Shown: positions 1-64,000 of the stretch, one piece after another | Position numbering within the stretch: the first letter of the stretch is position 1 | Layout of the letters: every line of letters begins with the position of its first letter | Assembly: GCA_963790025.1 (NCBI GenBank) | Contig: CAWBMP010000004.1 | Location: 256,001-320,000 of the forward strand | Reading direction: 5' to 3' | Source: Nitrospirota bacterium | GTDB taxonomy: Bacteria > Nitrospirota > Thermodesulfovibrionia > Thermodesulfovibrionales > Dissulfurispiraceae | Length of the DNA: 64,000 bases | The notes under the pieces: generated by a model | Told to the model about the DNA's origin: nothing | Databases searched by the model: none | The model's input: the letters and a program-made list of their open reading frames with translations, nothing else | Translations under genes and position numbers: made by a program

Positions 1-410
1 AAACCATCCGCCGCATAGACATCGGGGATGTTGACCGTCTTGCCGGTGATCGCCACGTAGGATGAGACATTGGAAAAATTTGGGCCATCTTCTTTTTGCA
101 AAGGCACAGGCGGCCATGTGATCGGTCCCGCGGTACCGCCCATTCTTGTTTTCAATGTGTCGTTCTGGATTATTGTAAACTCGAGGCAGTGATTTTCTTC
201 GTTCATAATGTAGAGCGTACCTGCATCCGCTCCTGAAAATAGCCGCGCATAGCTTATTATGGCCTCGAGAAGGTGTTCAAGATTTTTTTCAGCTGAAAGG
301 GCGATACCGATCTCGGAAAGTTTCCTCACAAGAGATTCATTGTCCGAATACTTCACTCCCGGTCCTTCCCTGTTTGAGGTAGTGTCAATTTCTTTTTTAT
401 GAATTCCCAT
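1..410 (-). CDS. GAF-domain protein, probably GAF + HD-GYP phosphodiesterase (partial, runs off window)
   Basis: Manual translation from ATG at 410 (GGGGAGGA RBS upstream): MGIHKKEIDT...LSEIGIALSAEKNLEHLLEAIISYARLFSGADAGTLYIM...NVSSYVAITGKTVNIPDVY. This resembles the GAF N-terminus of GAF/HD-GYP proteins. The HD domain is not visible in the window. Confidence 0.7.
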   Translation of the reverse strand, partial: MGIHKKEIDTTSNREGPGVKYSDNESLVRKLSEIGIALSAEKNLEHLLEAIISYARLFSGADAGTLYIMNEENHCLEFTIIQNDTLKTRMGGTAGPITWPPVPLQKEDGPNFSNVSSYVAITGKTVNIPDVYAADG

Positions 411-630
411 AATCCTCCCCCGATGCGGTTATTTTACGAGGATACCGGAAAAATGTCCAGCGTCTGATGGCGAAGCATTTTGCCGGCTATGTAATATTAA
501 AATTCTTCCCCGCTCGGCAAGAATGCCCGTCCATAAGACTGGTGTGCCTGACAATATTCTTCTCAAAATAACAGGGAATTGTGGTAAAATCCGCGCATAT
601 AATAAGATTTTTCCCGGGGGAAGGAGTTTT

Positions 631-2727
631 ATGGGGATTTATAAGCGAGCGCTGCCCATTGGAATCTGCATTGCTGCAACGTTATTTTTTTCGTTGCATG
701 CCGCCCGTCTCGTTAATGTCGATTTCATGGACCGGCTGGAAGCTTTGAGTTACGACCTCCGGCTCAATCTTACCCTGCCCCATTCACATAATTCCAAAAT
801 CGTCATAGTCGACATAGATGAAAAAAGCCTTTCCGAAGAAGGGCGCTGGCCCTGGAGCCGCAACAAATTGGCATTGCTGGTGGCCAATTTGTTGCGCCAT
901 AATGCGGCAGTCATCGGCTTAGACGTTGTTTTTGCGGAAAAGGATGAAAGTTCAGGGTTAAAAACATTGGAGCAGTTGGGCAAAAAAGAACTGCACGGTG
1001 ACGAGGCGTTCCAGAACAACTTGAGGAGAATCAGGGACCGGATGGACTATGATAATGTTTTTGCCCGCCTGATTAAGGGCAAGCCCGTAGTGCTTGGCTA
1101 CTATTTCACGCATTACGCGGATAAAAGCAGGGAGCGTGTCAGCGGGCAATTGCCTCCAACGGTTTTCCCTTCCGGGGCATTTGAGGGGATGAACATCCCT
1201 TTTGTGAAAATGACCGGATACGGAGCAAACCTGCCAAAACTGCAGGACAATGCGATGAGCGCCGGACATTTCAATCAATTGCCCGATGCCGATGGCGTTG
1301 TAAGGCGCATCCCGATGATTATCGAATACAACGGCTCTTATTACGAATCCCTCTCGCTGGCTGTTGTTCGCGCCCTCTTCGGCAGTCCTTCTCTAAAGCC
1401 GGGGCTCGTTTCTTCGGGTGGGGGCGGTTCCGCTTATAAGAGGATTGAATGGCTGCAAACGAGTGATCTCAGGATCCCGGTGGATGAGCGTATTACTTCT
1501 TTGATTCCATATGCCGGAGGACAGGGAAGTTTCCCGTATATATCCGCCGCGGACGTTTTGCGTGACAGCATAAAAACAGATGTCCTTGAAGGGGCCATAG
1601 TTTTGGTCGGCACCACCTCCCCGGGATTAATGGACCTGCGCTCCACTCCGGTGCAGGCCGTTTATCCTGGTGTGGAGGTGCAAGCCAACATGATCGCAGG
1701 AATCCTCGATCAAAATATCAGGAAGAAGCCTGCCTATACTATGGGAGCAGAGCTATTGGCGCTGCTGTCGACAGGCTTGTTGCTCTCTTTCTTGTTGCCC
1801 TATCTCAGTCCGTTAAAAGCGACCCTGGTCGGCTTTCTCGCGGCGGCGTGTGTAATAGCGATAAACATGTGGGCATGGAAGAACAACCTGGTGTTGCCGC
1901 TTGCGTCCTCGGTTATCAATATATCGTTTATCTTTATTCTTAATATGTCGTATGGCTTTTTTATCGAGACCGGAGCAAAGCGCAGGATCAAGGCGATGTT
2001 CTCAAGCTATGTTACCGAACGGATAGTTAACGAGCTGATCAAAAATCCTGATATGGCGAAACTGGGGGGAGAGCGAAGGGAAATAACGATTCTGTTCTCC
2101 GATGTAAAAGGGTTTACCAGTTTTTCTGAAAAGCATACGCCTGAGGAAGTCGTTTCCATACTGAATGAATACCTGGGAGCCATGACAGGCGTCGTGTTCA
2201 AATGGGAGGGCACGCTCGACAAGTTTATCGGAGACGCTATCCTCGTATTCTGGAGCGCGCCGATGCACCAGGAAAACCATGCTGAACTGGCGGTGAAATG
2301 CGCTCTCGACATGGTCGGGACGCTGGGACAGCTCAGGCAAAAATGGCTTTCCGAAGGGAAAGCGTCCCTTGATTGCGGAATTGGCATCAATACAGGAGAG
2401 GTCATTGTCGGCAATATAGGAGCCGAAGGGAAGAAAATGGATTACACTATTATCGGCGACCACGTAAACCTGAGTTCACGTGTCGAATCCCTCACCAGGA
2501 AATATAACGTGGATATCCTGATCACAGAATTCACCCTTCAGAAAATCAGGGAAAAAATAGAAAGCAAGTCCCTCGCCCATGTATCGGTAAAGGGCATTGA
2601 AAAGGTTGTAGTAAAAGGGAAAGAAAAACCTGTGGAGATTTACGAGCTGACCTCGCTCGAAGGTGGGAAAGACTCGGTCATTACCAGTCCCGTCGAAAAA
2701 ACGGTCGTTGTGCTGAAAGATAAATAG
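631..2727 (+). CDS. CHASE2-domain class III adenylate cyclase
   Basis: IVIVDIDEKSL..GRWPWSR and GVEVQAN CHASE2 motifs, three TM helices, cyclase motifs LFSDVKGFT, LDKFIGDA and DYTIIGDHVNLSSRVES (K/T pair typical of ATP specificity). Start placed at ATG 631 after AAGGAG; the ORF track starts at 523. Confidence 0.92.
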   Translation: MGIYKRALPIGICIAATLFFSLHAARLVNVDFMDRLEALSYDLRLNLTLPHSHNSKIVIVDIDEKSLSEEGRWPWSRNKLALLVANLLRHNAAVIGLDVVFAEKDESSGLKTLEQLGKKELHGDEAFQNNLRRIRDRMDYDNVFARLIKGKPVVLGYYFTHYADKSRERVSGQLPPTVFPSGAFEGMNIPFVKMTGYGANLPKLQDNAMSAGHFNQLPDADGVVRRIPMIIEYNGSYYESLSLAVVRALFGSPSLKPGLVSSGGGGSAYKRIEWLQTSDLRIPVDERITSLIPYAGGQGSFPYISAADVLRDSIKTDVLEGAIVLVGTTSPGLMDLRSTPVQAVYPGVEVQANMIAGILDQNIRKKPAYTMGAELLALLSTGLLLSFLLPYLSPLKATLVGFLAAACVIAINMWAWKNNLVLPLASSVINISFIFILNMSYGFFIETGAKRRIKAMFSSYVTERIVNELIKNPDMAKLGGERREITILFSDVKGFTSFSEKHTPEEVVSILNEYLGAMTGVVFKWEGTLDKFIGDAILVFWSAPMHQENHAELAVKCALDMVGTLGQLRQKWLSEGKASLDCGIGINTGEVIVGNIGAEGKKMDYTIIGDHVNLSSRVESLTRKYNVDILITEFTLQKIREKIESKSLAHVSVKGIEKVVVKGKEKPVEIYELTSLEGGKDSVITSPVEKTVVVLKDK

Positions 2728-2739
2728 CCGGAAATTGAG

Positions 2740-5535
2740 TCACCAGGCAATAAAAAGCAGGACATATAACGATGCCAGAAACAATGCGGGACAACGCTGC
2801 AAAATGCTTATTTTTACCGGGCCGGACACCGGGGCATTCTTCCGAATAAGCCTTTTCAGTACAGCAAAAGAACCTATCAGCCCTGCCAAAACGAAGCTTA
2901 ACTGGAAGAATCTTGTCAACTGGGAAGATACTATCGGTCCTGACAGACCGGAAGAGAAACCTGTCTGGTGACCAAGTACATTAATAAACTGGGGGCCCAG
3001 GCTGAGCATCCTATGCAGATGAAAGCCCGTCTCAAAAGCGACAGCGAGAGGCAGCAGGGCGTAGACAAGAAGATGCGCCTGTGATTCTCCGCTTTCAGGT
3101 TTTACAGGAATGATCTTTTTACCGGCGGCTTCGATCAAAAACCAAAGCAGCACGCATTCGAATGCAAGAAAGAGAAAAGAGAAAAACCACCATTGCGACC
3201 TCGGGATTTCAATAACCGAGAAAGCCCCTGCATGTTCAAGACCGCGAAAGATCTGAGTGCTTATCAGCACAAGGCCAAGCACAACAGTGCTTCTGTCCGT
3301 TTTACCGATTGTCCAGAGTTCCTGGCCGGGAGGCCGCAGGTTCAACACCGGTGAATTGTTAGGACAGATTTTAAAACAATTGCCGCAAAGCACGCAATTC
3401 TGATTGGATCGAAGAGAGAAAGGCGCCTCGAATACAGGACATCCCTGCTTTGTCTGTCCGCCGGCATAACAATCGAGTTTTGTACAGCTGTTTGTACAGA
3501 TATGATAATTGGAGCGGAGTTCCACAACTGAGCAGGAAGACAGGACTCCGACCATCCCTCCCAGCGGACAAAGATAGCGGCACCACGCCCGCCTCTGGAA
3601 CAGCAGGCCGGTCAAAACAGCGAGCAGTATGATTACAGATAAAAATATAGAGGTTGCAATCGGCGAAGATATCATGCCCGAGGCTGACTCTGACCAGAAG
3701 ATCAATGCAAGGCCGCCAGAGCTGAAATAATAACCATGCTTACGAATGAAAAGCGGGACCCGCTTTTTCAAGCCTGTTAACTTCGAGAGCAGGCCGCTGA
3801 GAGCTCCTACCGGACAGACAGCGCACCATATCCTTGCGGCAAACAAACTGCTCACTACCACGAGCGGCTCCCAGAATCCCCAAACAAGGATCAAAATAAT
3901 GTTTTTCGTGGAAGACTGGCTGCCGAGAAAGCCCAGCGCAATAATCAAAGCGATAAAGGGGGCAATAGATAATTGTACAGCCGTTGGGAATGCCTTGCTC
4001 TTCAGCATCCCGCCGACTTCGGAGACCTGCATCAGGTTAAAGGATAGCTGTCCCGTTACAGGAGGGGGGCCGATAAAAATATGCTCAACCGCCAGGGTGC
4101 TGTCTTTTGCAATACTGACCGCCCTCCTGATTACGACATTCAGCTCCTCCATATTGCCTGGCCAATCATAGGCCATGATCGCCTGATATGCCTCTTCATC
4201 GATTTCCCTGATTATCTTGCCTGATAGTCCGGCATTGAGGTCCAGAAGACCACGTATGATATCCTTCATGTCTTTTTTTCTCTTTCTGAGAGGAGGGACC
4301 TCGAGTATACGGCCGGAGAGAATATCATAGAGCCCCTCATCAAAGACGCCTGTATTCACCGCATCCGCAAGATCGATATGCGAGGTCGCGATAATACGGG
4401 CGTTGGACGAATAGCTGGAAGTTTCCCCGAGGGGGTGAAACCGGCCGGTTTCAACAAATATTCTTATCGCTGCTTGTGCCCCCGGTGAAAGATAATCTAT
4501 GTTCTCAATAATCACAGTGCCGTCTTCTACAAGCTGAAGCAAGCCAAGGCGCTTCCCCGTAGAAAATGGAAAAAAGCCTTCTGCCCTTCCAAACAGGACC
4601 GTAAGCTGTGCCAGTTCAAGCCGGCTGCTCTCTCCGCCGGCATCTGAAATCAATTCTTCAGATGCCCGGACAGTCTTGGCATCCATGCTGAGAAGCGGTT
4701 TCCCTGAGCCTTTGCCCATGTTATGCAAGAGTCTTGCTGCATCCCATAGCTCCGTCCCCGGCTCACCCGTGATCAGGGCCGGCTGCTTGCTTCCCGCAGC
4801 AGACTTAATCCCGGCTACCAGCTTCCTTATGAGCGGACTGTTCCCGGCAATCTTTCGTTCGTCCCTTGCCATCTGCTCTGTAATGAACCGCCTGTATGCC
4901 TTCTCGTCAGAGTAGGTTTCGACGGCCTTCGTATTACCGAGGGATATACGTTCTGAAAGCACACGTATAAATGCCCGTGAAGCAGCGGGACAGGATACAA
5001 GCAACTCATTAAAGAGTTCTCTGTGAATGGCTATAAGTGACGTTCTTTCAATTGTCATGACTGAGGCTGATCTGGGTTCACCGGTCAGAAGGGCCATTTC
5101 ACCAAACCCTTCAGCCGTGCCAAGGGTTGCAAGAGGCACGACCGCGTCAGAACCTGATTTTGTGCTCACAAGAACTTTGCCTGAAACAACAATGTAATAG
5201 TTATCGGCCTCGTCAAACTGCTCAAATATAGCTGTGTTTTCAGGGTAGATCAGATGCCGCGAGTTGAAAGCTATCCATGCAATGGTTTCTGGAGGCATCG
5301 ATTCAAAGAGTTCCATAGCTGCAAGCAGGGCCTCTCTCTGTTTCTGCAGGCAGGCTGCAAGGTCGTCTTCCCCTATCCATCCCTGCTCCAGGCATATTTC
5401 GCCAACTGTCTTGTGTATCCCCTGGGTTATCAAGTCGGACTGGATTTCAAGCGCCTTCTTCAGGCTTTCATGGCGGCCACTCAGTTTTTCGACAAGATAA
5501 TAGCCGATATTTTTTACAGGTCTATTTCTTTCCAT
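2740..5535 (-). CDS. cNMP-binding + sigma54-type AAA+ (degenerate) + NapH/NosR-like 4Fe-4S membrane domain fusion protein
   Basis: FGEMALLTGEPRSASV (cNMP), YDWPGNMEEL (bEBP-type AAA+), WCAVCPVG and WCRYLCPLG (CxxxCP), CVLCGNCFKICP ferredoxin motif, many TM helices. Start uncertain; the ORF track starts at 5694. Confidence 0.8.
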   Translation of the reverse strand: MERNRPVKNIGYYLVEKLSGRHESLKKALEIQSDLITQGIHKTVGEICLEQGWIGEDDLAACLQKQREALLAAMELFESMPPETIAWIAFNSRHLIYPENTAIFEQFDEADNYYIVVSGKVLVSTKSGSDAVVPLATLGTAEGFGEMALLTGEPRSASVMTIERTSLIAIHRELFNELLVSCPAASRAFIRVLSERISLGNTKAVETYSDEKAYRRFITEQMARDERKIAGNSPLIRKLVAGIKSAAGSKQPALITGEPGTELWDAARLLHNMGKGSGKPLLSMDAKTVRASEELISDAGGESSRLELAQLTVLFGRAEGFFPFSTGKRLGLLQLVEDGTVIIENIDYLSPGAQAAIRIFVETGRFHPLGETSSYSSNARIIATSHIDLADAVNTGVFDEGLYDILSGRILEVPPLRKRKKDMKDIIRGLLDLNAGLSGKIIREIDEEAYQAIMAYDWPGNMEELNVVIRRAVSIAKDSTLAVEHIFIGPPPVTGQLSFNLMQVSEVGGMLKSKAFPTAVQLSIAPFIALIIALGFLGSQSSTKNIILILVWGFWEPLVVVSSLFAARIWCAVCPVGALSGLLSKLTGLKKRVPLFIRKHGYYFSSGGLALIFWSESASGMISSPIATSIFLSVIILLAVLTGLLFQRRAWCRYLCPLGGMVGVLSSCSVVELRSNYHICTNSCTKLDCYAGGQTKQGCPVFEAPFSLRSNQNCVLCGNCFKICPNNSPVLNLRPPGQELWTIGKTDRSTVVLGLVLISTQIFRGLEHAGAFSVIEIPRSQWWFFSFLFLAFECVLLWFLIEAAGKKIIPVKPESGESQAHLLVYALLPLAVAFETGFHLHRMLSLGPQFINVLGHQTGFSSGLSGPIVSSQLTRFFQLSFVLAGLIGSFAVLKRLIRKNAPVSGPVKISILQRCPALFLASLYVLLFIAW

Positions 5536-5806
5536 ATTGATTTCCTGTTTATAATGAAAAAACTTCGACCCTGACAGCCCAAATCTTGCCATAACGACCC
5601 AGTGGTTTGCAACATTATAACGCATTACCCGATTTAAATAAAAAGGCCGGACGGGGTCCGGCTTGTCTATGGAGCAAGTTGGTAAATTTGACAATGCGAT
5701 AATTTTGGTATGACCTGGTATGACATAGGAAAGTTATTAGGTGTATTAAATGGTTGTATTTTTTATTTTAATTTGCTATTTTATATTGTTCTTAAAGGGG
5801 CAAAAA

Positions 5807-7654
5807 ATGGCGCTCGATTTAGGGTTTTATTCAGGTAAATTATGTACCGCACAGGAAGCAGTTGCCACGATAAAGCCGGGCAGTCAGATATTTGTGGGGA
5901 CTGCATGCGCTACACCCCGCGCGCTTCTCAGTGCACTGGAATCCCTTGAAAATGCTCCTGACGATGTTACTATTTTTTCTTTCCTGACAAATGGAGCTGT
6001 CCCCATTGAGAATGGCCGGCCCTTATCCAAATACAAGCATAAATGTTTTTTTGTCGGGAGCGATCACAGGGAGGCAATTCAGGAGGGATTCGCCGAGTAC
6101 ATACCCATCTCGCTTGCACAAGTGCCCTCATTGATCGAAAACGGTCGTTTTCGTATAGATACAGCTTTTATTCAGGTCTCGGCTCCGGACCGTAATGGTT
6201 ATGTAAGCTTGGGCGTATCTGTGGACATAACTCTTTCAGCCGTCCGGAACGCGAAGCGCGTTATCGCTGAAGTGAACCCCGGCATGCCCTTCACGTTCGG
6301 CGATTCGATGATTCACCTCGACCAAATTGAACGTCTTGTAGTTCAGGACGCTCCCATGATTGAATATGTCCATCCGCCTATCAATGCAGTTGCTCGGCAA
6401 GTGGCATCCTATATAGCCGGCATTATAGAGGATGAATCTACGCTGCAAATCGGACTTGGCAGAATACCCAACGAAGCGCTTCGTTATCTCACAAAGCGTC
6501 GCGATCTCGGTATCCATTCGGACGTGATTACTCATGTTCTGTCTGATCTCATCGAACAGGGTATTGTTACCGGGCGTAAAAAAACACTTCATCGTGACAA
6601 GGTTGTCACAAGCTATTGCCTGGGAACAAAGCAGTTCTATGACCTCATACATATGAACCCGATGTTCGAGTTCCGCCCCATAGAGTATGTTTGCGATCCG
6701 CTTATAATTGCCCGCAACCGTCGCATGGTATCGGTCACCCAGGCATTTGCAATTGACCTTACCGGCCAGATATGTACTGATCAGTTGGGAGGGAGGTTTT
6801 ATGGCGGAGTCTCGACGCAGCCTGATTTTCTCCGTGGGGCAGCCAGGTCAAAGGGAGGCAAACCGATTGTCTGTATGTGCTCCACTGACGATAGCGGCGC
6901 GTCCAACATTCGCCCGCAGTTGTTTCCGGAAGAAGGAGCAGGTGTCTCCAGGTCCGATATCCATTATGTGATTACCGAATACGGCGTAACGTATCTTTTC
7001 GGCAAGTCCGTCCGGGAACGGGCACTGTCACTCATCGAAATTGCACATCCCGATCATCGTCCCATGTTACTGGAAGAAGCCAAACGCCTCGGATACATAC
7101 CTGTTTCTCAGACCCTCAAATCGCACTACGCGTACGAAATAGAGGTTGAACGCACTGTAACGCTTAAAAATGGCAAAGAAGTTCTGATCCGTCCGGCACG
7201 TGCAAGCGACAGCAGCAACATCACAAAGTTATTCCATGCGCTTACTGAAGATGACATTTACACCCGTTTTTTCAGCAGACTTAAGACCCTTTCATTCATG
7301 CAGACACAGCAGCTTTGCAATGTCAATTTTGAGGACGAGGCGGCTTTTATTGCAGCTTTTGGAGAGCGTGAGAACGAAGAGATTGCAGGAAGTTCCTGCT
7401 ACTTCCTGAATCCTTCGACAAACATTGCCGAAGTGGGATACATGGTTGCCAGGGAATGGCAGGGCAGCGGGCTGGGGACTGCTCTGCAAAATCATATGAG
7501 GGATTACGCTATTAAAAAGGGCATCCGGGGTTTTAAGGCTGAAGTCCTGAGCTCAAACACCAGGATGATAGCGCTGGCCCAGCGCGTCGGTGAAAATGTT
7601 AAGATAACTCGTGCTTACGATACCCATGAGATCACCGTCTATTTCGACAAGTGA
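5807..7654 (+). CDS. Acetyl-CoA hydrolase/transferase family protein fused to C-terminal GNAT acetyltransferase
   Basis: LQIGLGRIP, GIHSDV, DFLRGAARSKGGKPI, VITEYG motifs; C-terminal VLIRPA...AEVGYMVAREWQGSGLGT GNAT motif A. Confidence 0.88.
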   Translation: MALDLGFYSGKLCTAQEAVATIKPGSQIFVGTACATPRALLSALESLENAPDDVTIFSFLTNGAVPIENGRPLSKYKHKCFFVGSDHREAIQEGFAEYIPISLAQVPSLIENGRFRIDTAFIQVSAPDRNGYVSLGVSVDITLSAVRNAKRVIAEVNPGMPFTFGDSMIHLDQIERLVVQDAPMIEYVHPPINAVARQVASYIAGIIEDESTLQIGLGRIPNEALRYLTKRRDLGIHSDVITHVLSDLIEQGIVTGRKKTLHRDKVVTSYCLGTKQFYDLIHMNPMFEFRPIEYVCDPLIIARNRRMVSVTQAFAIDLTGQICTDQLGGRFYGGVSTQPDFLRGAARSKGGKPIVCMCSTDDSGASNIRPQLFPEEGAGVSRSDIHYVITEYGVTYLFGKSVRERALSLIEIAHPDHRPMLLEEAKRLGYIPVSQTLKSHYAYEIEVERTVTLKNGKEVLIRPARASDSSNITKLFHALTEDDIYTRFFSRLKTLSFMQTQQLCNVNFEDEAAFIAAFGERENEEIAGSSCYFLNPSTNIAEVGYMVAREWQGSGLGTALQNHMRDYAIKKGIRGFKAEVLSSNTRMIALAQRVGENVKITRAYDTHEITVYFDK

Positions 7655-7658
7655 ATAA

Positions 7659-9248
7659 ATGCTGACCCGGGCCGTAGTGATCTTATCTATCCTGTTGACC
7701 GCTTTCAGTTCCTTTGCCGCTGACGATAACAAATATGCAATCCCACACTTTGAGATCAGGGAATACATTGTCGAAGGCAGCACTCTTATTTCCAAAGACA
7801 AACTTAAGGCCATCCTTCAGCCGTTTACCGGCAAAGACAAGGATTTTGGGACTGTGCAGCAAGCCATTGAAGCGGTTGAACAGGCTTACCATGACCTCGG
7901 CTTTACGACAGTGACGGCAGTATTGCCTGAACAGGAACTGGAAAACGGCACAGTCCGGATCAGAGTAATCGAAGGCCGCATAGGGCGCATCAAAATAGAA
8001 GGGAACAAGTACTTCGATGAGGCCAATATTCGGAACAGCCTGCAGCCGCTGCTTGAGGGTGAACCACCGAACATCGCTGCCGTATCCAAAAGACTGGCCC
8101 TTGCCAACGAAAACCCCGCGAAGAAGGTCGCTATGCAGTTGAAGAACACTGATAAAGAAGACGAACTTGACGCGATAATTCCCGTGAAAGACGAAAGGCC
8201 CTGGAAAGTGGGCATCTCGTCGGACAACACAGGAACCAGGCAAACCGGCGAGACGCGAAGCGGAGTTATCTTCCAGCATGCCAACTTGTTCAATATGGAC
8301 CATGTCATGACTCTGCAATATACCACGTCCCTTGAGAAGGTCAGCGATGTCAAGATATATGGCCTGGGGTACCATGTGCCTATCTATTCGCTGGCTTCAT
8401 CCGTTGACCTGCTAGCGGCTTATTCAGATGTAAATTCAGGCACCATATCAGTCGGATCACTGCCGCTACAGGTGAGCGGAAAGGGTACAGTCCTCGGACT
8501 GCATTATAATCAGAACCTTGCAAGGATAGGGAGCTACGAACACAAGCTTACACTAGGCCTGGACTACCGGGCGTATGAAAGCAATGTAAGCTCAGAGGGG
8601 TTTCCGCTCGGCAACAAGGTAACTGTCCATCCTCTGAGCCTGACATACAGCGGAACATTCACAATGGAAAAGGGCACTTTGGGTTTTTATCTGACCGGCA
8701 TGCGGAATCTGCCCGGCCAATGGGATGCTAATGACGACAAGGCGAGCTTTGGTGCGGCGCGCAACGAAGCTCCGAGAGAGTATATGATGGGCCGCTTTGG
8801 GGCGAATCTGTCGTATATGCCATATGGCGACTGGCAGGCGCGGCTGGTTGGCAACGCACAATATACAGAGGACCCGCTTGTTCCGGGAGAGCAGTTTGGG
8901 ATCGGGGGGGCAACATCTGTCAGAGGTTTTCCTGACAGGGACATCAGCAATGACAAGGGATTTTCAGGGAGCCTGGAGATATATAGCCCGGACCTCTGCA
9001 AGATTGCCGGGTCCGAAAGTTTTCAGTGCCGTTCACTGGCATTCTATGACATGGGATACGCTTCCCGCAATAATCCGCTGCCCGGGGAAGTACACAGCAA
9101 CACAATTGCGAGTGTCGGGCCCGGCATACGGATAACCGATGGCAAGCACCTGACGTTATCGACCGATTATGGTTTTGTGGTAAAAGGCGGAGGCGACAGG
9201 ACGAACGGAGGGGGACGGTGGCATTTTGCAGCGACTCTAATGTATTAA
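7659..9248 (+). CDS. TpsB (ShlB/FhaC/HecB family) two-partner secretion outer membrane transporter
   Basis: Signal peptide, POTRA (AYHDLGF..LPEQELENGTVRIRVIEG), DNTG, GGATSVRGF (VRGY-like L6 motif), terminal aromatic residue. Confidence 0.92.
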   Translation: MLTRAVVILSILLTAFSSFAADDNKYAIPHFEIREYIVEGSTLISKDKLKAILQPFTGKDKDFGTVQQAIEAVEQAYHDLGFTTVTAVLPEQELENGTVRIRVIEGRIGRIKIEGNKYFDEANIRNSLQPLLEGEPPNIAAVSKRLALANENPAKKVAMQLKNTDKEDELDAIIPVKDERPWKVGISSDNTGTRQTGETRSGVIFQHANLFNMDHVMTLQYTTSLEKVSDVKIYGLGYHVPIYSLASSVDLLAAYSDVNSGTISVGSLPLQVSGKGTVLGLHYNQNLARIGSYEHKLTLGLDYRAYESNVSSEGFPLGNKVTVHPLSLTYSGTFTMEKGTLGFYLTGMRNLPGQWDANDDKASFGAARNEAPREYMMGRFGANLSYMPYGDWQARLVGNAQYTEDPLVPGEQFGIGGATSVRGFPDRDISNDKGFSGSLEIYSPDLCKIAGSESFQCRSLAFYDMGYASRNNPLPGEVHSNTIASVGPGIRITDGKHLTLSTDYGFVVKGGGDRTNGGGRWHFAATLMY

Positions 9249-9329
9249 TGCGTTATATTGAACCGCATAACAGGCCAGACACCATCACAGGCCTTTTTTG
9301 CGAGTAATCATTTCAGGAGGAATTGTGGG

Positions 9330-10196
9330 ATGAGGCAGGACGCAGGCAATGAACGGGTAGAGCGGCTGTCGGTCCGTGTAAGTCACGAGGAATTTGAAAT
9401 GATCAGGGATAATGCTGCATTATACGGCCTGCCCGTAGCAACGTTTATAAGAGCAGCAGGTATAGGAGAGCTGCCGAAGAAGAAAAAATCGGAATGCGGA
9501 ATAAATCGTCCCGTCAAGAGTACTGTGGAGCTTCTCAGGAATTTCAGCCTTTTCGCCGGCCTTGACGAGGAAGAACTTCTGAAGACTCTGCACTGTATCA
9601 CAGTAGAAAAATTCAAGAAGAACGATATTATTCTCGTAGAGGGGGACTCGAATCGTTTCATGTACTATATCCTCACTGGCAGAGTAAAAGTTTTACAGGT
9701 CAGCGAAGAGGGAAAGGAACTCATTCTTGCTATGCATAGTGCCGGTGATTTTTTCGGAGAGATGTCCCTGATCGACGGCAGTACGGCATGCGCCACAGTG
9801 GCTGCAGCTGATCATTGCACAATTGCACTCATCTCGAAAGCAAATTTCTTTTCCTTGATTTATACTCAAAAAAAGATCCTACGCAATGTTCTCCAGACCT
9901 TCTGTCGCCGGATACGCGCCTCGAACAGGACAGTAGCAATGATGACCCAAATGAGCGCGGCCCATCGTGTACGAATGCTTTTGCTCATGCTTTCCGAAAA
10001 GCACGGGAAAATGCTGGACGACACTGTTGTGCTGTCGATCCTTGTAACCCATCAGGATATCGCCGATATGACGAGCCTTACACGCCAGACAGTAACAAAG
10101 ATCATGAACGAACTGAAAGAGGAAGGCGTAATTACAGTGCAGGAAAACAAGCAAATAAGGCTGAATAAATCTTTCTTCATCGTGGGCGCCGGTTAA
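9330..10196 (+). CDS. CRP/FNR family regulator with N-terminal ribbon-helix-helix (MobC-like) segment
   Basis: AGGAGG RBS before ATG 9330; GDFFGEMSLID cNMP domain; THQDIADMTSLTRQTVTK HTH; N-terminal RLSVRVSHEEFEMIRDNAALYGLPVATFIR has an RHH pattern. Confidence 0.85.
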   Translation: MRQDAGNERVERLSVRVSHEEFEMIRDNAALYGLPVATFIRAAGIGELPKKKKSECGINRPVKSTVELLRNFSLFAGLDEEELLKTLHCITVEKFKKNDIILVEGDSNRFMYYILTGRVKVLQVSEEGKELILAMHSAGDFFGEMSLIDGSTACATVAAADHCTIALISKANFFSLIYTQKKILRNVLQTFCRRIRASNRTVAMMTQMSAAHRVRMLLLMLSEKHGKMLDDTVVLSILVTHQDIADMTSLTRQTVTKIMNELKEEGVITVQENKQIRLNKSFFIVGAG

Positions 10197-10239
10197 TGTA
10201 ATACTGCTTACACACTTTTTTTTACGGCCGGCATATAAT
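10197..10239 (+). promoter_or_regulatory. CRP/NtcA-like box TGTAA-N6-TTACA plus -10 TATAAT (class II geometry) upstream of tpsA1
   Basis: TGTAATACTGCTTACA at 10197-10212; TATAAT at 10234-10239 places the box centre at -41.5. Confidence 0.7.
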
Positions 10240-10359
10240 AATGGAAGCTAGGCCGCAGGACTTGACCTTAGTGTGGCTAAACGATGCCTTTTAATACAGA
10301 CATGGTATATAATTAGCGACCAGGGAAACAATGTAGCATCAAGTCGAGGGGGAGCAGTT

Positions 10360-13300
10360 ATGTCAGGACCGCTTCAAAGATATGCGGTTATTTTTGTCCT
10401 TCTCGTATTCAGTACAAACGTCGCCTTTGCCCTTCCCTCCGGGCCGCAGATTGCAAACGGGCAGGTCAGCTTCAACACCCTGGGCAATAATCTTACTGTC
10501 ACCAACAGCCCCAATTCGATAATCAACTGGCTGAGCTTTTCGATTGGCGGCAATGAGGCGGTGCGCTTTATACAGCAAAACAGCGCAAGCGCTGTCCTGA
10601 ACCGCATCACCGGGCAGTCTCCTTCGCAGATATTCGGTCTTCTGCAGTCCAACGGAAGAGTTTTCCTTGTCAACCCAAACGGCATACTCTTCGGTCAGGG
10701 CTCACAGATCAACGTGGCAGGGCTGGTCGCATCCACCCTGAACATCAACGATCAGGACTTCCTGGCAGGGAAGTATAACTTTACCGCAGGCGCTGTCGCC
10801 GGGAGCATCCAGCACCAGGGGACCATAACGACACCCTCCGGCGGCTCGGTATACCTGATAGCGCCCAACATAGAGAACAGCGGAATAATCACATCTCCTC
10901 AGGGCACAGTGCTGCTGGCAGCGGGGCACAGCGTGCAACTGGTGGATTCATCCAATCCTGACATAGCAGTTGTAGTGAGTTCTCCAACCGATCAGGCTGT
11001 GAACCTTGGGCAGATAATAGCGCAGAGCGGGACAGTGGGGATATACGGGGCTCTCATATCGCAGAAAGGGCTGGTGAGCGCAGACAGCGCGACAGTGGGG
11101 GCCAACGGCAAGATAATATTCAAGGCAAGCAAAAGTGTAACACTCGATGAAGGCAGCGTAACCAGCGCACAAGGCGGGGGGACCATCAGCGTTCTTGCAG
11201 ATATGCAGAATGGGACAGTGAATGTAGCGGGCACGCTTGATGCTTCAGCGCCGAATGGCGGCAATGGGGGTTTCATAGAGACCTCTGCGGCGAGTGTGAA
11301 GATAGCGGATACAGCCTATGTAACCACACTTGCGCCATACGGCAAGACAGGGACGTGGCTGATCGACCCGCCTGATTTCACTATTGACGCAAACCCGACA
11401 GTCGGAGATATCTCAGGTGCTGCTCTGGGCCAGGAACTTGATCTAACCAGCATTATCATACATAGCGCTGACGGCCTGAAAAACACAAGCGGCAACGGGG
11501 ACATTTTCGTCAATGACAGCATCTCCTGGAGCCACCCCACCACGCTCAGCCTGCTGGCAGACAGAAACATAAATATCAATCAAGCTATACAGGGCTCTAA
11601 CAGCGGTTCTGGAGTCGTACTTACCGCTTCCACCGGCTCCATCAGCGGCACAGGTGTCATAACTGCAGGCAGTCTCACAGCTAATGCAGCGACCGGAATT
11701 GGCAACAGTCAGGCACTGAACACAAAGGTCTCTACCCTGAGTGTCAGCAATTCCACTTCAGGGGACATCAACATTTCTAATAACGCAAGCGGCGGCATTC
11801 TTTACGTCAGCGGCACTAACTCTGCTTCGGGCGGGGACTTCAAAGTTGCAGAGAACTCCGGCTATATCTATGCCTACTCTATTACCGCCGGGAGGGATAT
11901 CACTCTGTCTAACAATACCGGATGGATTGAAACTGCCGGCACTATAACATCCGGGAGGGATATCACTCTGACCGACACCGGAAACAGTATTTACATTTGC
12001 GGCAATACTGTCAGCGCAATACGTAATATCAATTTGACCGCTGACTATATCGAAATATGTTCAAACGTAACGGCAAGCGGAGACTTGTCAGCTGTCACCC
12101 TAAACGGCGGTCTTGGTTTCTATAACGGGGGAAGCATCGACCTGACCGGTTCCGCTCCAACGCTCTCCATTAACAGCAAACCCTATACAGTTATTAACAG
12201 TCACAACTATTCGACTCTGCCGAATATAATTAACGTAAACCCGGCATCATACTATGCCCTCGGGCAAAATATGGACGCTTCGACATGGAGTTCGGGAATA
12301 AGCAGTTTCTCAGGTGTCTTTGAAGGCCTGGGACATACCATCAGCAATCTCAATATAAACAAAACCGGGGACTCTAATTACATCGGCCTGTTCGGAAACA
12401 ACAGCGGGACAATTCAGAATGTCGGGTTGACAAATGTGAATATAAATGTCACGGGCAACAGCAATTACGTGGGCGGACTGGTAGGGTATAACAGTGGAAC
12501 TGTCAGTAATGCATTCGTCACAGGTCAGTCTACCGGTTCAGCCATTACAGTAACCGGCAATAACAATTTTGTCGGTGGACTGGTAGGTTACAACTCCACC
12601 GCCGGCACTATCAACAATAATTCTTATAACTCCGGCTGTGTGACGGTACTGGGAGATAACAACAAAGTGGGAGGGTTGGCCGGGTCTAACATGGGAAGCA
12701 TCGACAGTTCCGGTAACACGGGCGGAATGTCCGTAACCGGCACTTCATCCGATGGCAATTTTGTCGGAGGTCTGGTCGGATACAACGATAGCGGCGGCGG
12801 TATTTGCTGGTCTTATAATAGCGGCGGGATAAATGTCAATGGGCAAGGCAATACTAATACCGTCGGAGGACTGGTTGGTGCCAACCAGTCCGGAAATACA
12901 ATCACCGGCAGCTATAACTCCGGACCGGTCGCGGCATACGGAAATAATAGTATCATAGGCGGCCTGGTAGGACAGAACAGCGGCAACATCACTTCTTCTT
13001 ATAACACCGCTACCGTGACCGAACACGGAGACACCGGCAAAACAGGCGGGCTGGCAGGATATAACAATGCAGGCACTATCGACAGTTCATACAACAACGG
13101 GGATGTGGCCGTAACAAGCAATTTATCGGACGGCAATGCGGTCGGAGGTCTCGTGGGATATAGTGACGGGACCATCCGGAATGCTTCCTACAACAGCGGT
13201 GCTGTGAGCGTCACGGGGATGGACTCCATAAATTACAATTATGTCGGCGGACTTGTAGGGCAAAACGCCGGCAGTATCGATTCAACATACAACAACGGCA

Positions 13301-16300
13301 TTGTGACTACAAGTGGCGATTATAACAAAGTCGGAGGATTGGTGGGCTCGAATGGCTCGAATGTCCCGGGCAACGCCGCAATAACTAATTCTTACAATAC
13401 AGGCACTGTAAACGACAGCAACGGCAGCAACAATTTAGTCGGTGGGCTTGTAGGATATAACTGTTTCGGGAACAGCATAAGCTATTCATACAGCAGCGGG
13501 CTTGTGAGCGGGACCAGCGCCTCCGGCACCCAAAAAGGCGGCATGGTCGGGCAGAATGACGGCACGATCACCAGCAGTTACTGGGATATGTATACTTCAG
13601 GCCTGACAAGCGGCGTAGGCTTGGACAATAACAGTGGGGCTACCACTTTGACCGGCCTGAGCAGTCAGTCCGGCAGCGCATTTGTGCAGAACAATTACGC
13701 GGGTTTTGATTTTACCAGCGGTTCTCCTGTTTGGTATATGGTCCCGGGATCTACAAGGCCTTTTCTTACCTCCGAATACAGCACTACCATAAGTAATGCG
13801 CACCAGCTGCAGTTAATCGGCATGAACGCTACCACCTTGAGTGCTAGTTACACACTCGCCAAAAATATCGACATGAACGAGCTGAAGAATTCATCGGGAA
13901 TGTGGAATTCTTCCTACAATTCGAGTACCCAAACATGGTCGGGAACAGGCTTTGTACCTGTTGGCAGCAATGCTAACACGGCATTTACCGGCAGCTTTTA
14001 CGGAAACGGTTATTTTATCGACGGGCTGTATATCAACACTACGGCTAATAATGTCGGCCTGTTCGGATATTCCAGCGGATACATTTATAATGTCCCTCTG
14101 AAAGATGTGAACATAAATGGCGGCAGCGGTAGTTACATTGGCGCCCTGGTGGGACATAACACCGGCAGCATCTACTATTCCTACAGCACAGGCACGGTAA
14201 GCACCAACGGTAGTTGCAGCGGTGGCGGCACCGTAGGCGGACTGGTCGGATATAATGACAGCAGTGGCACTATCACCAATTCATACAGCTCGACTAATGT
14301 AAGCACCATCAATAGCGGCGGTAGCGACAGCGTAGGCGGGCTGGTTGGTTCTAACTATGGCAGCATCGACTATTATTCCTACAGCACAGGCACGGTAACC
14401 ACCAACGGCAGCAACGGCAGAGACAGCGTAGGCGGCCTGGTTGGATATAATGACAGCAGGGGCACTATCACCAATTCATACAGTTCGGCCAATGTGAGCG
14501 CCAACAGCAGCCTGGGTGGTGACAGCGTCGGCGGCCTGGTGGGGTCTAACTATGGCAGCATCGGATATTATTCTTACAGCACAGGCACGGTAAACACCAA
14601 CGGCAGCAACGGCAGAGACAGCGTAGGCGGACTGGTCGGATATAATGACAGCAGGGGCACTATCACCAATTCCTACAGCTCGGCCAATGTGAGCGCCAAC
14701 AGCAGCCTGGGTGGTGACAGCGTAGGTGGACTGGTTGGGTCTAACTATGGCAGTGGCAGCAATGGCATCAGCAATTCTTACAGCACAGGCACGGTAACCA
14801 CCAACGGCAGCCTGGACAGCAACAGCGGCAACGCCAACAACACCAACCACAATAATAACGGTAACGACAATGTAGGCGGCCTTGTCGGATATAATTTTGG
14901 CAGCATCAACAATTCATACAGCTCGGCTGTAGTAAGCACAAACTACAGTTCTTGTCTCGACAGCGTAGGCGGACTGGTGGGATTTAATGACATCATTGGC
15001 TCTATCACCACTTCCTACAGCTCGGGTTCTGTAACCACCACTAACAGCAGCGGTGGCGAGAGTGTTGGCGGCTTGGTGGGGTCTAACTATGGCAGTGGCA
15101 GCAATGGCATCATCAATTCCTACAGCACAAGCATAGTAAGCATCAACGGCAGCTCAGACAGCGGCTACAGGAACGTCAACAACAGCAACAACAATAACAA
15201 CGGTAACGACAATATAGGCGGCCTGGCGGGATATAACAATGGCAGCATCAACAATTCATACAGCATTGGCTCAGTAAGCACCAACGGCAGCAACGGCGGA
15301 GACAGCATAGGCGGTCTGGTGGGATTTAATGACATCAGTGGCTCTATCACCACTTCCTTCAGCACGGCTAATGTAAGCACCATTAATAGCGGCGGTGGCG
15401 ACAGCGTAGGCGGACTGGTGGGGTCTAACTATGGCGGTGGCAGCAATGGCATCAGCAATTCTTACAGCACAGGCACGGTAACCGACAACAGCAGCGGCTC
15501 ATACGGCGTCAACCCCAACACTCCTTTAGCTAATTCCGGCAACGACTATGTAGGCGGATTGGCTGGATATAATAATGGCAACATCAACAATTCATACAGC
15601 ATTGGCTCAGTAAGCAGCAACGGCGGAGACAGCATAGGCGGTCTGGTGGGATCAAATAGCGGCAACATCGCCAACAGTTACTGGGATGCCACAATTAATC
15701 AAGGCCTGGATAACGGAATCGGCACGCCTCTGACCACGAATCAAATGATGAGTTACAACACTTTTCAAAATGTATGGAGCATTTCACAAAGTGGGACAAC
15801 AACACCTTCAGGGAATACACCATGGGTGATTTACGATGGTCTGACCTACCCGCTCTTAAAAAGTTTTCTGACTCCTTTGACAATTACCGCAAGTAGTATT
15901 ACGAAAACTTACGATGGCACACCATATTCCGGCGGCAATGGCGTCACATACTCTGTGCCGAATGCGTATAACTACCTTCAGGGAACTCTTGGCTATACAG
16001 GGACCGCCCAAGGGGCAATCGATCCCAATCCTACTTATACTATCATTCCTACCGGACTTTACTCGAACAACCAGCAGGGATACGATATCACTTATGTTCA
16101 AGGCACATTAACCATCACTGGCGGTACAACAACAACTGCGACTACTACAACTACTACTCAAGGTAGTACAACAACTGCGACTGATACAACAACGACTAAT
16201 ACGACTACGTCGCCCGCGACCACTGCCTTATCAACTCAAGGTAGTACAACAACTGCGACCACTACAACGCCTGCTCAAACTGCTGCAACAACTGCTTCGA

Positions 16301-16806
16301 CAGAGGCCAACACAACTGTCGTGAACTCGACCCAAACAGCCACGACGACAACCACTGTTACGCCTTCATTGCCTACAACAAGCAATCAGAACATTACAGC
16401 GTCTTTAGTTGATACATCAGCGCCTTCAACAACAGCTACATTATCTTCAGCAGACACAGCGAGTGCCTTTAATACGACAGTCTCTTCGGGGTCTTCTTTG
16501 AGTGGTCCACAGGGATACGGATATTCTTCGCCAACTGATCCGACAGTTCTGGCGACGTTCTCCGGGAAGGACGGTGCAGCAACGGCCTCGACAGGCTCTT
16601 TTGGGTTCGCCTACACAGGGCCATCAGCCGCAGAGATAGCTATATTCTCAGGAACAAGAGGTGGCACACAGGGATCTTCTTCGACAACGTCGTCGTCCGG
16701 AAGCGGAGCTGCGGGAAGTTCGGGAGGACGCTCAGGGAAACATGATACAGGAAGCACAGCAAGTGACAAGGGCAATCAGAAACCCAAGAAAACTTTTTGT
16801 AATTAG
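10360..16806 (+). CDS. TpsA filamentous hemagglutinin-like adhesin 1 (TPS domain, GLUG repeats, MBG-like domain, Thr/Ser-rich tail)
   Basis: Signal peptide (..AFA/LPSG), NPNGI TPS motif, WLIDP, many VGGLVGYN GLUG repeats, SITKTYDG..GYDITYVQGTLTI MBG-like domain, C-terminus KKTFCN. Confidence 0.92.
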   Translation: MSGPLQRYAVIFVLLVFSTNVAFALPSGPQIANGQVSFNTLGNNLTVTNSPNSIINWLSFSIGGNEAVRFIQQNSASAVLNRITGQSPSQIFGLLQSNGRVFLVNPNGILFGQGSQINVAGLVASTLNINDQDFLAGKYNFTAGAVAGSIQHQGTITTPSGGSVYLIAPNIENSGIITSPQGTVLLAAGHSVQLVDSSNPDIAVVVSSPTDQAVNLGQIIAQSGTVGIYGALISQKGLVSADSATVGANGKIIFKASKSVTLDEGSVTSAQGGGTISVLADMQNGTVNVAGTLDASAPNGGNGGFIETSAASVKIADTAYVTTLAPYGKTGTWLIDPPDFTIDANPTVGDISGAALGQELDLTSIIIHSADGLKNTSGNGDIFVNDSISWSHPTTLSLLADRNININQAIQGSNSGSGVVLTASTGSISGTGVITAGSLTANAATGIGNSQALNTKVSTLSVSNSTSGDINISNNASGGILYVSGTNSASGGDFKVAENSGYIYAYSITAGRDITLSNNTGWIETAGTITSGRDITLTDTGNSIYICGNTVSAIRNINLTADYIEICSNVTASGDLSAVTLNGGLGFYNGGSIDLTGSAPTLSINSKPYTVINSHNYSTLPNIINVNPASYYALGQNMDASTWSSGISSFSGVFEGLGHTISNLNINKTGDSNYIGLFGNNSGTIQNVGLTNVNINVTGNSNYVGGLVGYNSGTVSNAFVTGQSTGSAITVTGNNNFVGGLVGYNSTAGTINNNSYNSGCVTVLGDNNKVGGLAGSNMGSIDSSGNTGGMSVTGTSSDGNFVGGLVGYNDSGGGICWSYNSGGINVNGQGNTNTVGGLVGANQSGNTITGSYNSGPVAAYGNNSIIGGLVGQNSGNITSSYNTATVTEHGDTGKTGGLAGYNNAGTIDSSYNNGDVAVTSNLSDGNAVGGLVGYSDGTIRNASYNSGAVSVTGMDSINYNYVGGLVGQNAGSIDSTYNNGIVTTSGDYNKVGGLVGSNGSNVPGNAAITNSYNTGTVNDSNGSNNLVGGLVGYNCFGNSISYSYSSGLVSGTSASGTQKGGMVGQNDGTITSSYWDMYTSGLTSGVGLDNNSGATTLTGLSSQSGSAFVQNNYAGFDFTSGSPVWYMVPGSTRPFLTSEYSTTISNAHQLQLIGMNATTLSASYTLAKNIDMNELKNSSGMWNSSYNSSTQTWSGTGFVPVGSNANTAFTGSFYGNGYFIDGLYINTTANNVGLFGYSSGYIYNVPLKDVNINGGSGSYIGALVGHNTGSIYYSYSTGTVSTNGSCSGGGTVGGLVGYNDSSGTITNSYSSTNVSTINSGGSDSVGGLVGSNYGSIDYYSYSTGTVTTNGSNGRDSVGGLVGYNDSRGTITNSYSSANVSANSSLGGDSVGGLVGSNYGSIGYYSYSTGTVNTNGSNGRDSVGGLVGYNDSRGTITNSYSSANVSANSSLGGDSVGGLVGSNYGSGSNGISNSYSTGTVTTNGSLDSNSGNANNTNHNNNGNDNVGGLVGYNFGSINNSYSSAVVSTNYSSCLDSVGGLVGFNDIIGSITTSYSSGSVTTTNSSGGESVGGLVGSNYGSGSNGIINSYSTSIVSINGSSDSGYRNVNNSNNNNNGNDNIGGLAGYNNGSINNSYSIGSVSTNGSNGGDSIGGLVGFNDISGSITTSFSTANVSTINSGGGDSVGGLVGSNYGGGSNGISNSYSTGTVTDNSSGSYGVNPNTPLANSGNDYVGGLAGYNNGNINNSYSIGSVSSNGGDSIGGLVGSNSGNIANSYWDATINQGLDNGIGTPLTTNQMMSYNTFQNVWSISQSGTTTPSGNTPWVIYDGLTYPLLKSFLTPLTITASSITKTYDGTPYSGGNGVTYSVPNAYNYLQGTLGYTGTAQGAIDPNPTYTIIPTGLYSNNQQGYDITYVQGTLTITGGTTTTATTTTTTQGSTTTATDTTTTNTTTSPATTALSTQGSTTTATTTTPAQTAATTASTEANTTVVNSTQTATTTTTVTPSLPTTSNQNITASLVDTSAPSTTATLSSADTASAFNTTVSSGSSLSGPQGYGYSSPTDPTVLATFSGKDGAATASTGSFGFAYTGPSAAEIAIFSGTRGGTQGSSSTTSSSGSGAAGSSGGRSGKHDTGSTASDKGNQKPKKTFCN
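14180..14800 (+). repeat. Intragenic tandem repeats of ~195-198 nt (GLUG units) in tpsA1
   Basis: ACAGCACAGGCACGGTAA recurs at 14183, 14381, 14576 and 14780; units 2 and 3 are near-identical. Confidence 0.85.
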
Positions 16807-16870
16807 CCTCCCGCCAGGAAAACAAGCATATAAGGCTGAATAAATCTTTCTTTACAATGGGTGCCGTTTA
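16742..16870 (+). pseudogene. Duplication junction: truncated fecR 5' end joined to a copy of the CRP gene 3' end
   Basis: 16742-16812 matches 19875-19944 (MIQEAQQVT..KLFVISL); 16815-16871 matches the CRP 3' end 10140-10196. Confidence 0.85.
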
Positions 16871-16871
16871 A

Positions 16872-16914
16872 TGTAATCCTGCTTACACACCCTTTTTTAC
16901 GGCTGGCATAAAAT
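16872..16914 (+). promoter_or_regulatory. Second CRP/NtcA-like box plus -10 TAAAAT upstream of tpsA2
   Basis: TGTAATCCTGCTTACA at 16872-16887 and TAAAAT at 16909-16914, the same spacing as copy 1. Confidence 0.7.
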
Positions 16915-17017
16915 AATGTCAGATAGGCCGCAGGACATGACCTGGGCAAGGGGAAGTTGGCATGGTATATAATAGGAACCAGGGAAACAATATAGCATCA
17001 AGTCGAGGGGGGGAGTT

Positions 17018-19939
17018 ATGTCAGGACCGCGTCTAAGATATGCGATAATTTTTGTCCTTCTCGTATTCAGTACAAACGTCGCCTTTGCCCTTCCCTCCGG
17101 GCCGCAGGTTGCAAACGGGCAGGTCAGCTTCAAAACTCTGGGCAATAATCTTACTGTCACCAACAGCCCCAATTCGATAATCAACTGGCTGAGCTTTTCG
17201 ATTGGCGGCAATGAGGCGGTGCGCTTTATACAGCAAAACAGCGCAAGCGCTGTCCTGAACCGCATCACCGGGCAGTCTCCTTCGCAGATATTCGGTCTTC
17301 TGCAGTCAAATGGCAGGGTCTTTCTCATCAACCCAAACGGCATACTGTTTGGTAAGGGTTCACAGGTCAACGTAGCCGGACTGGTGGCATCCACACTGAA
17401 CATCAACGATCAGGATTTCCTGGCAGGGAAGTATAACTTTACTGCCGGCGCTGTTGCTGGGAGCATCCAGCACCAGGGGACGATAACGACGCCTTCCGGC
17501 GGCTCGGTATACCTGATAGCGCCAAATATAGAAAACAGCGGAATCATCACATCTCCGCAGGGCACAGTGCTGCTGGCGGCGGGACACAGCGTGCAACTGG
17601 TGGATTCATCCAATCCTGACATAGCAGTTGTAGTGAGTTCTCCAACCGATCAGGCTGTGAACCTTGGACAGATAATAGCGCAGAGCGGGACAGTGGGTAT
17701 ATACGGGGCTCTCATATCGCAGAAAGGGCTGGTGAGCGCAGACAGCGCAACAGTGGGGGCCAACGGCAAGATAATATTCAAGGCAACGGAAAGTGTAACG
17801 CTCGATGAAGGCAGTGTGACCAGCGCACAAGGCGGCGGGACCATCAGTGTTCTGGCAGATATGCAGAATGGGACAGTGAATGTAGCGGGCACGCTTGATG
17901 CTTCAGCGCCGAATGGCGGCAATGGGGGTTTCATAGAGACCTCGGCGGCAAATGTGAAGATAGCGGATACAGCCTATGTTACCACACTTGCGCCATACGG
18001 GAAGGCGGGAACGTGGCTGATCGATCCGACTGATTTTACCATCTCTTCGGGTAACGCATCGCAAACAACCAGTGGTATCGGTGCGAACACGTTGATGAAG
18101 GATCTCTCACTCGGCAATATGGCCATCCAAACCGATAATTCGACCGGCAGCAACCCCGGCGATATTTATGTTAATGGCCCTGTGAATTGGAGCAGCGCTT
18201 ACAGCCTGACTTTAACCGCCTATCATGATATATACATCAACTCTCACATTAATGCGGTTGGCGGTGCAGGACTTATACTCTCTTCGGGCACGAGCGGCAA
18301 CGGTGCCATAAGCGGCACGGGTAATATAACTGCCGGCACGCTTACAGCGACCGCAGCTACCGGCATCAGCCTTACAGGCAGTAACGTAGTTCCGATTGTA
18401 AGTCTCACAAACAATACCAGCGGCGATATCATTTACAATAGCGCCGTAGGCAGCGGGCAGACTCTTTACATATCAGGCAGGAACTCTGCGTCAAACGGGG
18501 CGTTCACCGTTACCGAGAACAGCGGCAATCTCAATGTATACAACAATGGTACCATTAATGGCATCACCAGTAATGGCGGTCTGGTGACCCTCACTGCCAA
18601 TACGGGCTCCATAAACGGCACAGGTGTTATAACTGCAAACAGCCTTACAGCGACTGCGGCTACCGGCATTAACCTGACCGGCAATAACATAGTGCCTGCT
18701 GTTAGCCTCACAAACAATACCAGCGGCGATATCAACTACGACAGCAGCGTAGGCAGCGGGCAGACTCTTAACGTTAGCGGCACTAACTATGCTTCCGGCG
18801 GTCTCTTCAATGTCACTGAGAAATCCGGCACTCTCAATGTGATCGACTCCTGTATCATTACTAATTCCGGAGCGGTAACCCTCACTACTTCTCCCGGGGC
18901 GGGCAACATCACCCTTACAAGCTATATAGACACGACAAACGGAAATACGGCCAGCGGGGCTGCCGTTTATCTTAATTCAGCAGGCAGCATAACAGGCGGC
19001 GTCTCCGGTACCCCCGGGATAATAACTGCAAACAGTCTCACAGCTACCGCGGCAAACGGCATTACCCTCGGCTCAGCAAACTACTATAATGACGTGCAGA
19101 ACGTAAGCCTCACAAACAATACCAGCGGCGATATCATTTACAATAGCGCCGTAGGCAGCGGGCAGACTCTTAACGTTAGCGGCACTAACTATGCTTCCGG
19201 CGGTCTCTTCAATGCCACAGAAAAATCCGGCACTCTCAATGTGGCAAACGCCGGTATTAAGACCACGGGCGGGCCGGTAACTCTCACCACAAATGCCGGT
19301 CCAATTACCGTTACAGGCCCTATAGATACGACCAATAGTAATACTGCTCCCCCTAACATCGTCACTCTTAATTCAGCGGGCGGCACAAGCGGCTCCGGGA
19401 AAATAACGGCCAAACAAAACACAACTACTGCGACCGATACAACGACGACTGATACCGCAACAACTACACCTGCTACTCAAACTGCTGCAACAGCGGCGAC
19501 TGATACAACGACGACTGATACCGCGACCACCGACCCATCAACCACTGCTGCACTTAATGCGTCGACAGAAGCCACTGCAACTGTTGTCAGCACGACCCAA
19601 TCAGTCACCACAACAATAGCCGTTACGCCTGCATTGCCTACAACCAGCAATCAAAGCGTTACGGCATCATTGGTGGATTCATCGCCGGCGACATCTCCTG
19701 AAACTGCAGGGCAGGATCCCCTGTCATTTGCTTTCGCAACAACAGTTAGTCCGGACTTGGGCACGGGCGCCTTACCCATCGGCACAGGCTCTCAAAGCCT
19801 CGCCCAGGGTCCGTCCTCCTCAGGCAATGGAGGTTCAGGGAGTTCAAAGGATTTTGACAGCGGTAAAGGAAAACATGATACAGGAGGCACAACAAGTGAC
19901 AAAGGCAATCATAAATCCAACAAAACTTTTTGTAATTAG
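17018..19939 (+). CDS. TpsA filamentous hemagglutinin-like adhesin 2 (shorter paralog)
   Basis: First ~335 aa near-identical to TpsA1; three SLTNNTSGDI.Y.S.VGSGQTL repeats; Thr-rich tail; C-terminus NKTFCN. Confidence 0.92.
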   Translation: MSGPRLRYAIIFVLLVFSTNVAFALPSGPQVANGQVSFKTLGNNLTVTNSPNSIINWLSFSIGGNEAVRFIQQNSASAVLNRITGQSPSQIFGLLQSNGRVFLINPNGILFGKGSQVNVAGLVASTLNINDQDFLAGKYNFTAGAVAGSIQHQGTITTPSGGSVYLIAPNIENSGIITSPQGTVLLAAGHSVQLVDSSNPDIAVVVSSPTDQAVNLGQIIAQSGTVGIYGALISQKGLVSADSATVGANGKIIFKATESVTLDEGSVTSAQGGGTISVLADMQNGTVNVAGTLDASAPNGGNGGFIETSAANVKIADTAYVTTLAPYGKAGTWLIDPTDFTISSGNASQTTSGIGANTLMKDLSLGNMAIQTDNSTGSNPGDIYVNGPVNWSSAYSLTLTAYHDIYINSHINAVGGAGLILSSGTSGNGAISGTGNITAGTLTATAATGISLTGSNVVPIVSLTNNTSGDIIYNSAVGSGQTLYISGRNSASNGAFTVTENSGNLNVYNNGTINGITSNGGLVTLTANTGSINGTGVITANSLTATAATGINLTGNNIVPAVSLTNNTSGDINYDSSVGSGQTLNVSGTNYASGGLFNVTEKSGTLNVIDSCIITNSGAVTLTTSPGAGNITLTSYIDTTNGNTASGAAVYLNSAGSITGGVSGTPGIITANSLTATAANGITLGSANYYNDVQNVSLTNNTSGDIIYNSAVGSGQTLNVSGTNYASGGLFNATEKSGTLNVANAGIKTTGGPVTLTTNAGPITVTGPIDTTNSNTAPPNIVTLNSAGGTSGSGKITAKQNTTTATDTTTTDTATTTPATQTAATAATDTTTTDTATTDPSTTAALNASTEATATVVSTTQSVTTTIAVTPALPTTSNQSVTASLVDSSPATSPETAGQDPLSFAFATTVSPDLGTGALPIGTGSQSLAQGPSSSGNGGSGSSKDFDSGKGKHDTGGTTSDKGNHKSNKTFCN

Positions 19940-20618
19940 CCTCCTGGCCCTGTTGTTTATACTGGTTGCGTATGCAGCGTCATTTGCCGGAGAAGCTGCA
20001 GGGACGGTCACGCACATTAGCGGTCCCCTGTTTGCAAAGAAGGCCGATGGTACGACCAGGGTCCTGTCCAAAGACTCTACAGTGGAATCAGGGGACGTTA
20101 TTGTGTCGGAGAAAAGCACGTATGCCCGTATAAAGTTCACTGACGGCAGCGAGATGACTCTGCGTCCGGACACCCAGATCAAAATAACAAACTACAGCTA
20201 TGATCAGGCCAAGCCCCAGGAAGATGCTGCTGTTTACGATTTGGCGAAAGGAGGACTTCGAGCTATTACAGGGGCCGTAGGGAAACGCGGCAATAAGGAC
20301 AGCTATAAAATGAATACGCCCACGGCAACAGTTGGGATCAGAGGGACAGTTTATGAGTGCCGGCTGTGCGAAGGCAACTGCGGGCAGGTCCCCAACGGTT
20401 TATATCTGTTTGTCGCAACAGGAGCAATCGCAGCTACGAACAGCGGCGGCTCGCAGCATATCAATGCAGGCCAGTATGCGTATGTTGCATCCCCGAGCGC
20501 CAAGCCTGTAATCCTGCCGGGGAATCCCGGTATAAATTTCACCTTGCCCCCGTCCATGACGTCAGCCTCCGGCCAATCCAAGGGCGGAAACAAGTCAGGC
20601 GACTGTACGGTTCGTTGA
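19875..20618 (+). CDS. FecR-domain periplasmic protein, overlapping tpsA2 3' end
   Basis: AAAGGA RBS before ATG 19875; hydrophobic N-terminus; GDVIVS..ARIKFTDGSEMTLRPDT, GGLRAITG and TPTATVGIRGT FecR motifs; ends GDCTVR. Confidence 0.88.
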   Translation: MIQEAQQVTKAIINPTKLFVISLLALLFILVAYAASFAGEAAGTVTHISGPLFAKKADGTTRVLSKDSTVESGDVIVSEKSTYARIKFTDGSEMTLRPDTQIKITNYSYDQAKPQEDAAVYDLAKGGLRAITGAVGKRGNKDSYKMNTPTATVGIRGTVYECRLCEGNCGQVPNGLYLFVATGAIAATNSGGSQHINAGQYAYVASPSAKPVILPGNPGINFTLPPSMTSASGQSKGGNKSGDCTVR

Positions 20619-20629
20619 GCATATCTCCC

Positions 20630-22099
20630 ATGACCATGGATGGAATTACTGTGCATATACTGGGTGACTCCAGTTCTTTCTCAAGAGTGGGAAAAAGTAT
20701 CGGCTATAAGGTAACCGTTGGCGGGCAAGTCTACCTGATTGACTGCGGCACGCCTCTTTTTCAGCAGATAGGAGGGCATGGACTGAAAGAGCTAAAGGGG
20801 CTTATAATCACGCACTGTCATGACGACCATAAAAGGTGGTTCAGCGACCTTGCGTTATTCCATATGTATGCCCCGGACTTCCATAATAAGGTTTCCCTGA
20901 TAACTTCCGAATCGGTCCACGAGGATTTAATTGAATCGTCAATGCCGGTGATTGGAAAGAGCCTGTCCAAAGATTCAAAGAATATTGTAGACATGGCATT
21001 CCAGGATTACATAGATTACAGGATGATAGGACCGGAAGCCGGATATAAGATTACTGCAACTCATAGGAGAGGGAAAACCCTTCTCTGCGTAACAGACAGG
21101 CAGGACAGTGTTCTTCCGCCGGATATGGCAAAAATCGTAGTCAGCAATAAGACGGGAAAGCCCCGCATGCTTTTTAAAGACCCGGATTACGGGGAGTGGA
21201 TAGAACCGGAAAGTTTTTATTCATTCTCGTCATCGGTATTCTACGGGAAAGACAGGAACGTTCTTCTGGAAAGGGACGGCTGTACTATTGAAGCGATAAA
21301 ATCCCCGGTATGGCATGGAGTTCCCGCCATAGGAATCAAGATCAAATATGGCGCTGATACATTGATATTCAGCTCCGACACTGTGCATGACAGGAAGCTC
21401 TGGAAGCAGTTATGCTCTGAAAAAAGACCGCAGATGCTTCGCATGTCGAAGAAAGAATTCGAATCCGCATCGGTGATTTACGGCGACATAAACGATTACA
21501 TTGAACGGACCTGGAGCGAAGAACGTTACAGGGACGCTATTAATGCTTTTAGCGGTGCGGCGGTGATACACGATATATCGGTCAGGAACAGTGTAGTCCA
21601 TACAGACTATGAAAAACTCGATAATACGACTTTGAGGAAAGATCGGGTGCTCCTGACACACGGCCCCGACAGGTTTACTTCCGAATGGGCCCTGAGCAAC
21701 GCAGGCAAGACATTCGTGGTCAGGGGATGCAGATTTCTTGAAATGGTCGACGGCGAACTTTTTCCTCTTGATGCGGACATTTATCACAAGGAGGAGGGCA
21801 AGTTCTATGTAGGGTACAGGAATAAGCATGGCAAATACCCCGTATATGAAAAAAAGGGGCTTTTGCAGTTTGCTTCTTACGACGGGTCCGAAGTCGGACG
21901 CCACTTGTTCAACGTCGATTTATATGAGGACATCGGCGGGAAATACTTTCCGAAACTCGAAAACGGGAAATGTATCTATCTTGAACGCAGCGATGGCCGG
22001 GTCGAGCTGTTGAAATTCACTGAAGAAGGCAGCAGAGGGAAGATAGCAGAAGACCAGAGAGTTGTTTTCGCAAAGAAAAGAAACAAACAAAAAAGCTGA
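20630..22099 (+). CDS. Metallo-beta-lactamase fold hydrolase (possible cNMP phosphodiesterase)
   Basis: ILGDSSSFS, YLIDCG, THCHDDH (HxHxDH), WHG, FSSDT and LTHG motifs. The ORF-track start at 20357 overlaps fecR and is unlikely. Confidence 0.75.
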   Translation: MTMDGITVHILGDSSSFSRVGKSIGYKVTVGGQVYLIDCGTPLFQQIGGHGLKELKGLIITHCHDDHKRWFSDLALFHMYAPDFHNKVSLITSESVHEDLIESSMPVIGKSLSKDSKNIVDMAFQDYIDYRMIGPEAGYKITATHRRGKTLLCVTDRQDSVLPPDMAKIVVSNKTGKPRMLFKDPDYGEWIEPESFYSFSSSVFYGKDRNVLLERDGCTIEAIKSPVWHGVPAIGIKIKYGADTLIFSSDTVHDRKLWKQLCSEKRPQMLRMSKKEFESASVIYGDINDYIERTWSEERYRDAINAFSGAAVIHDISVRNSVVHTDYEKLDNTTLRKDRVLLTHGPDRFTSEWALSNAGKTFVVRGCRFLEMVDGELFPLDADIYHKEEGKFYVGYRNKHGKYPVYEKKGLLQFASYDGSEVGRHLFNVDLYEDIGGKYFPKLENGKCIYLERSDGRVELLKFTEEGSRGKIAEDQRVVFAKKRNKQKS

Positions 22100-22155
22100 C
22101 TAAGTTGCAGGTTCTCCCCACAGTTATAGCTTAAACATGGTAAAATGACTATAAC

Positions 22156-22659
22156 ATGATCGCAAAGATTTCCATGACTGTGCTTTTTTTTCTTGCGGCT
22201 TTGTTGCCCGCACTGATCACGGTTGAAAACGTTTCGGCTGATGAGACGATTCCGTTTACTGCGCGGGCCGGTATCAAATTTGTCACCGTGCTGATAAATG
22301 GTGTGCCTATTGAACTCATCTTTGATACCGGGGCTGATAACATTGTTCTCAATAAGGACACATTACAGCGCCTCGGGATCACAACTTATAGCACTACACG
22401 GAAGCTCCAGGTGCAAACTGCCGGATGTGTCATAGACGGCTATGTGCTCACACTTGGTTCCATCAAGGTTGGAAATATCGAAAGATACAATTATGATATT
22501 GCCTACATCCCCTCATCCACTAAAAACCTTCTGGGGTCATCTTTCTTCACCAACTACAATTATTACATCGACGAGGATTACAAAGTGATAAGGCTGATTC
22601 CAAAGGGCAGGTTTCTTTTCGAAAACCCGGCAGGAAGTCTGGGACTAGCTCCTAACTAG
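22156..22659 (+). CDS. Retropepsin-like (clan AA) aspartic protease, secreted
   Basis: Signal peptide, V.INGV..LIFDTGAD catalytic motif, QTAG flap, LLGSSF. Confidence 0.85.
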   Translation: MIAKISMTVLFFLAALLPALITVENVSADETIPFTARAGIKFVTVLINGVPIELIFDTGADNIVLNKDTLQRLGITTYSTTRKLQVQTAGCVIDGYVLTLGSIKVGNIERYNYDIAYIPSSTKNLLGSSFFTNYNYYIDEDYKVIRLIPKGRFLFENPAGSLGLAPN

Positions 22660-23672
22660 CTTTCCGGATTGCTCATGACAACAACCCTGTTCCTTCCCGC
22701 CCCCTTGGCCTGGTATAAGGCTTCATCCGCCTTGCTTATAAGTACCCCCCTATTCTGCATTTCCTTATCGTAGTTAGAAACCCCGAGACTCACGGTAATC
22801 TCCCCTTTTGCCTCAACATCTTTTCGTATCCTCTCGGCCACCTCCAGGGCACTTTGCAGTTCTGTCTGAGGAAGCAATATAAGGAATTCCTCACCCCCGT
22901 ATCTTATCAAAAGGTCTGTCTCCCTTATGTCCTGGGAGATTATTGCTGCGAGGCTGACAAGTAAATTGTCCCCTGCAATGTGGCCGTACGTGTCATTATA
23001 TTTTTTGAAATAATCTATATCGAGCATGATGGCGGACAGATGCCTGTGATATCTCCTTGCCTCGGCGAATATCTTTTTAAACATGATTTCCATATAGCGC
23101 CTGTTGCCGCAGCCTGTAAGAGAGTCATGAAGTGAAAGCGCCTTTGCCTCTTCATAGAGTCTTGCATTTTCCATGCTTATTGTTTCAAGCTCACTCTTTT
23201 GCTTTATAATCTGCTCTTCAGCCTTCTTGCGCTCCGTGATGTCTGCTATGAGGCCGTCATAAGCGACAAGCTGCTTATTTTCATACCGCGGCACCGTTGT
23301 ATTTCTTACCCATCGAACTGAACCGTCTTTATGAGTGATTCGGTGTTCGAGAGGCTGAACAGTTTTCCCTGAAAGCACCATGTTCGCCTGAGAGATTACT
23401 GCATCCCTGTCTTTTTCATAAACCATGTCTATCCATAGGATAGGGTCAGCCTCGTATTCCTCTGAAGTATAACCTGTAACTGAAAAACAACCAGGACCAT
23501 GTATTGTTTTAACCGGGCGGCCATTCTCCACTTGAACTATATAAATATAGTCCGTAACTGCACCAACAAGCTTTCTGTAACGTTCCTCCTGAGTTTCAAG
23601 TTCGGCGATTTGTTTCCGCAACTCGATTAATTCACTCAAGAGTTGCTCTTTGGATTTTTCTTCATCTTTCAT
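22656..23672 (-). CDS. PAS-GGDEF diguanylate cyclase
   Basis: PAS_3/PAC (EHRITHKDGSVRWV..DITERK), DSLTG..NRR, DIDYFKKYNDTYGH, RETD I-site, GGEEF. Confidence 0.92.
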   Translation of the reverse strand: MKDEEKSKEQLLSELIELRKQIAELETQEERYRKLVGAVTDYIYIVQVENGRPVKTIHGPGCFSVTGYTSEEYEADPILWIDMVYEKDRDAVISQANMVLSGKTVQPLEHRITHKDGSVRWVRNTTVPRYENKQLVAYDGLIADITERKKAEEQIIKQKSELETISMENARLYEEAKALSLHDSLTGCGNRRYMEIMFKKIFAEARRYHRHLSAIMLDIDYFKKYNDTYGHIAGDNLLVSLAAIISQDIRETDLLIRYGGEEFLILLPQTELQSALEVAERIRKDVEAKGEITVSLGVSNYDKEMQNRGVLISKADEALYQAKGAGRNRVVVMSNPES

Positions 23673-23878
23673 AGTTCATACCTAACAAAAAATCCCTGTT
23701 GAATATGGCGCCATTTTTATGGGACCGGTTGAAGTCCATGCTTTTTATAACAATTTTCTTGCAATTTATCAAGAAAATAATGATTTTCTTTCATTATCGA
23801 CAAAAACAGCGAATGCTGTAGCGGGGAGTTTCCTTAAGACAGATCAATGAAACTATAAACGGCGGCTGGAATGAAACC

Positions 23879-24718
23879 TCATGGTTTTTTATCAAGGAGC
23901 CGCATGAGTCCGATGAAGTCATCATCCGCCCAACCGGCGGACATTCCCTGATCGTAGATTTTTTTAAGATGTTCTGTCTGTTCGAGTGACAGTGAGAAAT
24001 CGGCAGCGGTCTCCAATGCCAGGCGTAGATCTTTCTCCATATTCTTGAGTGAAAACTGGGGGGAGTAATCGCGCTGACGCAGCTTGGGTTCTTTAAGGTC
24101 CGAAACTCCCGAACGGGAAGCATTTCGAGCGAGCGCATTGAAATAGACTTCATCCGGGATTCCCGCCGCACGGCACAAAGTCAGGCTCTCGCATAATATT
24201 TGGGCGACGCCGGCAATGTTCAAATTCATCGCGAGTTTCAACGAAGAGGCTGAACCCAGCGGCCCGATATGGATGACAGCACTGGATATAGGTTCCAGGA
24301 TTGGGCGTGCCTTTTCGACCACTCCCGGTTCCCCACCCAGATAATAAACTGTTTGCCGCTGCTCCGCCGCAATTTTGCTTCCTGTAAAGGGCGCTTCCAA
24401 AAACAATGCACCGGTCCGCTGCACCTGTTCAGCAAAGAGTCGCGTCCATTTGGCTGAAATTGTGCTCGATTGGATCACCAATACTCCCGCGCTAAGCCTG
24501 GGGTTAATCTTGTCCAGAACAGACTGCACCGCAGAAGGGTCGGCCACGATGATGAAGATAACCTCGGCTCCTTCTACCGCCTCCTGAATGGATGCGTGAA
24601 AGTTGGGAAAATCTTTGGGCGTCCGGTTCCAGCATCGCACGGCATGTCCATCAGAGATCAGATTTTTCGCCCAGGCGCTCCCGATAATGCCTAACCCTAA
24701 CACTGAAATTTTCATCAT
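23879..24718 (-). CDS. NAD(P)-dependent oxidoreductase, beta-hydroxyacid dehydrogenase family
   Basis: GLGIIGS Rossmann motif, WNRT, SSTIS, EAPFTGS, KLAMN, KDLRLA. Confidence 0.88.
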   Translation of the reverse strand: MMKISVLGLGIIGSAWAKNLISDGHAVRCWNRTPKDFPNFHASIQEAVEGAEVIFIIVADPSAVQSVLDKINPRLSAGVLVIQSSTISAKWTRLFAEQVQRTGALFLEAPFTGSKIAAEQRQTVYYLGGEPGVVEKARPILEPISSAVIHIGPLGSASSLKLAMNLNIAGVAQILCESLTLCRAAGIPDEVYFNALARNASRSGVSDLKEPKLRQRDYSPQFSLKNMEKDLRLALETAADFSLSLEQTEHLKKIYDQGMSAGWADDDFIGLMRLLDKKP

Positions 24719-24851
24719 TAGCTGTCCTTTCTTGATCGCGATCAAATATTATGCACGGAGTGTGTTTCATTATACCAGTTTTCGCATACTCGTACCAGCA
24801 GAGAAAGCTTCTCCCATATAGTCGCCGTCTTCGGCAATTGCAGGACCAATT

Positions 24852-26753
24852 TCAGCTTGTTCCATCCAGAACTTCCCGCACCACTGTTGCCAGTCTTTTT
24901 GGCGTAACGGGTTTCTGCAGGAATACAATACGGTTCTCCCCCAGGCCTTCATGAAAAACAGGTTTGTCTCCATATCCGGACATGAGAATAACCTTTATCC
25001 CGGGCCATTTTTCAATAAATAATTTCCCAAGTTCGCTCCCCTTCATCCCGGGCATCACCAGGTCCGTCATTAAAAGGTCTATCTTTCCTTCAGCCTGGCT
25101 TCCTATCTTCAACGCTTCCTCTGCACTATCTGCTTCTGTTACCCGGTACCCCAACGGCTGAAACACATCGATGACAAACTGTCTGATGAGGGGTTCATCA
25201 TCAACCACCAGTATTCTTTCCGTTCCGTTAAATGTTGCAGGCGCCTCATCTTTTTTTATCTTTTTTGCCTCTTCCGTGATCGCCGGCAAATAGACCTTGA
25301 AAGTCGTTCCTTTACCCTGCTCGCTATATATCCATATATATCCGTTGTGCTGCCTGACGATGCCATGAGTGGTTGACAAGCCGAGCCCCGTGCCTTTTCC
25401 CGCTTCCTTGGTTGTAAAAAAAGGCTCGAAGATCCTATCCTGCACTTCACGGCTCATCCCGATGCCGTTGTCAGCTACCGAAAGCATCACATAAGGTCCC
25501 GGTTTTACCAACTGACTGTGCATAAGCGAGTACGTCTCATCAAGATATACATCATCAGTTTCGACAGTCAGCCGTCCTCCGTCAGGCATGGCATCGCGGG
25601 CGTTTATAACAAGATTCATTAATATCTGCTCTATCTGCCCGGCGTCAGCCAATATATTCCTGACAGGCCGTAAGGTATTCAGTTCCAGCTCTATGTCCTC
25701 TCCTATAGTCCTCGCAAATATCTTGCCCATGTTCCAAACAATTTCGTTTATATTGAGAGGTCTCATTTCCAGCATCTGCTTCCTGCTGAAAGCCAAAAGC
25801 TGCTTCACTAAATCTCCCGCCCTTTCTCCGGCATCCCTGATGACCTTGAGTTTCTCTTTCGCAAAGTGATCGTCGGGAAGTTGGGTCAGTATCAAATCGC
25901 TGTAGCCTATAATAGATGTCAGCAAATTATTAAAATCATGGGCCACTCCGCCGGCAAGCTGTCCTATGGCATCCATTCTAAGTGATTGCTGGAGCTGCGC
26001 CTCAAGATTTCTCTTTTCCTCGTCTATCCTCTTTCGTTCGGTGATGTCATACATAGTCGAGCGGCTCATCACAAAATTACCGTCAGCATCGTTTATTGCT
26101 GTTGCACTGAGAAGTACCTGCAAGGTCGTGCCGTCTTTACGCAGCATTTCGACTTCAATATCCTTCACCCATCCCCTTTCCTTGAAAACAGGGAAACTCT
26201 CATTAAAAGTCTTTATACTCCCGGGCGTGATGAGATCGGAAAACTTTTTCTTTCTTATGATTTCACTACGGCTGTATCCCAGCCATGAAAGTTCTGTATC
26301 ATTGATAAGAACATATAAGCCGTCTTTATCCAGCGAGTGATATCCACATGGGGCGTTGTTGTACAAATCCAGCATGTCCTCAAAGAGCTTCTGGCGCTCC
26401 TCTGCCGCTTTCCGGAATTTTGCCTCGGATTCGCGCCAACCATCCTCAGAGCGTTTTATCGACAGGAAAATGGGGGCAATCCATGCTATGCCGAGGACCA
26501 TGCATATCGAGGTCAGCAAGGAGAACAATTCATTTGTCATGTAGGGCCGGCCTGTATTCATATATCCGAATCTGAACAGCTCAGCCCCTCTCCTAAGGGC
26601 ACCGACAATAATTGCCAGAGAAATAAGTATCCAGGCACCCCTTTTACCTGTAATGCGAATCATTCTGACAGACAGGTATGCCGCCGAAAATTGAAGGAAT
26701 GTGGACAACGCCATAACTATGAGCAGGATCATATTTGTCCTCGTGAGTTCCAA
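24852..26753 (-). CDS. Membrane PAS hybrid histidine kinase/response regulator
   Basis: N-terminal TMs, [15 protein letters not shown]-box, [22 protein letters not shown]-terminal receiver (LVVDD..DLVMPG..QKP). Confidence 0.92.
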
Positions 26754-26818
26754 AAAAATGCCGCTTAGTCTAAAATCTCTCTTGGTTTTACAAGAAGGTC
26801 ATAAGACGTAACGGTCTT

Positions 26819-27841
26819 TTACGGTCTTCTGCTTAATTCATGCACTGCATCAACCAGCGCAATCGCATTTTCGACCGGTGTTTCGGGGAGTATCCCATGA
26901 CCCAGATTAAAGATATGCCCTTTTGCTCCCCGCACACCGTTCAGTATCTGCGCAACCCTGTCTTTAATCAATTCCCTGGTCCCAAAAAGGGTGCAAGGAT
27001 CGAGGTTGCCCTGGACTACCACATTCTTGCCCAATGCGCTGACCGCATCTTGCATATCTATCCGCCAGTCAAGCCCGAGTATGTCGGCCCCTGAATTCTC
27101 AACCCTCTTGAGCATGGCGCTTCCGTTGAAGGCAAAATAAATGACCGGAATTTCTCCTTTGAATGTCGAGATAATCCGCTGCACATACGGCAATGCGTAA
27201 CGCTCAAAATCTGCAGGTGAGAGCACGCCCGCCCAGGAATCGAATAAGTTGATAGCGTGGACCCCGGCGCCTTTCTGGGCCTGAAGGTAATTGATTACCG
27301 TGGAGGTGATCTTGTCCATCAATGACGCATAAAGCTCCGGGGCCTGGTACATCATTTTCTTCGTATTAATGAAGTTCTTCGAGCTGCCGCCTTCGATCAT
27401 ATAAGTGGCCAGTGTAAAAGGCGCCCCGGAAAAACCGATCAAAGGGACTTGCAGCCTGTTTATCAATATCCTTATCGCATCAGTAACAAAAGGGACATCC
27501 TCTTCGGCCCTGATGCTCCTGAGCCGCGAAACGGCGGCAGCGCTCCTTATGGGATCGGACAACACAGGGCCCTTTGATTCTGAAAATTCGAGTTTCATGC
27601 CCATAGGCTCAAGCGGTATAAGAATATCGGAAAAAAGGATGGCAACATCAACATGAAGAATATCCACGGGCTGTATGGTCACTTCAGCTGCAAGTTCAGG
27701 GGTCTTGCAGAGGGTCAGAAAGTCAACCCTGGACCGCACCTTTTGATATTGTGGGAGGTACCTCCCGGCCTGTCTCATAAGCCACACGGGAGTATAGGCC
27801 GTCTTTTCGCCCCGGCAAGCTTTCAGAAAGGTATCATTCAT
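26819..27841 (-). CDS. hemE: Uroporphyrinogen decarboxylase
   Basis: PVWLMRQAGRYLP, AILFSDIL, GFSGAPFTLATY, FNLGHG. Confidence 0.96.
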   Translation of the reverse strand: MNDTFLKACRGEKTAYTPVWLMRQAGRYLPQYQKVRSRVDFLTLCKTPELAAEVTIQPVDILHVDVAILFSDILIPLEPMGMKLEFSESKGPVLSDPIRSAAAVSRLRSIRAEEDVPFVTDAIRILINRLQVPLIGFSGAPFTLATYMIEGGSSKNFINTKKMMYQAPELYASLMDKITSTVINYLQAQKGAGVHAINLFDSWAGVLSPADFERYALPYVQRIISTFKGEIPVIYFAFNGSAMLKRVENSGADILGLDWRIDMQDAVSALGKNVVVQGNLDPCTLFGTRELIKDRVAQILNGVRGAKGHIFNLGHGILPETPVENAIALVDAVHELSRRP

Positions 27842-27946
27842 AAAATCTCCTAAAAAGTAAGTAGTACGCAGTACGCAGCAGGCAGCAAAAGATTAAAAAC
27901 AGAGACTTGACCAATATCTTTTTCTTTACTGATTACCGCCTACTGC

Positions 27947-29011
27947 TTACTTCTTAGCTGTCTTTAGAGGTATATAGCTGCAAAACGGTTCTTCGGCAAG
28001 GTAGTCTCCGTGCACCGAATAAGCCCGGGCCCTGCATCCGCCGCATACGTTGATGTATTCGCAGGAACCGCATTTCCCCTTGTATCTTTTGAAATCCCTC
28101 ATATCCTTAAACAGCTCAGAGTTTTCCCATATATCCTTGAAGGACTGCTCTTTCAAGTTCCCTGCAGGTTTTGGAAAGTAGCTGCATGGAAGGACGTTGC
28201 CGTCAACATCGATGAGGCATATTAGCTGTCCTGCCAGGCATCCCTTGGAACCGCCTGTCGAAAACTTGAGCGTGCGCCGTTGAACTTTTGTCCCGGCTTC
28301 CTTCGATTTCTGCAGTGCCACCCTGTAGTAGTGAGGAGCGCAGGTGGGCCTTACCAGGATATCATGCTCATCCTTTTCCATCTCGAAATGCCAATCGAGG
28401 ATTTTTTCGTAGTCCTCTTTGGAGATGAGTTCGGCCATGATGTCCTCACCCCTCCCGGTAGGAACAATCATAAACATGTACCATGCGGTCGCCCCCAGCT
28501 CTTTTGCGAGCCTGTAGACTTGGGGGATATCCTCCTGGTTGCGTCCGGTAAAGGATGAATTGATGATAAATTCAATGCCGTTTTTCTTAAAAAGCCTTGC
28601 GGCATTCAACGTTCCGTCAAAGGCGCCCTTTTCATTCCTGAAGTTGTCATGTACAGCGGCAGTGGAACCGTCCAGGCTCATGGATACGATCCTGATGCCG
28701 GCGGCCTTTATTTTTTGGCATACTTCGTCGGTAACAAGCGTGCCGTTGGTTGCAAGGCACATCCTGAGCCCTTTGTCGCTGCCATATCTCGCTATATCAA
28801 ACACGTCTTTTCTGATAAGCGGCTCTCCGCCCGACAAAACGACCACGGGACTGGCATACCCTGCAATGTCATCCAGTATTCGGTGGGCCTCACCGATAGG
28901 AAAATCCGGGTGTCCGCTGATCTCCATTTCCGATGAGGAACGGCAGTGAACACATTTGAGATTGCAGCGCCGGGTGATTTCCCAGGCTATCCATTTAGGT
29001 GTAAATTCCAC
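27947..29011 (-). CDS. Radical SAM/SPASM heme biosynthesis protein (AhbD/NirJ-like)
   Basis: [40 protein letters not shown] cysteines CGGCRARAY; adjacent to hemE. Confidence 0.8.
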
Positions 29012-29075
29012 AGTACTCTTATAATACCTTGTATAACCAGGAAATGAAAGTATCGGTAGTGGTCGATACTTTCCT

Positions 29076-30701
29076 CTACGCTACGGCATGCGCTTCCCAG
29101 ATGCTTTGCTCAATCGTCTTTAGTAAAGGGGCAAGGGTTTCAGGCCGCTTTGCCGATATGGCAACCGCATTATATCGTGCCTCCATGTATGCCGCTTCCT
29201 CTTTTGACATCATGTCAAGTTTATTGAAAACAAGCAGCCTCGGCTTGTTGTCCAGCTCGAGGTCTTTCAAAATCTTTTCGACTGACGCTATCTGCTGCTC
29301 ATACCGCGGGCTGGCCATATCGACAAGATGGATAAGCAGGTCGGCATCTTCGAGCTCTTCGAGAGTCGCTTTAAAAGCGGCAAAGAGGTCTGCGGGAAGG
29401 TCTCTAATGAAACCGACCGTGTCGGTTATAATAATCTCTCTCTCCCGGGGGAACCTCAGTCTCCTGCTTGCTGTGTCGAGCGTAGCAAACATCTTGTCCT
29501 CGACAATAGTGGAACTAAGAGTCATCGCATTCAGCAGTGTGGACTTGCCGGCGTTGGTGTATCCTATTATCGAGACAATCGGTATCCTGTTTTCAACCCT
29601 CCGCTGCTTGCGCTGTCTCCGCGCCTCGCTCAGTACCTTAAGCTCCTTTTCAAGCCTCACTATCCTGTCACGAATACGCCGCCTGTCGATTTCGAGCTTC
29701 ATTTCTCCCGGTCCCCTGCCCCCAATGCCACCCATCAGCCTCGACATTGCGGTCCCTTTCCCGGTCAGCCGCGGCAACATATATTTGAGCTGAGCAAGCT
29801 CAACCTGCGCCTTACCGTCACGGCTGTGCGCCCTTCTGGCGAATATGTCCAGAATCAGCTGGGCCCGGTCTATGACCTTGAGCTCCGTGGTCTCGGCAAT
29901 CGCCCTAATCTGGGACGGCGCAAGGTCCTGATCGAAAACAAGCAGCGTCGCACCTTTATCCATAGCATTGATAACAATTTCCCTGAGTTTTCCTTCTCCC
30001 AGCACGTATTTAGGATTTGCCTCTCTCAGCCGCTGTACCACAGTATCCAGAACAACCACATCACTGGAATGGGCCAGCTCTTTTAATTCCTCCATGGTAT
30101 CTTCCATCCCTGAGCGCGTTCCCACCGATGCGGAGACCAGGATTGCCCGCTCACGTGGATCCTTTTGGTCGATGACCCTGGACCTCTCCATTTCATCTTC
30201 CAGGGCGCTGACAAAACCTTTGAAATCGAGGTCAAACCGGTAAAAGTCCGCAGTTATTGTTTCGTATTTTTTCCCGGAACCGTAGGGCATAAGATGGGCG
30301 GCATAAATAGTATGAGGGAGGCTGTCTTTTATGCTTATTGCCGCGATCATATCGAACCTGAGAAGGGCAAGATCGGAGAGGTCCTCATTGTTAAGAGGTT
30401 CATCCCTGAGATGAGTGTGGATATATCTTAGACCTCTCAAGGCCTTTTTCCCGAGGGGATAAGCGTCGAGTTCAGGGATAAAAACACCATTCGCGGTACC
30501 GACTATCACATGAGTTATGGAACCGTTTCTCGCTGCCAATATGCCTATCTGCCTGCCAAGATCATGAGAGAGAGCGGTAAGGTATCGGGTCAGCTCGGGC
30601 GTAATTAAAGGACCGGCCGGTATTTTCCTGCGATATATCCTCTCAAGAGACGAAAGGGAATGTTTCTTTAAACCTGTTATATTTCCGTAAACAGTCGCGA
30701 T
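29076..30701 (-). CDS. hflX: GTPase HflX (long form); start codon uncertain
   Basis: [40 protein letters not shown]. The ORF-track ATG at 30842 looks spurious; an in-frame ATC at 30701 follows GGAGG. Confidence 0.93.
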
Positions 30702-30739
30702 AGCATCCTCCGTCTTTATTTTATCAGACAAAAACCTCC

Positions 30740-30768
30740 TTGACAACAGATCACATTTTCTATACAGT
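30740..30768 (+). promoter_or_regulatory. sigma70-type promoter for the small gene at 30909
   Basis: TTGACA (30740-45), 17-nt spacer, TACAGT (30763-68). Confidence 0.55.
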
Positions 30769-30908
30769 TTACTTAAAGAGCAAAAGAAGTAAGCAGTAGG
30801 GAGTAAGCAGCTAAGGACAAGTAGGAAAGACCTATAAGTCATTTTTTTATTCTTTATATTTTGCTACTTGCTGCCTACTGCTTACTATTAACTATACGGG
30901 GAGGCACT

Positions 30909-31166
30909 ATGGGCTACTCACAAGTCGCTTTGGAGAACAAGATACTGGAAATGTACCCGGAGATAGCAAAAAACGGCCTGTCAATCGGACTCAGCTATAA
31001 CACGGACAAAGATGCCTGGATTGTGAAACTCAGCAAAGGCCCCAAAGAATTAACGACCCATCTCGATAAAAAAGATGCTGATGACTGCATGAACAACATA
31101 AAATGTGTATATCTGGGTATACAGGTAGAACAGTTTATAAAAAATTTCGAGGAAAGGAAACCATAG
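30909..31166 (+). CDS. Small hypothetical protein (85 aa)
   Basis: GGGGAGG RBS, ATG 30909, protein-like composition, followed by a hairpin. Confidence 0.75.
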   Translation: MGYSQVALENKILEMYPEIAKNGLSIGLSYNTDKDAWIVKLSKGPKELTTHLDKKDADDCMNNIKCVYLGIQVEQFIKNFEERKP

Positions 31167-31171
31167 AAAAA

Positions 31172-31210
31172 AAGTGAGAGGTTGGACCTCCAGCCTCCAA
31201 CCTTTCACTT
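31172..31210. terminator. Inverted repeat between convergent genes
   Basis: AAGTGAGAGGTTGGA...TCCAACCTTTCACTT. Confidence 0.6.
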
Positions 31211-31211
31211 C

Positions 31212-31817
31212 TCACCTTTTTATGGATTTTACGTACCTGTAAGTCAGGTAGACTGCAAGCGAAATCGTGAGCAATACGACGGCTGCATGCTCTGCTCTGT
31301 GCAGGTTTTTTGTGATAATTTCAAGGCTGTTTCCACCCATATAACCTGCCCCGATCATCAGCGTCATAGTGAAAAGAGAGGAGAAGGCGTCGGCGGCGAG
31401 AAATTTAAGGGGAGACATCTTCATGACGCCTGCGGCAAGGAATATCTGTGCCCTTAACCCGATCAGATGTCTTCCTAAAATAATCAGCATGACACCTCTT
31501 TTGACAAATTGTTGCTCAAGGTCCAGGAGTCTTTGCAGAGATATGAATTTACGGAATGCCGGATGGTAGATAACCATTCGGCCGTATTTGTTGCCTGCCA
31601 AAAAAATAAAGAAGTCGGCGATAAGCAAACCGGCATAAACAACCAGTATGGCAGGGACGGGTTTTACCACTTCAGCAGATATAAGAAAACCGCAGAGAAT
31701 AAGTGTAGCGTCCTCGGGGAAAGGCAGGCCGATGCCTCCAAGAATAAGAAGCACGAATAATCCCATATAGGGGAATTGCTCTAAAATTCCCGAAACCCAG
31801 GACATTCGGTCGAACAC
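31212..31817 (-). CDS. DedA family membrane protein
   Basis: GIGLPFPED, GRHLIGLR, AGVMKM..KFL. Confidence 0.88.
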   Translation of the reverse strand: MFDRMSWVSGILEQFPYMGLFVLLILGGIGLPFPEDATLILCGFLISAEVVKPVPAILVVYAGLLIADFFIFLAGNKYGRMVIYHPAFRKFISLQRLLDLEQQFVKRGVMLIILGRHLIGLRAQIFLAAGVMKMSPLKFLAADAFSSLFTMTLMIGAGYMGGNSLEIITKNLHRAEHAAVVLLTISLAVYLTYRYVKSIKR

Positions 31818-31820
31818 CTA

Positions 31821-34800
31821 TTACAGGAGAAAGGTGAAGACTTTCTCCACTTCACCCGACAGAAAGCCCTTCCTGAGTACCTTCACCTTCAGGGGATCAC
31901 CCTTCTTTTTAAAAACAAGATGTATCCGTATATCATCGCTGGTTGAAACGGGGACATCGTCAACTGAGAGAATGACATCTCCCTTCCTAAGCCCCGCCTG
32001 CTCTGAAATACTTCCTTCAGGAAATCCGGCTATTGTAACTCTTCCATCTGCCTCCTTCAGCAGGACCATCATTTTGGGACTGACCGCGCCATACTCCGGT
32101 TTAGGATAAACAAGGTAATTCGCGATGTCCTTATCAACATCAAAGTCGTTCAGTACAATGGTGTAGTCAAGGCCATTTCTTCTGAACGTCCTTTTGGGAA
32201 TACCTGAACCGTAGGCGATATGTCCGCCGCCAGCTAGAACGACCATCTGGCCGTCTTTCCGAAAATCCGGGTTGTTGTTAAGAAAGTCATCAATCGCTTG
32301 TGACATCGATTCATCCCAGAGTATTTGCGACTGGTAAAAAAAGTCAAATTTCATCCCATTTGCGCCGCTGTGTTTTTGGAAGACCTCATGCAGCCTCTCC
32401 CTGTAGTCCTCATCAGAGAAATCCATTTGTGAAGGGATTACCCTTTTCTCCTCTTCAGAAAGTGAATCGATGCCCGCCTTTGAGACCTTATCCGTGATCT
32501 CACGCTTCAAGTTAAGCGCAATTACAGGTATTCTTTCATCCCGTGCAAAGGTCAGGACCGGCCGATAAAGGTTATAGTCAAAACCCCACCTGCTAAAATA
32601 TTCCGTGCCTTTCAGCATAGTCCTTTCATCGATAGTACCAGCTATATACTCGTCAAGCACTTTCTGGAAAGGCCTTTGAAACATCTCCATACCGATCGCT
32701 GTGTTCTTATTTTTCCGATGCAGGGCCTTTATTACCTCCAGTTCCACAGTGTGATTTGAAAAGCGGTCATGGAACTCTCCCACATATACGATCTTCTTGC
32801 CGGAAATACCCGGTATCACTTCGGCGAACGGTTTAACAGTTGAAACGTCAACGGCAAAAGTCTGATCTTTTTGCTCCACATTTATACCTCTTTCGGTTTC
32901 TTCAACTTTTTTGAAAACATTCCTACCCTTGTCGAAAAGCAGAATGCTGTATTTGCCGTAGTGGAATATCTTCCCGAATGCCGCATCTACTTCCTCCCGG
33001 GATTTACCATCTATAATGCCAACCACATTGCGGCTGTTCCAGGGATTATGTCTGACCGTTACACTGAAACCCGCATCGGTCTTAATCTTTCCATAAAGCC
33101 GTTCAGCAACGTGGTTATCGTTGCCGAGAACAATCAGAGTCGTGAATTTCATATCGCTGTCCCTGATTTCGGAAGGCAGTTTTTCCACCCCTCCTTTTTC
33201 CCTGAAAGCCCTGATGACGGTGCTGTAAATTTCCTGATTTTTTACGGGAAGGACCATCACCGGTTTTTCAGCACCTATCATTCCCGCAACGACAGGGGGC
33301 AGTTCTTTCGTATCAAGCCTGCGGGCAACATCATACCTTTCGTCTATAACGACCTTTTCAGGCATGGCGCTCAGAGCGAGAGTGACAGGCGTTTTGATCT
33401 TATCGACGTGAACACTAAAGTGTTCCTCTTTGCCGCCGGGATAAAAAACCTCCAAAGGAAGTTCCAGTGTATACATCCCTGATTTCTGTTCTATGGTGAA
33501 CGAGGCTTCGTATTTGGAGCCATTGGGCTTCATATCAAATGCTTCGATGAAAAAGTCCGGTATCCCGGTGCCATCAACCCACTGCCTGAAAAACCATCCC
33601 CAGTCCTTTACGGAGTCTTTCTCAAAAATGCGCCTTATATCGTCCCATGAGGTCCTCTGAAAACGCCTCTCCCGCACAAGGTCCCGGAGCGCGTGGTTAA
33701 ATGCATCATCTCCCATTGCGCGCCGGAGCATATGGAAAACCATTGCAGCCTTTCCATAGCCGATCGCCTTCGACGAAAAATCGCTTCTTCCGATAAAATC
33801 CTTAAGAGGGAATTCGTTTGTTGGGTTTACGTAACTCTGATAATCTATCAGGATCTGCTTTCTGTATTCCCATCCCTTCCCTTTCTGCTCCTCATAAAGG
33901 TGATCTGCAAGATATGAAGTAAGCCCCTCGGCCCAGTTGCCTTTCTCATAATCAATATAAACGAGATTGCCCAACCATTGGTGCAGTATCTCATGTCCGA
34001 GCGAGGTCTCTACGATAAACGGAAGACGCACCACTTCCCGGCCAAGCAGCGTATAGGTAGGCATGGAATAGCCCGAGGAGAGAAAGTTCTCGACAATCGA
34101 GAACCGTTTGTAAGGAAATTTGCCGAGCATATCCTCATAAAGCCTGATGTATTTTTTTGCATGTTCGATGTAAGTACCGGCAAGAGACCGGTCTTCCCGG
34201 AAAAAATACGCATAGAGGTCGATTCCGTTTACAGTGTCCCTGACCTCAGCGTATTCCCTTGAGGCAATAAAGTTTATCCCTCCAACCGGGTGCGGAAAAT
34301 CGAAAGCGAATACAGCCGTTCCATTAATTACGGATTTCCTGATTTCCTCTGCCTCGGACAGGGCCGTGAAGCCTTCCGGCAGGGTCGCCCTCACGTCGTA
34401 AATACATAGATTGTTAATCAGGGGATACCATAATTCAGTAAGGGATATCCCCCTTTCATCAATAGTATTAGTGACCACTCCATAGTTGCTGTCGTGCCCT
34501 TCCCGCCCGCCTTTAAAAACACCCTCGTACACGATGACGATGTTGCCGTCACCAGCAGGGTAGAGCTTTAGAATGCCGTCACGCGCAGCCGCCTCGATCT
34601 TATTCCGACCGTTCCGGACCTCTTTAATTATCAGGTCCCCTGTGCGTATTACAAGTTCTTTGTGGGCAGGAGCATTAATAGTTGCAGTACCCAGAATCTT
34701 TGACTGGGAAATATCGAAGGAGACATCGAGTGAATATTCAGGATACTTCGGCGCTGATCGTTCAACAGCCTCCGACGTATGAGGGACCAGGAGAAACATT

Positions 34801-34829
34801 AAAACAGCTGCAAGCAGCAATCGTATCAT
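31821..34829 (-). CDS. M1-type metalloaminopeptidase + ChaN-like domain + PDZ fusion protein
   Basis: Signal peptide; HEILHQW..NWAEG zinc motif; IVYVGEFHD, GMEMF, QILWDESM and LAGGGH ChaN-like motifs; AGLRKGDVILSVD PDZ. Confidence 0.82.
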   Translation of the reverse strand: MIRLLLAAVLMFLLVPHTSEAVERSAPKYPEYSLDVSFDISQSKILGTATINAPAHKELVIRTGDLIIKEVRNGRNKIEAAARDGILKLYPAGDGNIVIVYEGVFKGGREGHDSNYGVVTNTIDERGISLTELWYPLINNLCIYDVRATLPEGFTALSEAEEIRKSVINGTAVFAFDFPHPVGGINFIASREYAEVRDTVNGIDLYAYFFREDRSLAGTYIEHAKKYIRLYEDMLGKFPYKRFSIVENFLSSGYSMPTYTLLGREVVRLPFIVETSLGHEILHQWLGNLVYIDYEKGNWAEGLTSYLADHLYEEQKGKGWEYRKQILIDYQSYVNPTNEFPLKDFIGRSDFSSKAIGYGKAAMVFHMLRRAMGDDAFNHALRDLVRERRFQRTSWDDIRRIFEKDSVKDWGWFFRQWVDGTGIPDFFIEAFDMKPNGSKYEASFTIEQKSGMYTLELPLEVFYPGGKEEHFSVHVDKIKTPVTLALSAMPEKVVIDERYDVARRLDTKELPPVVAGMIGAEKPVMVLPVKNQEIYSTVIRAFREKGGVEKLPSEIRDSDMKFTTLIVLGNDNHVAERLYGKIKTDAGFSVTVRHNPWNSRNVVGIIDGKSREEVDAAFGKIFHYGKYSILLFDKGRNVFKKVEETERGINVEQKDQTFAVDVSTVKPFAEVIPGISGKKIVYVGEFHDRFSNHTVELEVIKALHRKNKNTAIGMEMFQRPFQKVLDEYIAGTIDERTMLKGTEYFSRWGFDYNLYRPVLTFARDERIPVIALNLKREITDKVSKAGIDSLSEEEKRVIPSQMDFSDEDYRERLHEVFQKHSGANGMKFDFFYQSQILWDESMSQAIDDFLNNNPDFRKDGQMVVLAGGGHIAYGSGIPKRTFRRNGLDYTIVLNDFDVDKDIANYLVYPKPEYGAVSPKMMVLLKEADGRVTIAGFPEGSISEQAGLRKGDVILSVDDVPVSTSDDIRIHLVFKKKGDPLKVKVLRKGFLSGEVEKVFTFLL

Positions 34830-34915
34830 AATTACAATTATATACTATTTGCAGGCAGGCAGTTTTCCCTGGTCTGATATATAATTAAAGTAATTAAAAA
34901 GTGAGAGGTGATACG

Positions 34916-36034
34916 ATGTCAAAGGTCTTTTTTGCTACCGCACGTGTGGGAAAGTGGCGATACCGGGACAGTATGCCCGGAAAGCTGGAGCATCTTCTGC
35001 AGGAAGTCCGGCTTGCCGCCTACTTCGAGCCCGATGAATGGGTGGCAGTAAAAACGCATTTCGGCTCTGAAGGCGCTCACCGTGTCGTAAGGCCGGTATT
35101 TCTGGCAAAGGTCGTGGAATCACTCAAGGCTCTCAGGGCCAAACCATTCGTAACCGATACCGTAAGAATAAAGGGCCTGGACTACCTTGAAGTGGCCAAC
35201 AGAAACGGGATCAATCACCTTTCGGTCGGGGCCCCTGTCGTTATTGCCGATGGGCTTTATGGAAATGACAACATTATGGTAAAGGCAGGAGAAATACTGG
35301 GAGACATTGCCGTTGCATCTCTCATATATGATGTCCCGGCGATGGTAGTGTGCTCCCATGTGAAGGGGCATATCAATGCGGGATATGCAGGGGCCATAAA
35401 GAACATCGCAATGGGTGCTGTAAGCAGCAGCCATCGCCACTGCGGCTGGAAATGCGGACGCGGAGCCATGCACACAATAGGAGAGGGAAAGCTGGTGTGG
35501 GACGGCGATAAGTGCACCTTATGCTACCAATGTGAAGAGGTCTGTCCTCTGGATTGCATCGAATTTAAAGACAATATCCTCACCTACGATAACGAACGAT
35601 GCTGGCGTTGCGGCAGATGCACGAGGGTCTGTCCTGAAGGAGGACTGACACTTCCCGGCGATGATCAGCTTTTCATGAAATCGCTGGCCGAGTCGACTAA
35701 GGCGGTACTCGGCACATTCAAACCCAATAAAATCATCTATATAAATTTCCTCACCGAGATCCAGCCGGAGTGCGATTGCATGCCCGCGGCAGAGGTCCCC
35801 GTGATACAAGACCTGGGTATCCTTCTGTCCGATGATATTGTTGCTATCGAGCAGGCTTCCATTGATATGCTGATGAAAGCCAAACCACTGCCCTCATCGA
35901 TCGCTGATAGCGCAGAGATCAGGGACGGAGATGATATATTGCTAAAGCTCCACGATAAGCCATATATCATTCAGGTCGAAGAAGCTGAGCGGCTGGGGCT
36001 TGGGAGCAGGGATTATGAGTTGATCGAATTATAA
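34916..36034 (+). CDS. DUF362 family Fe-S protein with 2x[4Fe-4S] ferredoxin domain
   Basis: VKTHFG, SHVKGH..GAIKNIAMG, two CxxCxxCxxxCP motifs, PECDC. Confidence 0.85.
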   Translation: MSKVFFATARVGKWRYRDSMPGKLEHLLQEVRLAAYFEPDEWVAVKTHFGSEGAHRVVRPVFLAKVVESLKALRAKPFVTDTVRIKGLDYLEVANRNGINHLSVGAPVVIADGLYGNDNIMVKAGEILGDIAVASLIYDVPAMVVCSHVKGHINAGYAGAIKNIAMGAVSSSHRHCGWKCGRGAMHTIGEGKLVWDGDKCTLCYQCEEVCPLDCIEFKDNILTYDNERCWRCGRCTRVCPEGGLTLPGDDQLFMKSLAESTKAVLGTFKPNKIIYINFLTEIQPECDCMPAAEVPVIQDLGILLSDDIVAIEQASIDMLMKAKPLPSSIADSAEIRDGDDILLKLHDKPYIIQVEEAERLGLGSRDYELIEL

Positions 36035-37270
36035 AACGAGAAAAGCGCACTTGAGATATTCGGTCTCGGGCATTGAGAGCAGGACAGGATGGTCCCGCCC
36101 TTGCGAACGCAGTTCCAAAACCCTTGCATTCCTTCCGGCATCCTTTGCCGCATGCTGCAGCATCTCAAAAAAGGCAGTTCTATCGACATGATGTGAGCAG
36201 GAGGATGTGGCAATGAGGCCGCCCTCCCCGATAATGCTCATGGCCATGGCATTTATCTCGCGGTATCCCCTCAGACCTTCTTTGAGCTTTGCCTTGCTTT
36301 TGACAAAGGCCGGGGGATCCAGAACAAGAAAATCATAAAGATGGCCTGAAGTAACCTCTCTCTTCAGGAAATTAAATACGTCCGCCTTCACAAATTCGCA
36401 TTTATCGGAAAGCCCATTCAGTCCGGCATTTCTCTTTGTCTGCTTAATTGCCGCCTCAGAGCTGTCAACAAAAGTAACATGGGCCCCCTTCCTGGCAAGG
36501 TGCAAGCCCCAGGCGCCGGAATAGCAGAAAAGGTCCAAACCCCTCCCGCCCCCACCTCGGATGGTCTGGCGACTTTCGGCTTGCAAACCCCTACTTCTGG
36601 CGGGGACCCCGTTACTGACAAGCCTGCTGAAGGCTATCCTGTTCTCTCTCTGGTCAAGAAAAAACCCGGTTTTTTGCCCTGAAAGCGGTTCCATCTCACT
36701 ATGAATGTCTTCCTCTGTAATCGACACAAAATCGCCGGGAGTGCCTTTAATCATGATCTTTTCGAGCGGGAGCCCCTCCAGCGTCCTGTTATGATTGTCA
36801 TTCTTCATAACAACCATTTCCGGTGACAGCATTTCATCAAGCAGCCCCAGCAAAAGGTCCCTATGCCGTTCCATGCCGGCAGTCAAAATCTGTACAACGA
36901 GACAGCCGGCATACCTGTCGACAATCAGGCCGGGGAGAAAGTCGCCCTCACTATAAACGAGTCGGCAGGAAGCGGATGAATCGGAACCGGGGGGCAAGAA
37001 ACGCTTTCTGTATAGCAGGGCATCCGAAATCCGGCCCCTGAAAAAATCGGCATTGATCTCCTCTCTCTGCCGCGTAAGCAGCCTGACAGCGATCAGAGAG
37101 TTCGGATTAATATACCCTATTCCAATAAACGCCTCTTGATTATCGTAAACTTCGACGAGGCTCCCTGGCTCGTGGCTGCGGGGACTCGATGACAGCTCAT
37201 TTGAAAAGATCCAGAGATGACCGGACAAAACCCTGCTTGTGCGTTTTAAGAAAATCTTCTCCATAGGCAT
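36029..37270 (-). CDS. rlmI: RlmI-family SAM-dependent rRNA methyltransferase with ~20-aa in-frame insertion
   Basis: GHLWIFSNE, SEGDFLPGLIVDRY, GQKTGFFLDQRENR, LDLFCYSG, LDPPAF, PETEYLK. Confidence 0.85.
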   Translation of the reverse strand: MPMEKIFLKRTSRVLSGHLWIFSNELSSSPRSHEPGSLVEVYDNQEAFIGIGYINPNSLIAVRLLTRQREEINADFFRGRISDALLYRKRFLPPGSDSSASCRLVYSEGDFLPGLIVDRYAGCLVVQILTAGMERHRDLLLGLLDEMLSPEMVVMKNDNHNRTLEGLPLEKIMIKGTPGDFVSITEEDIHSEMEPLSGQKTGFFLDQRENRIAFSRLVSNGVPARSRGLQAESRQTIRGGGGRGLDLFCYSGAWGLHLARKGAHVTFVDSSEAAIKQTKRNAGLNGLSDKCEFVKADVFNFLKREVTSGHLYDFLVLDPPAFVKSKAKLKEGLRGYREINAMAMSIIGEGGLIATSSCSHHVDRTAFFEMLQHAAKDAGRNARVLELRSQGRDHPVLLSMPETEYLKCAFLVL

Positions 37271-37271
37271 A

Positions 37272-38157
37272 CTACAATCTTCCTTCCTGCTTCAGCCTGC
37301 CTATGATCTCCCTTATTCTGGGCAGAGATTCCAGCGCAGCCTTTCTCTCCTTCAAGAATGGCCTCATGGCGCTTATCAAAGTCGCTCGAGCCGATACGTC
37401 CTACTTTCGGCCTTATGACTACATCGGCCTTCGAAAGCTGAACATATGATATCTTTGAGTACATAATATTGACAGACTGAAGGATCGTGTCTATGGTGCC
37501 TTCCGGCAAGATAGTATCGAGATCGGAAGAGATATCCACCGCTATAACAATATCGGCGCCCATTTTTTTCGCGGCATCCACGGCAACGGGGCTAACTACC
37601 CCGCCATCAACATACATCTGGCCATCTATCTTCACCGGCCTGAATATGCCGGGTATCGTGCAGCTGGCCCTCACCGCGGTGCCTGTATTTCCACTGCCGA
37701 AGATCGTCTCCTGCCCGCTCTGAATGTTTGTGGCGACAGCATAAAAAGGTATCCGCAGCTTCTCGATAGGGGTATTCCTGACCATTTTGTTGACATATGT
37801 CTCAAGCAGTTCGCCTTTAATAAAGCCATTATCGGGAAAAGAGAGATCGGCAATGTCGGTCTTCTGCAGCCCTATTGCAATTTTCTGGAGCTGGAAGGCA
37901 TTAAAGCCGTACGCGTACAGACTGCCCACAAAACTGCCCGCACTGGTACCCACGATCATCTGAATGGGTATATTATTGGACTCAAGCACCTTGAGCACAC
38001 CTATATGGGCAAAGCCCCTTGATGCCCCAGCCCCGAGCACGACAGCCACCTTTGCCGGTTTCTGCTGCGGCTGGACAACCCCCTCCCTGGTAGGAGCACA
38101 GGACACTATGTTAAGCATCAAAACAAAAAGAATAACAACTATTCTCTTGAACTGCAT
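37272..38157 (-). CDS. Patatin-like phospholipase lipoprotein, apparent +1 frameshift near the C-terminus
   Basis: Lipobox IVSC, GAGASRG, GTSAG, DGG. The alternative frame after EGEK reads AALESLPRIREIIGRLKQEGRL* ending at 37272. Confidence 0.85.
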
Positions 38158-38402
38158 ACATTTCCTCCTGAACATAACCCTTGTCCCAAGCACTCAAATC
38201 GCTTATGAGTTGCGTGTTGAGTGCCCGGCGATAATAATCGCTTTTGTCTTATTCGCAGAGTTATATTCTATATTACTTCGTCTAAAAGCATCCAGCAATT
38301 CAACGAATTCAATAATTCATAATGAACATCCGATAATAAAAATAAAAGATCTACGGCAAAAACATCTGTTTTTCGCACGCTGATGGTAACAGGGAGGGGA
38401 CC

Positions 38403-38960
38403 ATGGGCCAGGTAATTCCACTACGGGACAAAAATAATATAAAAGCGGCATTCGAAGGCGATTTCACCAATATGCTTAAAGATGTGGCCGAGGTCAAAAG
38501 GGAGGCACTGGGTACGGAAGACAACAACATCTTTCACCTGAACGTGAGTTTCGAGGACTTGTTCAAGGCCAAAATAGGCTCATTTATTATAGACCACAGG
38601 CTTATGAATGCGGACCTGTTTCGCTGCAGCCTTTATGTGGCCCATGTCCTAGGTGAAACCCTTTCAAAAAAAATAACAAGCTTTTACATAACAGATTATT
38701 TGATCCGGGGTATCGAAGAGGAAGCGCCGGATATTTTAAAAGAAGGCGCCGACCTTTGTTGCATCCTCTGCATTTTTTTTGAAGAAAGGCGCAATTGGAG
38801 AATGACGCGTGCAGGGGATTATGTAAAAATGGGCATTCGACTGTATTCACTCTACTATTCAATGACACAGAAATTGATAGGATGGTGCATGAGCAGGAAT
38901 TTTGAAAATATTACCTCTATAACAAGAAGGTGCGTAGAGGATTTTGAGAGAAAGGGATAA
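38403..38960 (+). CDS. Hypothetical protein
   Basis: GGGAGG RBS, 185-aa ORF, no recognised motif. Confidence 0.7.
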   Translation: MGQVIPLRDKNNIKAAFEGDFTNMLKDVAEVKREALGTEDNNIFHLNVSFEDLFKAKIGSFIIDHRLMNADLFRCSLYVAHVLGETLSKKITSFYITDYLIRGIEEEAPDILKEGADLCCILCIFFEERRNWRMTRAGDYVKMGIRLYSLYYSMTQKLIGWCMSRNFENITSITRRCVEDFERKG

Positions 38961-39011
38961 CTTGATATCCTTTATTGAGTCAAGTATAGACTAATGTTTT
39001 GGTAGAAAGCC

Positions 39012-39050
39012 TGACAAAGCTAAACCCTTTGCAAAAGGGGGGCGGAAAGC
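39012..39050 (+). ncRNA. 5' half of a c-di-GMP-I (GEMM-I)-like riboswitch aptamer, apparently truncated
   Basis: GACAAAGCTAAACC-CTTT-GCAA-AAGG-GG-GCGGAAAGC matches the GEMM-I P2 pattern with a GNRA loop; no adjacent P3 arm seen. Confidence 0.5.
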
Positions 39051-39081
39051 GGGTAAAATATTTTGGGGAAAACATTTTGGT

Positions 39082-39110
39082 TTGACGTTAATGCCAAAGT
39101 GTCATATAAT
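39082..39110 (+). promoter_or_regulatory. Near-consensus sigma70 promoter
   Basis: TTGACG (39082-87), 17-nt spacer, TATAAT (39105-10). Confidence 0.75.
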
Positions 39111-39116
39111 TAAATT

Positions 39117-39353
39117 AGAGAGAGAGAATTTTCTCTAATTCTTTCTCCATGTATGGGTGTTTGATACGGGAGAAAGACGCCCCGAAAGGGGGAGAGAGGG
39201 CTGTAGAAGACAGCCCGTGGTTAGCTGACGGGAAGTACATTTCAGCAACTTATGGTATATCCGCCGGCCAGCCGAAGAGGTTACCGGAAGTTTCCGGCGA
39301 CCTTTAAAAAACGAGGTAGAAGGCTTAAGTGCCCTCTACCTTTTGTTTTTTTT
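39117..39353 (+). ncRNA. Candidate structured small RNA (~235 nt), family unknown
   Basis: Bounded by promoter and intrinsic terminator; contains a chain of hairpins. Confidence 0.55.
39314..39353 (+). terminator. Rho-independent terminator
   Basis: AGGTAGAAGGC-TTAAGT-GCCCTCTACCT followed by a T tract. Confidence 0.8.
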
Positions 39354-39434
39354 GGGGAGCGAATTGCCAGTTGCAAATATTAGAATATTGGCATATATTA
39401 TAGTTAGTAGCATGGGTATAAAAAGAGAACTTGA

Positions 39435-39597
39435 AGTACTACAGTCCATAAATACGGTGTAGCACCGAGAACTTCGATGCGCCGCGCCAGCGAGGCGCAG
39501 GACTGAGGCGTACCACTTGGTACGGCGAGGGACTGCAACAAAGCTGGAACTGATTCAGCGGCGATCGAATGAAACCGTATTTATGAACTGTAGTACT
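39435..39597. mobile_element. MITE-like non-autonomous element (163 bp)
   Basis: 24-bp terminal inverted repeats AGTACTACAGTCCATAAATACGGT / ACCGTATTTATGAACTGTAGTACT (1 mismatch); GC-rich interior with GCGTACCACTTGGTACG hairpin; no transposase. Confidence 0.75.
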
Positions 39598-39619
39598 AAA
39601 TATCAGGGAGGTGACTTAC

Positions 39620-39988
39620 ATGAAAGCTATTCTCGCTGCAGTGTTGGCGGTGCTGTTTATGGTTTTTCTTGCAAGTGTCGCCATTGCTGATGAGTTATAT
39701 CCTGTCAGGGTCTATGAGCAGTCTCCGGGACCAAATACCATTAGAGGTTCGGTAGTGTCTGTAGACCGGGAAGCAGGGCAGTTTATGGTGAAACCGACAA
39801 ATCTACCCACTCTGTTGCCTGGAGCAATGACACTCTCGACGGACAGTATGACAAAAGTGAAGATGTGTGGCAGCAGCAAGACTTTTGAAGATATAAAAGT
39901 CGGTGAGAAGGTGGAAGTTCAATATCAGTCTAAAGAATATGGCAAACCCATTGCTGAAGATATTAACGTCAGAACTAAAACATGTTGA
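39620..39988 (+). CDS. Small secreted protein, OB-fold-like
   Basis: Signal peptide (AIA/DE), IRGSVVSVD...IKVGEKVEVQY pattern. Confidence 0.7.
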   Translation: MKAILAAVLAVLFMVFLASVAIADELYPVRVYEQSPGPNTIRGSVVSVDREAGQFMVKPTNLPTLLPGAMTLSTDSMTKVKMCGSSKTFEDIKVGEKVEVQYQSKEYGKPIAEDINVRTKTC

Positions 39989-40012
39989 AGCGGACCTTTA
40001 GGCAGATAGACC

Positions 40013-40039
40013 GGCGCCGAAACTTTCGGCGCCTTTTTT
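40013..40039 (+). terminator. Rho-independent terminator
   Basis: GGCGCCGAAACTTTCGGCGCC followed by TTTTTT. Confidence 0.8.
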
Positions 40040-40053
40040 ATTTATGCGTCACT

Positions 40054-41961
40054 TCAGGTGATCTCTTTGCTAAGCAGTATATCTGTTTTCACATGAGCCA
40101 TCGTATAAATCTCATTTAAATACTTGCTGATATCGACCTGCTGCCTGCCAATGTATGGTTTCAGGTAGTTAACTGAATGCTCAATCATCTTTTTATATAC
40201 AAGATCATTGAGGAAATATGATGGGAAATCAACTATGCAGTTGTTAAATGCCGAATATAACTGCTGGTCACTATAATCCATGAAATCAAATTTACTATAG
40301 GTCACAATTATCTTACTCTCAAAATCGCTCCACAACTTGATAAAGGCATTCATATGAATAGCAGGGAGTTTGAGGATGTCTTTAAAAATAATCAGATCGA
40401 AATAGGCAAAGTCTTTTAGATACCACTGATCGTCAGATAAGTTACTGCATGATATTACAATAAATGTCTTTGAATTCAGTCCAAATCCTTCAGAGTCAAT
40501 GATCTTGCCGAGAATAAAATGTGCATAAGAAGCGTCCTCATATCTTAACGCCATTCTTTTTAAATTCATAATGTTGAAATCCCTGAAAGCCTGCAGCAGA
40601 TATCCGAACCTTATGTCCCTGCCAAAGTAGTATATAGGATCAAATGAACTGGATGGCAAGGAAGGTCTTGCGAGATGTTCCTTAACGGCAAGGTTATTTG
40701 AAATAATCTTTGCCTCATTCACTGATTCATCAAGAAACTCAGCGATCTTTTTGTCATCCATTCCCTTGCCCTTGAGCCTTTTTGAGAGACTAAACCCGCT
40801 CTCGGCGTCTCTGTCCATAACGAAAACAACAGTGCGGAAGGTCAGGTATGCGATATAAGAAAAGACAAGTCCGTTCTTGGTAAGTTTTATTCTGATATCT
40901 TTTGGAAGGGAATAGTGCGGATTGAGTGTATTATGCGCCAGGACATAACCATTATAGAGTTCCTCAAAAGCCCCCAGGACCTTTTCAAAATGGTATTTGC
41001 CTATTTGAATCTGATCTGCCCCGAATAATGCCCTTTCGTATGACAGTGATACCTCTGAATATAACCTGAATGGGGATTTATAATACTTGTCCAGTATCCC
41101 GCTGCTTTCGCGTATCAACAGTTCGACCCCAACTGTCTCAGAGGAAAGAAGGGCGTCACCCTCGGGTTGAATATCGAAAAAACCAAAGAAACGGCACAAC
41201 TTTCTAAAAACTGCAGACTTTAGAATACTATAAGCCTCATAGTCCTCAAACATGGAGACGGCGTTCTTGGACTGGAAAAACCTTTTGTGACCATAGATAC
41301 GCAAAATCTCACGAACTTTAGTATGGCCCAGCCTGTTTATGGCAAAGTCAATACTCACTTTTTGAATTTTGATGCCGGCATCTGAACTTACCGCTTTTGC
41401 AATCATCATGTCCTTCAGTAAGGGCAAGCTTTCCTCTTTTTCCCTGGCAGTTCCTCCGTCTGGTTCTCCATCTTTTGCCTTTAACGCCTCCATATCTGTT
41501 CTTCTTTTTAATTCCTCCAGACTGGAGATATCATCTATATATGCCCCTATCTTTTTCATATTCGGCTCATGGCTGTCCATTTCCAGGATAAGATTCACCA
41601 TTTTGGTCAGGATCTCATCTTTTTTATATTGCTGGATGGCTTTTTCCGGTATGCTCATCTGAGGCGGCGCCAGCACTTCTTTTGGCTTTTTAATCCTCTT
41701 GACAATAAATGCAGGGTCGTTAAAGGCCCCTGAAAATTGCAAGCCGATAAAGTCGTTGTTTTCCCACCGCACCTCTGTTTTTATTTCCACGGTGGCGATG
41801 TTGAAGTTTAATGCCGGGATTTTGTTAGTAAAGCCGGTTGCTTTCCTTATCTTCAGGCCTTTTCTACTGACCTCAACAACGCTACCAATGCCTTCAACCG
41901 GGATCTCATCGATAATATATCTATCGCATTTTCTCCGGTTGAGCGGTTTTTTAGTTTCCAT
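40054..41961 (-). CDS. PilZ-domain protein with HDOD-like central region
   Basis: RRKCDR and EVSRKG PilZ-like motifs, EVRW..IGLQF; SIDFAINRLG resembles HDOD. Confidence 0.6.
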   Translation of the reverse strand: METKKPLNRRKCDRYIIDEIPVEGIGSVVEVSRKGLKIRKATGFTNKIPALNFNIATVEIKTEVRWENNDFIGLQFSGAFNDPAFIVKRIKKPKEVLAPPQMSIPEKAIQQYKKDEILTKMVNLILEMDSHEPNMKKIGAYIDDISSLEELKRRTDMEALKAKDGEPDGGTAREKEESLPLLKDMMIAKAVSSDAGIKIQKVSIDFAINRLGHTKVREILRIYGHKRFFQSKNAVSMFEDYEAYSILKSAVFRKLCRFFGFFDIQPEGDALLSSETVGVELLIRESSGILDKYYKSPFRLYSEVSLSYERALFGADQIQIGKYHFEKVLGAFEELYNGYVLAHNTLNPHYSLPKDIRIKLTKNGLVFSYIAYLTFRTVVFVMDRDAESGFSLSKRLKGKGMDDKKIAEFLDESVNEAKIISNNLAVKEHLARPSLPSSSFDPIYYFGRDIRFGYLLQAFRDFNIMNLKRMALRYEDASYAHFILGKIIDSEGFGLNSKTFIVISCSNLSDDQWYLKDFAYFDLIIFKDILKLPAIHMNAFIKLWSDFESKIIVTYSKFDFMDYSDQQLYSAFNNCIVDFPSYFLNDLVYKKMIEHSVNYLKPYIGRQQVDISKYLNEIYTMAHVKTDILLSKEIT

Positions 41962-42188
41962 GCTCCGTTCCTCCCGTCAAAAAAAGCATCTAACGATCTT
42001 AAAACCCAAAGAGGCTATGGACAACTGCAATTCCAATATTGATTTAGCAAACAATTAATACTCAATTGTCAATAATTATGTATCAGCGGAGAAATAATAG
42101 CAATAACAAAATGACCACAACTAAAATCATTGTAACCAAAAAGGCAGGAGGACTGCTTTTTAGTTCGGTTACCCATTCACTTATCTAC

Positions 42189-43304
42189 TCATTTACCTTT
42201 AAAGAGATTCGTGCGCTTGTAAAAAAACGGTTTTAAAACCTTCAGTCCCACAACACCGGCCACAGGTTTGACCAGCCACGACGTAAAGCCCCTGCTCCCG
42301 AGGCATCGTTTACAGTAAGGATGCTCAAGTTTGTAATGCTTGAACCCTTCCATGATTTTCCCCAGCCTGTCAGATGAAAGTATCTCTTCTAGCGATGCTT
42401 CATTAAGGTTACCCACCTTCGTATTGCCGTCAAAATCCATACAACACAGCACCACGTCACCGTTGTAAAGGATGCCGAAGTGATCGCGCATTCCGAAACA
42501 GTAGCCGGCCCAGGCATCGCGTACTTTTTCATCACCAAATGCATGTCCCCAGTCATCCAGCACATAGGTTTCAAAAAATATGTCCGGGTACACCTCAACT
42601 ACATTCCATTTATAGGCTACGAGGCTTTTGATCGCCTTCATCGCTGAACTCCGCTCTTCGGGAGCAACCCCTAAAAGATCATAAATACGCCCGGCCCAAA
42701 ACTCGAACGTTTTTCTCAACTCTTCTGTGGACGAAATGACACGTACCGGTCCGGTCCTCTGCTCCATCGACTTTTTTCTGAACCTGGTATTCAAAAAACG
42801 GAATTTAAATACAGTGTCTTTATGTCTCTCATGATACGCATGGAAAAATTCAAGTATCCCTTCAAGATAGGATTCGAATGTCCTGGAACCGGCTTTCCTA
42901 TAAGCAAACGACCTCGCATCGGGCGTCTGGAGTGAAATATCGAGCTGGTGAAGCTCATAATCGAGTAGCCGCCTGCCTGTTTCACCGCCAAGTCCTGCCC
43001 CGTTGGTTGTAAGGCCTACCTTCATCTTTTCCCCGGCAGCGTGGTCCAGTATGTCGAAAAAATCCTTGTGCAGGGTGGGCTCGCCCATTACATGAAAGGT
43101 GATTTTTTCGCAGATCCCGTGGGTTTTCAGATCGGTTATGATATTCTTGGCAAGCTTTGTCTTCATATATCCGAATGGCCGTTTCATTTCAGACTTGGGG
43201 CAAAAGATGCAATTGAAATCACACACATTTGTCAGCTCGATGTGTACGCGCTTGAGCGGTATTTCAATATGCCCGAATTTTCCGGATGTCACCGATTTCT
43301 TCAC
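42189..43304 (-). CDS. Radical SAM/SPASM-twitch domain protein
   Basis: ELTNVCDFNCIFCP, GEPTLH, TTNG, GDVVLCCMD, CKRC. Confidence 0.88.
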   Translation of the reverse strand: MKKSVTSGKFGHIEIPLKRVHIELTNVCDFNCIFCPKSEMKRPFGYMKTKLAKNIITDLKTHGICEKITFHVMGEPTLHKDFFDILDHAAGEKMKVGLTTNGAGLGGETGRRLLDYELHQLDISLQTPDARSFAYRKAGSRTFESYLEGILEFFHAYHERHKDTVFKFRFLNTRFRKKSMEQRTGPVRVISSTEELRKTFEFWAGRIYDLLGVAPEERSSAMKAIKSLVAYKWNVVEVYPDIFFETYVLDDWGHAFGDEKVRDAWAGYCFGMRDHFGILYNGDVVLCCMDFDGNTKVGNLNEASLEEILSSDRLGKIMEGFKHYKLEHPYCKRCLGSRGFTSWLVKPVAGVVGLKVLKPFFYKRTNLFKGK

Positions 43305-43458
43305 TGTTTATCAATCACCTTTGCCTGTTTTGATTTATTATAACTGTTCCCGGAAAATGGCGTACATCACCAGGGTATTTACCCTGCCCGTCTTAAATTG
43401 AATATCGTTTCTTTCTTATGTTAGTATAACGTTATTTCCGGAAAAGGAGCCTATAGTT

Positions 43459-45045
43459 ATGGAAGAAAAAATACAAGCCCTCATAAAGGCTTTCAGGGAC
43501 GGCGGAGGAAATGTCCTGTCCCTTATGCAAGACACGCAGGAAGCATTCGGTTATATCCCTGAAGAGGCTGTAAATATTTTTTCAAAAGAACTAAAAATTC
43601 CTGCAAGCAATTTCTATGGAGTTTCCACATTTTACAAGCAGTTTGATCTGCAACCCGGTATGGTCCATGGTACGTCCGATAACCAGGTTACCGGCTGCGC
43701 CCCTGCTGCCCAGGGGCAGACGACAGATAAGAAGCAGGTAAAAGTGCTGTTGTCCGTCTGCGGCATTATCGATCCTGAAGACATCGAAGCCTACCGGTCC
43801 GCGGGCGGCTACTCTGCAATTGAAAAAGCTTTGACTTCCATGACACCTGAAGAAGTGATCGACGTAATAAAAAAATCAGGACTGCTTGGCCGCGGGGGAA
43901 GCGGTTTTCCCACAGGCGTCAAATGGGAGGTCTGTCGCAATGCTCAAGCTGATCAGAAATACATAGTATGCAACACCGACGAAGGCGACCCTGGGGCATT
44001 CACGTACAGGGCCATTCTGGAAGGGAACCCGCACTCGGTCATCGAGGGCATGGCAATAGGCGCGTTTGCTATCGGCGCTACAAAGGGCTATGTTTATGTA
44101 CGCGGCGAATATCCCTTTGCCGTGCAGCGGCTGAAGAAGGCCATTGCATCGGCGCAGGAGAAAGGATACCTTGGCGTCAATCTTTTCAGTAAGGGGTTCG
44201 ATTTCGATATCACGATAAAGTTGGGCGCAGGCGCCTTTGTTTGCGGTGAGGAAACCGCGCTTATGGAGGCTATAGAGGGGCATCGGGGAATGTCGAGGGC
44301 AAAACCGCCCTTCCCTGTGCAACACGGGTTATGGGGAAAGCCCACTGTCGTGAACAACATCGAGACCCTGGCAAATGTCCCTTACATTATCGAGAAGGGA
44401 CACGACTGGTTTTCGTCATATGGAACCGAAAAATCAAAAGGCACTAAGCTCATCTCTCTTACCGGAAACTTAAAAAGCACCGGCTTGTTCGAAGTGCCGA
44501 TGGGCATTACCCTGAAAGAGATTATTTATGATATAGGCGGTGGGATGGAAGACGGCAAGACGCTGAAAGCTGTCCATATCGGAGGCCCTTTAGGAGGCTG
44601 CCTCACTGCCGACATGCTGGACGTCAAACTGGACTACGAGTCTCTTGAAAAAGCCGGTTCTTTTCTGGGGTCCGGCGGAATTATTGTACTCGATGAAAAC
44701 AGTTGCATGGTGGACATGGCAAAACGCTTTGTAACCTTTTCGCGGGACGAGTCGTGCGGCAAATGCGTGCCTTGCAGGATCGGTACCAAACGTCTCCTTG
44801 ATATGCTCGACAGGATAACTAAAGGGCTCGGCAGGGAGGGAGATCTCGAAATTATAGAGAAACTTGGCAACGACATGAAAGCCGCATCATTGTGCGGTCT
44901 TGGTCAAGGGGCCCCCAATCCAGTGCTCAGCACGCTCAAGCACTTCAGGGATGAGTACTTAACACATATAAAAGACAGGAAGTGCGTTGCTGACGTATGC
45001 AGTGACATCCAGCAGGAAGCAGAGGCTGTTTTAAACCTGATTTGA
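43459..45045 (+). CDS. NuoE(N-terminal fragment)-NuoF fusion, NADH-binding flavoprotein subunit of formate dehydrogenase
   Basis: NuoE N-terminus (QEAFGYIP..YGVSTFY), SGLLGRGGSGFPTG, DEGDPG, GAGAFVCGEETAL, ESCGKCVPCRIG, SLCGLG. Confidence 0.88.
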   Translation: MEEKIQALIKAFRDGGGNVLSLMQDTQEAFGYIPEEAVNIFSKELKIPASNFYGVSTFYKQFDLQPGMVHGTSDNQVTGCAPAAQGQTTDKKQVKVLLSVCGIIDPEDIEAYRSAGGYSAIEKALTSMTPEEVIDVIKKSGLLGRGGSGFPTGVKWEVCRNAQADQKYIVCNTDEGDPGAFTYRAILEGNPHSVIEGMAIGAFAIGATKGYVYVRGEYPFAVQRLKKAIASAQEKGYLGVNLFSKGFDFDITIKLGAGAFVCGEETALMEAIEGHRGMSRAKPPFPVQHGLWGKPTVVNNIETLANVPYIIEKGHDWFSSYGTEKSKGTKLISLTGNLKSTGLFEVPMGITLKEIIYDIGGGMEDGKTLKAVHIGGPLGGCLTADMLDVKLDYESLEKAGSFLGSGGIIVLDENSCMVDMAKRFVTFSRDESCGKCVPCRIGTKRLLDMLDRITKGLGREGDLEIIEKLGNDMKAASLCGLGQGAPNPVLSTLKHFRDEYLTHIKDRKCVADVCSDIQQEAEAVLNLI

Positions 45046-45080
45046 GGTAAAAAAATCAAATATGTAGGCAGGGAGCAATA

Positions 45081-47762
45081 ATGATAAAGGCAACTATAGA
45101 CGGCAAAATAATTGAAGTTAAGGAAGGCACCACTGTTTTGGAAACAGCAAAGCTGCTGGGCATTTCAATACCAACGCTATGCCACCATCCCAAGCTGACC
45201 CCGACCGGCGGCTGCAGGCTCTGCATCGTTGAGATAAAGGGGTTTCAGCGGCCGGTCACATCGTGCACAACGCCGGTGACCGAGGGGATGGAAGTAACAA
45301 CATCATCCCCTCTCATCGCGGATTTGCGGAAGAGTATGCTCGACCTTATTCTTTCGGACCATCCGCTCGACTGCCCGAGATGTATACGTGGCGGCGACTG
45401 CCAGCTGCAGGATGTGGCTTTTTTATACGGGGCGAAAGAAAACAAGTTCCCGGGTGAAAGAAGGGAATACACAAAAATTGACATCAACCCCTTCATCTCA
45501 AGGGACATGGAAAAGTGCATTCTTTGCGAAAGGTGTGTCAAGATTTGTGATGAGGTGCAGGGTGTAGGGGCCATCGATATTGCTTACAAGGGCTTTAAAT
45601 CAAAGATATGTCCGCCATACGAAAACCCCCTTGATTGCGAATTTTGCGGTCAATGCGTATCCGTGTGTCCCACCGGCGCCCTTGCCGGAAAGATGTGGGA
45701 CCGCAAAGACAAGAGCTGTGATGAAAAACAGGTCGATACAGTCTGTCCTTATTGCGGCACAGGCTGCCATATCACGCTGCATGTGCAACAGGACAGAATC
45801 ACGAAGCGCGACAGGGTCATACGCGTAACTTCAAGAGATGACACCTGGAACAAGGGCTTGCTGTGTGTAAAAGGGAGGTTCGGTTACAAATTCATCAACA
45901 GTCCGGACAGGCTCACAAAGCCGCTTGTAAGGAAAAACGACCGCTTCGAAGAAGTTTCGTGGGAAGAGGCCTATGAATACACTGCAAAAAGGCTGAACGA
46001 GATAAAGGCCGCCTACGGTCCCGATTCAATCGGCGGGTTATCATCGGCCCGTTGCACAAATGAAGAAAATTATGCCTTTCAAAAAATGATAAGGGCCGCG
46101 GTGGGGACGAACAATGTCGACCACTGCGCCCGACTTTGACACGCGCCAACGGTGGCCAGTCTGGCTGCCATATTCGGCTCTGGCGCGATGACAAATTCCA
46201 TCGAGGAAATCGAAGGAATGGAAGTCATATTCATCATTGGCTCAAATACCAAAGAAACGCATCCGGTTATCGCCAACAGGATGATTAAGGCATACCGGAA
46301 GGGGGCGAAGATAATAATAGCCGACCCGCGTAACGTGCCGATGACCCGTTTTGCCGATACGGTACTGAACCTGCAACCTGGTACTGATATAGCACTGATC
46401 AACGGGATCGCCCATGTCATTATCAAGGAAGGGCTTGAGAATAAGACCTTTATCCAGGAAAAGACAGAGGGCTTTGAGGAATGGAAGAAATTGCTGGAGG
46501 AATATACTCCTGAATATGTAGAAAAAATAACCGGAGTGAGCCAGGAAAATATCATAAAGGCCGCACGTCTTTACGGCGGCTCCCGGAAGGCCGGCCTTTT
46601 CTACACCATGGGTATAACGCAGCATACCTGCGGCACAGATAATGTGGCCGCAGTTGCAAACCTGGTCACGCTCACTGGCAATATTGGACGGGAATCTACA
46701 GGGGTGAACCCTCTAAGGGGACAGAACAATGTCCAGGGGGCTTCGGATGCAGCCTGCCTGCCCTCTGTTTACCCGGGATACCAGAAGGCTGACGATCCCG
46801 ATATAAGGGCCAAATTTGAAAAGGCATGGGGAGTGCCGCTCGCCCCAAAATCAGGCCTGACAGCAACACAAATGATACCGGCAGCTCTCGAAGGGAAGAT
46901 AAAGGCACTCTATATAATGGGAGAAAACCCGGTCATTACCGATCCCAATACGCATCATACAGTTGACGCCCTCAACAAGCTCGCTTTTCTGGTTGTCCAG
47001 GATATCTTCCTGACAGAAACAGCCCAGCTTGCTGACGTAGTACTGCCTTCAACATGTTTTGCCGAAAAAGAAGGCACTTTCTCCAATACTGCGAGAAAGG
47101 TCCAAAGAGTAAGAAAGGCTGTTGATCCTCCTGGCGACGCCCGTTCCGACCTCTCCATCATCATGGAGATGTCACGCCGGCTCGGCTATCCAATGCACTA
47201 TAAATCTCCGGAGGACGTTCTGGTTGAGTTCGGCCAGGTATGGCCCAATCTTGCGGGGATAACGTACAAGCGTATCGACAAGGTCGGCATTCATTGGCCT
47301 TGCCCTGACAAGAATCATCCCGGCACCCCTTATCTCTACAAAGCGGGGTTCCCCGTAGGAAAGATACGTTTCTCTCCTATCATGTTCTCTCCACCGGCCG
47401 AGGTGACTGACAACGAGTATCCGTTTATCCTGACGACCGGAAGAAACCTGTACCAGTACCACTCCGGATCAATGACCAGACGGGTACCCGCAATCGAGGC
47501 CCATGCCGGCGAGCCTTATGTCGAAATCAGCGCCAAAGACAGCGGAAAGCTCCAGGTAAAGGATGGGGATATCTTGGCTGTCTCTTCCCGGCGCGGCACA
47601 ATAAGATTAAAAGCGAGGGTCACTTCGAAAGTCACGGAAGGTACGGTATTCATACCTATGCATTACGCCGAGGCCGCGGCAAATATGATTACAAACGACG
47701 CCCTCGATGCAAAGGTCAAAATACCTGAATACAAAGTTTGCGCTGTAAAAATAGAAAAGTGA
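45081..47762 (+). CDS. fdhA: Formate dehydrogenase alpha subunit, selenocysteine-containing (TGA 46137-46139 = Sec)
   Basis: NuoG-like Fe-S N-terminus, CPYCGTGC; DHCARL-TGA-HAPTVA continues in frame; PLRGQNNVQG; SECIS-like hairpin after the TGA. Confidence 0.93.
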
Positions 47763-47878
47763 AAAAAGACAGGCTATAGACAATGGGCAATAGGCGATAG
47801 GAAAGAAATACAAAAAAGTAACAATTAGAGCTTTTTTATCTATAGCCTATAGCCAATCTCCTATTTTATTATATTATT

Positions 47879-48400
47879 ATGATTACTGGAAGACCTTTAT
47901 TTACTACTGAGCAGATACATGAGAAGGTAGCCGAAATGGCAGCGGCAATATCGCGCGACTATGCTGGCAAGGAAGTCCTTGCAATAGGCATACTGAAAGG
48001 CGCTTTTATGTTTTTTGCCGATATTATCAGAGCTCTGAAACTTCCTGTTACGACGGATTTTTTTATCGCATCGAGCTATTTTAAAACTGCTTCCACAGGC
48101 AATACGACATTACAATACGAACCGCGGGAGTCTGTCAAGGGAAAGAATATCCTCCTTATCGATGATATAGTTGATACAGGCCTGTCACTGAATTACATAA
48201 GGGAAATGCTCTTGTCCCGGGGACCTGAGAGTGTCAGGATTTGCGTCCTGCTCGACAAAAAAGAGAGACGCCTCATTCACGTGCCCTTGGATTACGTGGG
48301 TTTTGACATTCCCAATGAGTTCGTTGTCGGCTATGGCCTCGATTATGAAAACAAATACAGAAACCTGCCTTATATAGCAGTATTCAAGAAGGAAACATAA
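47879..48400 (+). CDS. hpt: Hypoxanthine phosphoribosyltransferase
   Basis: GILKGAF, LLIDDIVDTG, FVVGYGLDY..YRNLPYI. Confidence 0.93.
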   Translation: MITGRPLFTTEQIHEKVAEMAAAISRDYAGKEVLAIGILKGAFMFFADIIRALKLPVTTDFFIASSYFKTASTGNTTLQYEPRESVKGKNILLIDDIVDTGLSLNYIREMLLSRGPESVRICVLLDKKERRLIHVPLDYVGFDIPNEFVVGYGLDYENKYRNLPYIAVFKKET

Positions 48401-48526
48401 AATAACGTTCAGCGTGGTGCGTACAGCGTTCCAGCGTTAAAAAAATGAAAAGATCAAAATATTTTGTAAATTCTTTGAACGCTGAACACAGTACGCTATA
48501 TGCTATAACGTCTTTGGAGGGTTTTT

Positions 48527-48898
48527 ATGTATGAATTGATGATAGAAACTGGTTTTGCCTCGGCCCATCAGCTCAGGGGATATAAAGGCAAATGCGAGAA
48601 CATTCATGGTCATAATTGGAAAGTCCAGGTATATGTGACCACTGACCGTCTGAATGAAATCGACCTCGCCATCGACTTCCATGATCTGAAGCGGGTCACT
48701 AATGAAGTGATTACTCAACTCGATCATACATGTCTTAATGACATATTTCCCTTTACGGAGAGAAACCCGTCTTCTGAAAATATCGCGCGGTGGATATCCG
48801 ATTCATTACGGAAGAGGCTTGCAGAATACAAGGTGAATTTATCTGCCGTGACTGTTTGGGAATCCGAAAGCGCTTCAGCAACTTATTACGAAGAATAA
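48527..48898 (+). CDS. queD: 6-carboxytetrahydropterin synthase
   Basis: FASAHQL, CENIHGHNW, LDH, NPSSENIA, VWES. Confidence 0.93.
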   Translation: MYELMIETGFASAHQLRGYKGKCENIHGHNWKVQVYVTTDRLNEIDLAIDFHDLKRVTNEVITQLDHTCLNDIFPFTERNPSSENIARWISDSLRKRLAEYKVNLSAVTVWESESASATYYEE

Positions 48899-48906
48899 TA
48901 GAAACA

Positions 48907-50241
48907 GTGGATAAGGTATTTGCAGAAAAAATGTTGGCCCTCGCCCTCGCCAGAGGCGCCGATGAAGCCGAAGTTTTTACTAAAAAATCGACAAACCTCG
49001 GAATCGAGGTCAAAGACCAAAAGATAGATACACTTGAGTCCTCCGTAACAGCTGGGTACGGTATCAGGGTGATAAAAAACAGACAACCCGGTTTCTCCTA
49101 CTCTACCGATCCCGTCGATATGTCTCGTGTTGTGGATACGGCTTTATCTGTAGCGCGGTATGCTGAGCCGGACGATTATCTTGGATTTCCTTTGTCGCGC
49201 CATGCCGGGGAGGTGTCGGTCTTCGATAGACGAATAGCCTCGATTACCGAGGATGAAGCAATAGGGCATGTCATGCTGATAGAAAAATCCGCCCTCGACA
49301 CTGACAGGCGAATTAAAAAGATCAGAAAAGCTGCGGGGAGTTTCGGCACGAGTGATACGTGCATTGTCAACTCAAAAGGGGTAGATGCCTGTTATAGCGC
49401 TTCAGGGTGTTCGGCACAGATCACAGTAGTCGCCGAGGAAGGCGCCGAAAGCCAGATGGGCTGGGACTACGAGGGGAGCAGATTTCTCGATGAGGTAGCG
49501 TTTGGCCGGGTTGGCGTCACTGCGGCCAAGAAAGCGCTGCAACTGTTGGGTGCCAAAAAAATTACCCCAATAAAGGGATTTATTCTTCTGGATAGTTCTG
49601 TTGCTTCGGACTTTCTCGGCATTTTCGCTTCCGCACTGTCGGCGGAAGCCGTTCAAAAGGGCAAATCCATGCTTGCAGGGAAAAAGGGAGAACAAGTGAT
49701 GAGCCCGCTGCTCAATATAATTGATAACGGTCTGCTCGACGGCAAGTTAGGCAGCAGGCCTTTCGACGGTGAAGGCGTGCCGACTATGAGCAAAGTCTTG
49801 ATTGAAAGGGGCTTACTGACAGGCTTCTTGTATAATACCTATACCGCGCGCAAAGAAGGTGTCCAGTCTACCGGAAACGCCGCAAGAGGCGGACCATCGG
49901 GGTCTCCCGGCGTAGGACCGACTAACCTTTATATGGAGCCGTCATCCAAAAAACACGCACTGGAGTTTGGAAAGCTTCTGGGAACAGTTGATAAAGGCCT
50001 TTATGTAATAGAGACCATGGGCATGCATACAGCGAATCCGGTATCAGGTGAATTCTCGGTTGGCGTATCAGGATTATGGATTGAAAATGGAGTAGTACGT
50101 TACCCGGTAAAAGAGGCGGTTATTTCCGGGACCATACTCGATTTGTTCAGGCAGGTCGTCATGGTTGGCGATGACTTGAGATTTTATGGTAACATAGGAA
50201 TCGCGTCTCTTTTGATTGAGGCAATAGATATAAGCGGATAA
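48907..50241 (+). CDS. pmbA: TldD/PmbA family protein (PmbA-like)
   Basis: GADEAEV, GSRPFDGEGV, STGNAAR, NPVSGEFS; no HExxGH motif. Confidence 0.85.
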   Translation: MDKVFAEKMLALALARGADEAEVFTKKSTNLGIEVKDQKIDTLESSVTAGYGIRVIKNRQPGFSYSTDPVDMSRVVDTALSVARYAEPDDYLGFPLSRHAGEVSVFDRRIASITEDEAIGHVMLIEKSALDTDRRIKKIRKAAGSFGTSDTCIVNSKGVDACYSASGCSAQITVVAEEGAESQMGWDYEGSRFLDEVAFGRVGVTAAKKALQLLGAKKITPIKGFILLDSSVASDFLGIFASALSAEAVQKGKSMLAGKKGEQVMSPLLNIIDNGLLDGKLGSRPFDGEGVPTMSKVLIERGLLTGFLYNTYTARKEGVQSTGNAARGGPSGSPGVGPTNLYMEPSSKKHALEFGKLLGTVDKGLYVIETMGMHTANPVSGEFSVGVSGLWIENGVVRYPVKEAVISGTILDLFRQVVMVGDDLRFYGNIGIASLLIEAIDISG

Positions 50242-50341
50242 AATCAGGTAAAGGTATAGGCTAAGAAAATAAGAACACATACGTTGTGTTATTTTCTTAA
50301 CCTCAACCTTAACCTTTGCCTGCTTTAAACGGAGGATATTA

Positions 50342-51499
50342 ATGGATTATTTCTTGACAGAGGAACAACTCATGATCCGTGATCTCGCACGGCAGATCGC
50401 AGAGGAAAAAGTCGTTCCGGTCAGAGCAGAACTCGATGAAAAAGGCGAGTATCCGTGGGAAATTATTAAAGTACTGGCCCAGTCGGATATGATCGGACTT
50501 TTCATCCCCGAAGAATACGGCGGCCTTGGTAAAGGCTGTCTTGAACTCTGCCTGGTTGTGGAGGAGCTGTCGCGGGCCTGTGTCGGTGTTTCGACAACAT
50601 ATGCCGCCAACGCCCTCGGGACATTTCCTCTCCTGCTTTTCGGTTCCGATGAGCAAAAGAAACAGTACTTGCCTGATATCGCAGTGGGCAAAAGGCTGGT
50701 TGCATTCGGTCTTACCGAGGCCAATGCCGGCAGCGATGCCGGAGGGATCCAGACTACCGCAAAGCTTGAGGGCAACGAATACATTTTAAACGGGACCAAG
50801 CAGTGGATCACAAACGGAGGAGAAGCCGAGATTTACACAATCATAGCCATTACCGACAAATCAAAAGGGCCGCGAGGGGCCTCTGCCTTTGTGGTTGAAA
50901 AGGGGACTCCCGGGTTCACCTTCGGAAAGAAGGAAAACAAGATGGGCATCAGGGCATCCTCGACAAGAGAGCTGATTTTCGATAACTGCAGGATCCCTAA
51001 AAACAATATTATCGCAAAAGAGGGAATGGGGTTTGTCGTTGCGATGAAAACGCTCGATCAATCGAGGACCGGTGTCGGAGCACAGGGCCTGGGCGTGGCA
51101 CAGGGTGCATTTGAAGAGGCGGTCAAGTTTGCCCGCGACCGGCACCAGTTCGGACACCCCATTATAAGCTTTCAGGCAATCCAGCACATGCTCGCCGATA
51201 TAGCGATGCAGATTGAGGCTGCACGCTCGCTGGTATATTCTGTTGCGCGGTATGTCGACAGCGGGGCAAAGGATTTATCAAAGGAATCTGCGATGGCAAA
51301 GACATTCGCTACCGACGTGGGGATGAAGGTGACCATTGATGCGTTGCAGATCATGGGCGGGGCCGGATACATGAAGGAATATCCCGTCGAAAAAATGATG
51401 CGTGACGCAAAAATACTCCAGATATACGAGGGCACCAATCAGATACAGAGGAATGTTATCGGTCAGGCCTTGATTAAAGAAGCCGCCAAGAAAAAGTAG
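50342..51499 (+). CDS. Acyl-CoA dehydrogenase (butyryl-CoA dehydrogenase-like)
   Basis: FGLTEANAGSD, NGTKQWITN, KMGIRAS, QIYEGTNQIQR. Confidence 0.93.
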   Translation: MDYFLTEEQLMIRDLARQIAEEKVVPVRAELDEKGEYPWEIIKVLAQSDMIGLFIPEEYGGLGKGCLELCLVVEELSRACVGVSTTYAANALGTFPLLLFGSDEQKKQYLPDIAVGKRLVAFGLTEANAGSDAGGIQTTAKLEGNEYILNGTKQWITNGGEAEIYTIIAITDKSKGPRGASAFVVEKGTPGFTFGKKENKMGIRASSTRELIFDNCRIPKNNIIAKEGMGFVVAMKTLDQSRTGVGAQGLGVAQGAFEEAVKFARDRHQFGHPIISFQAIQHMLADIAMQIEAARSLVYSVARYVDSGAKDLSKESAMAKTFATDVGMKVTIDALQIMGGAGYMKEYPVEKMMRDAKILQIYEGTNQIQRNVIGQALIKEAAKKK

Positions 51500-51515
51500 C
51501 AAGGAATAAGGATCT

Positions 51516-51941
51516 TTACATCTTTATCCCTAATCCTTGATCCTTGCTGCCTTTTAGTCGCTCAAAATTATATTTTTTCAGAATTTTTCTGAAATCCTCT
51601 CGTATCTCAACCCATACCGGATGAATGGGGCAGTTGCTGCTGCGTCCGCAAAGCGCTTTATCAAGGGAGCACACATTCATTGCAACCTCGCCTTCTATCG
51701 CCTCCACTACATCAAGCAGGCTAACCTCAGCGGGAACCCGGGCAAGCCGAAAACCGCCTTTGACACCGCGAAATGATTTAACCAGCGAAGCACGGGCGAG
51801 CTTTTGCAGGATTTTAGCCAGAAAACTCTTGGGCACCTGCATTTCTCTGGCGATCTCGTCTATCATCGTTGTCCCTTCGCGTTTCCCTGAGAGGTATAAG
51901 ATACATCTGATAGCATAATCTGTTTCACGCGTAATTTCCAT
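51516..51941 (-). CDS. Rrf2 family transcriptional regulator (3 Cys)
   Basis: TDYAIR, FLAKILQKL, SFRGVKGGFRL, C-x6-C-x5-C. Confidence 0.92.
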   Translation of the reverse strand: MEITRETDYAIRCILYLSGKREGTTMIDEIAREMQVPKSFLAKILQKLARASLVKSFRGVKGGFRLARVPAEVSLLDVVEAIEGEVAMNVCSLDKALCGRSSNCPIHPVWVEIREDFRKILKKYNFERLKGSKDQGLGIKM

Positions 51942-52014
51942 TTGATTATTATAACCTAAACCGTTGTAACCGTTCACCGTCAACTGTCAACGGTGAACGG
52001 TTAACATAGCTGTT

Positions 52015-53043
52015 TTAATACGCTTCCTTGTCACTCATGATCTCATCACCAGAGATGCTATGCCTGAAAATCCGGTATATCCATATTTGGTATGCAATAA
52101 CAACAGGGACAAACAGCAATGCCACTACTGTCATTATCTTGAGTGTGTATATACTCGACGAAGAGTTGAAGATGGTCAGGCTGTAACTGGAATCTATGCT
52201 GGAAGGGATAAGATTTGGATAGAGCCCTATCACGCCTGTAAACGTCACCATTACAATGGTAAGGCAGGAAGCGTAAAATGCAGTTAGATACTGCCCCCTG
52301 GACGCAAAAACCTTTATGCCGAGGAGGCTAAGCACCGCCAGGACGGGGACCAGGAGCCAAATAAGGTTTTTAAAGTAATTTGCGTACAGATGCGTAGCAA
52401 ACCAGGTATAAATCAAAAATGACACTGCGACCACAAGCAGCGGTATCCACACCCCGTTTGCAAAACGCCCTGCTCTTTCACTGAGGCTGTCTTTTGTCTT
52501 GACGGCAAGCCAGAGTGAGCCGTGCTCAAGAAAGAGCAGCACAAAAAAAACGCCGGTGAGCAGACCATACGGGTTCAGAAGGGAAAAGAGTGTCCCATGG
52601 TAACCGTTTCCGTCCATAGGGAGTCCCTCGAAAATATTGCCGAAGGCCACTCCAAACAGAAGCGCAGGCACAAAACTTCCTATAAATATTGCGGCGTCCC
52701 AAGTGCTTACCCATGCCTGGCTGTCGCCCTTTCCCCTGAATTCAAACGCCACTCCCCTGAAGATAAGAGCGAAAAGTATTAACAGCAGCGCCGAATAGAG
52801 ATAACTGAACATTAGCGCATAGGTGGTAGGAAAGGCCGCAAACGTTGCGCCGCCTGCGGTAATAAGCCATACCTCGTTGCCGTCCCAAACAGGCCCGATA
52901 CTGTTTATGATCACGCGCCTCTCCGTGTCATCCCTGCCGAGAAAGCGCTGCAATATTCCAACGCCGAAATCAAAACCATCGAGCATGAAATAAACCGCCC
53001 AGAGCACTCCCCAGAGTATAAACCACACTATTTGATATTCCAT
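52015..53043 (-). CDS. cydB: Cytochrome bd oxidase subunit II
   Basis: LDGFDFG, GPVWDGNEVWL. Confidence 0.95.
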   Translation of the reverse strand: MEYQIVWFILWGVLWAVYFMLDGFDFGVGILQRFLGRDDTERRVIINSIGPVWDGNEVWLITAGGATFAAFPTTYALMFSYLYSALLLILFALIFRGVAFEFRGKGDSQAWVSTWDAAIFIGSFVPALLFGVAFGNIFEGLPMDGNGYHGTLFSLLNPYGLLTGVFFVLLFLEHGSLWLAVKTKDSLSERAGRFANGVWIPLLVVAVSFLIYTWFATHLYANYFKNLIWLLVPVLAVLSLLGIKVFASRGQYLTAFYASCLTIVMVTFTGVIGLYPNLIPSSIDSSYSLTIFNSSSSIYTLKIMTVVALLFVPVVIAYQIWIYRIFRHSISGDEIMSDKEAY

Positions 53044-53044
53044 C

Positions 53045-54406
53045 TCACACCCTCCCCGTCCGTGACGATGCCATAAGTACCGACAGGTCATCGTCGGGAC
53101 CCTTTTTTGCATATTTGCTCAGCAGATAAATATCCACGAATGCCAGCATCCCGTAGACAAGAGTGAATCCCAGAAGGGATCCCCATACCTGAACAGGAGA
53201 AATGGCTTTTGAAACCGCGTCCGATGTCTTCAGTACTCCATATACTATCCATGGCTGCCTGCCGACCTCCGCAACGATCCATCCGAATTGGCCCGCAATG
53301 TATGGCAGCGGAAGCGCAAACAACATAAGTTTGAGAAAGGCCGGGTTGCTTTCCAGTTTGTCTCTCCTCGCAATAATCAATGCTATAGCAGTAAGAAGCA
53401 TGAAAAGCATACCAAGCACAGCCATCATCCTGAAGCTTAAAAAGGTGGGCAGCACCGGCGGACGCTCCTCTTTTTTAAATTCTTTGAGTCCCTTTATTTC
53501 TGCCTGACCATCGTGATATGCGAGCAGGCTCAGGAGATTCGGAATACCGGCAGTTTCTATGCTGTTCTTCTCATTAGCGACATCCGGAACCACAACAAGA
53601 TGATAAGGGACAGCCTTTTGCGTATTCCAGACAGATTCCATTGCGGCTAATTTGGTCGGCTGATACCTGGCAACTTGAGCGGCATGAAAATCTCCTGCGA
53701 TAAAAACCAGCAGAGAACTTGCCAGGCCGAAGGCCGCCGCCATTCTGAAGGAGGCCTTGAAAAACGGTACGTTGTTCTTTCGCAGCAAATGATACGCCGA
53801 TATGCCCATAACAAAAAAGGCGGCAACAACATAGCCTGAGAATAAGGTATGCAGGAATTTAGTCAGTCCGTAGCTGTTTTTCAACAGTGCGCTGAAATCG
53901 ACCATTTCAGCCCTGCCGTTCCTGAGGACATATCCGACAGGATGCTGCATCCAGCCGTTGGCAAGTAGTATCCATAATGCGGAAAGATTAGTGGCCAGGG
54001 CCACCAGCCATATCGAGAGCGCATGTACCTTCTTCGATACCTTGTTCCAGCCAAAAATCCACACCCCTATAAAGGAGGATTCCAGGAAAAATGCCACTGT
54101 CGCCTCAATGGCCAGCGGCGCCCCAAAAATATCACCCACATACTTTGAATACTCCGCCCAGTTCATGCCGAACTGGAACTCCATAGTAATGCCGGTTACT
54201 ACGCCCAGGGCAAAATTTATAAGGAACATTTTCCCCCAGAATTTGGTCATCTTGAGATACATAGCATCGTTTGTACTGACATACCGGCTTTCCATGTAGG
54301 CGACCATAATGGAAAGCCCGAGGGTCAGCGGCACAAAGATAAAATGAAACATTGCCGTAACCGCAAACTGCAGCCTGCTTAACGCCAGTGCATCCATAAC
54401 TTCCAT
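53045..54406 (-). CDS. cydA: Cytochrome bd oxidase subunit I
   Basis: HFIFVPLT, MEFQFG, QPTKLAAME, GRQPW. Confidence 0.95.
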   Translation of the reverse strand: MEVMDALALSRLQFAVTAMFHFIFVPLTLGLSIMVAYMESRYVSTNDAMYLKMTKFWGKMFLINFALGVVTGITMEFQFGMNWAEYSKYVGDIFGAPLAIEATVAFFLESSFIGVWIFGWNKVSKKVHALSIWLVALATNLSALWILLANGWMQHPVGYVLRNGRAEMVDFSALLKNSYGLTKFLHTLFSGYVVAAFFVMGISAYHLLRKNNVPFFKASFRMAAAFGLASSLLVFIAGDFHAAQVARYQPTKLAAMESVWNTQKAVPYHLVVVPDVANEKNSIETAGIPNLLSLLAYHDGQAEIKGLKEFKKEERPPVLPTFLSFRMMAVLGMLFMLLTAIALIIARRDKLESNPAFLKLMLFALPLPYIAGQFGWIVAEVGRQPWIVYGVLKTSDAVSKAISPVQVWGSLLGFTLVYGMLAFVDIYLLSKYAKKGPDDDLSVLMASSRTGRV

Positions 54407-54450
54407 CCTCCTTCTTCCCGCCGTGCTGCTTTACACGAGAAAATTTAATT

Positions 54451-54486
54451 AGGATAAAGCTTATCCTGTTTTAAAAATATTGTCAA
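54451..54486 (-). promoter_or_regulatory. cydA promoter with overlapping palindromic operator
   Basis: Minus strand TTGACA (54486-81), 17 nt, TAAGCT (54463-58); palindrome AGGATAA-AGC-TTATCCT at 54451-54467. Confidence 0.6.
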
Positions 54487-54595
54487 GTTAAATTTACTCT
54501 CAAGTAAAGGATAGCGCTTTTAATGATGAAAAGATAGATAGATGAAAAAAGGGAAAGGGCAAAAGAAAAATGGCAAAAAAATTAATTAAAAATCC

Positions 54596-56293
54596 TTAAA
54601 ATCTTCCGGAACGAATGATAGAGATAATGAGCCATATGCCCAGGAGAAACGCAAAACCGAATGCAGAAAGGGCCAGAAGAGAGAAACCGAAGATAGTGGG
54701 ACCGGCGCCGGAAGCATGCAGTATGGCTGAACTTAAAATCATGGCGCTCACAATCATGGCAAACGAAATGCGATTGCTTGAGCGGTCCATATCCTTTATG
54801 AATTCAGGCAGGTTGCTGTGATGCATCTTCAGATGTATATCGTCTTTCAGAATTTTTCTTATTATTTGTTTCATTTGTCGCGGGAAGATCGACAAGAAAT
54901 CTCCGAACTCCCCGACATTCTCTTTTGCCTTTTCATAGAACCTGGAAGGGCTGATCCGCTCCCGGATAAGTCTGGAGGCATAGGGCTCTGCGGCGGCTAT
55001 GAAATTGAACGCCGGATCAAGCTGCCGTCCTATGTTCTCAAGTATAAGCATCGCCTTGTTGATCAGCAGCAGGTCGGAAGGCATTTTTAAATTGTGCTTT
55101 ATAGCGAGATGGGTGACCATGTCCAGATAGAGGGCAAGATCGAGTTCCTGCAGGGTGAGATCGTAAAGCGGCTCCATAAAATCGACAAGGTCGGCCTTGA
55201 ATTCTCTTCTGAAGATTTCGATATCGGTGTGTTCGGGGACCATGCCGAGGGCCATATACTGCTCAATAAGGCGGTCGAAATCCTTGCGCATAAGGGCCAG
55301 GAACGTATTCGCCATCGTCTCCTTCATTTCATCGGAAACCCTCCCGACTATGCCGAAATCAACAAAGGCAATAGTGCCCGAGGGCATTACAATAATATTG
55401 CCGGGATGAGGATCAGCGTGGAAAAATCCGTCTTCGAGTATCTGTTTAAAAAAAGCATTGACCCCTGTTTCGGCAAGTTTACGCCTGTCGAACCCCATCC
55501 TGTCGATTTCCTCTATGTGGTCAATCCGTATGCCGTGTACGCGTTCCATCACAAGGGCTTTTTCCGTCACGTATTGCGTGTAAATTTTCGGAATATATAT
55601 GTCGGGTTTTTGTTCAAAATTTCTTTTGAACCGGGAACAATTTCTCCCTTCCTCTACGAAATCCAGCTCTTTTCTGATCGTCCTGGAAAATTCATCCACA
55701 ATGCCTATAGGATTAAAGAACCTGCTTTCAGAGACATACCTGTCCAACAGCCTGGCAATCGTAAAAAGAATGTTGATATCCGATTCGATCTGCTCACTGA
55801 TTCCTGGGCGCTGCACTTTCACGATGACGTCAGCGTCCCCGATAAGCGTGGCCCTGTGGACCTGGGCAATGGAAGCTGCGGCTACGGGATTTTCGTCAAA
55901 CATGCTGAAAATATTTTCGAGTGGGCGTTTGAACTCTCCCTCTATGATCTGTCTGGCCTCGGATGCAGGAAATGGCGGCACGTCGTCCTGGAGTTTTTTC
56001 AGCTCATCGGCAAAGGCCACAGAGATCAAATCTGGCCTCGAGGAAAGAAGTTGTCCCAGCTTTATAAAGCTGGGGCCCAGCTCGGCAAAGGCCATTCTGA
56101 GACGTTCAGGCACAGTCGGGCTCGTCAAGGCAGGCCATGCCCCGAACGACCGGAGACGCTTTTTGAAAGGGATATACCTGCCGAGGTGTATCTGTTCGAT
56201 TATCTGACCGAAACCGTGCTTGAGAAATACGTTTATTATACGCCGCAGTCTTTTTCCAGATTTATATGTGCGGGAAAACCCTGAGATATCCAC
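54596..56293 (-). CDS. UbiB/AarF/ABC1 kinase family protein
   Basis: GPSFIKLGQ, AAASIAQVH, VKVQRP, FFHADPHPGN, DFG. Confidence 0.92.
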   Translation of the reverse strand: MDISGFSRTYKSGKRLRRIINVFLKHGFGQIIEQIHLGRYIPFKKRLRSFGAWPALTSPTVPERLRMAFAELGPSFIKLGQLLSSRPDLISVAFADELKKLQDDVPPFPASEARQIIEGEFKRPLENIFSMFDENPVAAASIAQVHRATLIGDADVIVKVQRPGISEQIESDINILFTIARLLDRYVSESRFFNPIGIVDEFSRTIRKELDFVEEGRNCSRFKRNFEQKPDIYIPKIYTQYVTEKALVMERVHGIRIDHIEEIDRMGFDRRKLAETGVNAFFKQILEDGFFHADPHPGNIIVMPSGTIAFVDFGIVGRVSDEMKETMANTFLALMRKDFDRLIEQYMALGMVPEHTDIEIFRREFKADLVDFMEPLYDLTLQELDLALYLDMVTHLAIKHNLKMPSDLLLINKAMLILENIGRQLDPAFNFIAAAEPYASRLIRERISPSRFYEKAKENVGEFGDFLSIFPRQMKQIIRKILKDDIHLKMHHSNLPEFIKDMDRSSNRISFAMIVSAMILSSAILHASGAGPTIFGFSLLALSAFGFAFLLGIWLIISIIRSGRF

Positions 56294-56305
56294 GTAGAAT
56301 AGCTG

Positions 56306-56647
56306 TTACTCTTTTTGCTCGTTTTGCTGTTTTTGCTCTATCTGAGCAATGTCTTCGAGCTTTCTGACACGTACAGAGAGGCTCTGCACCCTTATATTCA
56401 GCAGTTCCAGTTCTTCTTTAGTCGGAATATTTATTTTTTCGAGGGTTTTCGACATAACTTCGGAGAAATTCTTGTTCATGTCTGAGGTGCCTTTGTCAGC
56501 CTTATCAGACCATTCTTTCACCATTTTTGCGCCCTGTGATTCACTCAGTTCGCCTTTCCTGACAAGCTCATCTATAAATTCCTTTACCTTTTCCTGAACA
56601 CCGAATCCAGCGAGAACAGCATTACGCACCAGATCGAAGACCGTCAT
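56306..56647 (-). CDS. Phasin-like (polyhydroxyalkanoate granule-associated type) coiled-coil protein
   Basis: LAGFG..EFIDELVRKGE..NIPTKEEL pattern; upstream of the ubiB-like gene. Confidence 0.7.
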   Translation of the reverse strand: MTVFDLVRNAVLAGFGVQEKVKEFIDELVRKGELSESQGAKMVKEWSDKADKGTSDMNKNFSEVMSKTLEKINIPTKEELELLNIRVQSLSVRVRKLEDIAQIEQKQQNEQKE

Positions 56648-59295
56648 GACATACCCCCCAACTTCTTTTTTACTATATCATAAACCGACTCAAGGGCTTT
56701 GTCCAGAATATCCATGCTCTCAAGGTTAGAAACCCCGCCCTGGGCCATTTCCGCTTTCCCTCCTCCCTTGCCGCCTACCTGAAGGGCTACATTTTTCAGC
56801 AGTTCTCCGGCGCTGAATGTGCCGGCAAGGTCTTTTGTCACCATTGCCAGCATCGCAGCCTGGTCACCCTTGCCGGAGGCCAGCACAATTACACCTGAAC
56901 CAAGCCTGTCCCTGACATTATCTGCAAATACCCTGAGGTCTTTCTGTTCAAGGCCGTCCACGCGGTATGAAAGGACTTTCACTCCCTGGATGTCCCGTAC
57001 CTTATCCATGACCCCCGATGAGTTCTGCGAGGCCGCTTTTGCCTTTAACGTTTCAATTTCCTTATCACTATCTTTTAAGTCGGAAAGCAATTTTTCGACC
57101 CTCTCACGGGGTTTGTCGGTTTTCAGCAGTTCAGCCAGGTCCCTTAGTTCATTGCTCCTCTGTCTCAAGAAATCGAAAGCAGCCATACCGGTAAACGCCT
57201 CTATTCTCCTTATGCCTGAAGCCACACTGCCTTCAGAAACAATAATAAAACTGCCTATATCGCCTGTTGTTTTGCAGTGGGTCCCTCCGCACAGTTCGGA
57301 ACTGAAGCCCGGTACTTTAACTATCCTGACCTTCTCGCCGTACTTCTCTCCGAAAAGAGCGATGACCCCTGATTTCAAGGCATTATGGATGTCGGCAATC
57401 TCTGTCTCGACTCTTATATTTTCGAGGATCTTCCCGTTGACCATGGATTCTATTGACTCTATCTCTTTTCTTTCAAGGGAATAGAAATGTGTAAAATCAA
57501 AACGCATCCTGTCCGGAGCTACATATGAACCAGCCTGTTTCACATGTTCTCCCAGAACTGTCCTCAAAGCCGTATGGAGGAGGTGGGTTACAGTATGATT
57601 ACGGGCAGTAGCTATACGAGTATTCCTGTCGACTGAGCCGTGCACCGCGTCCCACACCTTGAGAGTTCCGCTCTTGATCCTTACTACATGGGCGTGGAGA
57701 CCGACTTCTTTTTTAGTGCTGATAACCTCTGCCTCAATTCCCTCCGAGTAGATTATTCCTGTGTCACCAATCTGCCCCCCTGATTCTCCGTAAAAAGGCG
57801 TCTTGTCCAGGAATAGTTCGACCTCATCTCCAGCTGAAGCAACCGTGACGGCTTTTCCATCTTTCAGAATAGCCTTAACGGTCGATTCCGACTCAAGGGT
57901 CTCATATCCGATAAACTCCGTTTCCCCGATTTCCGAAGCAATCTCCCTGTAAATCGATGCAATCCCTTCATCCTCTCCAACCCAGGAAGCCCGTGCACGC
58001 TCCCTCTGGACTTCCATTTCCTTTTGGAAGCCGTTGTCGTCAATCAGGAGGTTATTATCCATAGCAATGTCCCGTGCAAGGTCCAAAGGGAACCCGAACG
58101 TGTCATATAATTTGAAGAGTTCTTCCCCTGGAATGATTTTGACGGATGTCTTCTTTAACTTGCCTATTATCTCGTCAAGAATTCTCATGCCCTGTTCCAG
58201 CGTCCTGGTGAACCGCTCCTCCTCGAACATCAGGACCTTGCCTGCACGTTCTCTTTCCCGGACCAGTTCAGGGTATACATCACCCATAGCCTCGGCAACG
58301 GAATCCATTAACCGGTACAGGACCGGACCTTCAAGCCCCAATAATTTTGCATGCCGCGAGGCCCTCCTGATAATACGCCTTAGAACATATCCGCGGCCTT
58401 CATTGGAAGGCATCAGCCCATCGGAAAGCAAAAAAGCCATTGACCGGACGTGATCCGCAATGACCCTTATCGACACGGTATCATCGGCATTGCCGCCGTA
58501 TGGTTTTCCCGTTACAGATACAATGGATGAGATTATGGGAGCAAAAATATCGGTGTCGAAATTATTATGCTTCCCTTGCAGCACAGCTGTAATCCTCTCC
58601 AGCCCCATGCCCGTATCGATGCTCGGCTTTGGAAGCGGGGAGAGCACACCGGATTCATCACGGCTGAATTGCATGAAAACAAGGTTCCAGAGTTCCAGAA
58701 ACCGGTCGCAGTCACACCCGATTTTACAGTCAGGCTTTCCACAGCCGACTTCCTCTCCCTGATCGATGATGATCTCCGAGCAGGGTCCGCAGGGGCCGGT
58801 ATCTCCCATTTGCCAGAAGTTGTCCCTGGCCCCAAGCCTGACAATCCTGTCCGGAGCTATATCAGTCAGCTCTCTCCACAAGGCTTCAGCCTCATCATCT
58901 TCGTGGTACACGGTGGCCCAAAGCTTATCCTTGGGAAGTTTGTACCATCCGGTGAGGAGTTCCCAGGCAAAAAGGACCGCGTCCTTTTTAAAATAATCTC
59001 CGAAAGAAAAATTCCCTAACATCTCAAAAAAGGTATGGTGCCGGGCCGTATGTCCCACATTCTCCAGATCGCTGTGCTTGCCGCCGGCACGCATACACTT
59101 CTGGCACGACACCGCTCTCGAAAAAGGCCTTTTCTCCTCTCCGAGGAACACCGACTTAAACTGCACCATCCCGGCATTGGTAAACAGCAACGTAGGGTCC
59201 TTGCTTGGTATGAGCGATGAGCTGCCGACCTTTGCATGCCCTTTGGAGATAAAGAAATCCAAAAAAGAATTCCTGATTTCCGAACTGTCCATCAT
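56644..59295 (-). CDS. alaS: Alanine--tRNA ligase
   Basis: LLFTNAGMVQFK, HHTFFEMLGNFSFGDYFK, ELCGGTH. Confidence 0.97.
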   Translation of the reverse strand: MMDSSEIRNSFLDFFISKGHAKVGSSSLIPSKDPTLLFTNAGMVQFKSVFLGEEKRPFSRAVSCQKCMRAGGKHSDLENVGHTARHHTFFEMLGNFSFGDYFKKDAVLFAWELLTGWYKLPKDKLWATVYHEDDEAEALWRELTDIAPDRIVRLGARDNFWQMGDTGPCGPCSEIIIDQGEEVGCGKPDCKIGCDCDRFLELWNLVFMQFSRDESGVLSPLPKPSIDTGMGLERITAVLQGKHNNFDTDIFAPIISSIVSVTGKPYGGNADDTVSIRVIADHVRSMAFLLSDGLMPSNEGRGYVLRRIIRRASRHAKLLGLEGPVLYRLMDSVAEAMGDVYPELVRERERAGKVLMFEEERFTRTLEQGMRILDEIIGKLKKTSVKIIPGEELFKLYDTFGFPLDLARDIAMDNNLLIDDNGFQKEMEVQRERARASWVGEDEGIASIYREIASEIGETEFIGYETLESESTVKAILKDGKAVTVASAGDEVELFLDKTPFYGESGGQIGDTGIIYSEGIEAEVISTKKEVGLHAHVVRIKSGTLKVWDAVHGSVDRNTRIATARNHTVTHLLHTALRTVLGEHVKQAGSYVAPDRMRFDFTHFYSLERKEIESIESMVNGKILENIRVETEIADIHNALKSGVIALFGEKYGEKVRIVKVPGFSSELCGGTHCKTTGDIGSFIIVSEGSVASGIRRIEAFTGMAAFDFLRQRSNELRDLAELLKTDKPRERVEKLLSDLKDSDKEIETLKAKAASQNSSGVMDKVRDIQGVKVLSYRVDGLEQKDLRVFADNVRDRLGSGVIVLASGKGDQAAMLAMVTKDLAGTFSAGELLKNVALQVGGKGGGKAEMAQGGVSNLESMDILDKALESVYDIVKKKLGGMS

Positions 59296-59309
59296 AGCTC
59301 CCGCATTAT

Positions 59310-59936
59310 TTATTTTGCCAGCGGACCCGTAGCGTGGGCGACCCCCGACAGCTTCCCTTCACGGAAAATAAGCTTCGTCTGGCACAAAGTACCTGAATAA
59401 AGCCATTCCTCCCGGACAGGACCGGAACCTGCCTTGGCAAGCGCCCCGAACACCGAATCGGGTCCTCCCCATGCGTACCTAACTTGCTGACCCGTCATCC
59501 CGGAGACAACCTCTCCTTTGATGATGTTCTGTTGAATTTCGGGAGGAAAGGCCTTTATCTCCTCCATTGTGTATCTGACTGCGGGAGAGCCGTCACTGCT
59601 TTTCGTTCTTCCGGAGTCACTGATGGCAATGCCGAACAATTTCCCGTCACGAAAACTTAATTTTGTCCGGCAGCCCCCAAGGTAAGAATAAGTCCACTCA
59701 TAGCCGCTCTTGCCATCGGGGAGCTGGACAGCCGAATCTTCTTTGGGTCCTCCCCATGCATATCTGACCTGATGCGACGTCATCCCCGTGGAAATCTCTT
59801 CACGAATAATACTTTCCTGAATCTCCGGAGGATAGCTTTTTATCTCCTCGCCGGTATACCGCAATGGAGACGAGGAGCAACCGCCTGCAGCTAATGCAAT
59901 GACACATAATAGACAAAGCCATTTATTCACACTCAT
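59310..59936 (-). CDS. Lipoprotein with two internal SmpA/BamE-like repeats
   Basis: Lipobox-like AGGC; RYT.EEIK..PPEIQ..II..E...GMT..QVRYAWGGP occurs twice. Confidence 0.65.
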   Translation of the reverse strand: MSVNKWLCLLCVIALAAGGCSSSPLRYTGEEIKSYPPEIQESIIREEISTGMTSHQVRYAWGGPKEDSAVQLPDGKSGYEWTYSYLGGCRTKLSFRDGKLFGIAISDSGRTKSSDGSPAVRYTMEEIKAFPPEIQQNIIKGEVVSGMTGQQVRYAWGGPDSVFGALAKAGSGPVREEWLYSGTLCQTKLIFREGKLSGVAHATGPLAK

Positions 59937-60406
59937 TCTCCTCCTTCAAAATATTTTTTCAGTGCCTCTCGTATCTCATCAGCAGTGAATCCCCTCCTCG
60001 AGAGCAATCCCCATAATCTTCTCTTCACAGTATTGTCACTGCAATTCCCCATTAATCTCAGCTTCTTTTCGACCAGCCGCCTTGCTGCGTCTCCATAATC
60101 CTCATCCCGGACAGTCGCAGTATTTATCATCTTCGCGGGGATGCCCCTCTTCAAAAGGTACCTTCTGACACCCTGTGCCCCCAAATGCCTCCTCTCTATG
60201 GCATCTCGCTTAAGCCGTTCAGCAAGCTTACTGTCATCAACAAATCCCTTTTCCTCTATACGAGCGAGAGTCTCGTCAACAATATTTTCCGGGAAGCCTT
60301 TCCCGGTCAGTTTCTGACGCATCTCGCTCATGCTTCTGTCCCTGTAGCCGAGAAGCTTGAGCGCATATTTCAATGCCTTGCCCGAAGTATCGTCCCCGGC
60401 ATCCAC
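59933..60406 (-). CDS. recX: Regulatory protein RecX
   Basis: ALKLLGYRDRS..E, GFVDD, LSRRGF; immediately downstream of recA. Confidence 0.9.
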   Translation of the reverse strand: MDAGDDTSGKALKYALKLLGYRDRSMSEMRQKLTGKGFPENIVDETLARIEEKGFVDDSKLAERLKRDAIERRHLGAQGVRRYLLKRGIPAKMINTATVRDEDYGDAARRLVEKKLRLMGNCSDNTVKRRLWGLLSRRGFTADEIREALKKYFEGGE

Positions 60407-60413
60407 CGCCTGT

Positions 60414-61442
60414 CTATCTCCCGTTTTTTTCCGGCTCAGCAGACTGTACCCGCTTCAGATCGTATGCTTCAATTATTTTCTGCTCTATCTCGGCAGCCAC
60501 AGAAGGATTATTCTTCAGGTGTTCCCGTACATTGTCCCTTCCCTGCCCTATCCTGTTGCCGCCGTAACTGTACCACGCGCCGGCCTTTTCGATAATGCCC
60601 TTTTCGACCCCTAGATCGATAATCTCCCCAGCCTTTGAAACGCCTTCATTAAAATAGATATCAAACTCCGCCTGCCTGAACGGCGGTGCAACCTTGTTTT
60701 TGACAATCTTGACACGCACCCTTCCGCCAATGACCTCCTGACCGTCCTTGAGGTTGTCTATCTTCCTGATATCAAGCCTCATCGAAGCGTAAAACTTCAA
60801 GGCATTTCCGCCTGTTGTCGTTTCAGGATTTCCGAACATGACCCCTATTTTCATCCGTATCTGGTTGATGAAGATTATCGTTGTAAGAGATTTTGAAATG
60901 GCCGCTGTCAGTTTTCTCATGGCTTGGCTCATCAGCCGGGCCTGAAGGCCGGGAAGCGAATCACCCATGTCCCCTTCGATTTCCGCCTTCGGCACCAGGG
61001 CGGCAACAGAGTCCACCACCACTACGTCGACGGCCCCGCTCCTGACGAGAGTTTCAGCAACTTCAAGCGCCTGTTCACCTGTGTCGGGCTGTGATACGAG
61101 AAGGTCTTCCACATTAACGCCCAGCCTTGAGGCGTAATTGATATCAAGGGCATGCTCGGCATCTATAAATGCGGCGACGCCTCCTGTTTTTTGCGCCTCT
61201 GCTATAGCTTTGAGCGCAAGTGTAGTCTTTCCCGAAGACTCTGGCCCGTATATTTCAACTACCCTTCCCCTCGGAAAGCCGCCTATACCTGTAGCGATAT
61301 CCAGCGAGAGCGAACCCGTTGGTATTACCTGTATCCCTTCAGCAACCTGGCCTGCACCTAGACGCATTATGGCCCCTTTGCCGAAGTTTTTTTCTATCTG
61401 GGAAATTGCCATTTCCAGGGCTTTAACTTTATCTTTGTTCAT
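60414..61442 (-). CDS. recA: Recombinase RecA
   Basis: [25 protein letters not shown]. Confidence 0.98.
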
Positions 61443-61444
61443 TT

Positions 61445-62056
61445 TTAAACCTCCAAATTTAATTCCTGATTCGTAATTCCTAATTTAAAGCCGGCTACTT
61501 TTGAATACTCTGCACCGCCCGGTTTCAGCGTACTCTTCATGAGCAGAGTTTCATCAACTTTTATAGTACCAAAAACCGTATCTTTTAATGCTACCCATTC
61601 CCTTATTACCGCATCGAGACCATACCTGCTTACAGCCCTCCTCTCCACTCTCCCGATAGTCAGGTGGGGAGAAAACCGTCTTGTTTCCCTTTCAAACCCG
61701 AGTTCAGCCATCGATTGCTCAATATCACGGTTAAGAAGCTTCAGAGGTCCCGATTCATCTACACCCACCCAGAAAATATTGGGGCGGCGGAGGTCCGGAA
61801 ATCCTCCGGTGCCGCTTACGTTAAGGGCAAACCGGCCATGCTTCCCGCAAACCAGTGAAAGACTTTCTTGTATTTTGGGTACTATAGCTTCTCCGACCTC
61901 TCCCAGAAACTTCAATGTCAAATGGACATTATCCGGGGAAACCCATCGCACGTCTCTGGACAGGTCCCTCACTTTTTCTATTGCGCTGCCGATGGAATGC
62001 CGCACCTCGCAAGAGATATCGAGAGCGATAAAGCATCTCACGCAACTGTCCTCCAC
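61445..62056 (-). CDS. thpR: RNA 2',3'-cyclic phosphodiesterase (2H family)
   Basis: [14 protein letters not shown] and PHLTIGR (two HxT motifs). Confidence 0.9.
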
Positions 62057-62493
62057 AGTTGCAGAAATAGATTGGTCATCAATCCAGCCGCGGCATCATC
62101 GAGCATAACACCCATCCCTCCGCTTACCGCCCGCTCAATACTTCTGATCGGAGACGGCTTTAGTATATCGAAAACCCTGAACAAAAAAAAGGCCGCAATC
62201 AAATAGCCAGCTGTATGCGGAAGAGAAAAGACAGAGATCATAAAACCTACAAATTCGTCGATCACAATGCGCCCGCTGTCATGTCCGAAAATGCCTTCGG
62301 CAGCGTGAGCACTTACCGTACCGATTACAAAAACCACAGCAATAAGAGCACCGAGCAGCGGCCTGTCAGGCTTAATAATCAGGATAAATAGCAAGGCCGC
62401 CATGCTGCCGAATGTGCCCGGAGCAAAAGGGATGTAGCCGATAAAAGATACCGTGGCAATAATTTTTATCACAAACCTGAAAAAAGAGTCCAT
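62038..62493 (-). CDS. pgpA: Phosphatidylglycerophosphatase A
   Basis: APGTFGS, DSGRIVIDE, FRVFDILKP, GVMLDD. Confidence 0.92.
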   Translation of the reverse strand: MDSFFRFVIKIIATVSFIGYIPFAPGTFGSMAALLFILIIKPDRPLLGALIAVVFVIGTVSAHAAEGIFGHDSGRIVIDEFVGFMISVFSLPHTAGYLIAAFFLFRVFDILKPSPIRSIERAVSGGMGVMLDDAAAGLMTNLFLQLWRTVA

Positions 62494-62658
62494 TGCGTTG
62501 TATTCTATCATAAAATAGCGGTCAATCTGCAATTTGGAAGGGGAGTACTTGTTTCTTGACGCGATGAAACTACGAAGCAGTAGAGCGCGTGGCATGGCAA
62601 CTATATCGCGTGCCTTCTTCCATTTATATTTATTCTATCTTTCTGTTATAGTTAACAA

Positions 62659-63174
62659 ATGCAGGAAGAATTACTGGAAATTGTTGATAAAGACGGTACC
62701 CCTCTGGGTATCGCCACCCGGTCCTCAATACACGGCAGTCCTTCCCTGCTCCACAAGGTTGTCCATGTACTTGTATTTAACAGCAACGGCGAACTTCTCC
62801 TGCAAAAGCGGTCAATGAGCAAAGACATTGCGCCCGGCAAATGGGACACCTCTGTCGGAGGCCACTTATCGCCCGCCGAAGAGCAGTCTTTGGCAGCTCA
62901 TAGGGAAATGGAGGAGGAACTCGGTGTCGATGCGGACGATCTCATTTTCTTATACTCCTTTATCTATTCCAATACTTATGAGAGCGAGTTTGTTTATACA
63001 TACTACTGCATTAATGACGGCCCGTTTTTATTTAATGCAGAGGAAATAGACGCCATAAGATTCTGGAGTCTGGAAGAGATATGCAGTGCCCTGGGGACCG
63101 GCATTTTCAGCGGTCATTTCGAGGCTGAATTTATGAAGTATTTAGAATTTATCCAGCAGAAACATCAAAAGTAG
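62659..63174 (+). CDS. NUDIX hydrolase (IDI/YfcD-like)
   Basis: [29 protein letters not shown]. Confidence 0.88.
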
Positions 63175-63185
63175 GTAAGATTGCC

Positions 63186-63389
63186 GTGAAACGCGTGGTT
63201 TTCAATCAAAAAGGTGGCGTCGGCAAGAGTACGATCGCTTGCAACCTGGCAGCCATTGCTGCGACGCGCGGTGCACGCACGCTGGTGGTCGATCTCGACC
63301 CCCGCCGCAAACTGACCGACGAGTTCAGTCCGCTGTTCGATGCTATTATGCAAGGGCGAGAAGCAACCAGGAAAAAGAAAAGCGCCTGA
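63186..63389 (+). pseudogene. ParA-family ATPase remnant with internal deletion
   Basis: [11 protein letters not shown]alker A and VVDLDP, then directly a C-terminal-like RRKLTDEF segment; only 67 aa. Confidence 0.7.
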
Positions 63390-63409
63390 TCCGAGTAGTG
63401 GTTCCGGTA

Positions 63410-64000
63410 CTACTTCACCACTGTTGCCATGTGCAGCACCTGCACCGGAATAGTTACACCGATTTTTTTTGCGGTCGTAATGTTCACCAGGAGATGAAAA
63501 CGTTCAGGACGGCTGGAGGGTATCTCATCCGGTTTCTTTCCATCAAGAATAGCCAGTGTTTTGACAGCAGCCATTCTCCCTAATTCTTTGTAGTCCGGGC
63601 CTATTCCCATAAAGGCCTTGGAATCACTCACCATTTCCGGGAGTGAGGCAACAGTAGGAATATGATGATCGTTTAGCTGCGGAATAATAATTTTCCCCCT
63701 GGACATGATAAAAGAATCAGCCGGAAAAAGCACTGCATCTAATTTTTCATTAAAAGCCTTCTGAACAGCAATGGGTATTGCCTTGTCGTCCTCAACAGGA
63801 ATAGGTATTAATGTATAATTATAGTCATCCTGAAATAACAACACTTCGGTAAGCTGAACTGCCGCATTCGGCTCCCTCGGGTTGTACATAAAGCCAAGGC
63901 GGTCAATGCGCAACACCTTGCGCATAGTGGTAAAAAGTCTTTCTATTGTAACGGCATTAGAAACCCCAGTCAAGTTGTTGCCTGAATGTCCCCAACTCTT
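63410..64000 (-). CDS. ABC transporter substrate-binding-like protein (partial, 5' end beyond window)
   Basis: TGVS, YNPREPN, DYKELGRMAA, ILDGKKPDEIP, VNITTAKKIGVTIP. Confidence 0.8.
   Translation of the reverse strand, partial: KSWGHSGNNLTGVSNAVTIERLFTTMRKVLRIDRLGFMYNPREPNAAVQLTEVLLFQDDYNYTLIPIPVEDDKAIPIAVQKAFNEKLDAVLFPADSFIMSRGKIIIPQLNDHHIPTVASLPEMVSDSKAFMGIGPDYKELGRMAAVKTLAILDGKKPDEIPSSRPERFHLLVNITTAKKIGVTIPVQVLHMATVVK

Follow-up and report, generated by a model that had tools for sequence, protein, structure and literature searches.

The window analysed here is a stretch of 64,000 nucleotides from a Nitrospirota bacterium (Dissulfurispiraceae; GCA_963790025.1, contig CAWBMP010000004.1, positions 256,001-320,000, forward strand), in which genes were called by Pfam and NCBIfam profile searches (Table 1). 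Most calls of an earlier, sequence-only reading were confirmed by the profiles: the CHASE2 adenylate cyclase (Pfam CHASE2 204 bits, Guanylate_cyc 94 bits), the transporter TpsB, a regulator of the CRP family, two TpsA proteins, a small FecR-domain protein whose gene overlaps tpsA2, an MBL-fold hydrolase and an aspartic protease. The absence of ECF sigma factors and TonB receptors, also claimed, was borne out, as no Sigma70_r2 or TonB-receptor match was found in the window; the nearest sigma match was located at a distance of about 160 kb, and the two TonB receptors of the genome were on another contig. Two identifications had to be replaced. The divergent gene, taken for a GAF (HD-GYP-type) gene, gave no GAF or HD match at E≤0.01 and carries cNMP_binding, Sigma54_activat-type AAA+ and NapH-like Fer4_5 domains, and the presumed cNMP receptor next to it was identified by Pfam as an acetyl-CoA hydrolase/transferase joined to a GNAT domain.

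Table 1. Genes and candidate promoters of the island, with positions in the window.
Feature	Position	Strand	Evidence and remarks
CHASE2 class III adenylate cyclase	523..2727	+	Pfam CHASE2 3.2e-60, Guanylate_cyc 9.2e-27
cNMP-binding, degenerate sigma54-type AAA+, NapH-like 4Fe-4S membrane protein	2740..5694	-	Pfam, NCBIfam
Acetyl-CoA hydrolase/transferase-GNAT fusion, accessory	5750..7654	+	Pfam
TpsB outer-membrane transporter	7659..9248	+	Pfam POTRA_2 6.7e-21, ShlB 5.5e-28
CRP/FNR-family regulator	9258..10196	+	Pfam cNMP_binding and HTH_Crp_2; extra NikA-like ribbon-helix-helix N-terminus
Candidate class II-type tpsA1 promoter	10197..10239	+	Palindrome TGTAATACTGCTTACA (10197-10212), 22 nt, TATAAT (10234-10239)
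TpsA1, GLUG repeats	10360..16806	+	NCBIfam TIGR01901 1.5e-23, Pfam Glug; C-terminal end KKTFCN
Duplicate candidate promoter before tpsA2	16872..16914	+	TGTAATCCTGCTTACA, 22 nt, TAAAAT
TpsA2	17018..19939	+	Pfam TPS 3.8e-33, 116 bits; beta-helix repeats; C-terminal end NKTFCN
Exported FecR-domain protein, 240 aa	19896..20618	+	Pfam FecR; signal peptide, FecR fold
MBL-fold hydrolase, distantly Apyc1-like	20630..22099	+	Pfam Lactamase_B
Exported clan AA aspartic protease	22156..22659	+	Pfam, TIGR02281

The cyclase has a single hydrophobic segment at its N-terminus, then a CHASE2 domain in the periplasm, three further hydrophobic segments and the cyclase domain. Residues D527, K567, D571, T642, N649 and R653 are kept (alignment A2), and its closest solved relatives are the adenylate cyclases 6fht, 2w01 and 3r5g; a C-terminal extension of about 75 aa, found in all 15 aligned relatives, is missing. 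For tpsA1, the listed reading frame starts at GTG 10273, and the likely start is ATG 10360, the codon homologous to the tpsA2 start. TpsA2 ends in a Thr/Ser-rich tail of about 200 aa. The likely start of fecR is GTG 19896, preceded by AGGAGG; since the tpsA2 stop codon lies at 19937-19939, this start gives an overlap of 44 nt between the two genes.

Examination of the C-termini revealed two motifs, in TpsA and in FecR, which are new in this analysis. The sequence [YF]CN, mostly after two lysines, forms the C-terminal end of 74 of the 82 tails of reading frames upstream of fecR, and in 73 of these 74 its cysteine is the only one in the last 70 aa. Similarly, a cysteine is located 3-4 residues from the C-terminus in 87/87 complete TPS-type FecR reading frames, versus 3/17 other FecR-domain frames, and the paralogous FecR has none beyond its signal peptide. 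Two further cysteines, C158 and C162, are invariant in the FecR family alignment (A1). In the AlphaFold2 model of the FecR of the window (pLDDT 83), the terminal cysteine C237 belongs to a disordered tail (pLDDT below 50). The presence of a terminal cysteine both in TpsA and in this tail suggests a periplasmic tether. When the model was submitted to Foldseek, it matched the cell-surface-signalling domain (CCSSD) of PupR (6ovk, E 2e-6) and the "cell surface anchoring domain" of an adhesin (5ix9, target-normalised TM-score 0.83, rmsd 1.0 over 67 columns). Furthermore, the LapA retention module (NCBIfam NF033682) matched FecR with an E-value of 2.9e-10 and 40.5 bits, below its cut-off of 50.

The sequence-only reading had held that its circuit would fall if tpsB, tpsA, fecR and the CHASE2 cyclase gene were not linked in other genomes; a gene-neighbourhood survey found this linkage conserved, so that the objection does not apply. 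Among 80 distinct loci found through FecR and viewed over flanks of about 10 kb, a TPS domain was present in 65 and a TpsB homologue, upstream of tpsA, in 59; relatives belonging to Nitrospirota, Desulfobacterota and Betaproteobacteria share the colinear TpsB-TpsA-FecR order. Within 10 kb, a CHASE2 cyclase was encoded in 25 of the 80 (12 upstream of tpsB, 13 downstream of fecR) and was missing from 8 loci in full view and 3 viewed upstream only, the flanks of the other 44 being too short to judge. Five or more gene orders keep the linkage; they come from Nitrospirota, Syntrophales/Smithellaceae, Desulfuromonadales, Oxalobacteraceae, Dechloromonas and Acidiferrobacteraceae. At one locus (L078), tpsA, fecR and the cyclase gene are consecutive and separated by no more than about 70 nt. 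In Undibacterium-type loci no cyclase gene was found within 10 kb, and for G001, the single genome checked, the ortholog was on another contig.

In addition, co-inheritance was followed in 61 genomes drawn evenly from one family (FecR at E≤1e-30, cyclase at 900 bits or more). A cyclase match was obtained in 24/25 FecR-positive versus 5/36 FecR-negative genomes, and 13 of 17 best FecR matches lay within 14 kb of the cyclase. Within the lineage of the window, a cyclase ortholog (at least 870 bits) occurs only in the genome of the window itself (G000) and in 5 of the 6 other FecR-positive genomes, with none in the 24 FecR-negative ones. Gain and loss of FecR go hand in hand with those of the cyclase ortholog. 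The genome of the window has two CHASE2, two FecR and two TPS genes in total; its second FecR gene lies 9 nt upstream of the second CHASE2 cyclase gene (locus L090), with no TPS genes within about 10 kb. When loci were collected through the cyclase instead, TpsB or TPS was found in only 16/80 and a TPS-type FecR in only 7/80, from which it follows that in many genomes the cyclase family functions without such a partner. The spread is patchy (6 of the 9 other genomes of the genus versus 0 of 21 from sister genera), and in one genome (L027) a transposase gene separates the cyclase gene from tpsB. Hitch-hiking could account for some of the linkage, since related genomes do not count as independent and the cassette is passed on horizontally.

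The other genes of the island are less constant. Across the related loci compared, the MBL, protease and CRP genes and the CRP box are not conserved with the cassette. The divergent gene had no full-length homologue in 170 related loci and appears as a lineage-specific accessory gene; the phosphate-binding cassette of its product is canonical (GEPRSAS), and its Walker A, GAFTGA and Walker B motifs read as degenerate against the usual forms of these motifs, so that it is probably not a working sigma54 activator. The GNAT part of the acetyl-CoA hydrolase/transferase fusion weakly resembles mycobacterial Pat (NCBIfam), and tblastn and Pfam detected a 58%-identical copy of this gene directly after fecR in locus L018. 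The MBL protein, present as claimed, had no homologue in the related loci compared; by sequence, the solved structures closest to it are 7t28 (1.5e-5) and Apyc1 (7u2r, 7.9e-4), and an atlas lead pointed to the PF23023 family. This distant likeness to Apyc1 makes it a candidate cyclic-nucleotide phosphodiesterase, accessory to the system. For the aspartic protease, tblastn against 170 related loci gave one weak partial match (L093), and its membership is doubtful.

The CRP-family regulator scored 99 bits with the NCBIfam CRP model (cut-off 266). Its phosphate-binding cassette, GSTACAT, has no arginine, and on this ground a response to cAMP is doubtful; no gene was found at the corresponding position in the same-genus loci L001 and L092. 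As for the CRP-type boxes announced before tpsA1 and tpsA2, matches to the CRP consensus, which is that of E. coli, were not enriched (20 versus 24 expected). Perfect TGTAA-N6-TTACA palindromes, on the other hand, occur only twice in the 64 kb, once before each tpsA gene and each followed after 22 nt by a hexamer (Table 1), an arrangement that may act as a promoter. Both copies belong to one tandemly duplicated segment and therefore count as one observation, and the box was absent upstream of tpsA in 66/66 other loci examined. In other lineages, canonical cNMP-binding proteins or CRP regulators were found (L018, L031, L046, L048, L049, L059, L064, L066, L110, L122), together with phosphodiesterase-type genes: PDEase_II in L046 and L147, GAF-HD-GYP in L036 and L122, Metallophos in L018. 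The families recruited to the cassette differ between lineages, and their recurrence fits a self-contained cAMP circuit.

We propose that the island forms a single envelope module with horizontal mobility, whose core comprises the CHASE2 cyclase, TpsB, the TpsA protein(s) and the overlapping exported FecR-fold protein. These four core genes very probably form one functional unit. TpsB would export TpsA and leave its extreme C-terminus in the periplasm, the [YF]CN-COOH end being preceded by a tail that is long, hydrophilic and disordered. The FecR-like protein would capture this end, probably via a disulfide between the terminal cysteines, and thereby tether the filament; we consider the chances of such a tether to be about even. 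It weighs against the proposal that several of the hosts are strict anaerobes, where disulfides are less certain to form in the periplasm. The state of the tether would be read by the periplasmic CHASE2 domain, possibly through direct FecR-CHASE2 contact, and cAMP synthesis would be altered; such an outside-in relay is slightly less likely than not. Lineage-specific cAMP receptors and phosphodiesterase-type enzymes would complete the circuit, the parts in this genome being the cNMP-binding membrane ferredoxin-like protein, the CRP-family regulator with its class II-type boxes and the Apyc1-like MBL. The entire chain, from export to the completed circuit, is accordingly advanced as tentative. 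The adhesin-FecR-CHASE2-cAMP-CRP circuit of the sequence-only reading is thus partly supported: the linkage is conserved and cAMP-related genes recur elsewhere, but a response of the regulator of the window to cAMP is doubtful, its box is not conserved with the cassette, and the HD enzyme invoked as one way to reset the signal has no counterpart in the window.

The tether has a parallel in HMW1 and HxuA, in which, as far as Buscher et al. 2006 is reported in the available part of PMC5422565, the C-terminus stays periplasmic and is locked to TpsB by a disulfide-containing anchor. The two cases are alike in the periplasmic location thought to apply to the extreme TpsA C-terminus and in cysteine-dependent retention at TpsB. 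In contrast to the intramolecular disulfide loop of these proteins, 73 of the 74 [YF]CN tails of TpsA have a single cysteine, and there is a dedicated partner gene whose product has its own terminal cysteine; any disulfide would therefore be made in trans. With FecR/PupR cell-surface signalling the module shares the fold of the periplasmic domain (6ovk, 4m0h) and, as proposed, the principle by which an event at the outer membrane is passed on across the periplasm. However, the FecR of the window has no cytoplasmic anti-sigma domain and, apart from its signal peptide, no membrane anchor, the ECF sigma factor and TonB-dependent transducer are lacking, and the presumed output is cAMP and not sigma-factor release. 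One signalling system of this type, VreAIR of P. aeruginosa, regulates a TPS system according to the available part of PMC2729926. Finally, part of the FecR domain resembles the N-terminal retention module of LapA/MpIBP-type RTX adhesins (5ix9, NF033682) in sequence and fold, and a folded periplasmic domain could likewise hold a surface filament in an outer-membrane pore; that module is part of an adhesin secreted by type I secretion, whereas FecR here is a protein of its own next to a type Vb system and scores below the NCBIfam cut-off.

The strongest alternative is that signalling runs from the inside outwards only: the cyclase would sense an unrelated periplasmic cue, cAMP would govern expression, retention or release of the TPS filament by way of CRP-type or other cNMP receptors, and the FecR-like protein would be a periplasmic anchor or chaperone of the TpsA C-terminus that sends no signal to the cyclase. 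In S. meliloti (cluster clr-cyaD1-smc02177-smc02178), the available part of PMC5498481 describes the FecR-domain gene smc02177 as a target activated by Clr with cAMP and dispensable for perception of the plant signal, which favours FecR as an output and argues against a relay. The CRP-family gene and the class II-positioned palindrome before both tpsA genes, the CRP regulators in the cassettes of L110 and L049, the likeness of FecR to the anchoring domain and LapA module, and the precedent of pure anchoring in HMW1 and HxuA point the same way. Nevertheless, we regard this explanation as less likely than not. FecR also adjoins CHASE2 receptors where TPS genes are missing within about 10 kb; the second locus of this genome is one case, and published pairings are those of Campylobacterota clusters (PMC9239204) and of a Burkholderia CHASE2 kinase operon (PMC5192318), as far as the available parts of these sources go. 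A role restricted to anchoring leaves such pairing unexplained. Moreover, a known adaptor of trans-periplasmic signalling has the FecR fold (6ovk), and the cNMP-binding protein encoded in most cassettes has no DNA-binding domain.

It is improbable that the four conserved cysteines (C158, C162 and C237 of FecR and the penultimate residue of TpsA) jointly ligate a metal or serve as a thiol redox switch in place of a simple tether, the module informing the cyclase of redox or metal state in the periplasm. Judging from record titles, the carriers include sulfur- and iron-cycling anaerobes, and one product of the island is the NapH-like Fe-S membrane protein, which has a cNMP-binding domain; but in the AlphaFold2 model C158 and C162 share one hairpin loop and may pair with each other, and the NapH-like gene is specific to the genome of the window. 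Still less probable is that cyclase and TPS-FecR genes without shared function are neighbours only through travel on a mobile island, for although the patchy spread, the transposase, the many cyclase homologues without TPS and the many TPS-FecR loci without an adjacent cyclase would agree with it, the linkage persists through five or more gene orders across three phyla, genomes with unlinked copies still keep both genes, a second, unrelated FecR-CHASE2 pair in the same genome repeats the pairing, and genes for cAMP receptors and phosphodiesterases were recruited independently from different families.

The proposed TPS-FecR-CHASE2 module finds its nearest kin among FecR-CHASE2 clusters, exemplified by that of S. 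meliloti and by the Campylobacterota cluster of a cyclase, a cAMP phosphodiesterase, a FecR-domain protein and a TPR protein (PMC9239204, available part). Common to all are genetic coupling between a CHASE2 class III cyclase and an exported FecR-domain protein, nearby genes for cAMP turnover and cAMP receptors, no ECF sigma factor or TonB receptor, and horizontal spread; the second locus of this genome is a plain member. Unlike these clusters, for which the available parts of PMC9239204 and PMC5498481 describe no TPS genes, fecR in the window overlaps a TPS exoprotein gene and encodes an extra cysteine-bearing C-terminal module. The recurrence of the FecR-TPS-CHASE2 set in distant bacteria may show what the poorly understood CHASE2 sensor responds to.

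When the open reading frames of the island were scanned, the core of the sequence-only reading was recovered. TpsB matched POTRA_2 (74 bits) and ShlB (99 bits), both over the Pfam cut-off, the TPS domain of TpsA2 scored 116 bits in Pfam, and both TpsA proteins were matched by TIGR01901 of NCBIfam (82-85 bits). The FecR-domain protein scored 38.9 bits against Pfam FecR, and the cyclase combined CHASE2 (204 bits) with Guanylate_cyc (94 bits). The lack of any ECF sigma factor or TonB-dependent receptor was confirmed, as zero match to Sigma70_r2 or TonB_dep_Rec occurred in the window. Two other assignments had to be changed on the basis of the Pfam/NCBIfam scans: the gene considered to be of the GAF/HD-GYP type contains neither a GAF nor an HD domain, these being absent from the island altogether, and the supposed cNMP receptor gene encodes a CoA-transferase/GNAT fusion, the cNMP-binding domain of the island being found in a 984-residue protein. 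The fecR start codon, a GTG located eight bases 3' of AGGAGG, lies within the final 44 nt of tpsA2. A generic promoter/terminator scan of positions 1-20000 yielded no usable operon boundaries. A convergent gene ends 13 nt from the cyclase gene. The gene of the exported aspartic protease shares its last 4 nt (22656-22659) with the 3' end of the PAS-GGDEF gene, which converges on it.

Coordinates of the island genes and of features discussed at related loci
Feature	Locus	Position	Strand	Basis
CHASE2 + class III cyclase	window	523-2727	+	Pfam/NCBIfam scans of ORFs
cNMP-binding domain + sigma54-type AAA+ domain + NapH-like 4Fe-4S membrane domain	window	2740-5694	-	
Acetyl-CoA hydrolase/transferase fused to GNAT	window	5750-7654	+	
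TpsB	window	7659-9248	+	
CRP/FNR-family regulator with extra NikA-like N-terminus	window	9258-10196	+	
TpsA1 (TPS domain, GLUG repeats)	window	10273/10360-16806	+	
TpsA2	window	17018-19939	+	
Exported FecR-domain protein, 240 aa	window	19896-20618	+	
MBL hydrolase	window	20630-22099	+	
Exported clan AA aspartic protease	window	22156-22659	+	
PAS-GGDEF	window	22656-23672	-	
tpsA tandem duplication	window	10150-10360 and 16790-17018		
Second FecR-CHASE2 pair of the window's genome	L090 (G000:C2 ~251-261 kb)	4979-14438		
CoA hydrolase/transferase-GNAT	L018	10722-12587		
ORFs without Pfam match, 478 and 1010 aa	L018	12580-17100		
ORF without Pfam match, 822 aa	L046	11517-13985		
DsbC-like disulfide isomerase	L017	8878-9666		

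The tpsA unit is present as a tandem duplication, which begins within the final ~50 nt of crp and runs to just past the TFCN stop, in the former fecR 5' end. The first ~380 residues of TpsA1 and TpsA2 are almost identical; their passenger parts differ, and GLUG repeats occur in TpsA1 only. These two tpsA are the only TPS genes of the genome, which contains in total exactly two CHASE2, two FecR and two TPS genes. The second FecR-CHASE2 pair, at the locus L090, is unrelated to that of the island and lies in the order TPR/NosD/GNA1162-like lipoprotein, transglutaminase-like protein, FecR (361 aa), CHASE2 cyclase (9 nt 3' of the FecR gene), histidine kinase and response regulator.

FecR is one of a large family of proteins ~240 aa long: out of 1421 search candidates, 521 reached E≤0.001, and PF04773 was present in all of the best 120 of these 521 relatives. 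Loci were collected first with the protein alone and next with a FecR alignment of 30 sequences (A1), which gave 81 identifiers and, since L013 overlaps L004, 80 distinct loci. Going by record titles, they were distributed over Nitrospirota, Syntrophales, Smithellaceae, Desulfuromonadales, Oxalobacteraceae, Gallionellaceae and Sulfuricella. By tblastn and locally built HMMs, TpsB was detected in 59 and a TPS domain in 65 of the 80 loci, and the gene order tpsB-tpsA-fecR was near-universal where both were seen. The neighbourhood survey also bore out the linkage to the cyclase that the sequence-only reading had supposed: a CHASE2 cyclase was present inside the flanks (≤10 kb) of 25/80 loci, directly 5' of tpsB in 12 and 3' of fecR in 13. 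It was missing from 8 loci seen in full view and from 3 seen in part (upstream only); in the other 44, many related loci being short MAG contigs, the contig was too short or too little was visible 5' of tpsB. The cyclase and FecR genes, 17 kb apart in the window, are nearer each other in the relatives.

Co-inheritance was followed in 61 genomes, an even sample of the family to which one Undibacterium carrier belongs. Of these, 25 gave a FecR match at E≤1e-30, and a full-length cyclase match (≥900 bits) was found in 24 of the 25 versus 5 of the 36 remaining genomes. All 17 genomes with the best FecR matches (≥180 bits) contained the cyclase, which in 13 was at most 14 kb away on the same contig. 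In the lineage of the window, FecR was present in 6/9 other genomes of the same genus (once as a contig-end fragment) and in 0/21 genomes of other genera, and a cyclase ortholog (≥870 bits) was restricted to the window's genome and to 5 of the 6 FecR-positive genomes of the genus. As related genomes are not independent, these figures are counts and not tests; the 180, 870 and 900-bit thresholds are of our own choice. The TpsB-TpsA-FecR-cyclase cassette, the full set of which occurs across three phyla, is new here, and its four proteins forming one functional unit is the best-supported reading of this analysis.

The extracytoplasmic CHASE2 domain is situated between hydrophobic segments, read from the cyclase alignment (A2), and is followed by the cyclase domain. 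D527, D571, K567, T642, N649 and R653 are invariant across A2; we take them to be the metal-binding Asp pair, the Lys/Thr substrate pair and the Asn and Arg of the transition state of what is presumably a class IIIb enzyme. The closest solved relatives of the protein are adenylate cyclases. The residue roles used here for class III cyclases, and below for CRP and AAA+ proteins, follow the usual assignments for these families. The window cyclase is devoid of a C-terminal extension of ~75 residues found in all 15 other A2 sequences (consensus ...LYLERIA.YR..PPG.DWDGVTTFETK). When the search was anchored on the cyclase with A2, at least 597 relatives were obtained, from which 80 loci were kept. 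As TpsB or TPS was nearby in only 16 of these, and a TPS-type FecR in only 7, the others having a different FecR-domain gene adjoining the cyclase or none, the TPS-linked cassette covers only part of the cyclase family. Many homologues from Burkholderiales/Rhodocyclales (L093, L095, L099, L100, L104 and other cyclase-anchored loci) have neither TPS nor FecR nearby; at these loci a second, divergent CHASE2 protein is encoded ~4.4 kb upstream, and ~1 kb downstream there is a gene for a cNMP-binding protein of ~360-460 aa.

In the window FecR, residues 1-31 form a signal-peptide-like helix, immediately followed by the FecR domain. The AlphaFold2 model computed from A1 (mean pLDDT 83, pTM 0.73) showed an all-beta fold from residue 32 to 222 and a disordered tail (224-240) carrying C237. 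With Foldseek, this model resembled the C-terminal cell-surface signalling domain of PupR (6ovk, E 2e-6) and a periplasmic anti-sigma domain of Bacteroidales (4m0h, 4e-5). Furthermore, its first sub-domain was similar to the 'cell surface anchoring domain' 5ix9 (target-normalised TM-score 0.83, rmsd 1.0, 25% identity), a likeness in agreement with a weak profile match of FecR to 5ix9 and with a match to the LapA retention module NF033682 of NCBIfam below its threshold (40.5 bits, cut-off 50).

The C-terminal ends of the proteins were then compared. As the TpsA tail we took the C-terminal 70 residues of the long ORF ending at fecR, which gave 82 tails, both window TpsA proteins and the duplicate L013 included. 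The end [YF]CN was observed in 74 of them (YCN in 70, FCN in 4), and its Cys is the only one of the last 70 residues in 73 of these 74. Lys occupies position -5 in 60/74 and position -6 in 46/74, and the 40-residue stretch ahead of it has a high content of K, G, S, D, E and T. Four of the eight other tails are TpsB ends, from loci where fecR precedes tpsA, and at the two such loci that were examined (L070 and L076) the downstream TpsA ends in YCN; three still contain a Cys at most 5 residues from the end, and one has an apparent frame problem. On the FecR side, three cysteines, C158, C162 and C237, are invariant in A1. Over all loci, a Cys situated 3-4 residues from the C-terminus is present without exception in the 87 complete TPS-type FecR ORFs, versus just 3/17 of the other FecR-domain ORFs; of the 87, 81 end in C-x-[VIMLA]-[RK]. 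The paralogous FecR of L090 has only the N-terminal FecR domain in common with the window protein (30% identity over 139 residues) and zero cysteine past its signal peptide. Both the [YF]CN ending of TpsA and the corresponding FecR terminal cysteine are new here. In L017, a locus from the window's genus, a gene for a DsbC-like disulfide isomerase (DsbC_N and thioredoxin-like domains) lies 2.5 kb 3' of fecR, from which it is separated by genes for a sigma54 response regulator and a histidine kinase; it bears on the proposed cysteine tether, although its placement may be due to chance.

The module differs from the systems that it resembles. It has the periplasmic FecR-fold domain of the FecR/PupR anti-sigma system, but its FecR lacks the N-terminal cytoplasmic anti-sigma domain and the transmembrane helix, and the window lacks the ECF sigma factor and the TonB-dependent transducer that accompany that system as cognate partners. 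FecR-domain genes beside CHASE2 receptors are already in print: a CHASE2 cyclase, a phosphodiesterase, a FecR-domain protein and a TPR protein occur together in Campylobacterota (PMC9239204), FecR-domain genes adjoin CHASE2 kinases in Burkholderia (PMC5192318), and one adjoins the CHASE2 receptor gene cyaD1 in S. meliloti (PMC5498481). As in such clusters, the cyclase of the window is linked to an exported FecR-domain protein; as a possible counterpart of their cAMP phosphodiesterase the island has only an Apyc1-like MBL, and it contains no TPR gene. L090, which has a TPR gene, resembles the published Campylobacterota cluster. The LapA-type retention module is N-terminal in a type I secreted adhesin, whereas here a separate protein of 240 aa is encoded, with NF033682 below cut-off; the fold likeness to the LapA-type anchoring domain 5ix9 is real but covers 67 columns only. 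In the literature searched, which is thin on subscription journals, no paper was found that joins CHASE2 with two-partner secretion or a TPS-type FecR with TpsA.

From these gene-level facts we infer a tether, a contact with CHASE2 and a direction of signalling. First, the TpsA C-terminus would be retained in the periplasm, on the pattern of HMW1 and HxuA, whose C-terminus remains periplasmic according to a review (PMC5422565). The HMW1/HxuA anchor contains two cysteines in an intramolecular disulfide loop, in contrast to the single Cys of nearly all [YF]CN tails. Here, the FecR-like protein would grip the TpsA end in trans via both terminal cysteines. Finally, the FecR fold, a known trans-periplasmic adaptor, would relay the capture to the CHASE2 domain.

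The genes added to the cassette differ by lineage. At the L046-type loci, a stand-alone cNMP-binding protein is accompanied by a class II (MBL-fold) cAMP phosphodiesterase, and a class II phosphodiesterase is found 3' of fecR in Herbaspirillum huttiense (L147). GAF-HD-GYP proteins are added in Massilia (L036) and Dechloromonas (L122), a Metallophos phosphoesterase and a cNMP-binding protein in a Desulfobacterota MAG (L018), and a full CRP-family regulator in L049 and in L110, in the latter between tpsB and tpsA, the same place as in the window. In L046 and L018, the interval from fecR or the cNMP-binding gene to the genes for phosphodiesterase or cyclase is occupied by large ORFs of conserved position; the 1010-residue one gives a faint cNMP_binding match. 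The MBL, aspartic protease, CRP, cNMP-AAA-NapH and PAS-GGDEF proteins of the window were rejected as core parts, since for none of them did the related loci contain a full-length homologue in a conserved position. The exception among the accessory genes is the CoA hydrolase/transferase-GNAT gene, which adjoins the cassette in two distant genomes; the L018 copy is directly 3' of fecR and 58% identical, and the GNAT portion is weakly like mycobacterial Pat.

The best solved sequence relatives of the window MBL are Apyc1-type cyclic-nucleotide phosphodiesterases (7t28, 1.5e-5; 7u2r, 7.9e-4), the Atlas lead being the same family, with a Pfam match below threshold (PF23023, 12.6 bits, cut-off 50). 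No homologue of it was found among the related loci, and its identification as a class II phosphodiesterase was discarded, the HxHxDH motif alone aligning with the L046 enzyme. The 984-residue protein has an unusual architecture, in which a canonical cNMP-binding domain is present and a NapH/MauN-like polyferredoxin membrane domain replaces the DNA-binding domain. Its AAA+ domain shows GEPGTELW, GFFPFSTG and IIENID in place of the canonical Walker A, GAFTGA and Walker B motifs, and thus contains neither the Walker A lysine, the GAFTGA loop nor the Walker B acidic pair. HTH_8 was not found in it by the Pfam/NCBIfam scans, a full-length homologue was absent from 170 related loci, and sigma54 promoter-like sites were as frequent in the window as expected (34 vs 33.6), with zero in the island intergenic regions. 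Judged from its sequence, this protein is unlikely to be a sigma54 activator.

The CRP-family protein of the window was recognised by cNMP_binding (78 bits) and HTH_Crp_2 (49.8 bits) of Pfam, with 99 bits against PRK11753 (cut-off 266). Its phosphate-binding cassette reads GEMSLIDGSTACATV, without the conserved Arg, which we presume to serve in phosphate binding; the cNMP domains of relatives have GEPRSAT, and the GE..(P)RSA cassette occurs in 20 of 27 cNMP-domain rows from related loci. On this ground it is doubtful that the protein would bind cAMP in the usual mode. The CRP-type boxes proposed before the tpsA genes stood in part. In the whole 64 kb there are only two perfect TGTAA-N6-TTACA palindromes; they precede tpsA1 and tpsA2, each 22 nt 5' of TATAAT or TAAAAT, a spacing that corresponds to class II CRP/NtcA-type promoter geometry; because both lie within one tandem duplication, they count as one observation. 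The E. coli CRP consensus was not enriched in the window (20 matches vs 24 expected) and so by itself lends no support, and TGTA-N8-TACA was found 5' of tpsA at 0 of 163 TPS-match positions in 66 related loci, so that the box is specific to the window's genome. The loci without it also lack the window's crp gene. The box is a local addition.

These boxes, by preceding the tpsA genes, favour the main rival explanation, inside-out control, as opposed to signalling via FecR to CHASE2. It is also supported by S. meliloti, where the FecR-domain gene beside cyaD1 is activated by Clr and dispensable for plant-signal perception (PMC5498481). Both could be combined as a feedback loop, as the sequence-only reading proposed.

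In its full form, signalling via FecR to CHASE2 would have the penultimate Cys of TpsA covalently tethered to the tail Cys of FecR, FecR docked on CHASE2, and cAMP synthesis switched by pull, cleavage or release of the filament. We put this forward tentatively, as a reading that is more probably wrong than right. If true, the module would act as a trans-envelope sensor of contact or force, and a CHASE2 receptor would for the first time have a defined input. CHASE2 is a widespread extracytoplasmic sensor domain for which, to our knowledge, neither a ligand nor an input has been defined. According to the paper on the Burkholderia operon, the factors that CHASE2 recognises are not known (PMC5192318). 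The module offers a genetically testable candidate, a surface filament coupled via a FecR-fold adaptor, with two exact residues for mutation, the TpsA penultimate Cys and the FecR tail Cys. Since the cassette, going by record titles, is present in cultured, non-fastidious Oxalobacteraceae (Massilia agrisoli, Duganella sacchari, Janthinobacterium, Undibacterium and Herbaspirillum huttiense), such experiments are feasible. If the proposal is true, the anchor supplied in trans would represent a third mode of surface retention of type Vb exoproteins, and type V secretion would be linked with cAMP signalling.

Follow-up and report, generated by a model that had tools for sequence, protein, structure and literature searches.

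We tentatively identified an orphan, stand-alone gene for a non-coding small RNA (sRNA) of ~235 nt (~39117 to ~39350), which we predict to be lineage-specific, in the 64-kb window, the whole stretch of Nitrospirota DNA that was analyzed (64,000 nt). The candidate occupies a 650-nt spacer flanked by a conserved 185-aa Nitrospirota gene and by a secreted-protein gene with its own promoter, both of them oriented on the + strand. A near-consensus promoter (39082–39110) would start transcription at ~39117, the RNA would fold into a tight row of hairpins (H0 to H5) and transcription would end at an intrinsic terminator, at ~39350. The RNA is probably regulatory. We infer its transcription, its action in trans and its mode of action, for which our guess is base pairing via purine-rich unpaired stretches (the 5′ AGAGAGAGAGAA and a GAGAGA linker at 39192–39197) or the binding of a protein. 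The candidate is a plausible new sRNA without a family and ordinary in kind, and the notable feature of the locus is a riboswitch-like element overlapped by the near-consensus promoter. A preliminary description of this DNA had listed the promoter, five hairpins, the terminator and a 52-codon open reading frame (ORF); each of them is present in the sequence at the position given there, and the interpretation placed on them is partly supported.

A promoter and an intrinsic terminator bracket the candidate

The promoter scan identified TTGACG (39082–39087) and TATAAT (39105–39110) on the + strand, separated by a 17-base spacer. This near-consensus sigma-70-type promoter (39082–39110) matches the consensus at 11 of 12 positions and has a predicted start at ~39117. 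A count over both strands of the 64-kb window (128 kb) returned only four sites with at least 11/12 matches, and the one at 39082–39110 is the only such site on the + strand. The hairpin series begins 7 nt downstream of the promoter. Another 11/12 site (TTGACA-18-TTTAAT, 34894–34922, − strand) lies ~60 nt upstream of a 1002-aa gene starting at 34829, indicating that consensus sigma-70-type promoters occur in sensible places in this genome.

The terminator (39306–39353, + strand) was recognized from the terminator scan, pair probabilities and stem energy. It comprises an A-run, a stem (39313–39342) and a U-run with 12 U in 13 bases, reading UUUUGUUUUUUUU up to 39353. The stem has an energy of −16.4 kcal/mol on the + strand and −19.1 kcal/mol on the − strand, where the U-run is reduced to 6 U. 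Because an A-run precedes the stem and a U-run follows it, the terminator looks bidirectional; the scan tool reported it on the − strand only, owing to a single A–C mismatch on the + strand. The promoter, the longer U-run and the orientation of both neighboring genes all favor the + strand for the candidate.

The promoter scan, pair probabilities and stem energies therefore support the appearance of a non-coding transcription unit with a strong promoter and a terminator of its own, as the preliminary description had proposed. A promoter and an intrinsic terminator around a non-coding stretch are the features of a stand-alone sRNA gene, and both were found. The proposal that the unit stands alone holds as far as this bracketing goes, but the −35 box is located inside a stretch (39010–39099) that matches the c-di-GMP-I riboswitch clan below threshold, so the bracketed unit is possibly a partial picture of the transcript.

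The candidate folds into a series of hairpins

Pair probabilities and fold energies place six hairpins or hairpin domains on the + strand ahead of the terminator. The first (H0, 39112–39141) is an addition to the hairpins already described; it spans the predicted start site and is followed by UUCUUUCU. In a transcript from upstream, H0 has 11 bp and −10.4 kcal/mol; a start at 39117 leaves 7 bp (−6.4 kcal/mol). This shortening hints that longer transcripts from upstream also matter. H1 (39140–39177; P 0.95; −15.8 kcal/mol) pairs UCUUUCUCC with GGAGAAAGA in an outer stem of 9 bp (39140–39148/39169–39177; minimum free energy [MFE] fold and pair probabilities) that encloses an inner 5-bp stem. H2 (39180–39191; P 0.47; −8.0 kcal/mol) is the small hairpin CCCC-GAAA-GGGG (39180–39183/39188–39191), and H3 (39198–39216; P 0.99; −11.2 kcal/mol) is a 7-bp hairpin of sequence GGGCUGU-AGAAG-ACAGCCC (39198–39204/39210–39216).

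The H4 domain (39218–39274; −15.9 kcal/mol) has two competing folds according to the pair probabilities in both contexts: a long interrupted helix (39218–39274) and a short hairpin (39224–39246). The fourth of the hairpins described previously (GCUGA/UCAGC, 39224–39228/39242–39246) thus exists in one of these folds but gives way to the longer helix in the other. H5 (39276–39305; P 0.95–0.97; −15.5 kcal/mol) closes the body with the sequence AGAGGUU.CCGGA-AGUU-UCCGG.GACCUUU (7 + 5 bp). The linkers between H0 and H5 measure 0–2 nt, with the GAGAGA linker at 39192–39197 as the single exception.

This hairpin structure is real beyond shuffled controls. None of 200 dinucleotide shuffles folded as well as the candidate, and the fold z-scores against dinucleotide shuffles were −6.48 (+ strand) and −8.26 (− strand) for 39115–39353 and −4.87 (+) and −5.33 (−) for the body without the terminator (39117–39305). 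The scores are similar on both strands and, as a result, do not identify the transcribed one. We also scanned 1013 + strand segments of 189 nt with 10 shuffles each, which makes the ranking noisy (1st percentile, z −5.2); the segments starting at 38998 and 39061 ranked fourth and fifth by fold z.

Genomic setting of the candidate

The right-hand limit of the RNA unit is set by the promoter of the downstream gene (39620–39988, + strand), which appears in the ORF list and encodes a 122-aa secreted protein with a weak Pfam match to DUF5666. This promoter (TTGCAA-17-TATATT) and a palindromic operator span positions 39363–39405 on the + strand. The 122-aa protein has five homologue clusters, and a profile search of genome contigs with a six-sequence alignment retrieved two loci (L001 and L002), both from Nitrospirota MAGs. 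Upstream of the homologue, each locus has the promoter/operator arrangement seen at 39363–39405 (~9914–9956 in L001 and ~9924–9953 in L002). The similarity to the window ends at ~39360 and the sequence to the left is unrelated. The conserved promoter of the 122-aa gene and the end of the similarity at ~39360 thus make the RNA unit separate from the gene. Furthermore, both related loci keep the promoter without the RNA, so the candidate is not a conserved leader of the 122-aa gene. Its position between the 185-aa gene and a gene with its own promoter leads to the same conclusion for both neighbors.

The operator is an imperfect 22-bp palindrome (TGCAAATATT-AG-AATATTGGCA) that lies over the −35 box and spacer of the 122-aa gene promoter and is kept in all three genomes despite their different upstream neighbors. 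It is likely to be the operator of a repressor. An insertion of ~165 nt (approximate limits, ~39437–39602) separates this promoter from the ribosome-binding site of the 122-aa gene. It folds into a single long hairpin with almost perfect pairing (z −7 for 39354–39625), and L001 and L002 are without it. The insertion could be a miniature mobile element or a 5′-UTR regulator that was acquired.

Upstream, the ORF list contains the 185-aa ORF (38403–38960, + strand), which has a GGGAGG ribosome-binding site. The protein has at least 40 homologue clusters (44–94% identity); six of them carry organism names, five of the Nitrospirota type and one labelled Alphaproteobacteria. The family is well conserved and has four invariant cysteines (Cys75, Cys119, Cys123 and Cys177). 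Searches of Pfam, NCBIfam and PADLOC assigned the protein to no family, and none of the PDB sequences matched it. Its AF2 model, built with 27 of 40 homologues plus the protein of the window, is all-helical (pLDDT 76); it matched no PDB fold at E ≤ 0.001 and only unnamed clusters in the Atlas.

This setting also accommodates a somewhat unlikely alternative in which the region has no separate RNA function. The hairpins would then be a long structured 3′ untranslated region and terminator zone of the 185-aa gene, or a spacer shaped by palindromic insertions, and the promoter would be a chance match or give rise to pervasive transcription. Indeed, the terminator scan found no + strand terminator between the stop codon of the 185-aa gene (38960) and 39313, and the 185-aa transcript probably runs to the terminator at 39313. 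The ~165-nt hairpin insertion, absent from L001 and L002, is in the same spacer and indicates that selfish palindromic DNA exists in this genome; the spacer also contains a 14-nt duplication. Equal folding of both strands is what DNA palindromes would produce. Furthermore, no relative of the RNA was detected in related or mobile DNA: nothing similar to 38960–39360 was found in L001 or L002 with blastn, nhmmer or tblastn, and 38960–39420 had no match in the plasmid and phage DNA collections.

The absence of the RNA from L001 and L002 is a counterpoint to the sRNA reading as well, though both loci also lack the upstream 185-aa gene. The same holds for other proteins of the window, as none of the 185-aa, 635-aa, patatin-like, methyltransferase and radical-SAM proteins was found in L001 or L002. 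What argues against a functionless spacer is the promoter, one of only four such sites in 128 kb and situated precisely on the 5′ border of the hairpins. In addition, we found no further copies of the candidate region in the window or the two related loci, and thus no evident repeat family within these 103 kb.

A riboswitch-like match overlaps the promoter

With the Rfam covariance models, positions 39010–39099 of the + strand, immediately upstream of and partly within the promoter, also matched the c-di-GMP-I riboswitch clan (CL00126), although below threshold. The best model was c-di-GMP-I-GGC (RF03167), and more models of the clan overlapped at the same position. The match reached 34 bits, short of the gathering score (59), with E-values of 4.3e-6 for 801 nt and 3.4e-4 window-wide. 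Only two Rfam matches reached E ≤ 0.5 in the whole window, this one and SECIS_3. In 39 kb of related genomes, Rfam returned no matches at E ≤ 0.1, an indication that the E-values behave well. The match overlaps the −35 box of the 39082–39110 promoter by 18 bases, and either the match or the promoter may be a chance occurrence.

Several features of the clan are recognizable in the match. The P2 hairpin (CCCUUU-GCAA-AAGGGG, 39025–39040) has a GNRA-type cap, a high posterior probability in the alignment and a pair probability of 0.82, and the AAAG.. and ..GGAAAGC junctions were both aligned. In c-di-GMP-I riboswitches, the third helix (P3) docks with the P2 tetraloop via a receptor. Here P3 was unaligned, as the model skipped 43 nt of the match; in a constrained fold, only an A/U helix with irregular pairing formed in its place, and no tetraloop receptor is visible in the skipped 43 nt. 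The repeat search located an A/U-rich tandem duplication with a 14-nt unit (GGGGAAAACATTTT, 2.1 copies) at 39051–39080, within the part that does not fit the aptamer model. We therefore regard 39010–39099 as a possible divergent or decayed aptamer and do not class it as a member of the family.

A constrained fold closes the aptamer region with an 8-bp helix (38997–39004/39092–39099) at −23.9 kcal/mol, 2.9 kcal/mol above the MFE of −26.8 kcal/mol. This closing helix starts exactly where a weak promoter-like site just before the aptamer-like element (TTGATA-17-TATAGA, 38962–38990, + strand) would initiate transcription, near 38997. The site was read by eye (9/12) and does not appear in the promoter scan, since its −10 hexamer does not end in T. 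Such sites are no more frequent than background (4 found versus 3.6 expected).

These elements could belong to a longer non-coding RNA of ~355 nt, an unlikely reading in our judgment, in which a divergent c-di-GMP-I-type aptamer at the 5′ end is followed by the hairpins and the terminator. Transcription would start near 38997 from TTGATA-17-TATAGA or reach the region by read-through from the 185-aa gene. The riboswitch-containing or riboswitch-gated RNA would detect or sequester a cyclic dinucleotide, or the aptamer would set the amount of full-length RNA, and the internal promoter would add a short, ligand-independent form. The window-wide E-value of the clan match, the GNRA-capped P2 with both junctions aligned and the coincidence of the near-MFE closing helix with the expected start of the weak promoter are consistent with this reading. 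So is H0, whose full 11 bp and U-rich tail form only in transcripts from upstream. However, the score remains far under the gathering score, the third helix is replaced by a skipped stretch with an A/U-rich duplication, and the promoter proposed for the long form is weak, no better than background sites. For the aptamer region, folding gave a z of only −1.5 to −1.7, and neither the folds nor reading of the sequence revealed an alternative pairing that would connect the closing helix with H0 or with the terminator.

A nearby 635-aa gene (40054–41961, − strand; ORF list, no Pfam family) provides a further lead in the same direction. The first 100 residues of its product contain, by eye, an RxxxR...ExSxxG-like motif, and the nearest Atlas clusters are PilZ (score 0.90). 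Hence, the protein is a possible c-di-GMP receptor encoded near an aptamer-like element, which we treat as a lead only. Neither Pfam (no match at E ≤ 10) nor a PDB sequence search confirmed the PilZ assignment, and the single-sequence AF2 model of the protein (pLDDT 38) is too low in confidence for a fold search.

More doubtful still is a specific form of the ~355-nt RNA. Its GEMM-I-type aptamer would be divergent, with the third helix rebuilt, and would be joined to 250 nt of arrayed hairpins and their own terminator, with no gene following; the nested promoter would yield a ligand-blind short form. If so, the cell would make sensing and non-sensing isoforms of one RNA.

Coding potential, CsrA binding and RNA family searches

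The 52-codon ORF (39149–39307, + strand) that runs through the hairpins is not supported as a gene. The 22 bases upstream of it are pyrimidine-rich and have no Shine-Dalgarno (SD)-like motif, while three neighboring genes each have GGGAGG, and its ATG start codon is inside H1. These observations agree with the preliminary description, which had noted an ORF with no ribosome-binding site and a start within a stem. Pfam assigned no family to the ORF, and a search of 5.8 billion proteins returned a self-match only. Hence, neither a ribosome-binding site nor a conserved frame, the marks of a small-protein gene, was found. We also compared the 62-residue open frame to a representative set of 1.84 billion proteins and recovered itself (P0047) and a 549-aa repeat protein (P0048, E 2e-9). 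We judged P0048 to be spurious as a homologue, as this E-value sums six near-identical repeats; a single repeat aligns to the ORF with 25.8 bits and an E of 7e-5 in one pairwise comparison, far from significant library-wide. The restriction of ORF-like proteins to this genome among the protein sets fits a non-coding region and, equally, a region unique to this genome. It is thus very improbable that the ORF is translated as a small protein, despite its open frame and the presence in public sets of the predicted protein P0047, which has a full-length match only to itself.

Equally improbable is a sponge RNA that titrates CsrA/RsmA, which the preliminary description had raised from the GGA motifs. 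The candidate has four GGA (39169, 39191, 39231 and 39286), one of them in the predicted loop region of H4 and another atop H5, but this is the chance frequency (4.8 ± 1.9 in shuffles, 75% of which have at least four). The many enriched GGA displayed in hairpin loops that characterize CsrB/RsmZ-type sponges are thus not seen, no Csr/Rsm family matched 38900–39700 at E ≤ 10 in Rfam and no k-mer recurs significantly. A motif with three occurrences within 321 nt (GTAGAAR) was dropped after the k-mer test (p ~0.06 with 500 dinucleotide shuffles).

The candidate has no match among known RNA families. A scan of the whole 64-kb window against Rfam 15 at gathering thresholds returned no matches. At E-value thresholds, the matches in 38900–39700 other than that to the c-di-GMP-I clan were at chance level (E 0.5–9), and we rejected them (sraA on the − strand, a trypanosome snoRNA, GNAS-AS1_3, GlsR6 and atpB). 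Furthermore, Rfam detected none of the tRNA, tmRNA, RNase P, 6S and SRP families at E ≤ 10 in 38900–39700, and ARAGORN found no tRNA or tmRNA genes in 38500–40000. These results bear out the earlier impression that the RNA is not a tRNA, tmRNA, RNase P or 6S RNA.

We also used RNAduplex to pair the candidate with 46 translation-initiation regions of the window. The best score (−55.5 kcal/mol) is uninformative for target prediction when placed next to those of 10 shuffled RNAs (−50.3 ± 2.2 kcal/mol, minimum −54.8 kcal/mol).

Comparison with known RNA systems

The preferred reading, a stand-alone sRNA, places the candidate closest to the class of trans-acting sRNAs. Like them, it has a sigma-70-type promoter, a length of 200–250 nt, stacked hairpins, a terminator with a U-tail, an intergenic location and no translatable ORF. 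Unlike them, it has no family match and consists of seven consecutive hairpins that leave almost no single-stranded seed. Most base-pairing sRNAs are less structured than this. The location directly behind the 185-aa gene also recalls DapZ and MicL, sRNAs that derive from the 3′ part of a gene, have a promoter inside or downstream of it and use its terminator. The candidate probably shares the only terminator of the 185-aa gene. However, its promoter is ~120 nt past the stop codon rather than within the coding sequence, and the searches on the 185-aa protein gave no hint of a functional link. To our knowledge, very few regulatory RNAs have been described in the Nitrospirota, a largely uncultured phylum. 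If the candidate RNA is real, it would be a new family without an Rfam relative.

For the ~355-nt RNA, the closest precedent by analogy is the merRNA of Bdellovibrio bacteriovorus (PMC3627812). That RNA is 445 nt long, contains a c-di-GMP riboswitch that no ORF follows, is massively expressed by measurement and was proposed to act by binding c-di-GMP instead of controlling a gene (PMC3627812). The likeness is in a c-di-GMP-riboswitch-type element on the 5′ side of a non-coding RNA of several hundred nt, with no conserved ORF after it and no conservation beyond a narrow lineage. The two differ in that merRNA contains a bona fide riboswitch, whereas the element described here is a sub-threshold match with an unmodelled third helix and a strong promoter in the 3′ part of the aptamer.

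Compared with c-di-GMP-I (GEMM-I) riboswitches of the clan CL00126, the element aligns at the GNRA-capped P2 and at the junctions on both its 5′ and 3′ sides. It departs from them in its sub-threshold score, in the unaligned A/U-rich duplication at the position of P3 and in the lack of a coupled expression platform in the folds; furthermore, a terminator and then a separate, conserved promoter precede the next gene. A literature search for c-di-GMP riboswitches in Nitrospirae found no paper, and the passages of publications in which c-di-GMP-I-GGC appears merely list the model among the clan. If the element binds a cyclic dinucleotide, it would be the second case, after the Bdellovibrio merRNA, of a riboswitch within a non-coding RNA instead of a gene leader, and the locus would also have an unusual nested promoter. 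If neither the RNA nor the aptamer holds, the region would be an ordinary structured spacer.

Other genes of the window

The second Rfam match of the window, SECIS_3 (46134–46192), is located on an in-frame TGA (46137–46139) that splits a formate-dehydrogenase-like gene (45081–47762) into two ORFs and reads HCARLUHAPTV. It scored 45.9 bits, below the gathering score of 63. Because of its location on the in-frame TGA of a formate dehydrogenase, the match is plainly real despite the sub-threshold score, and the sequence identifies the gene as a selenocysteine gene rather than a broken one. We also observed very large genes with many diverged tandem repeats (periods of 195, 342 and ~300–400 nt) between positions 10000 and 20000 of the window; from their sequence, these look like genes for giant repeat-containing surface proteins.
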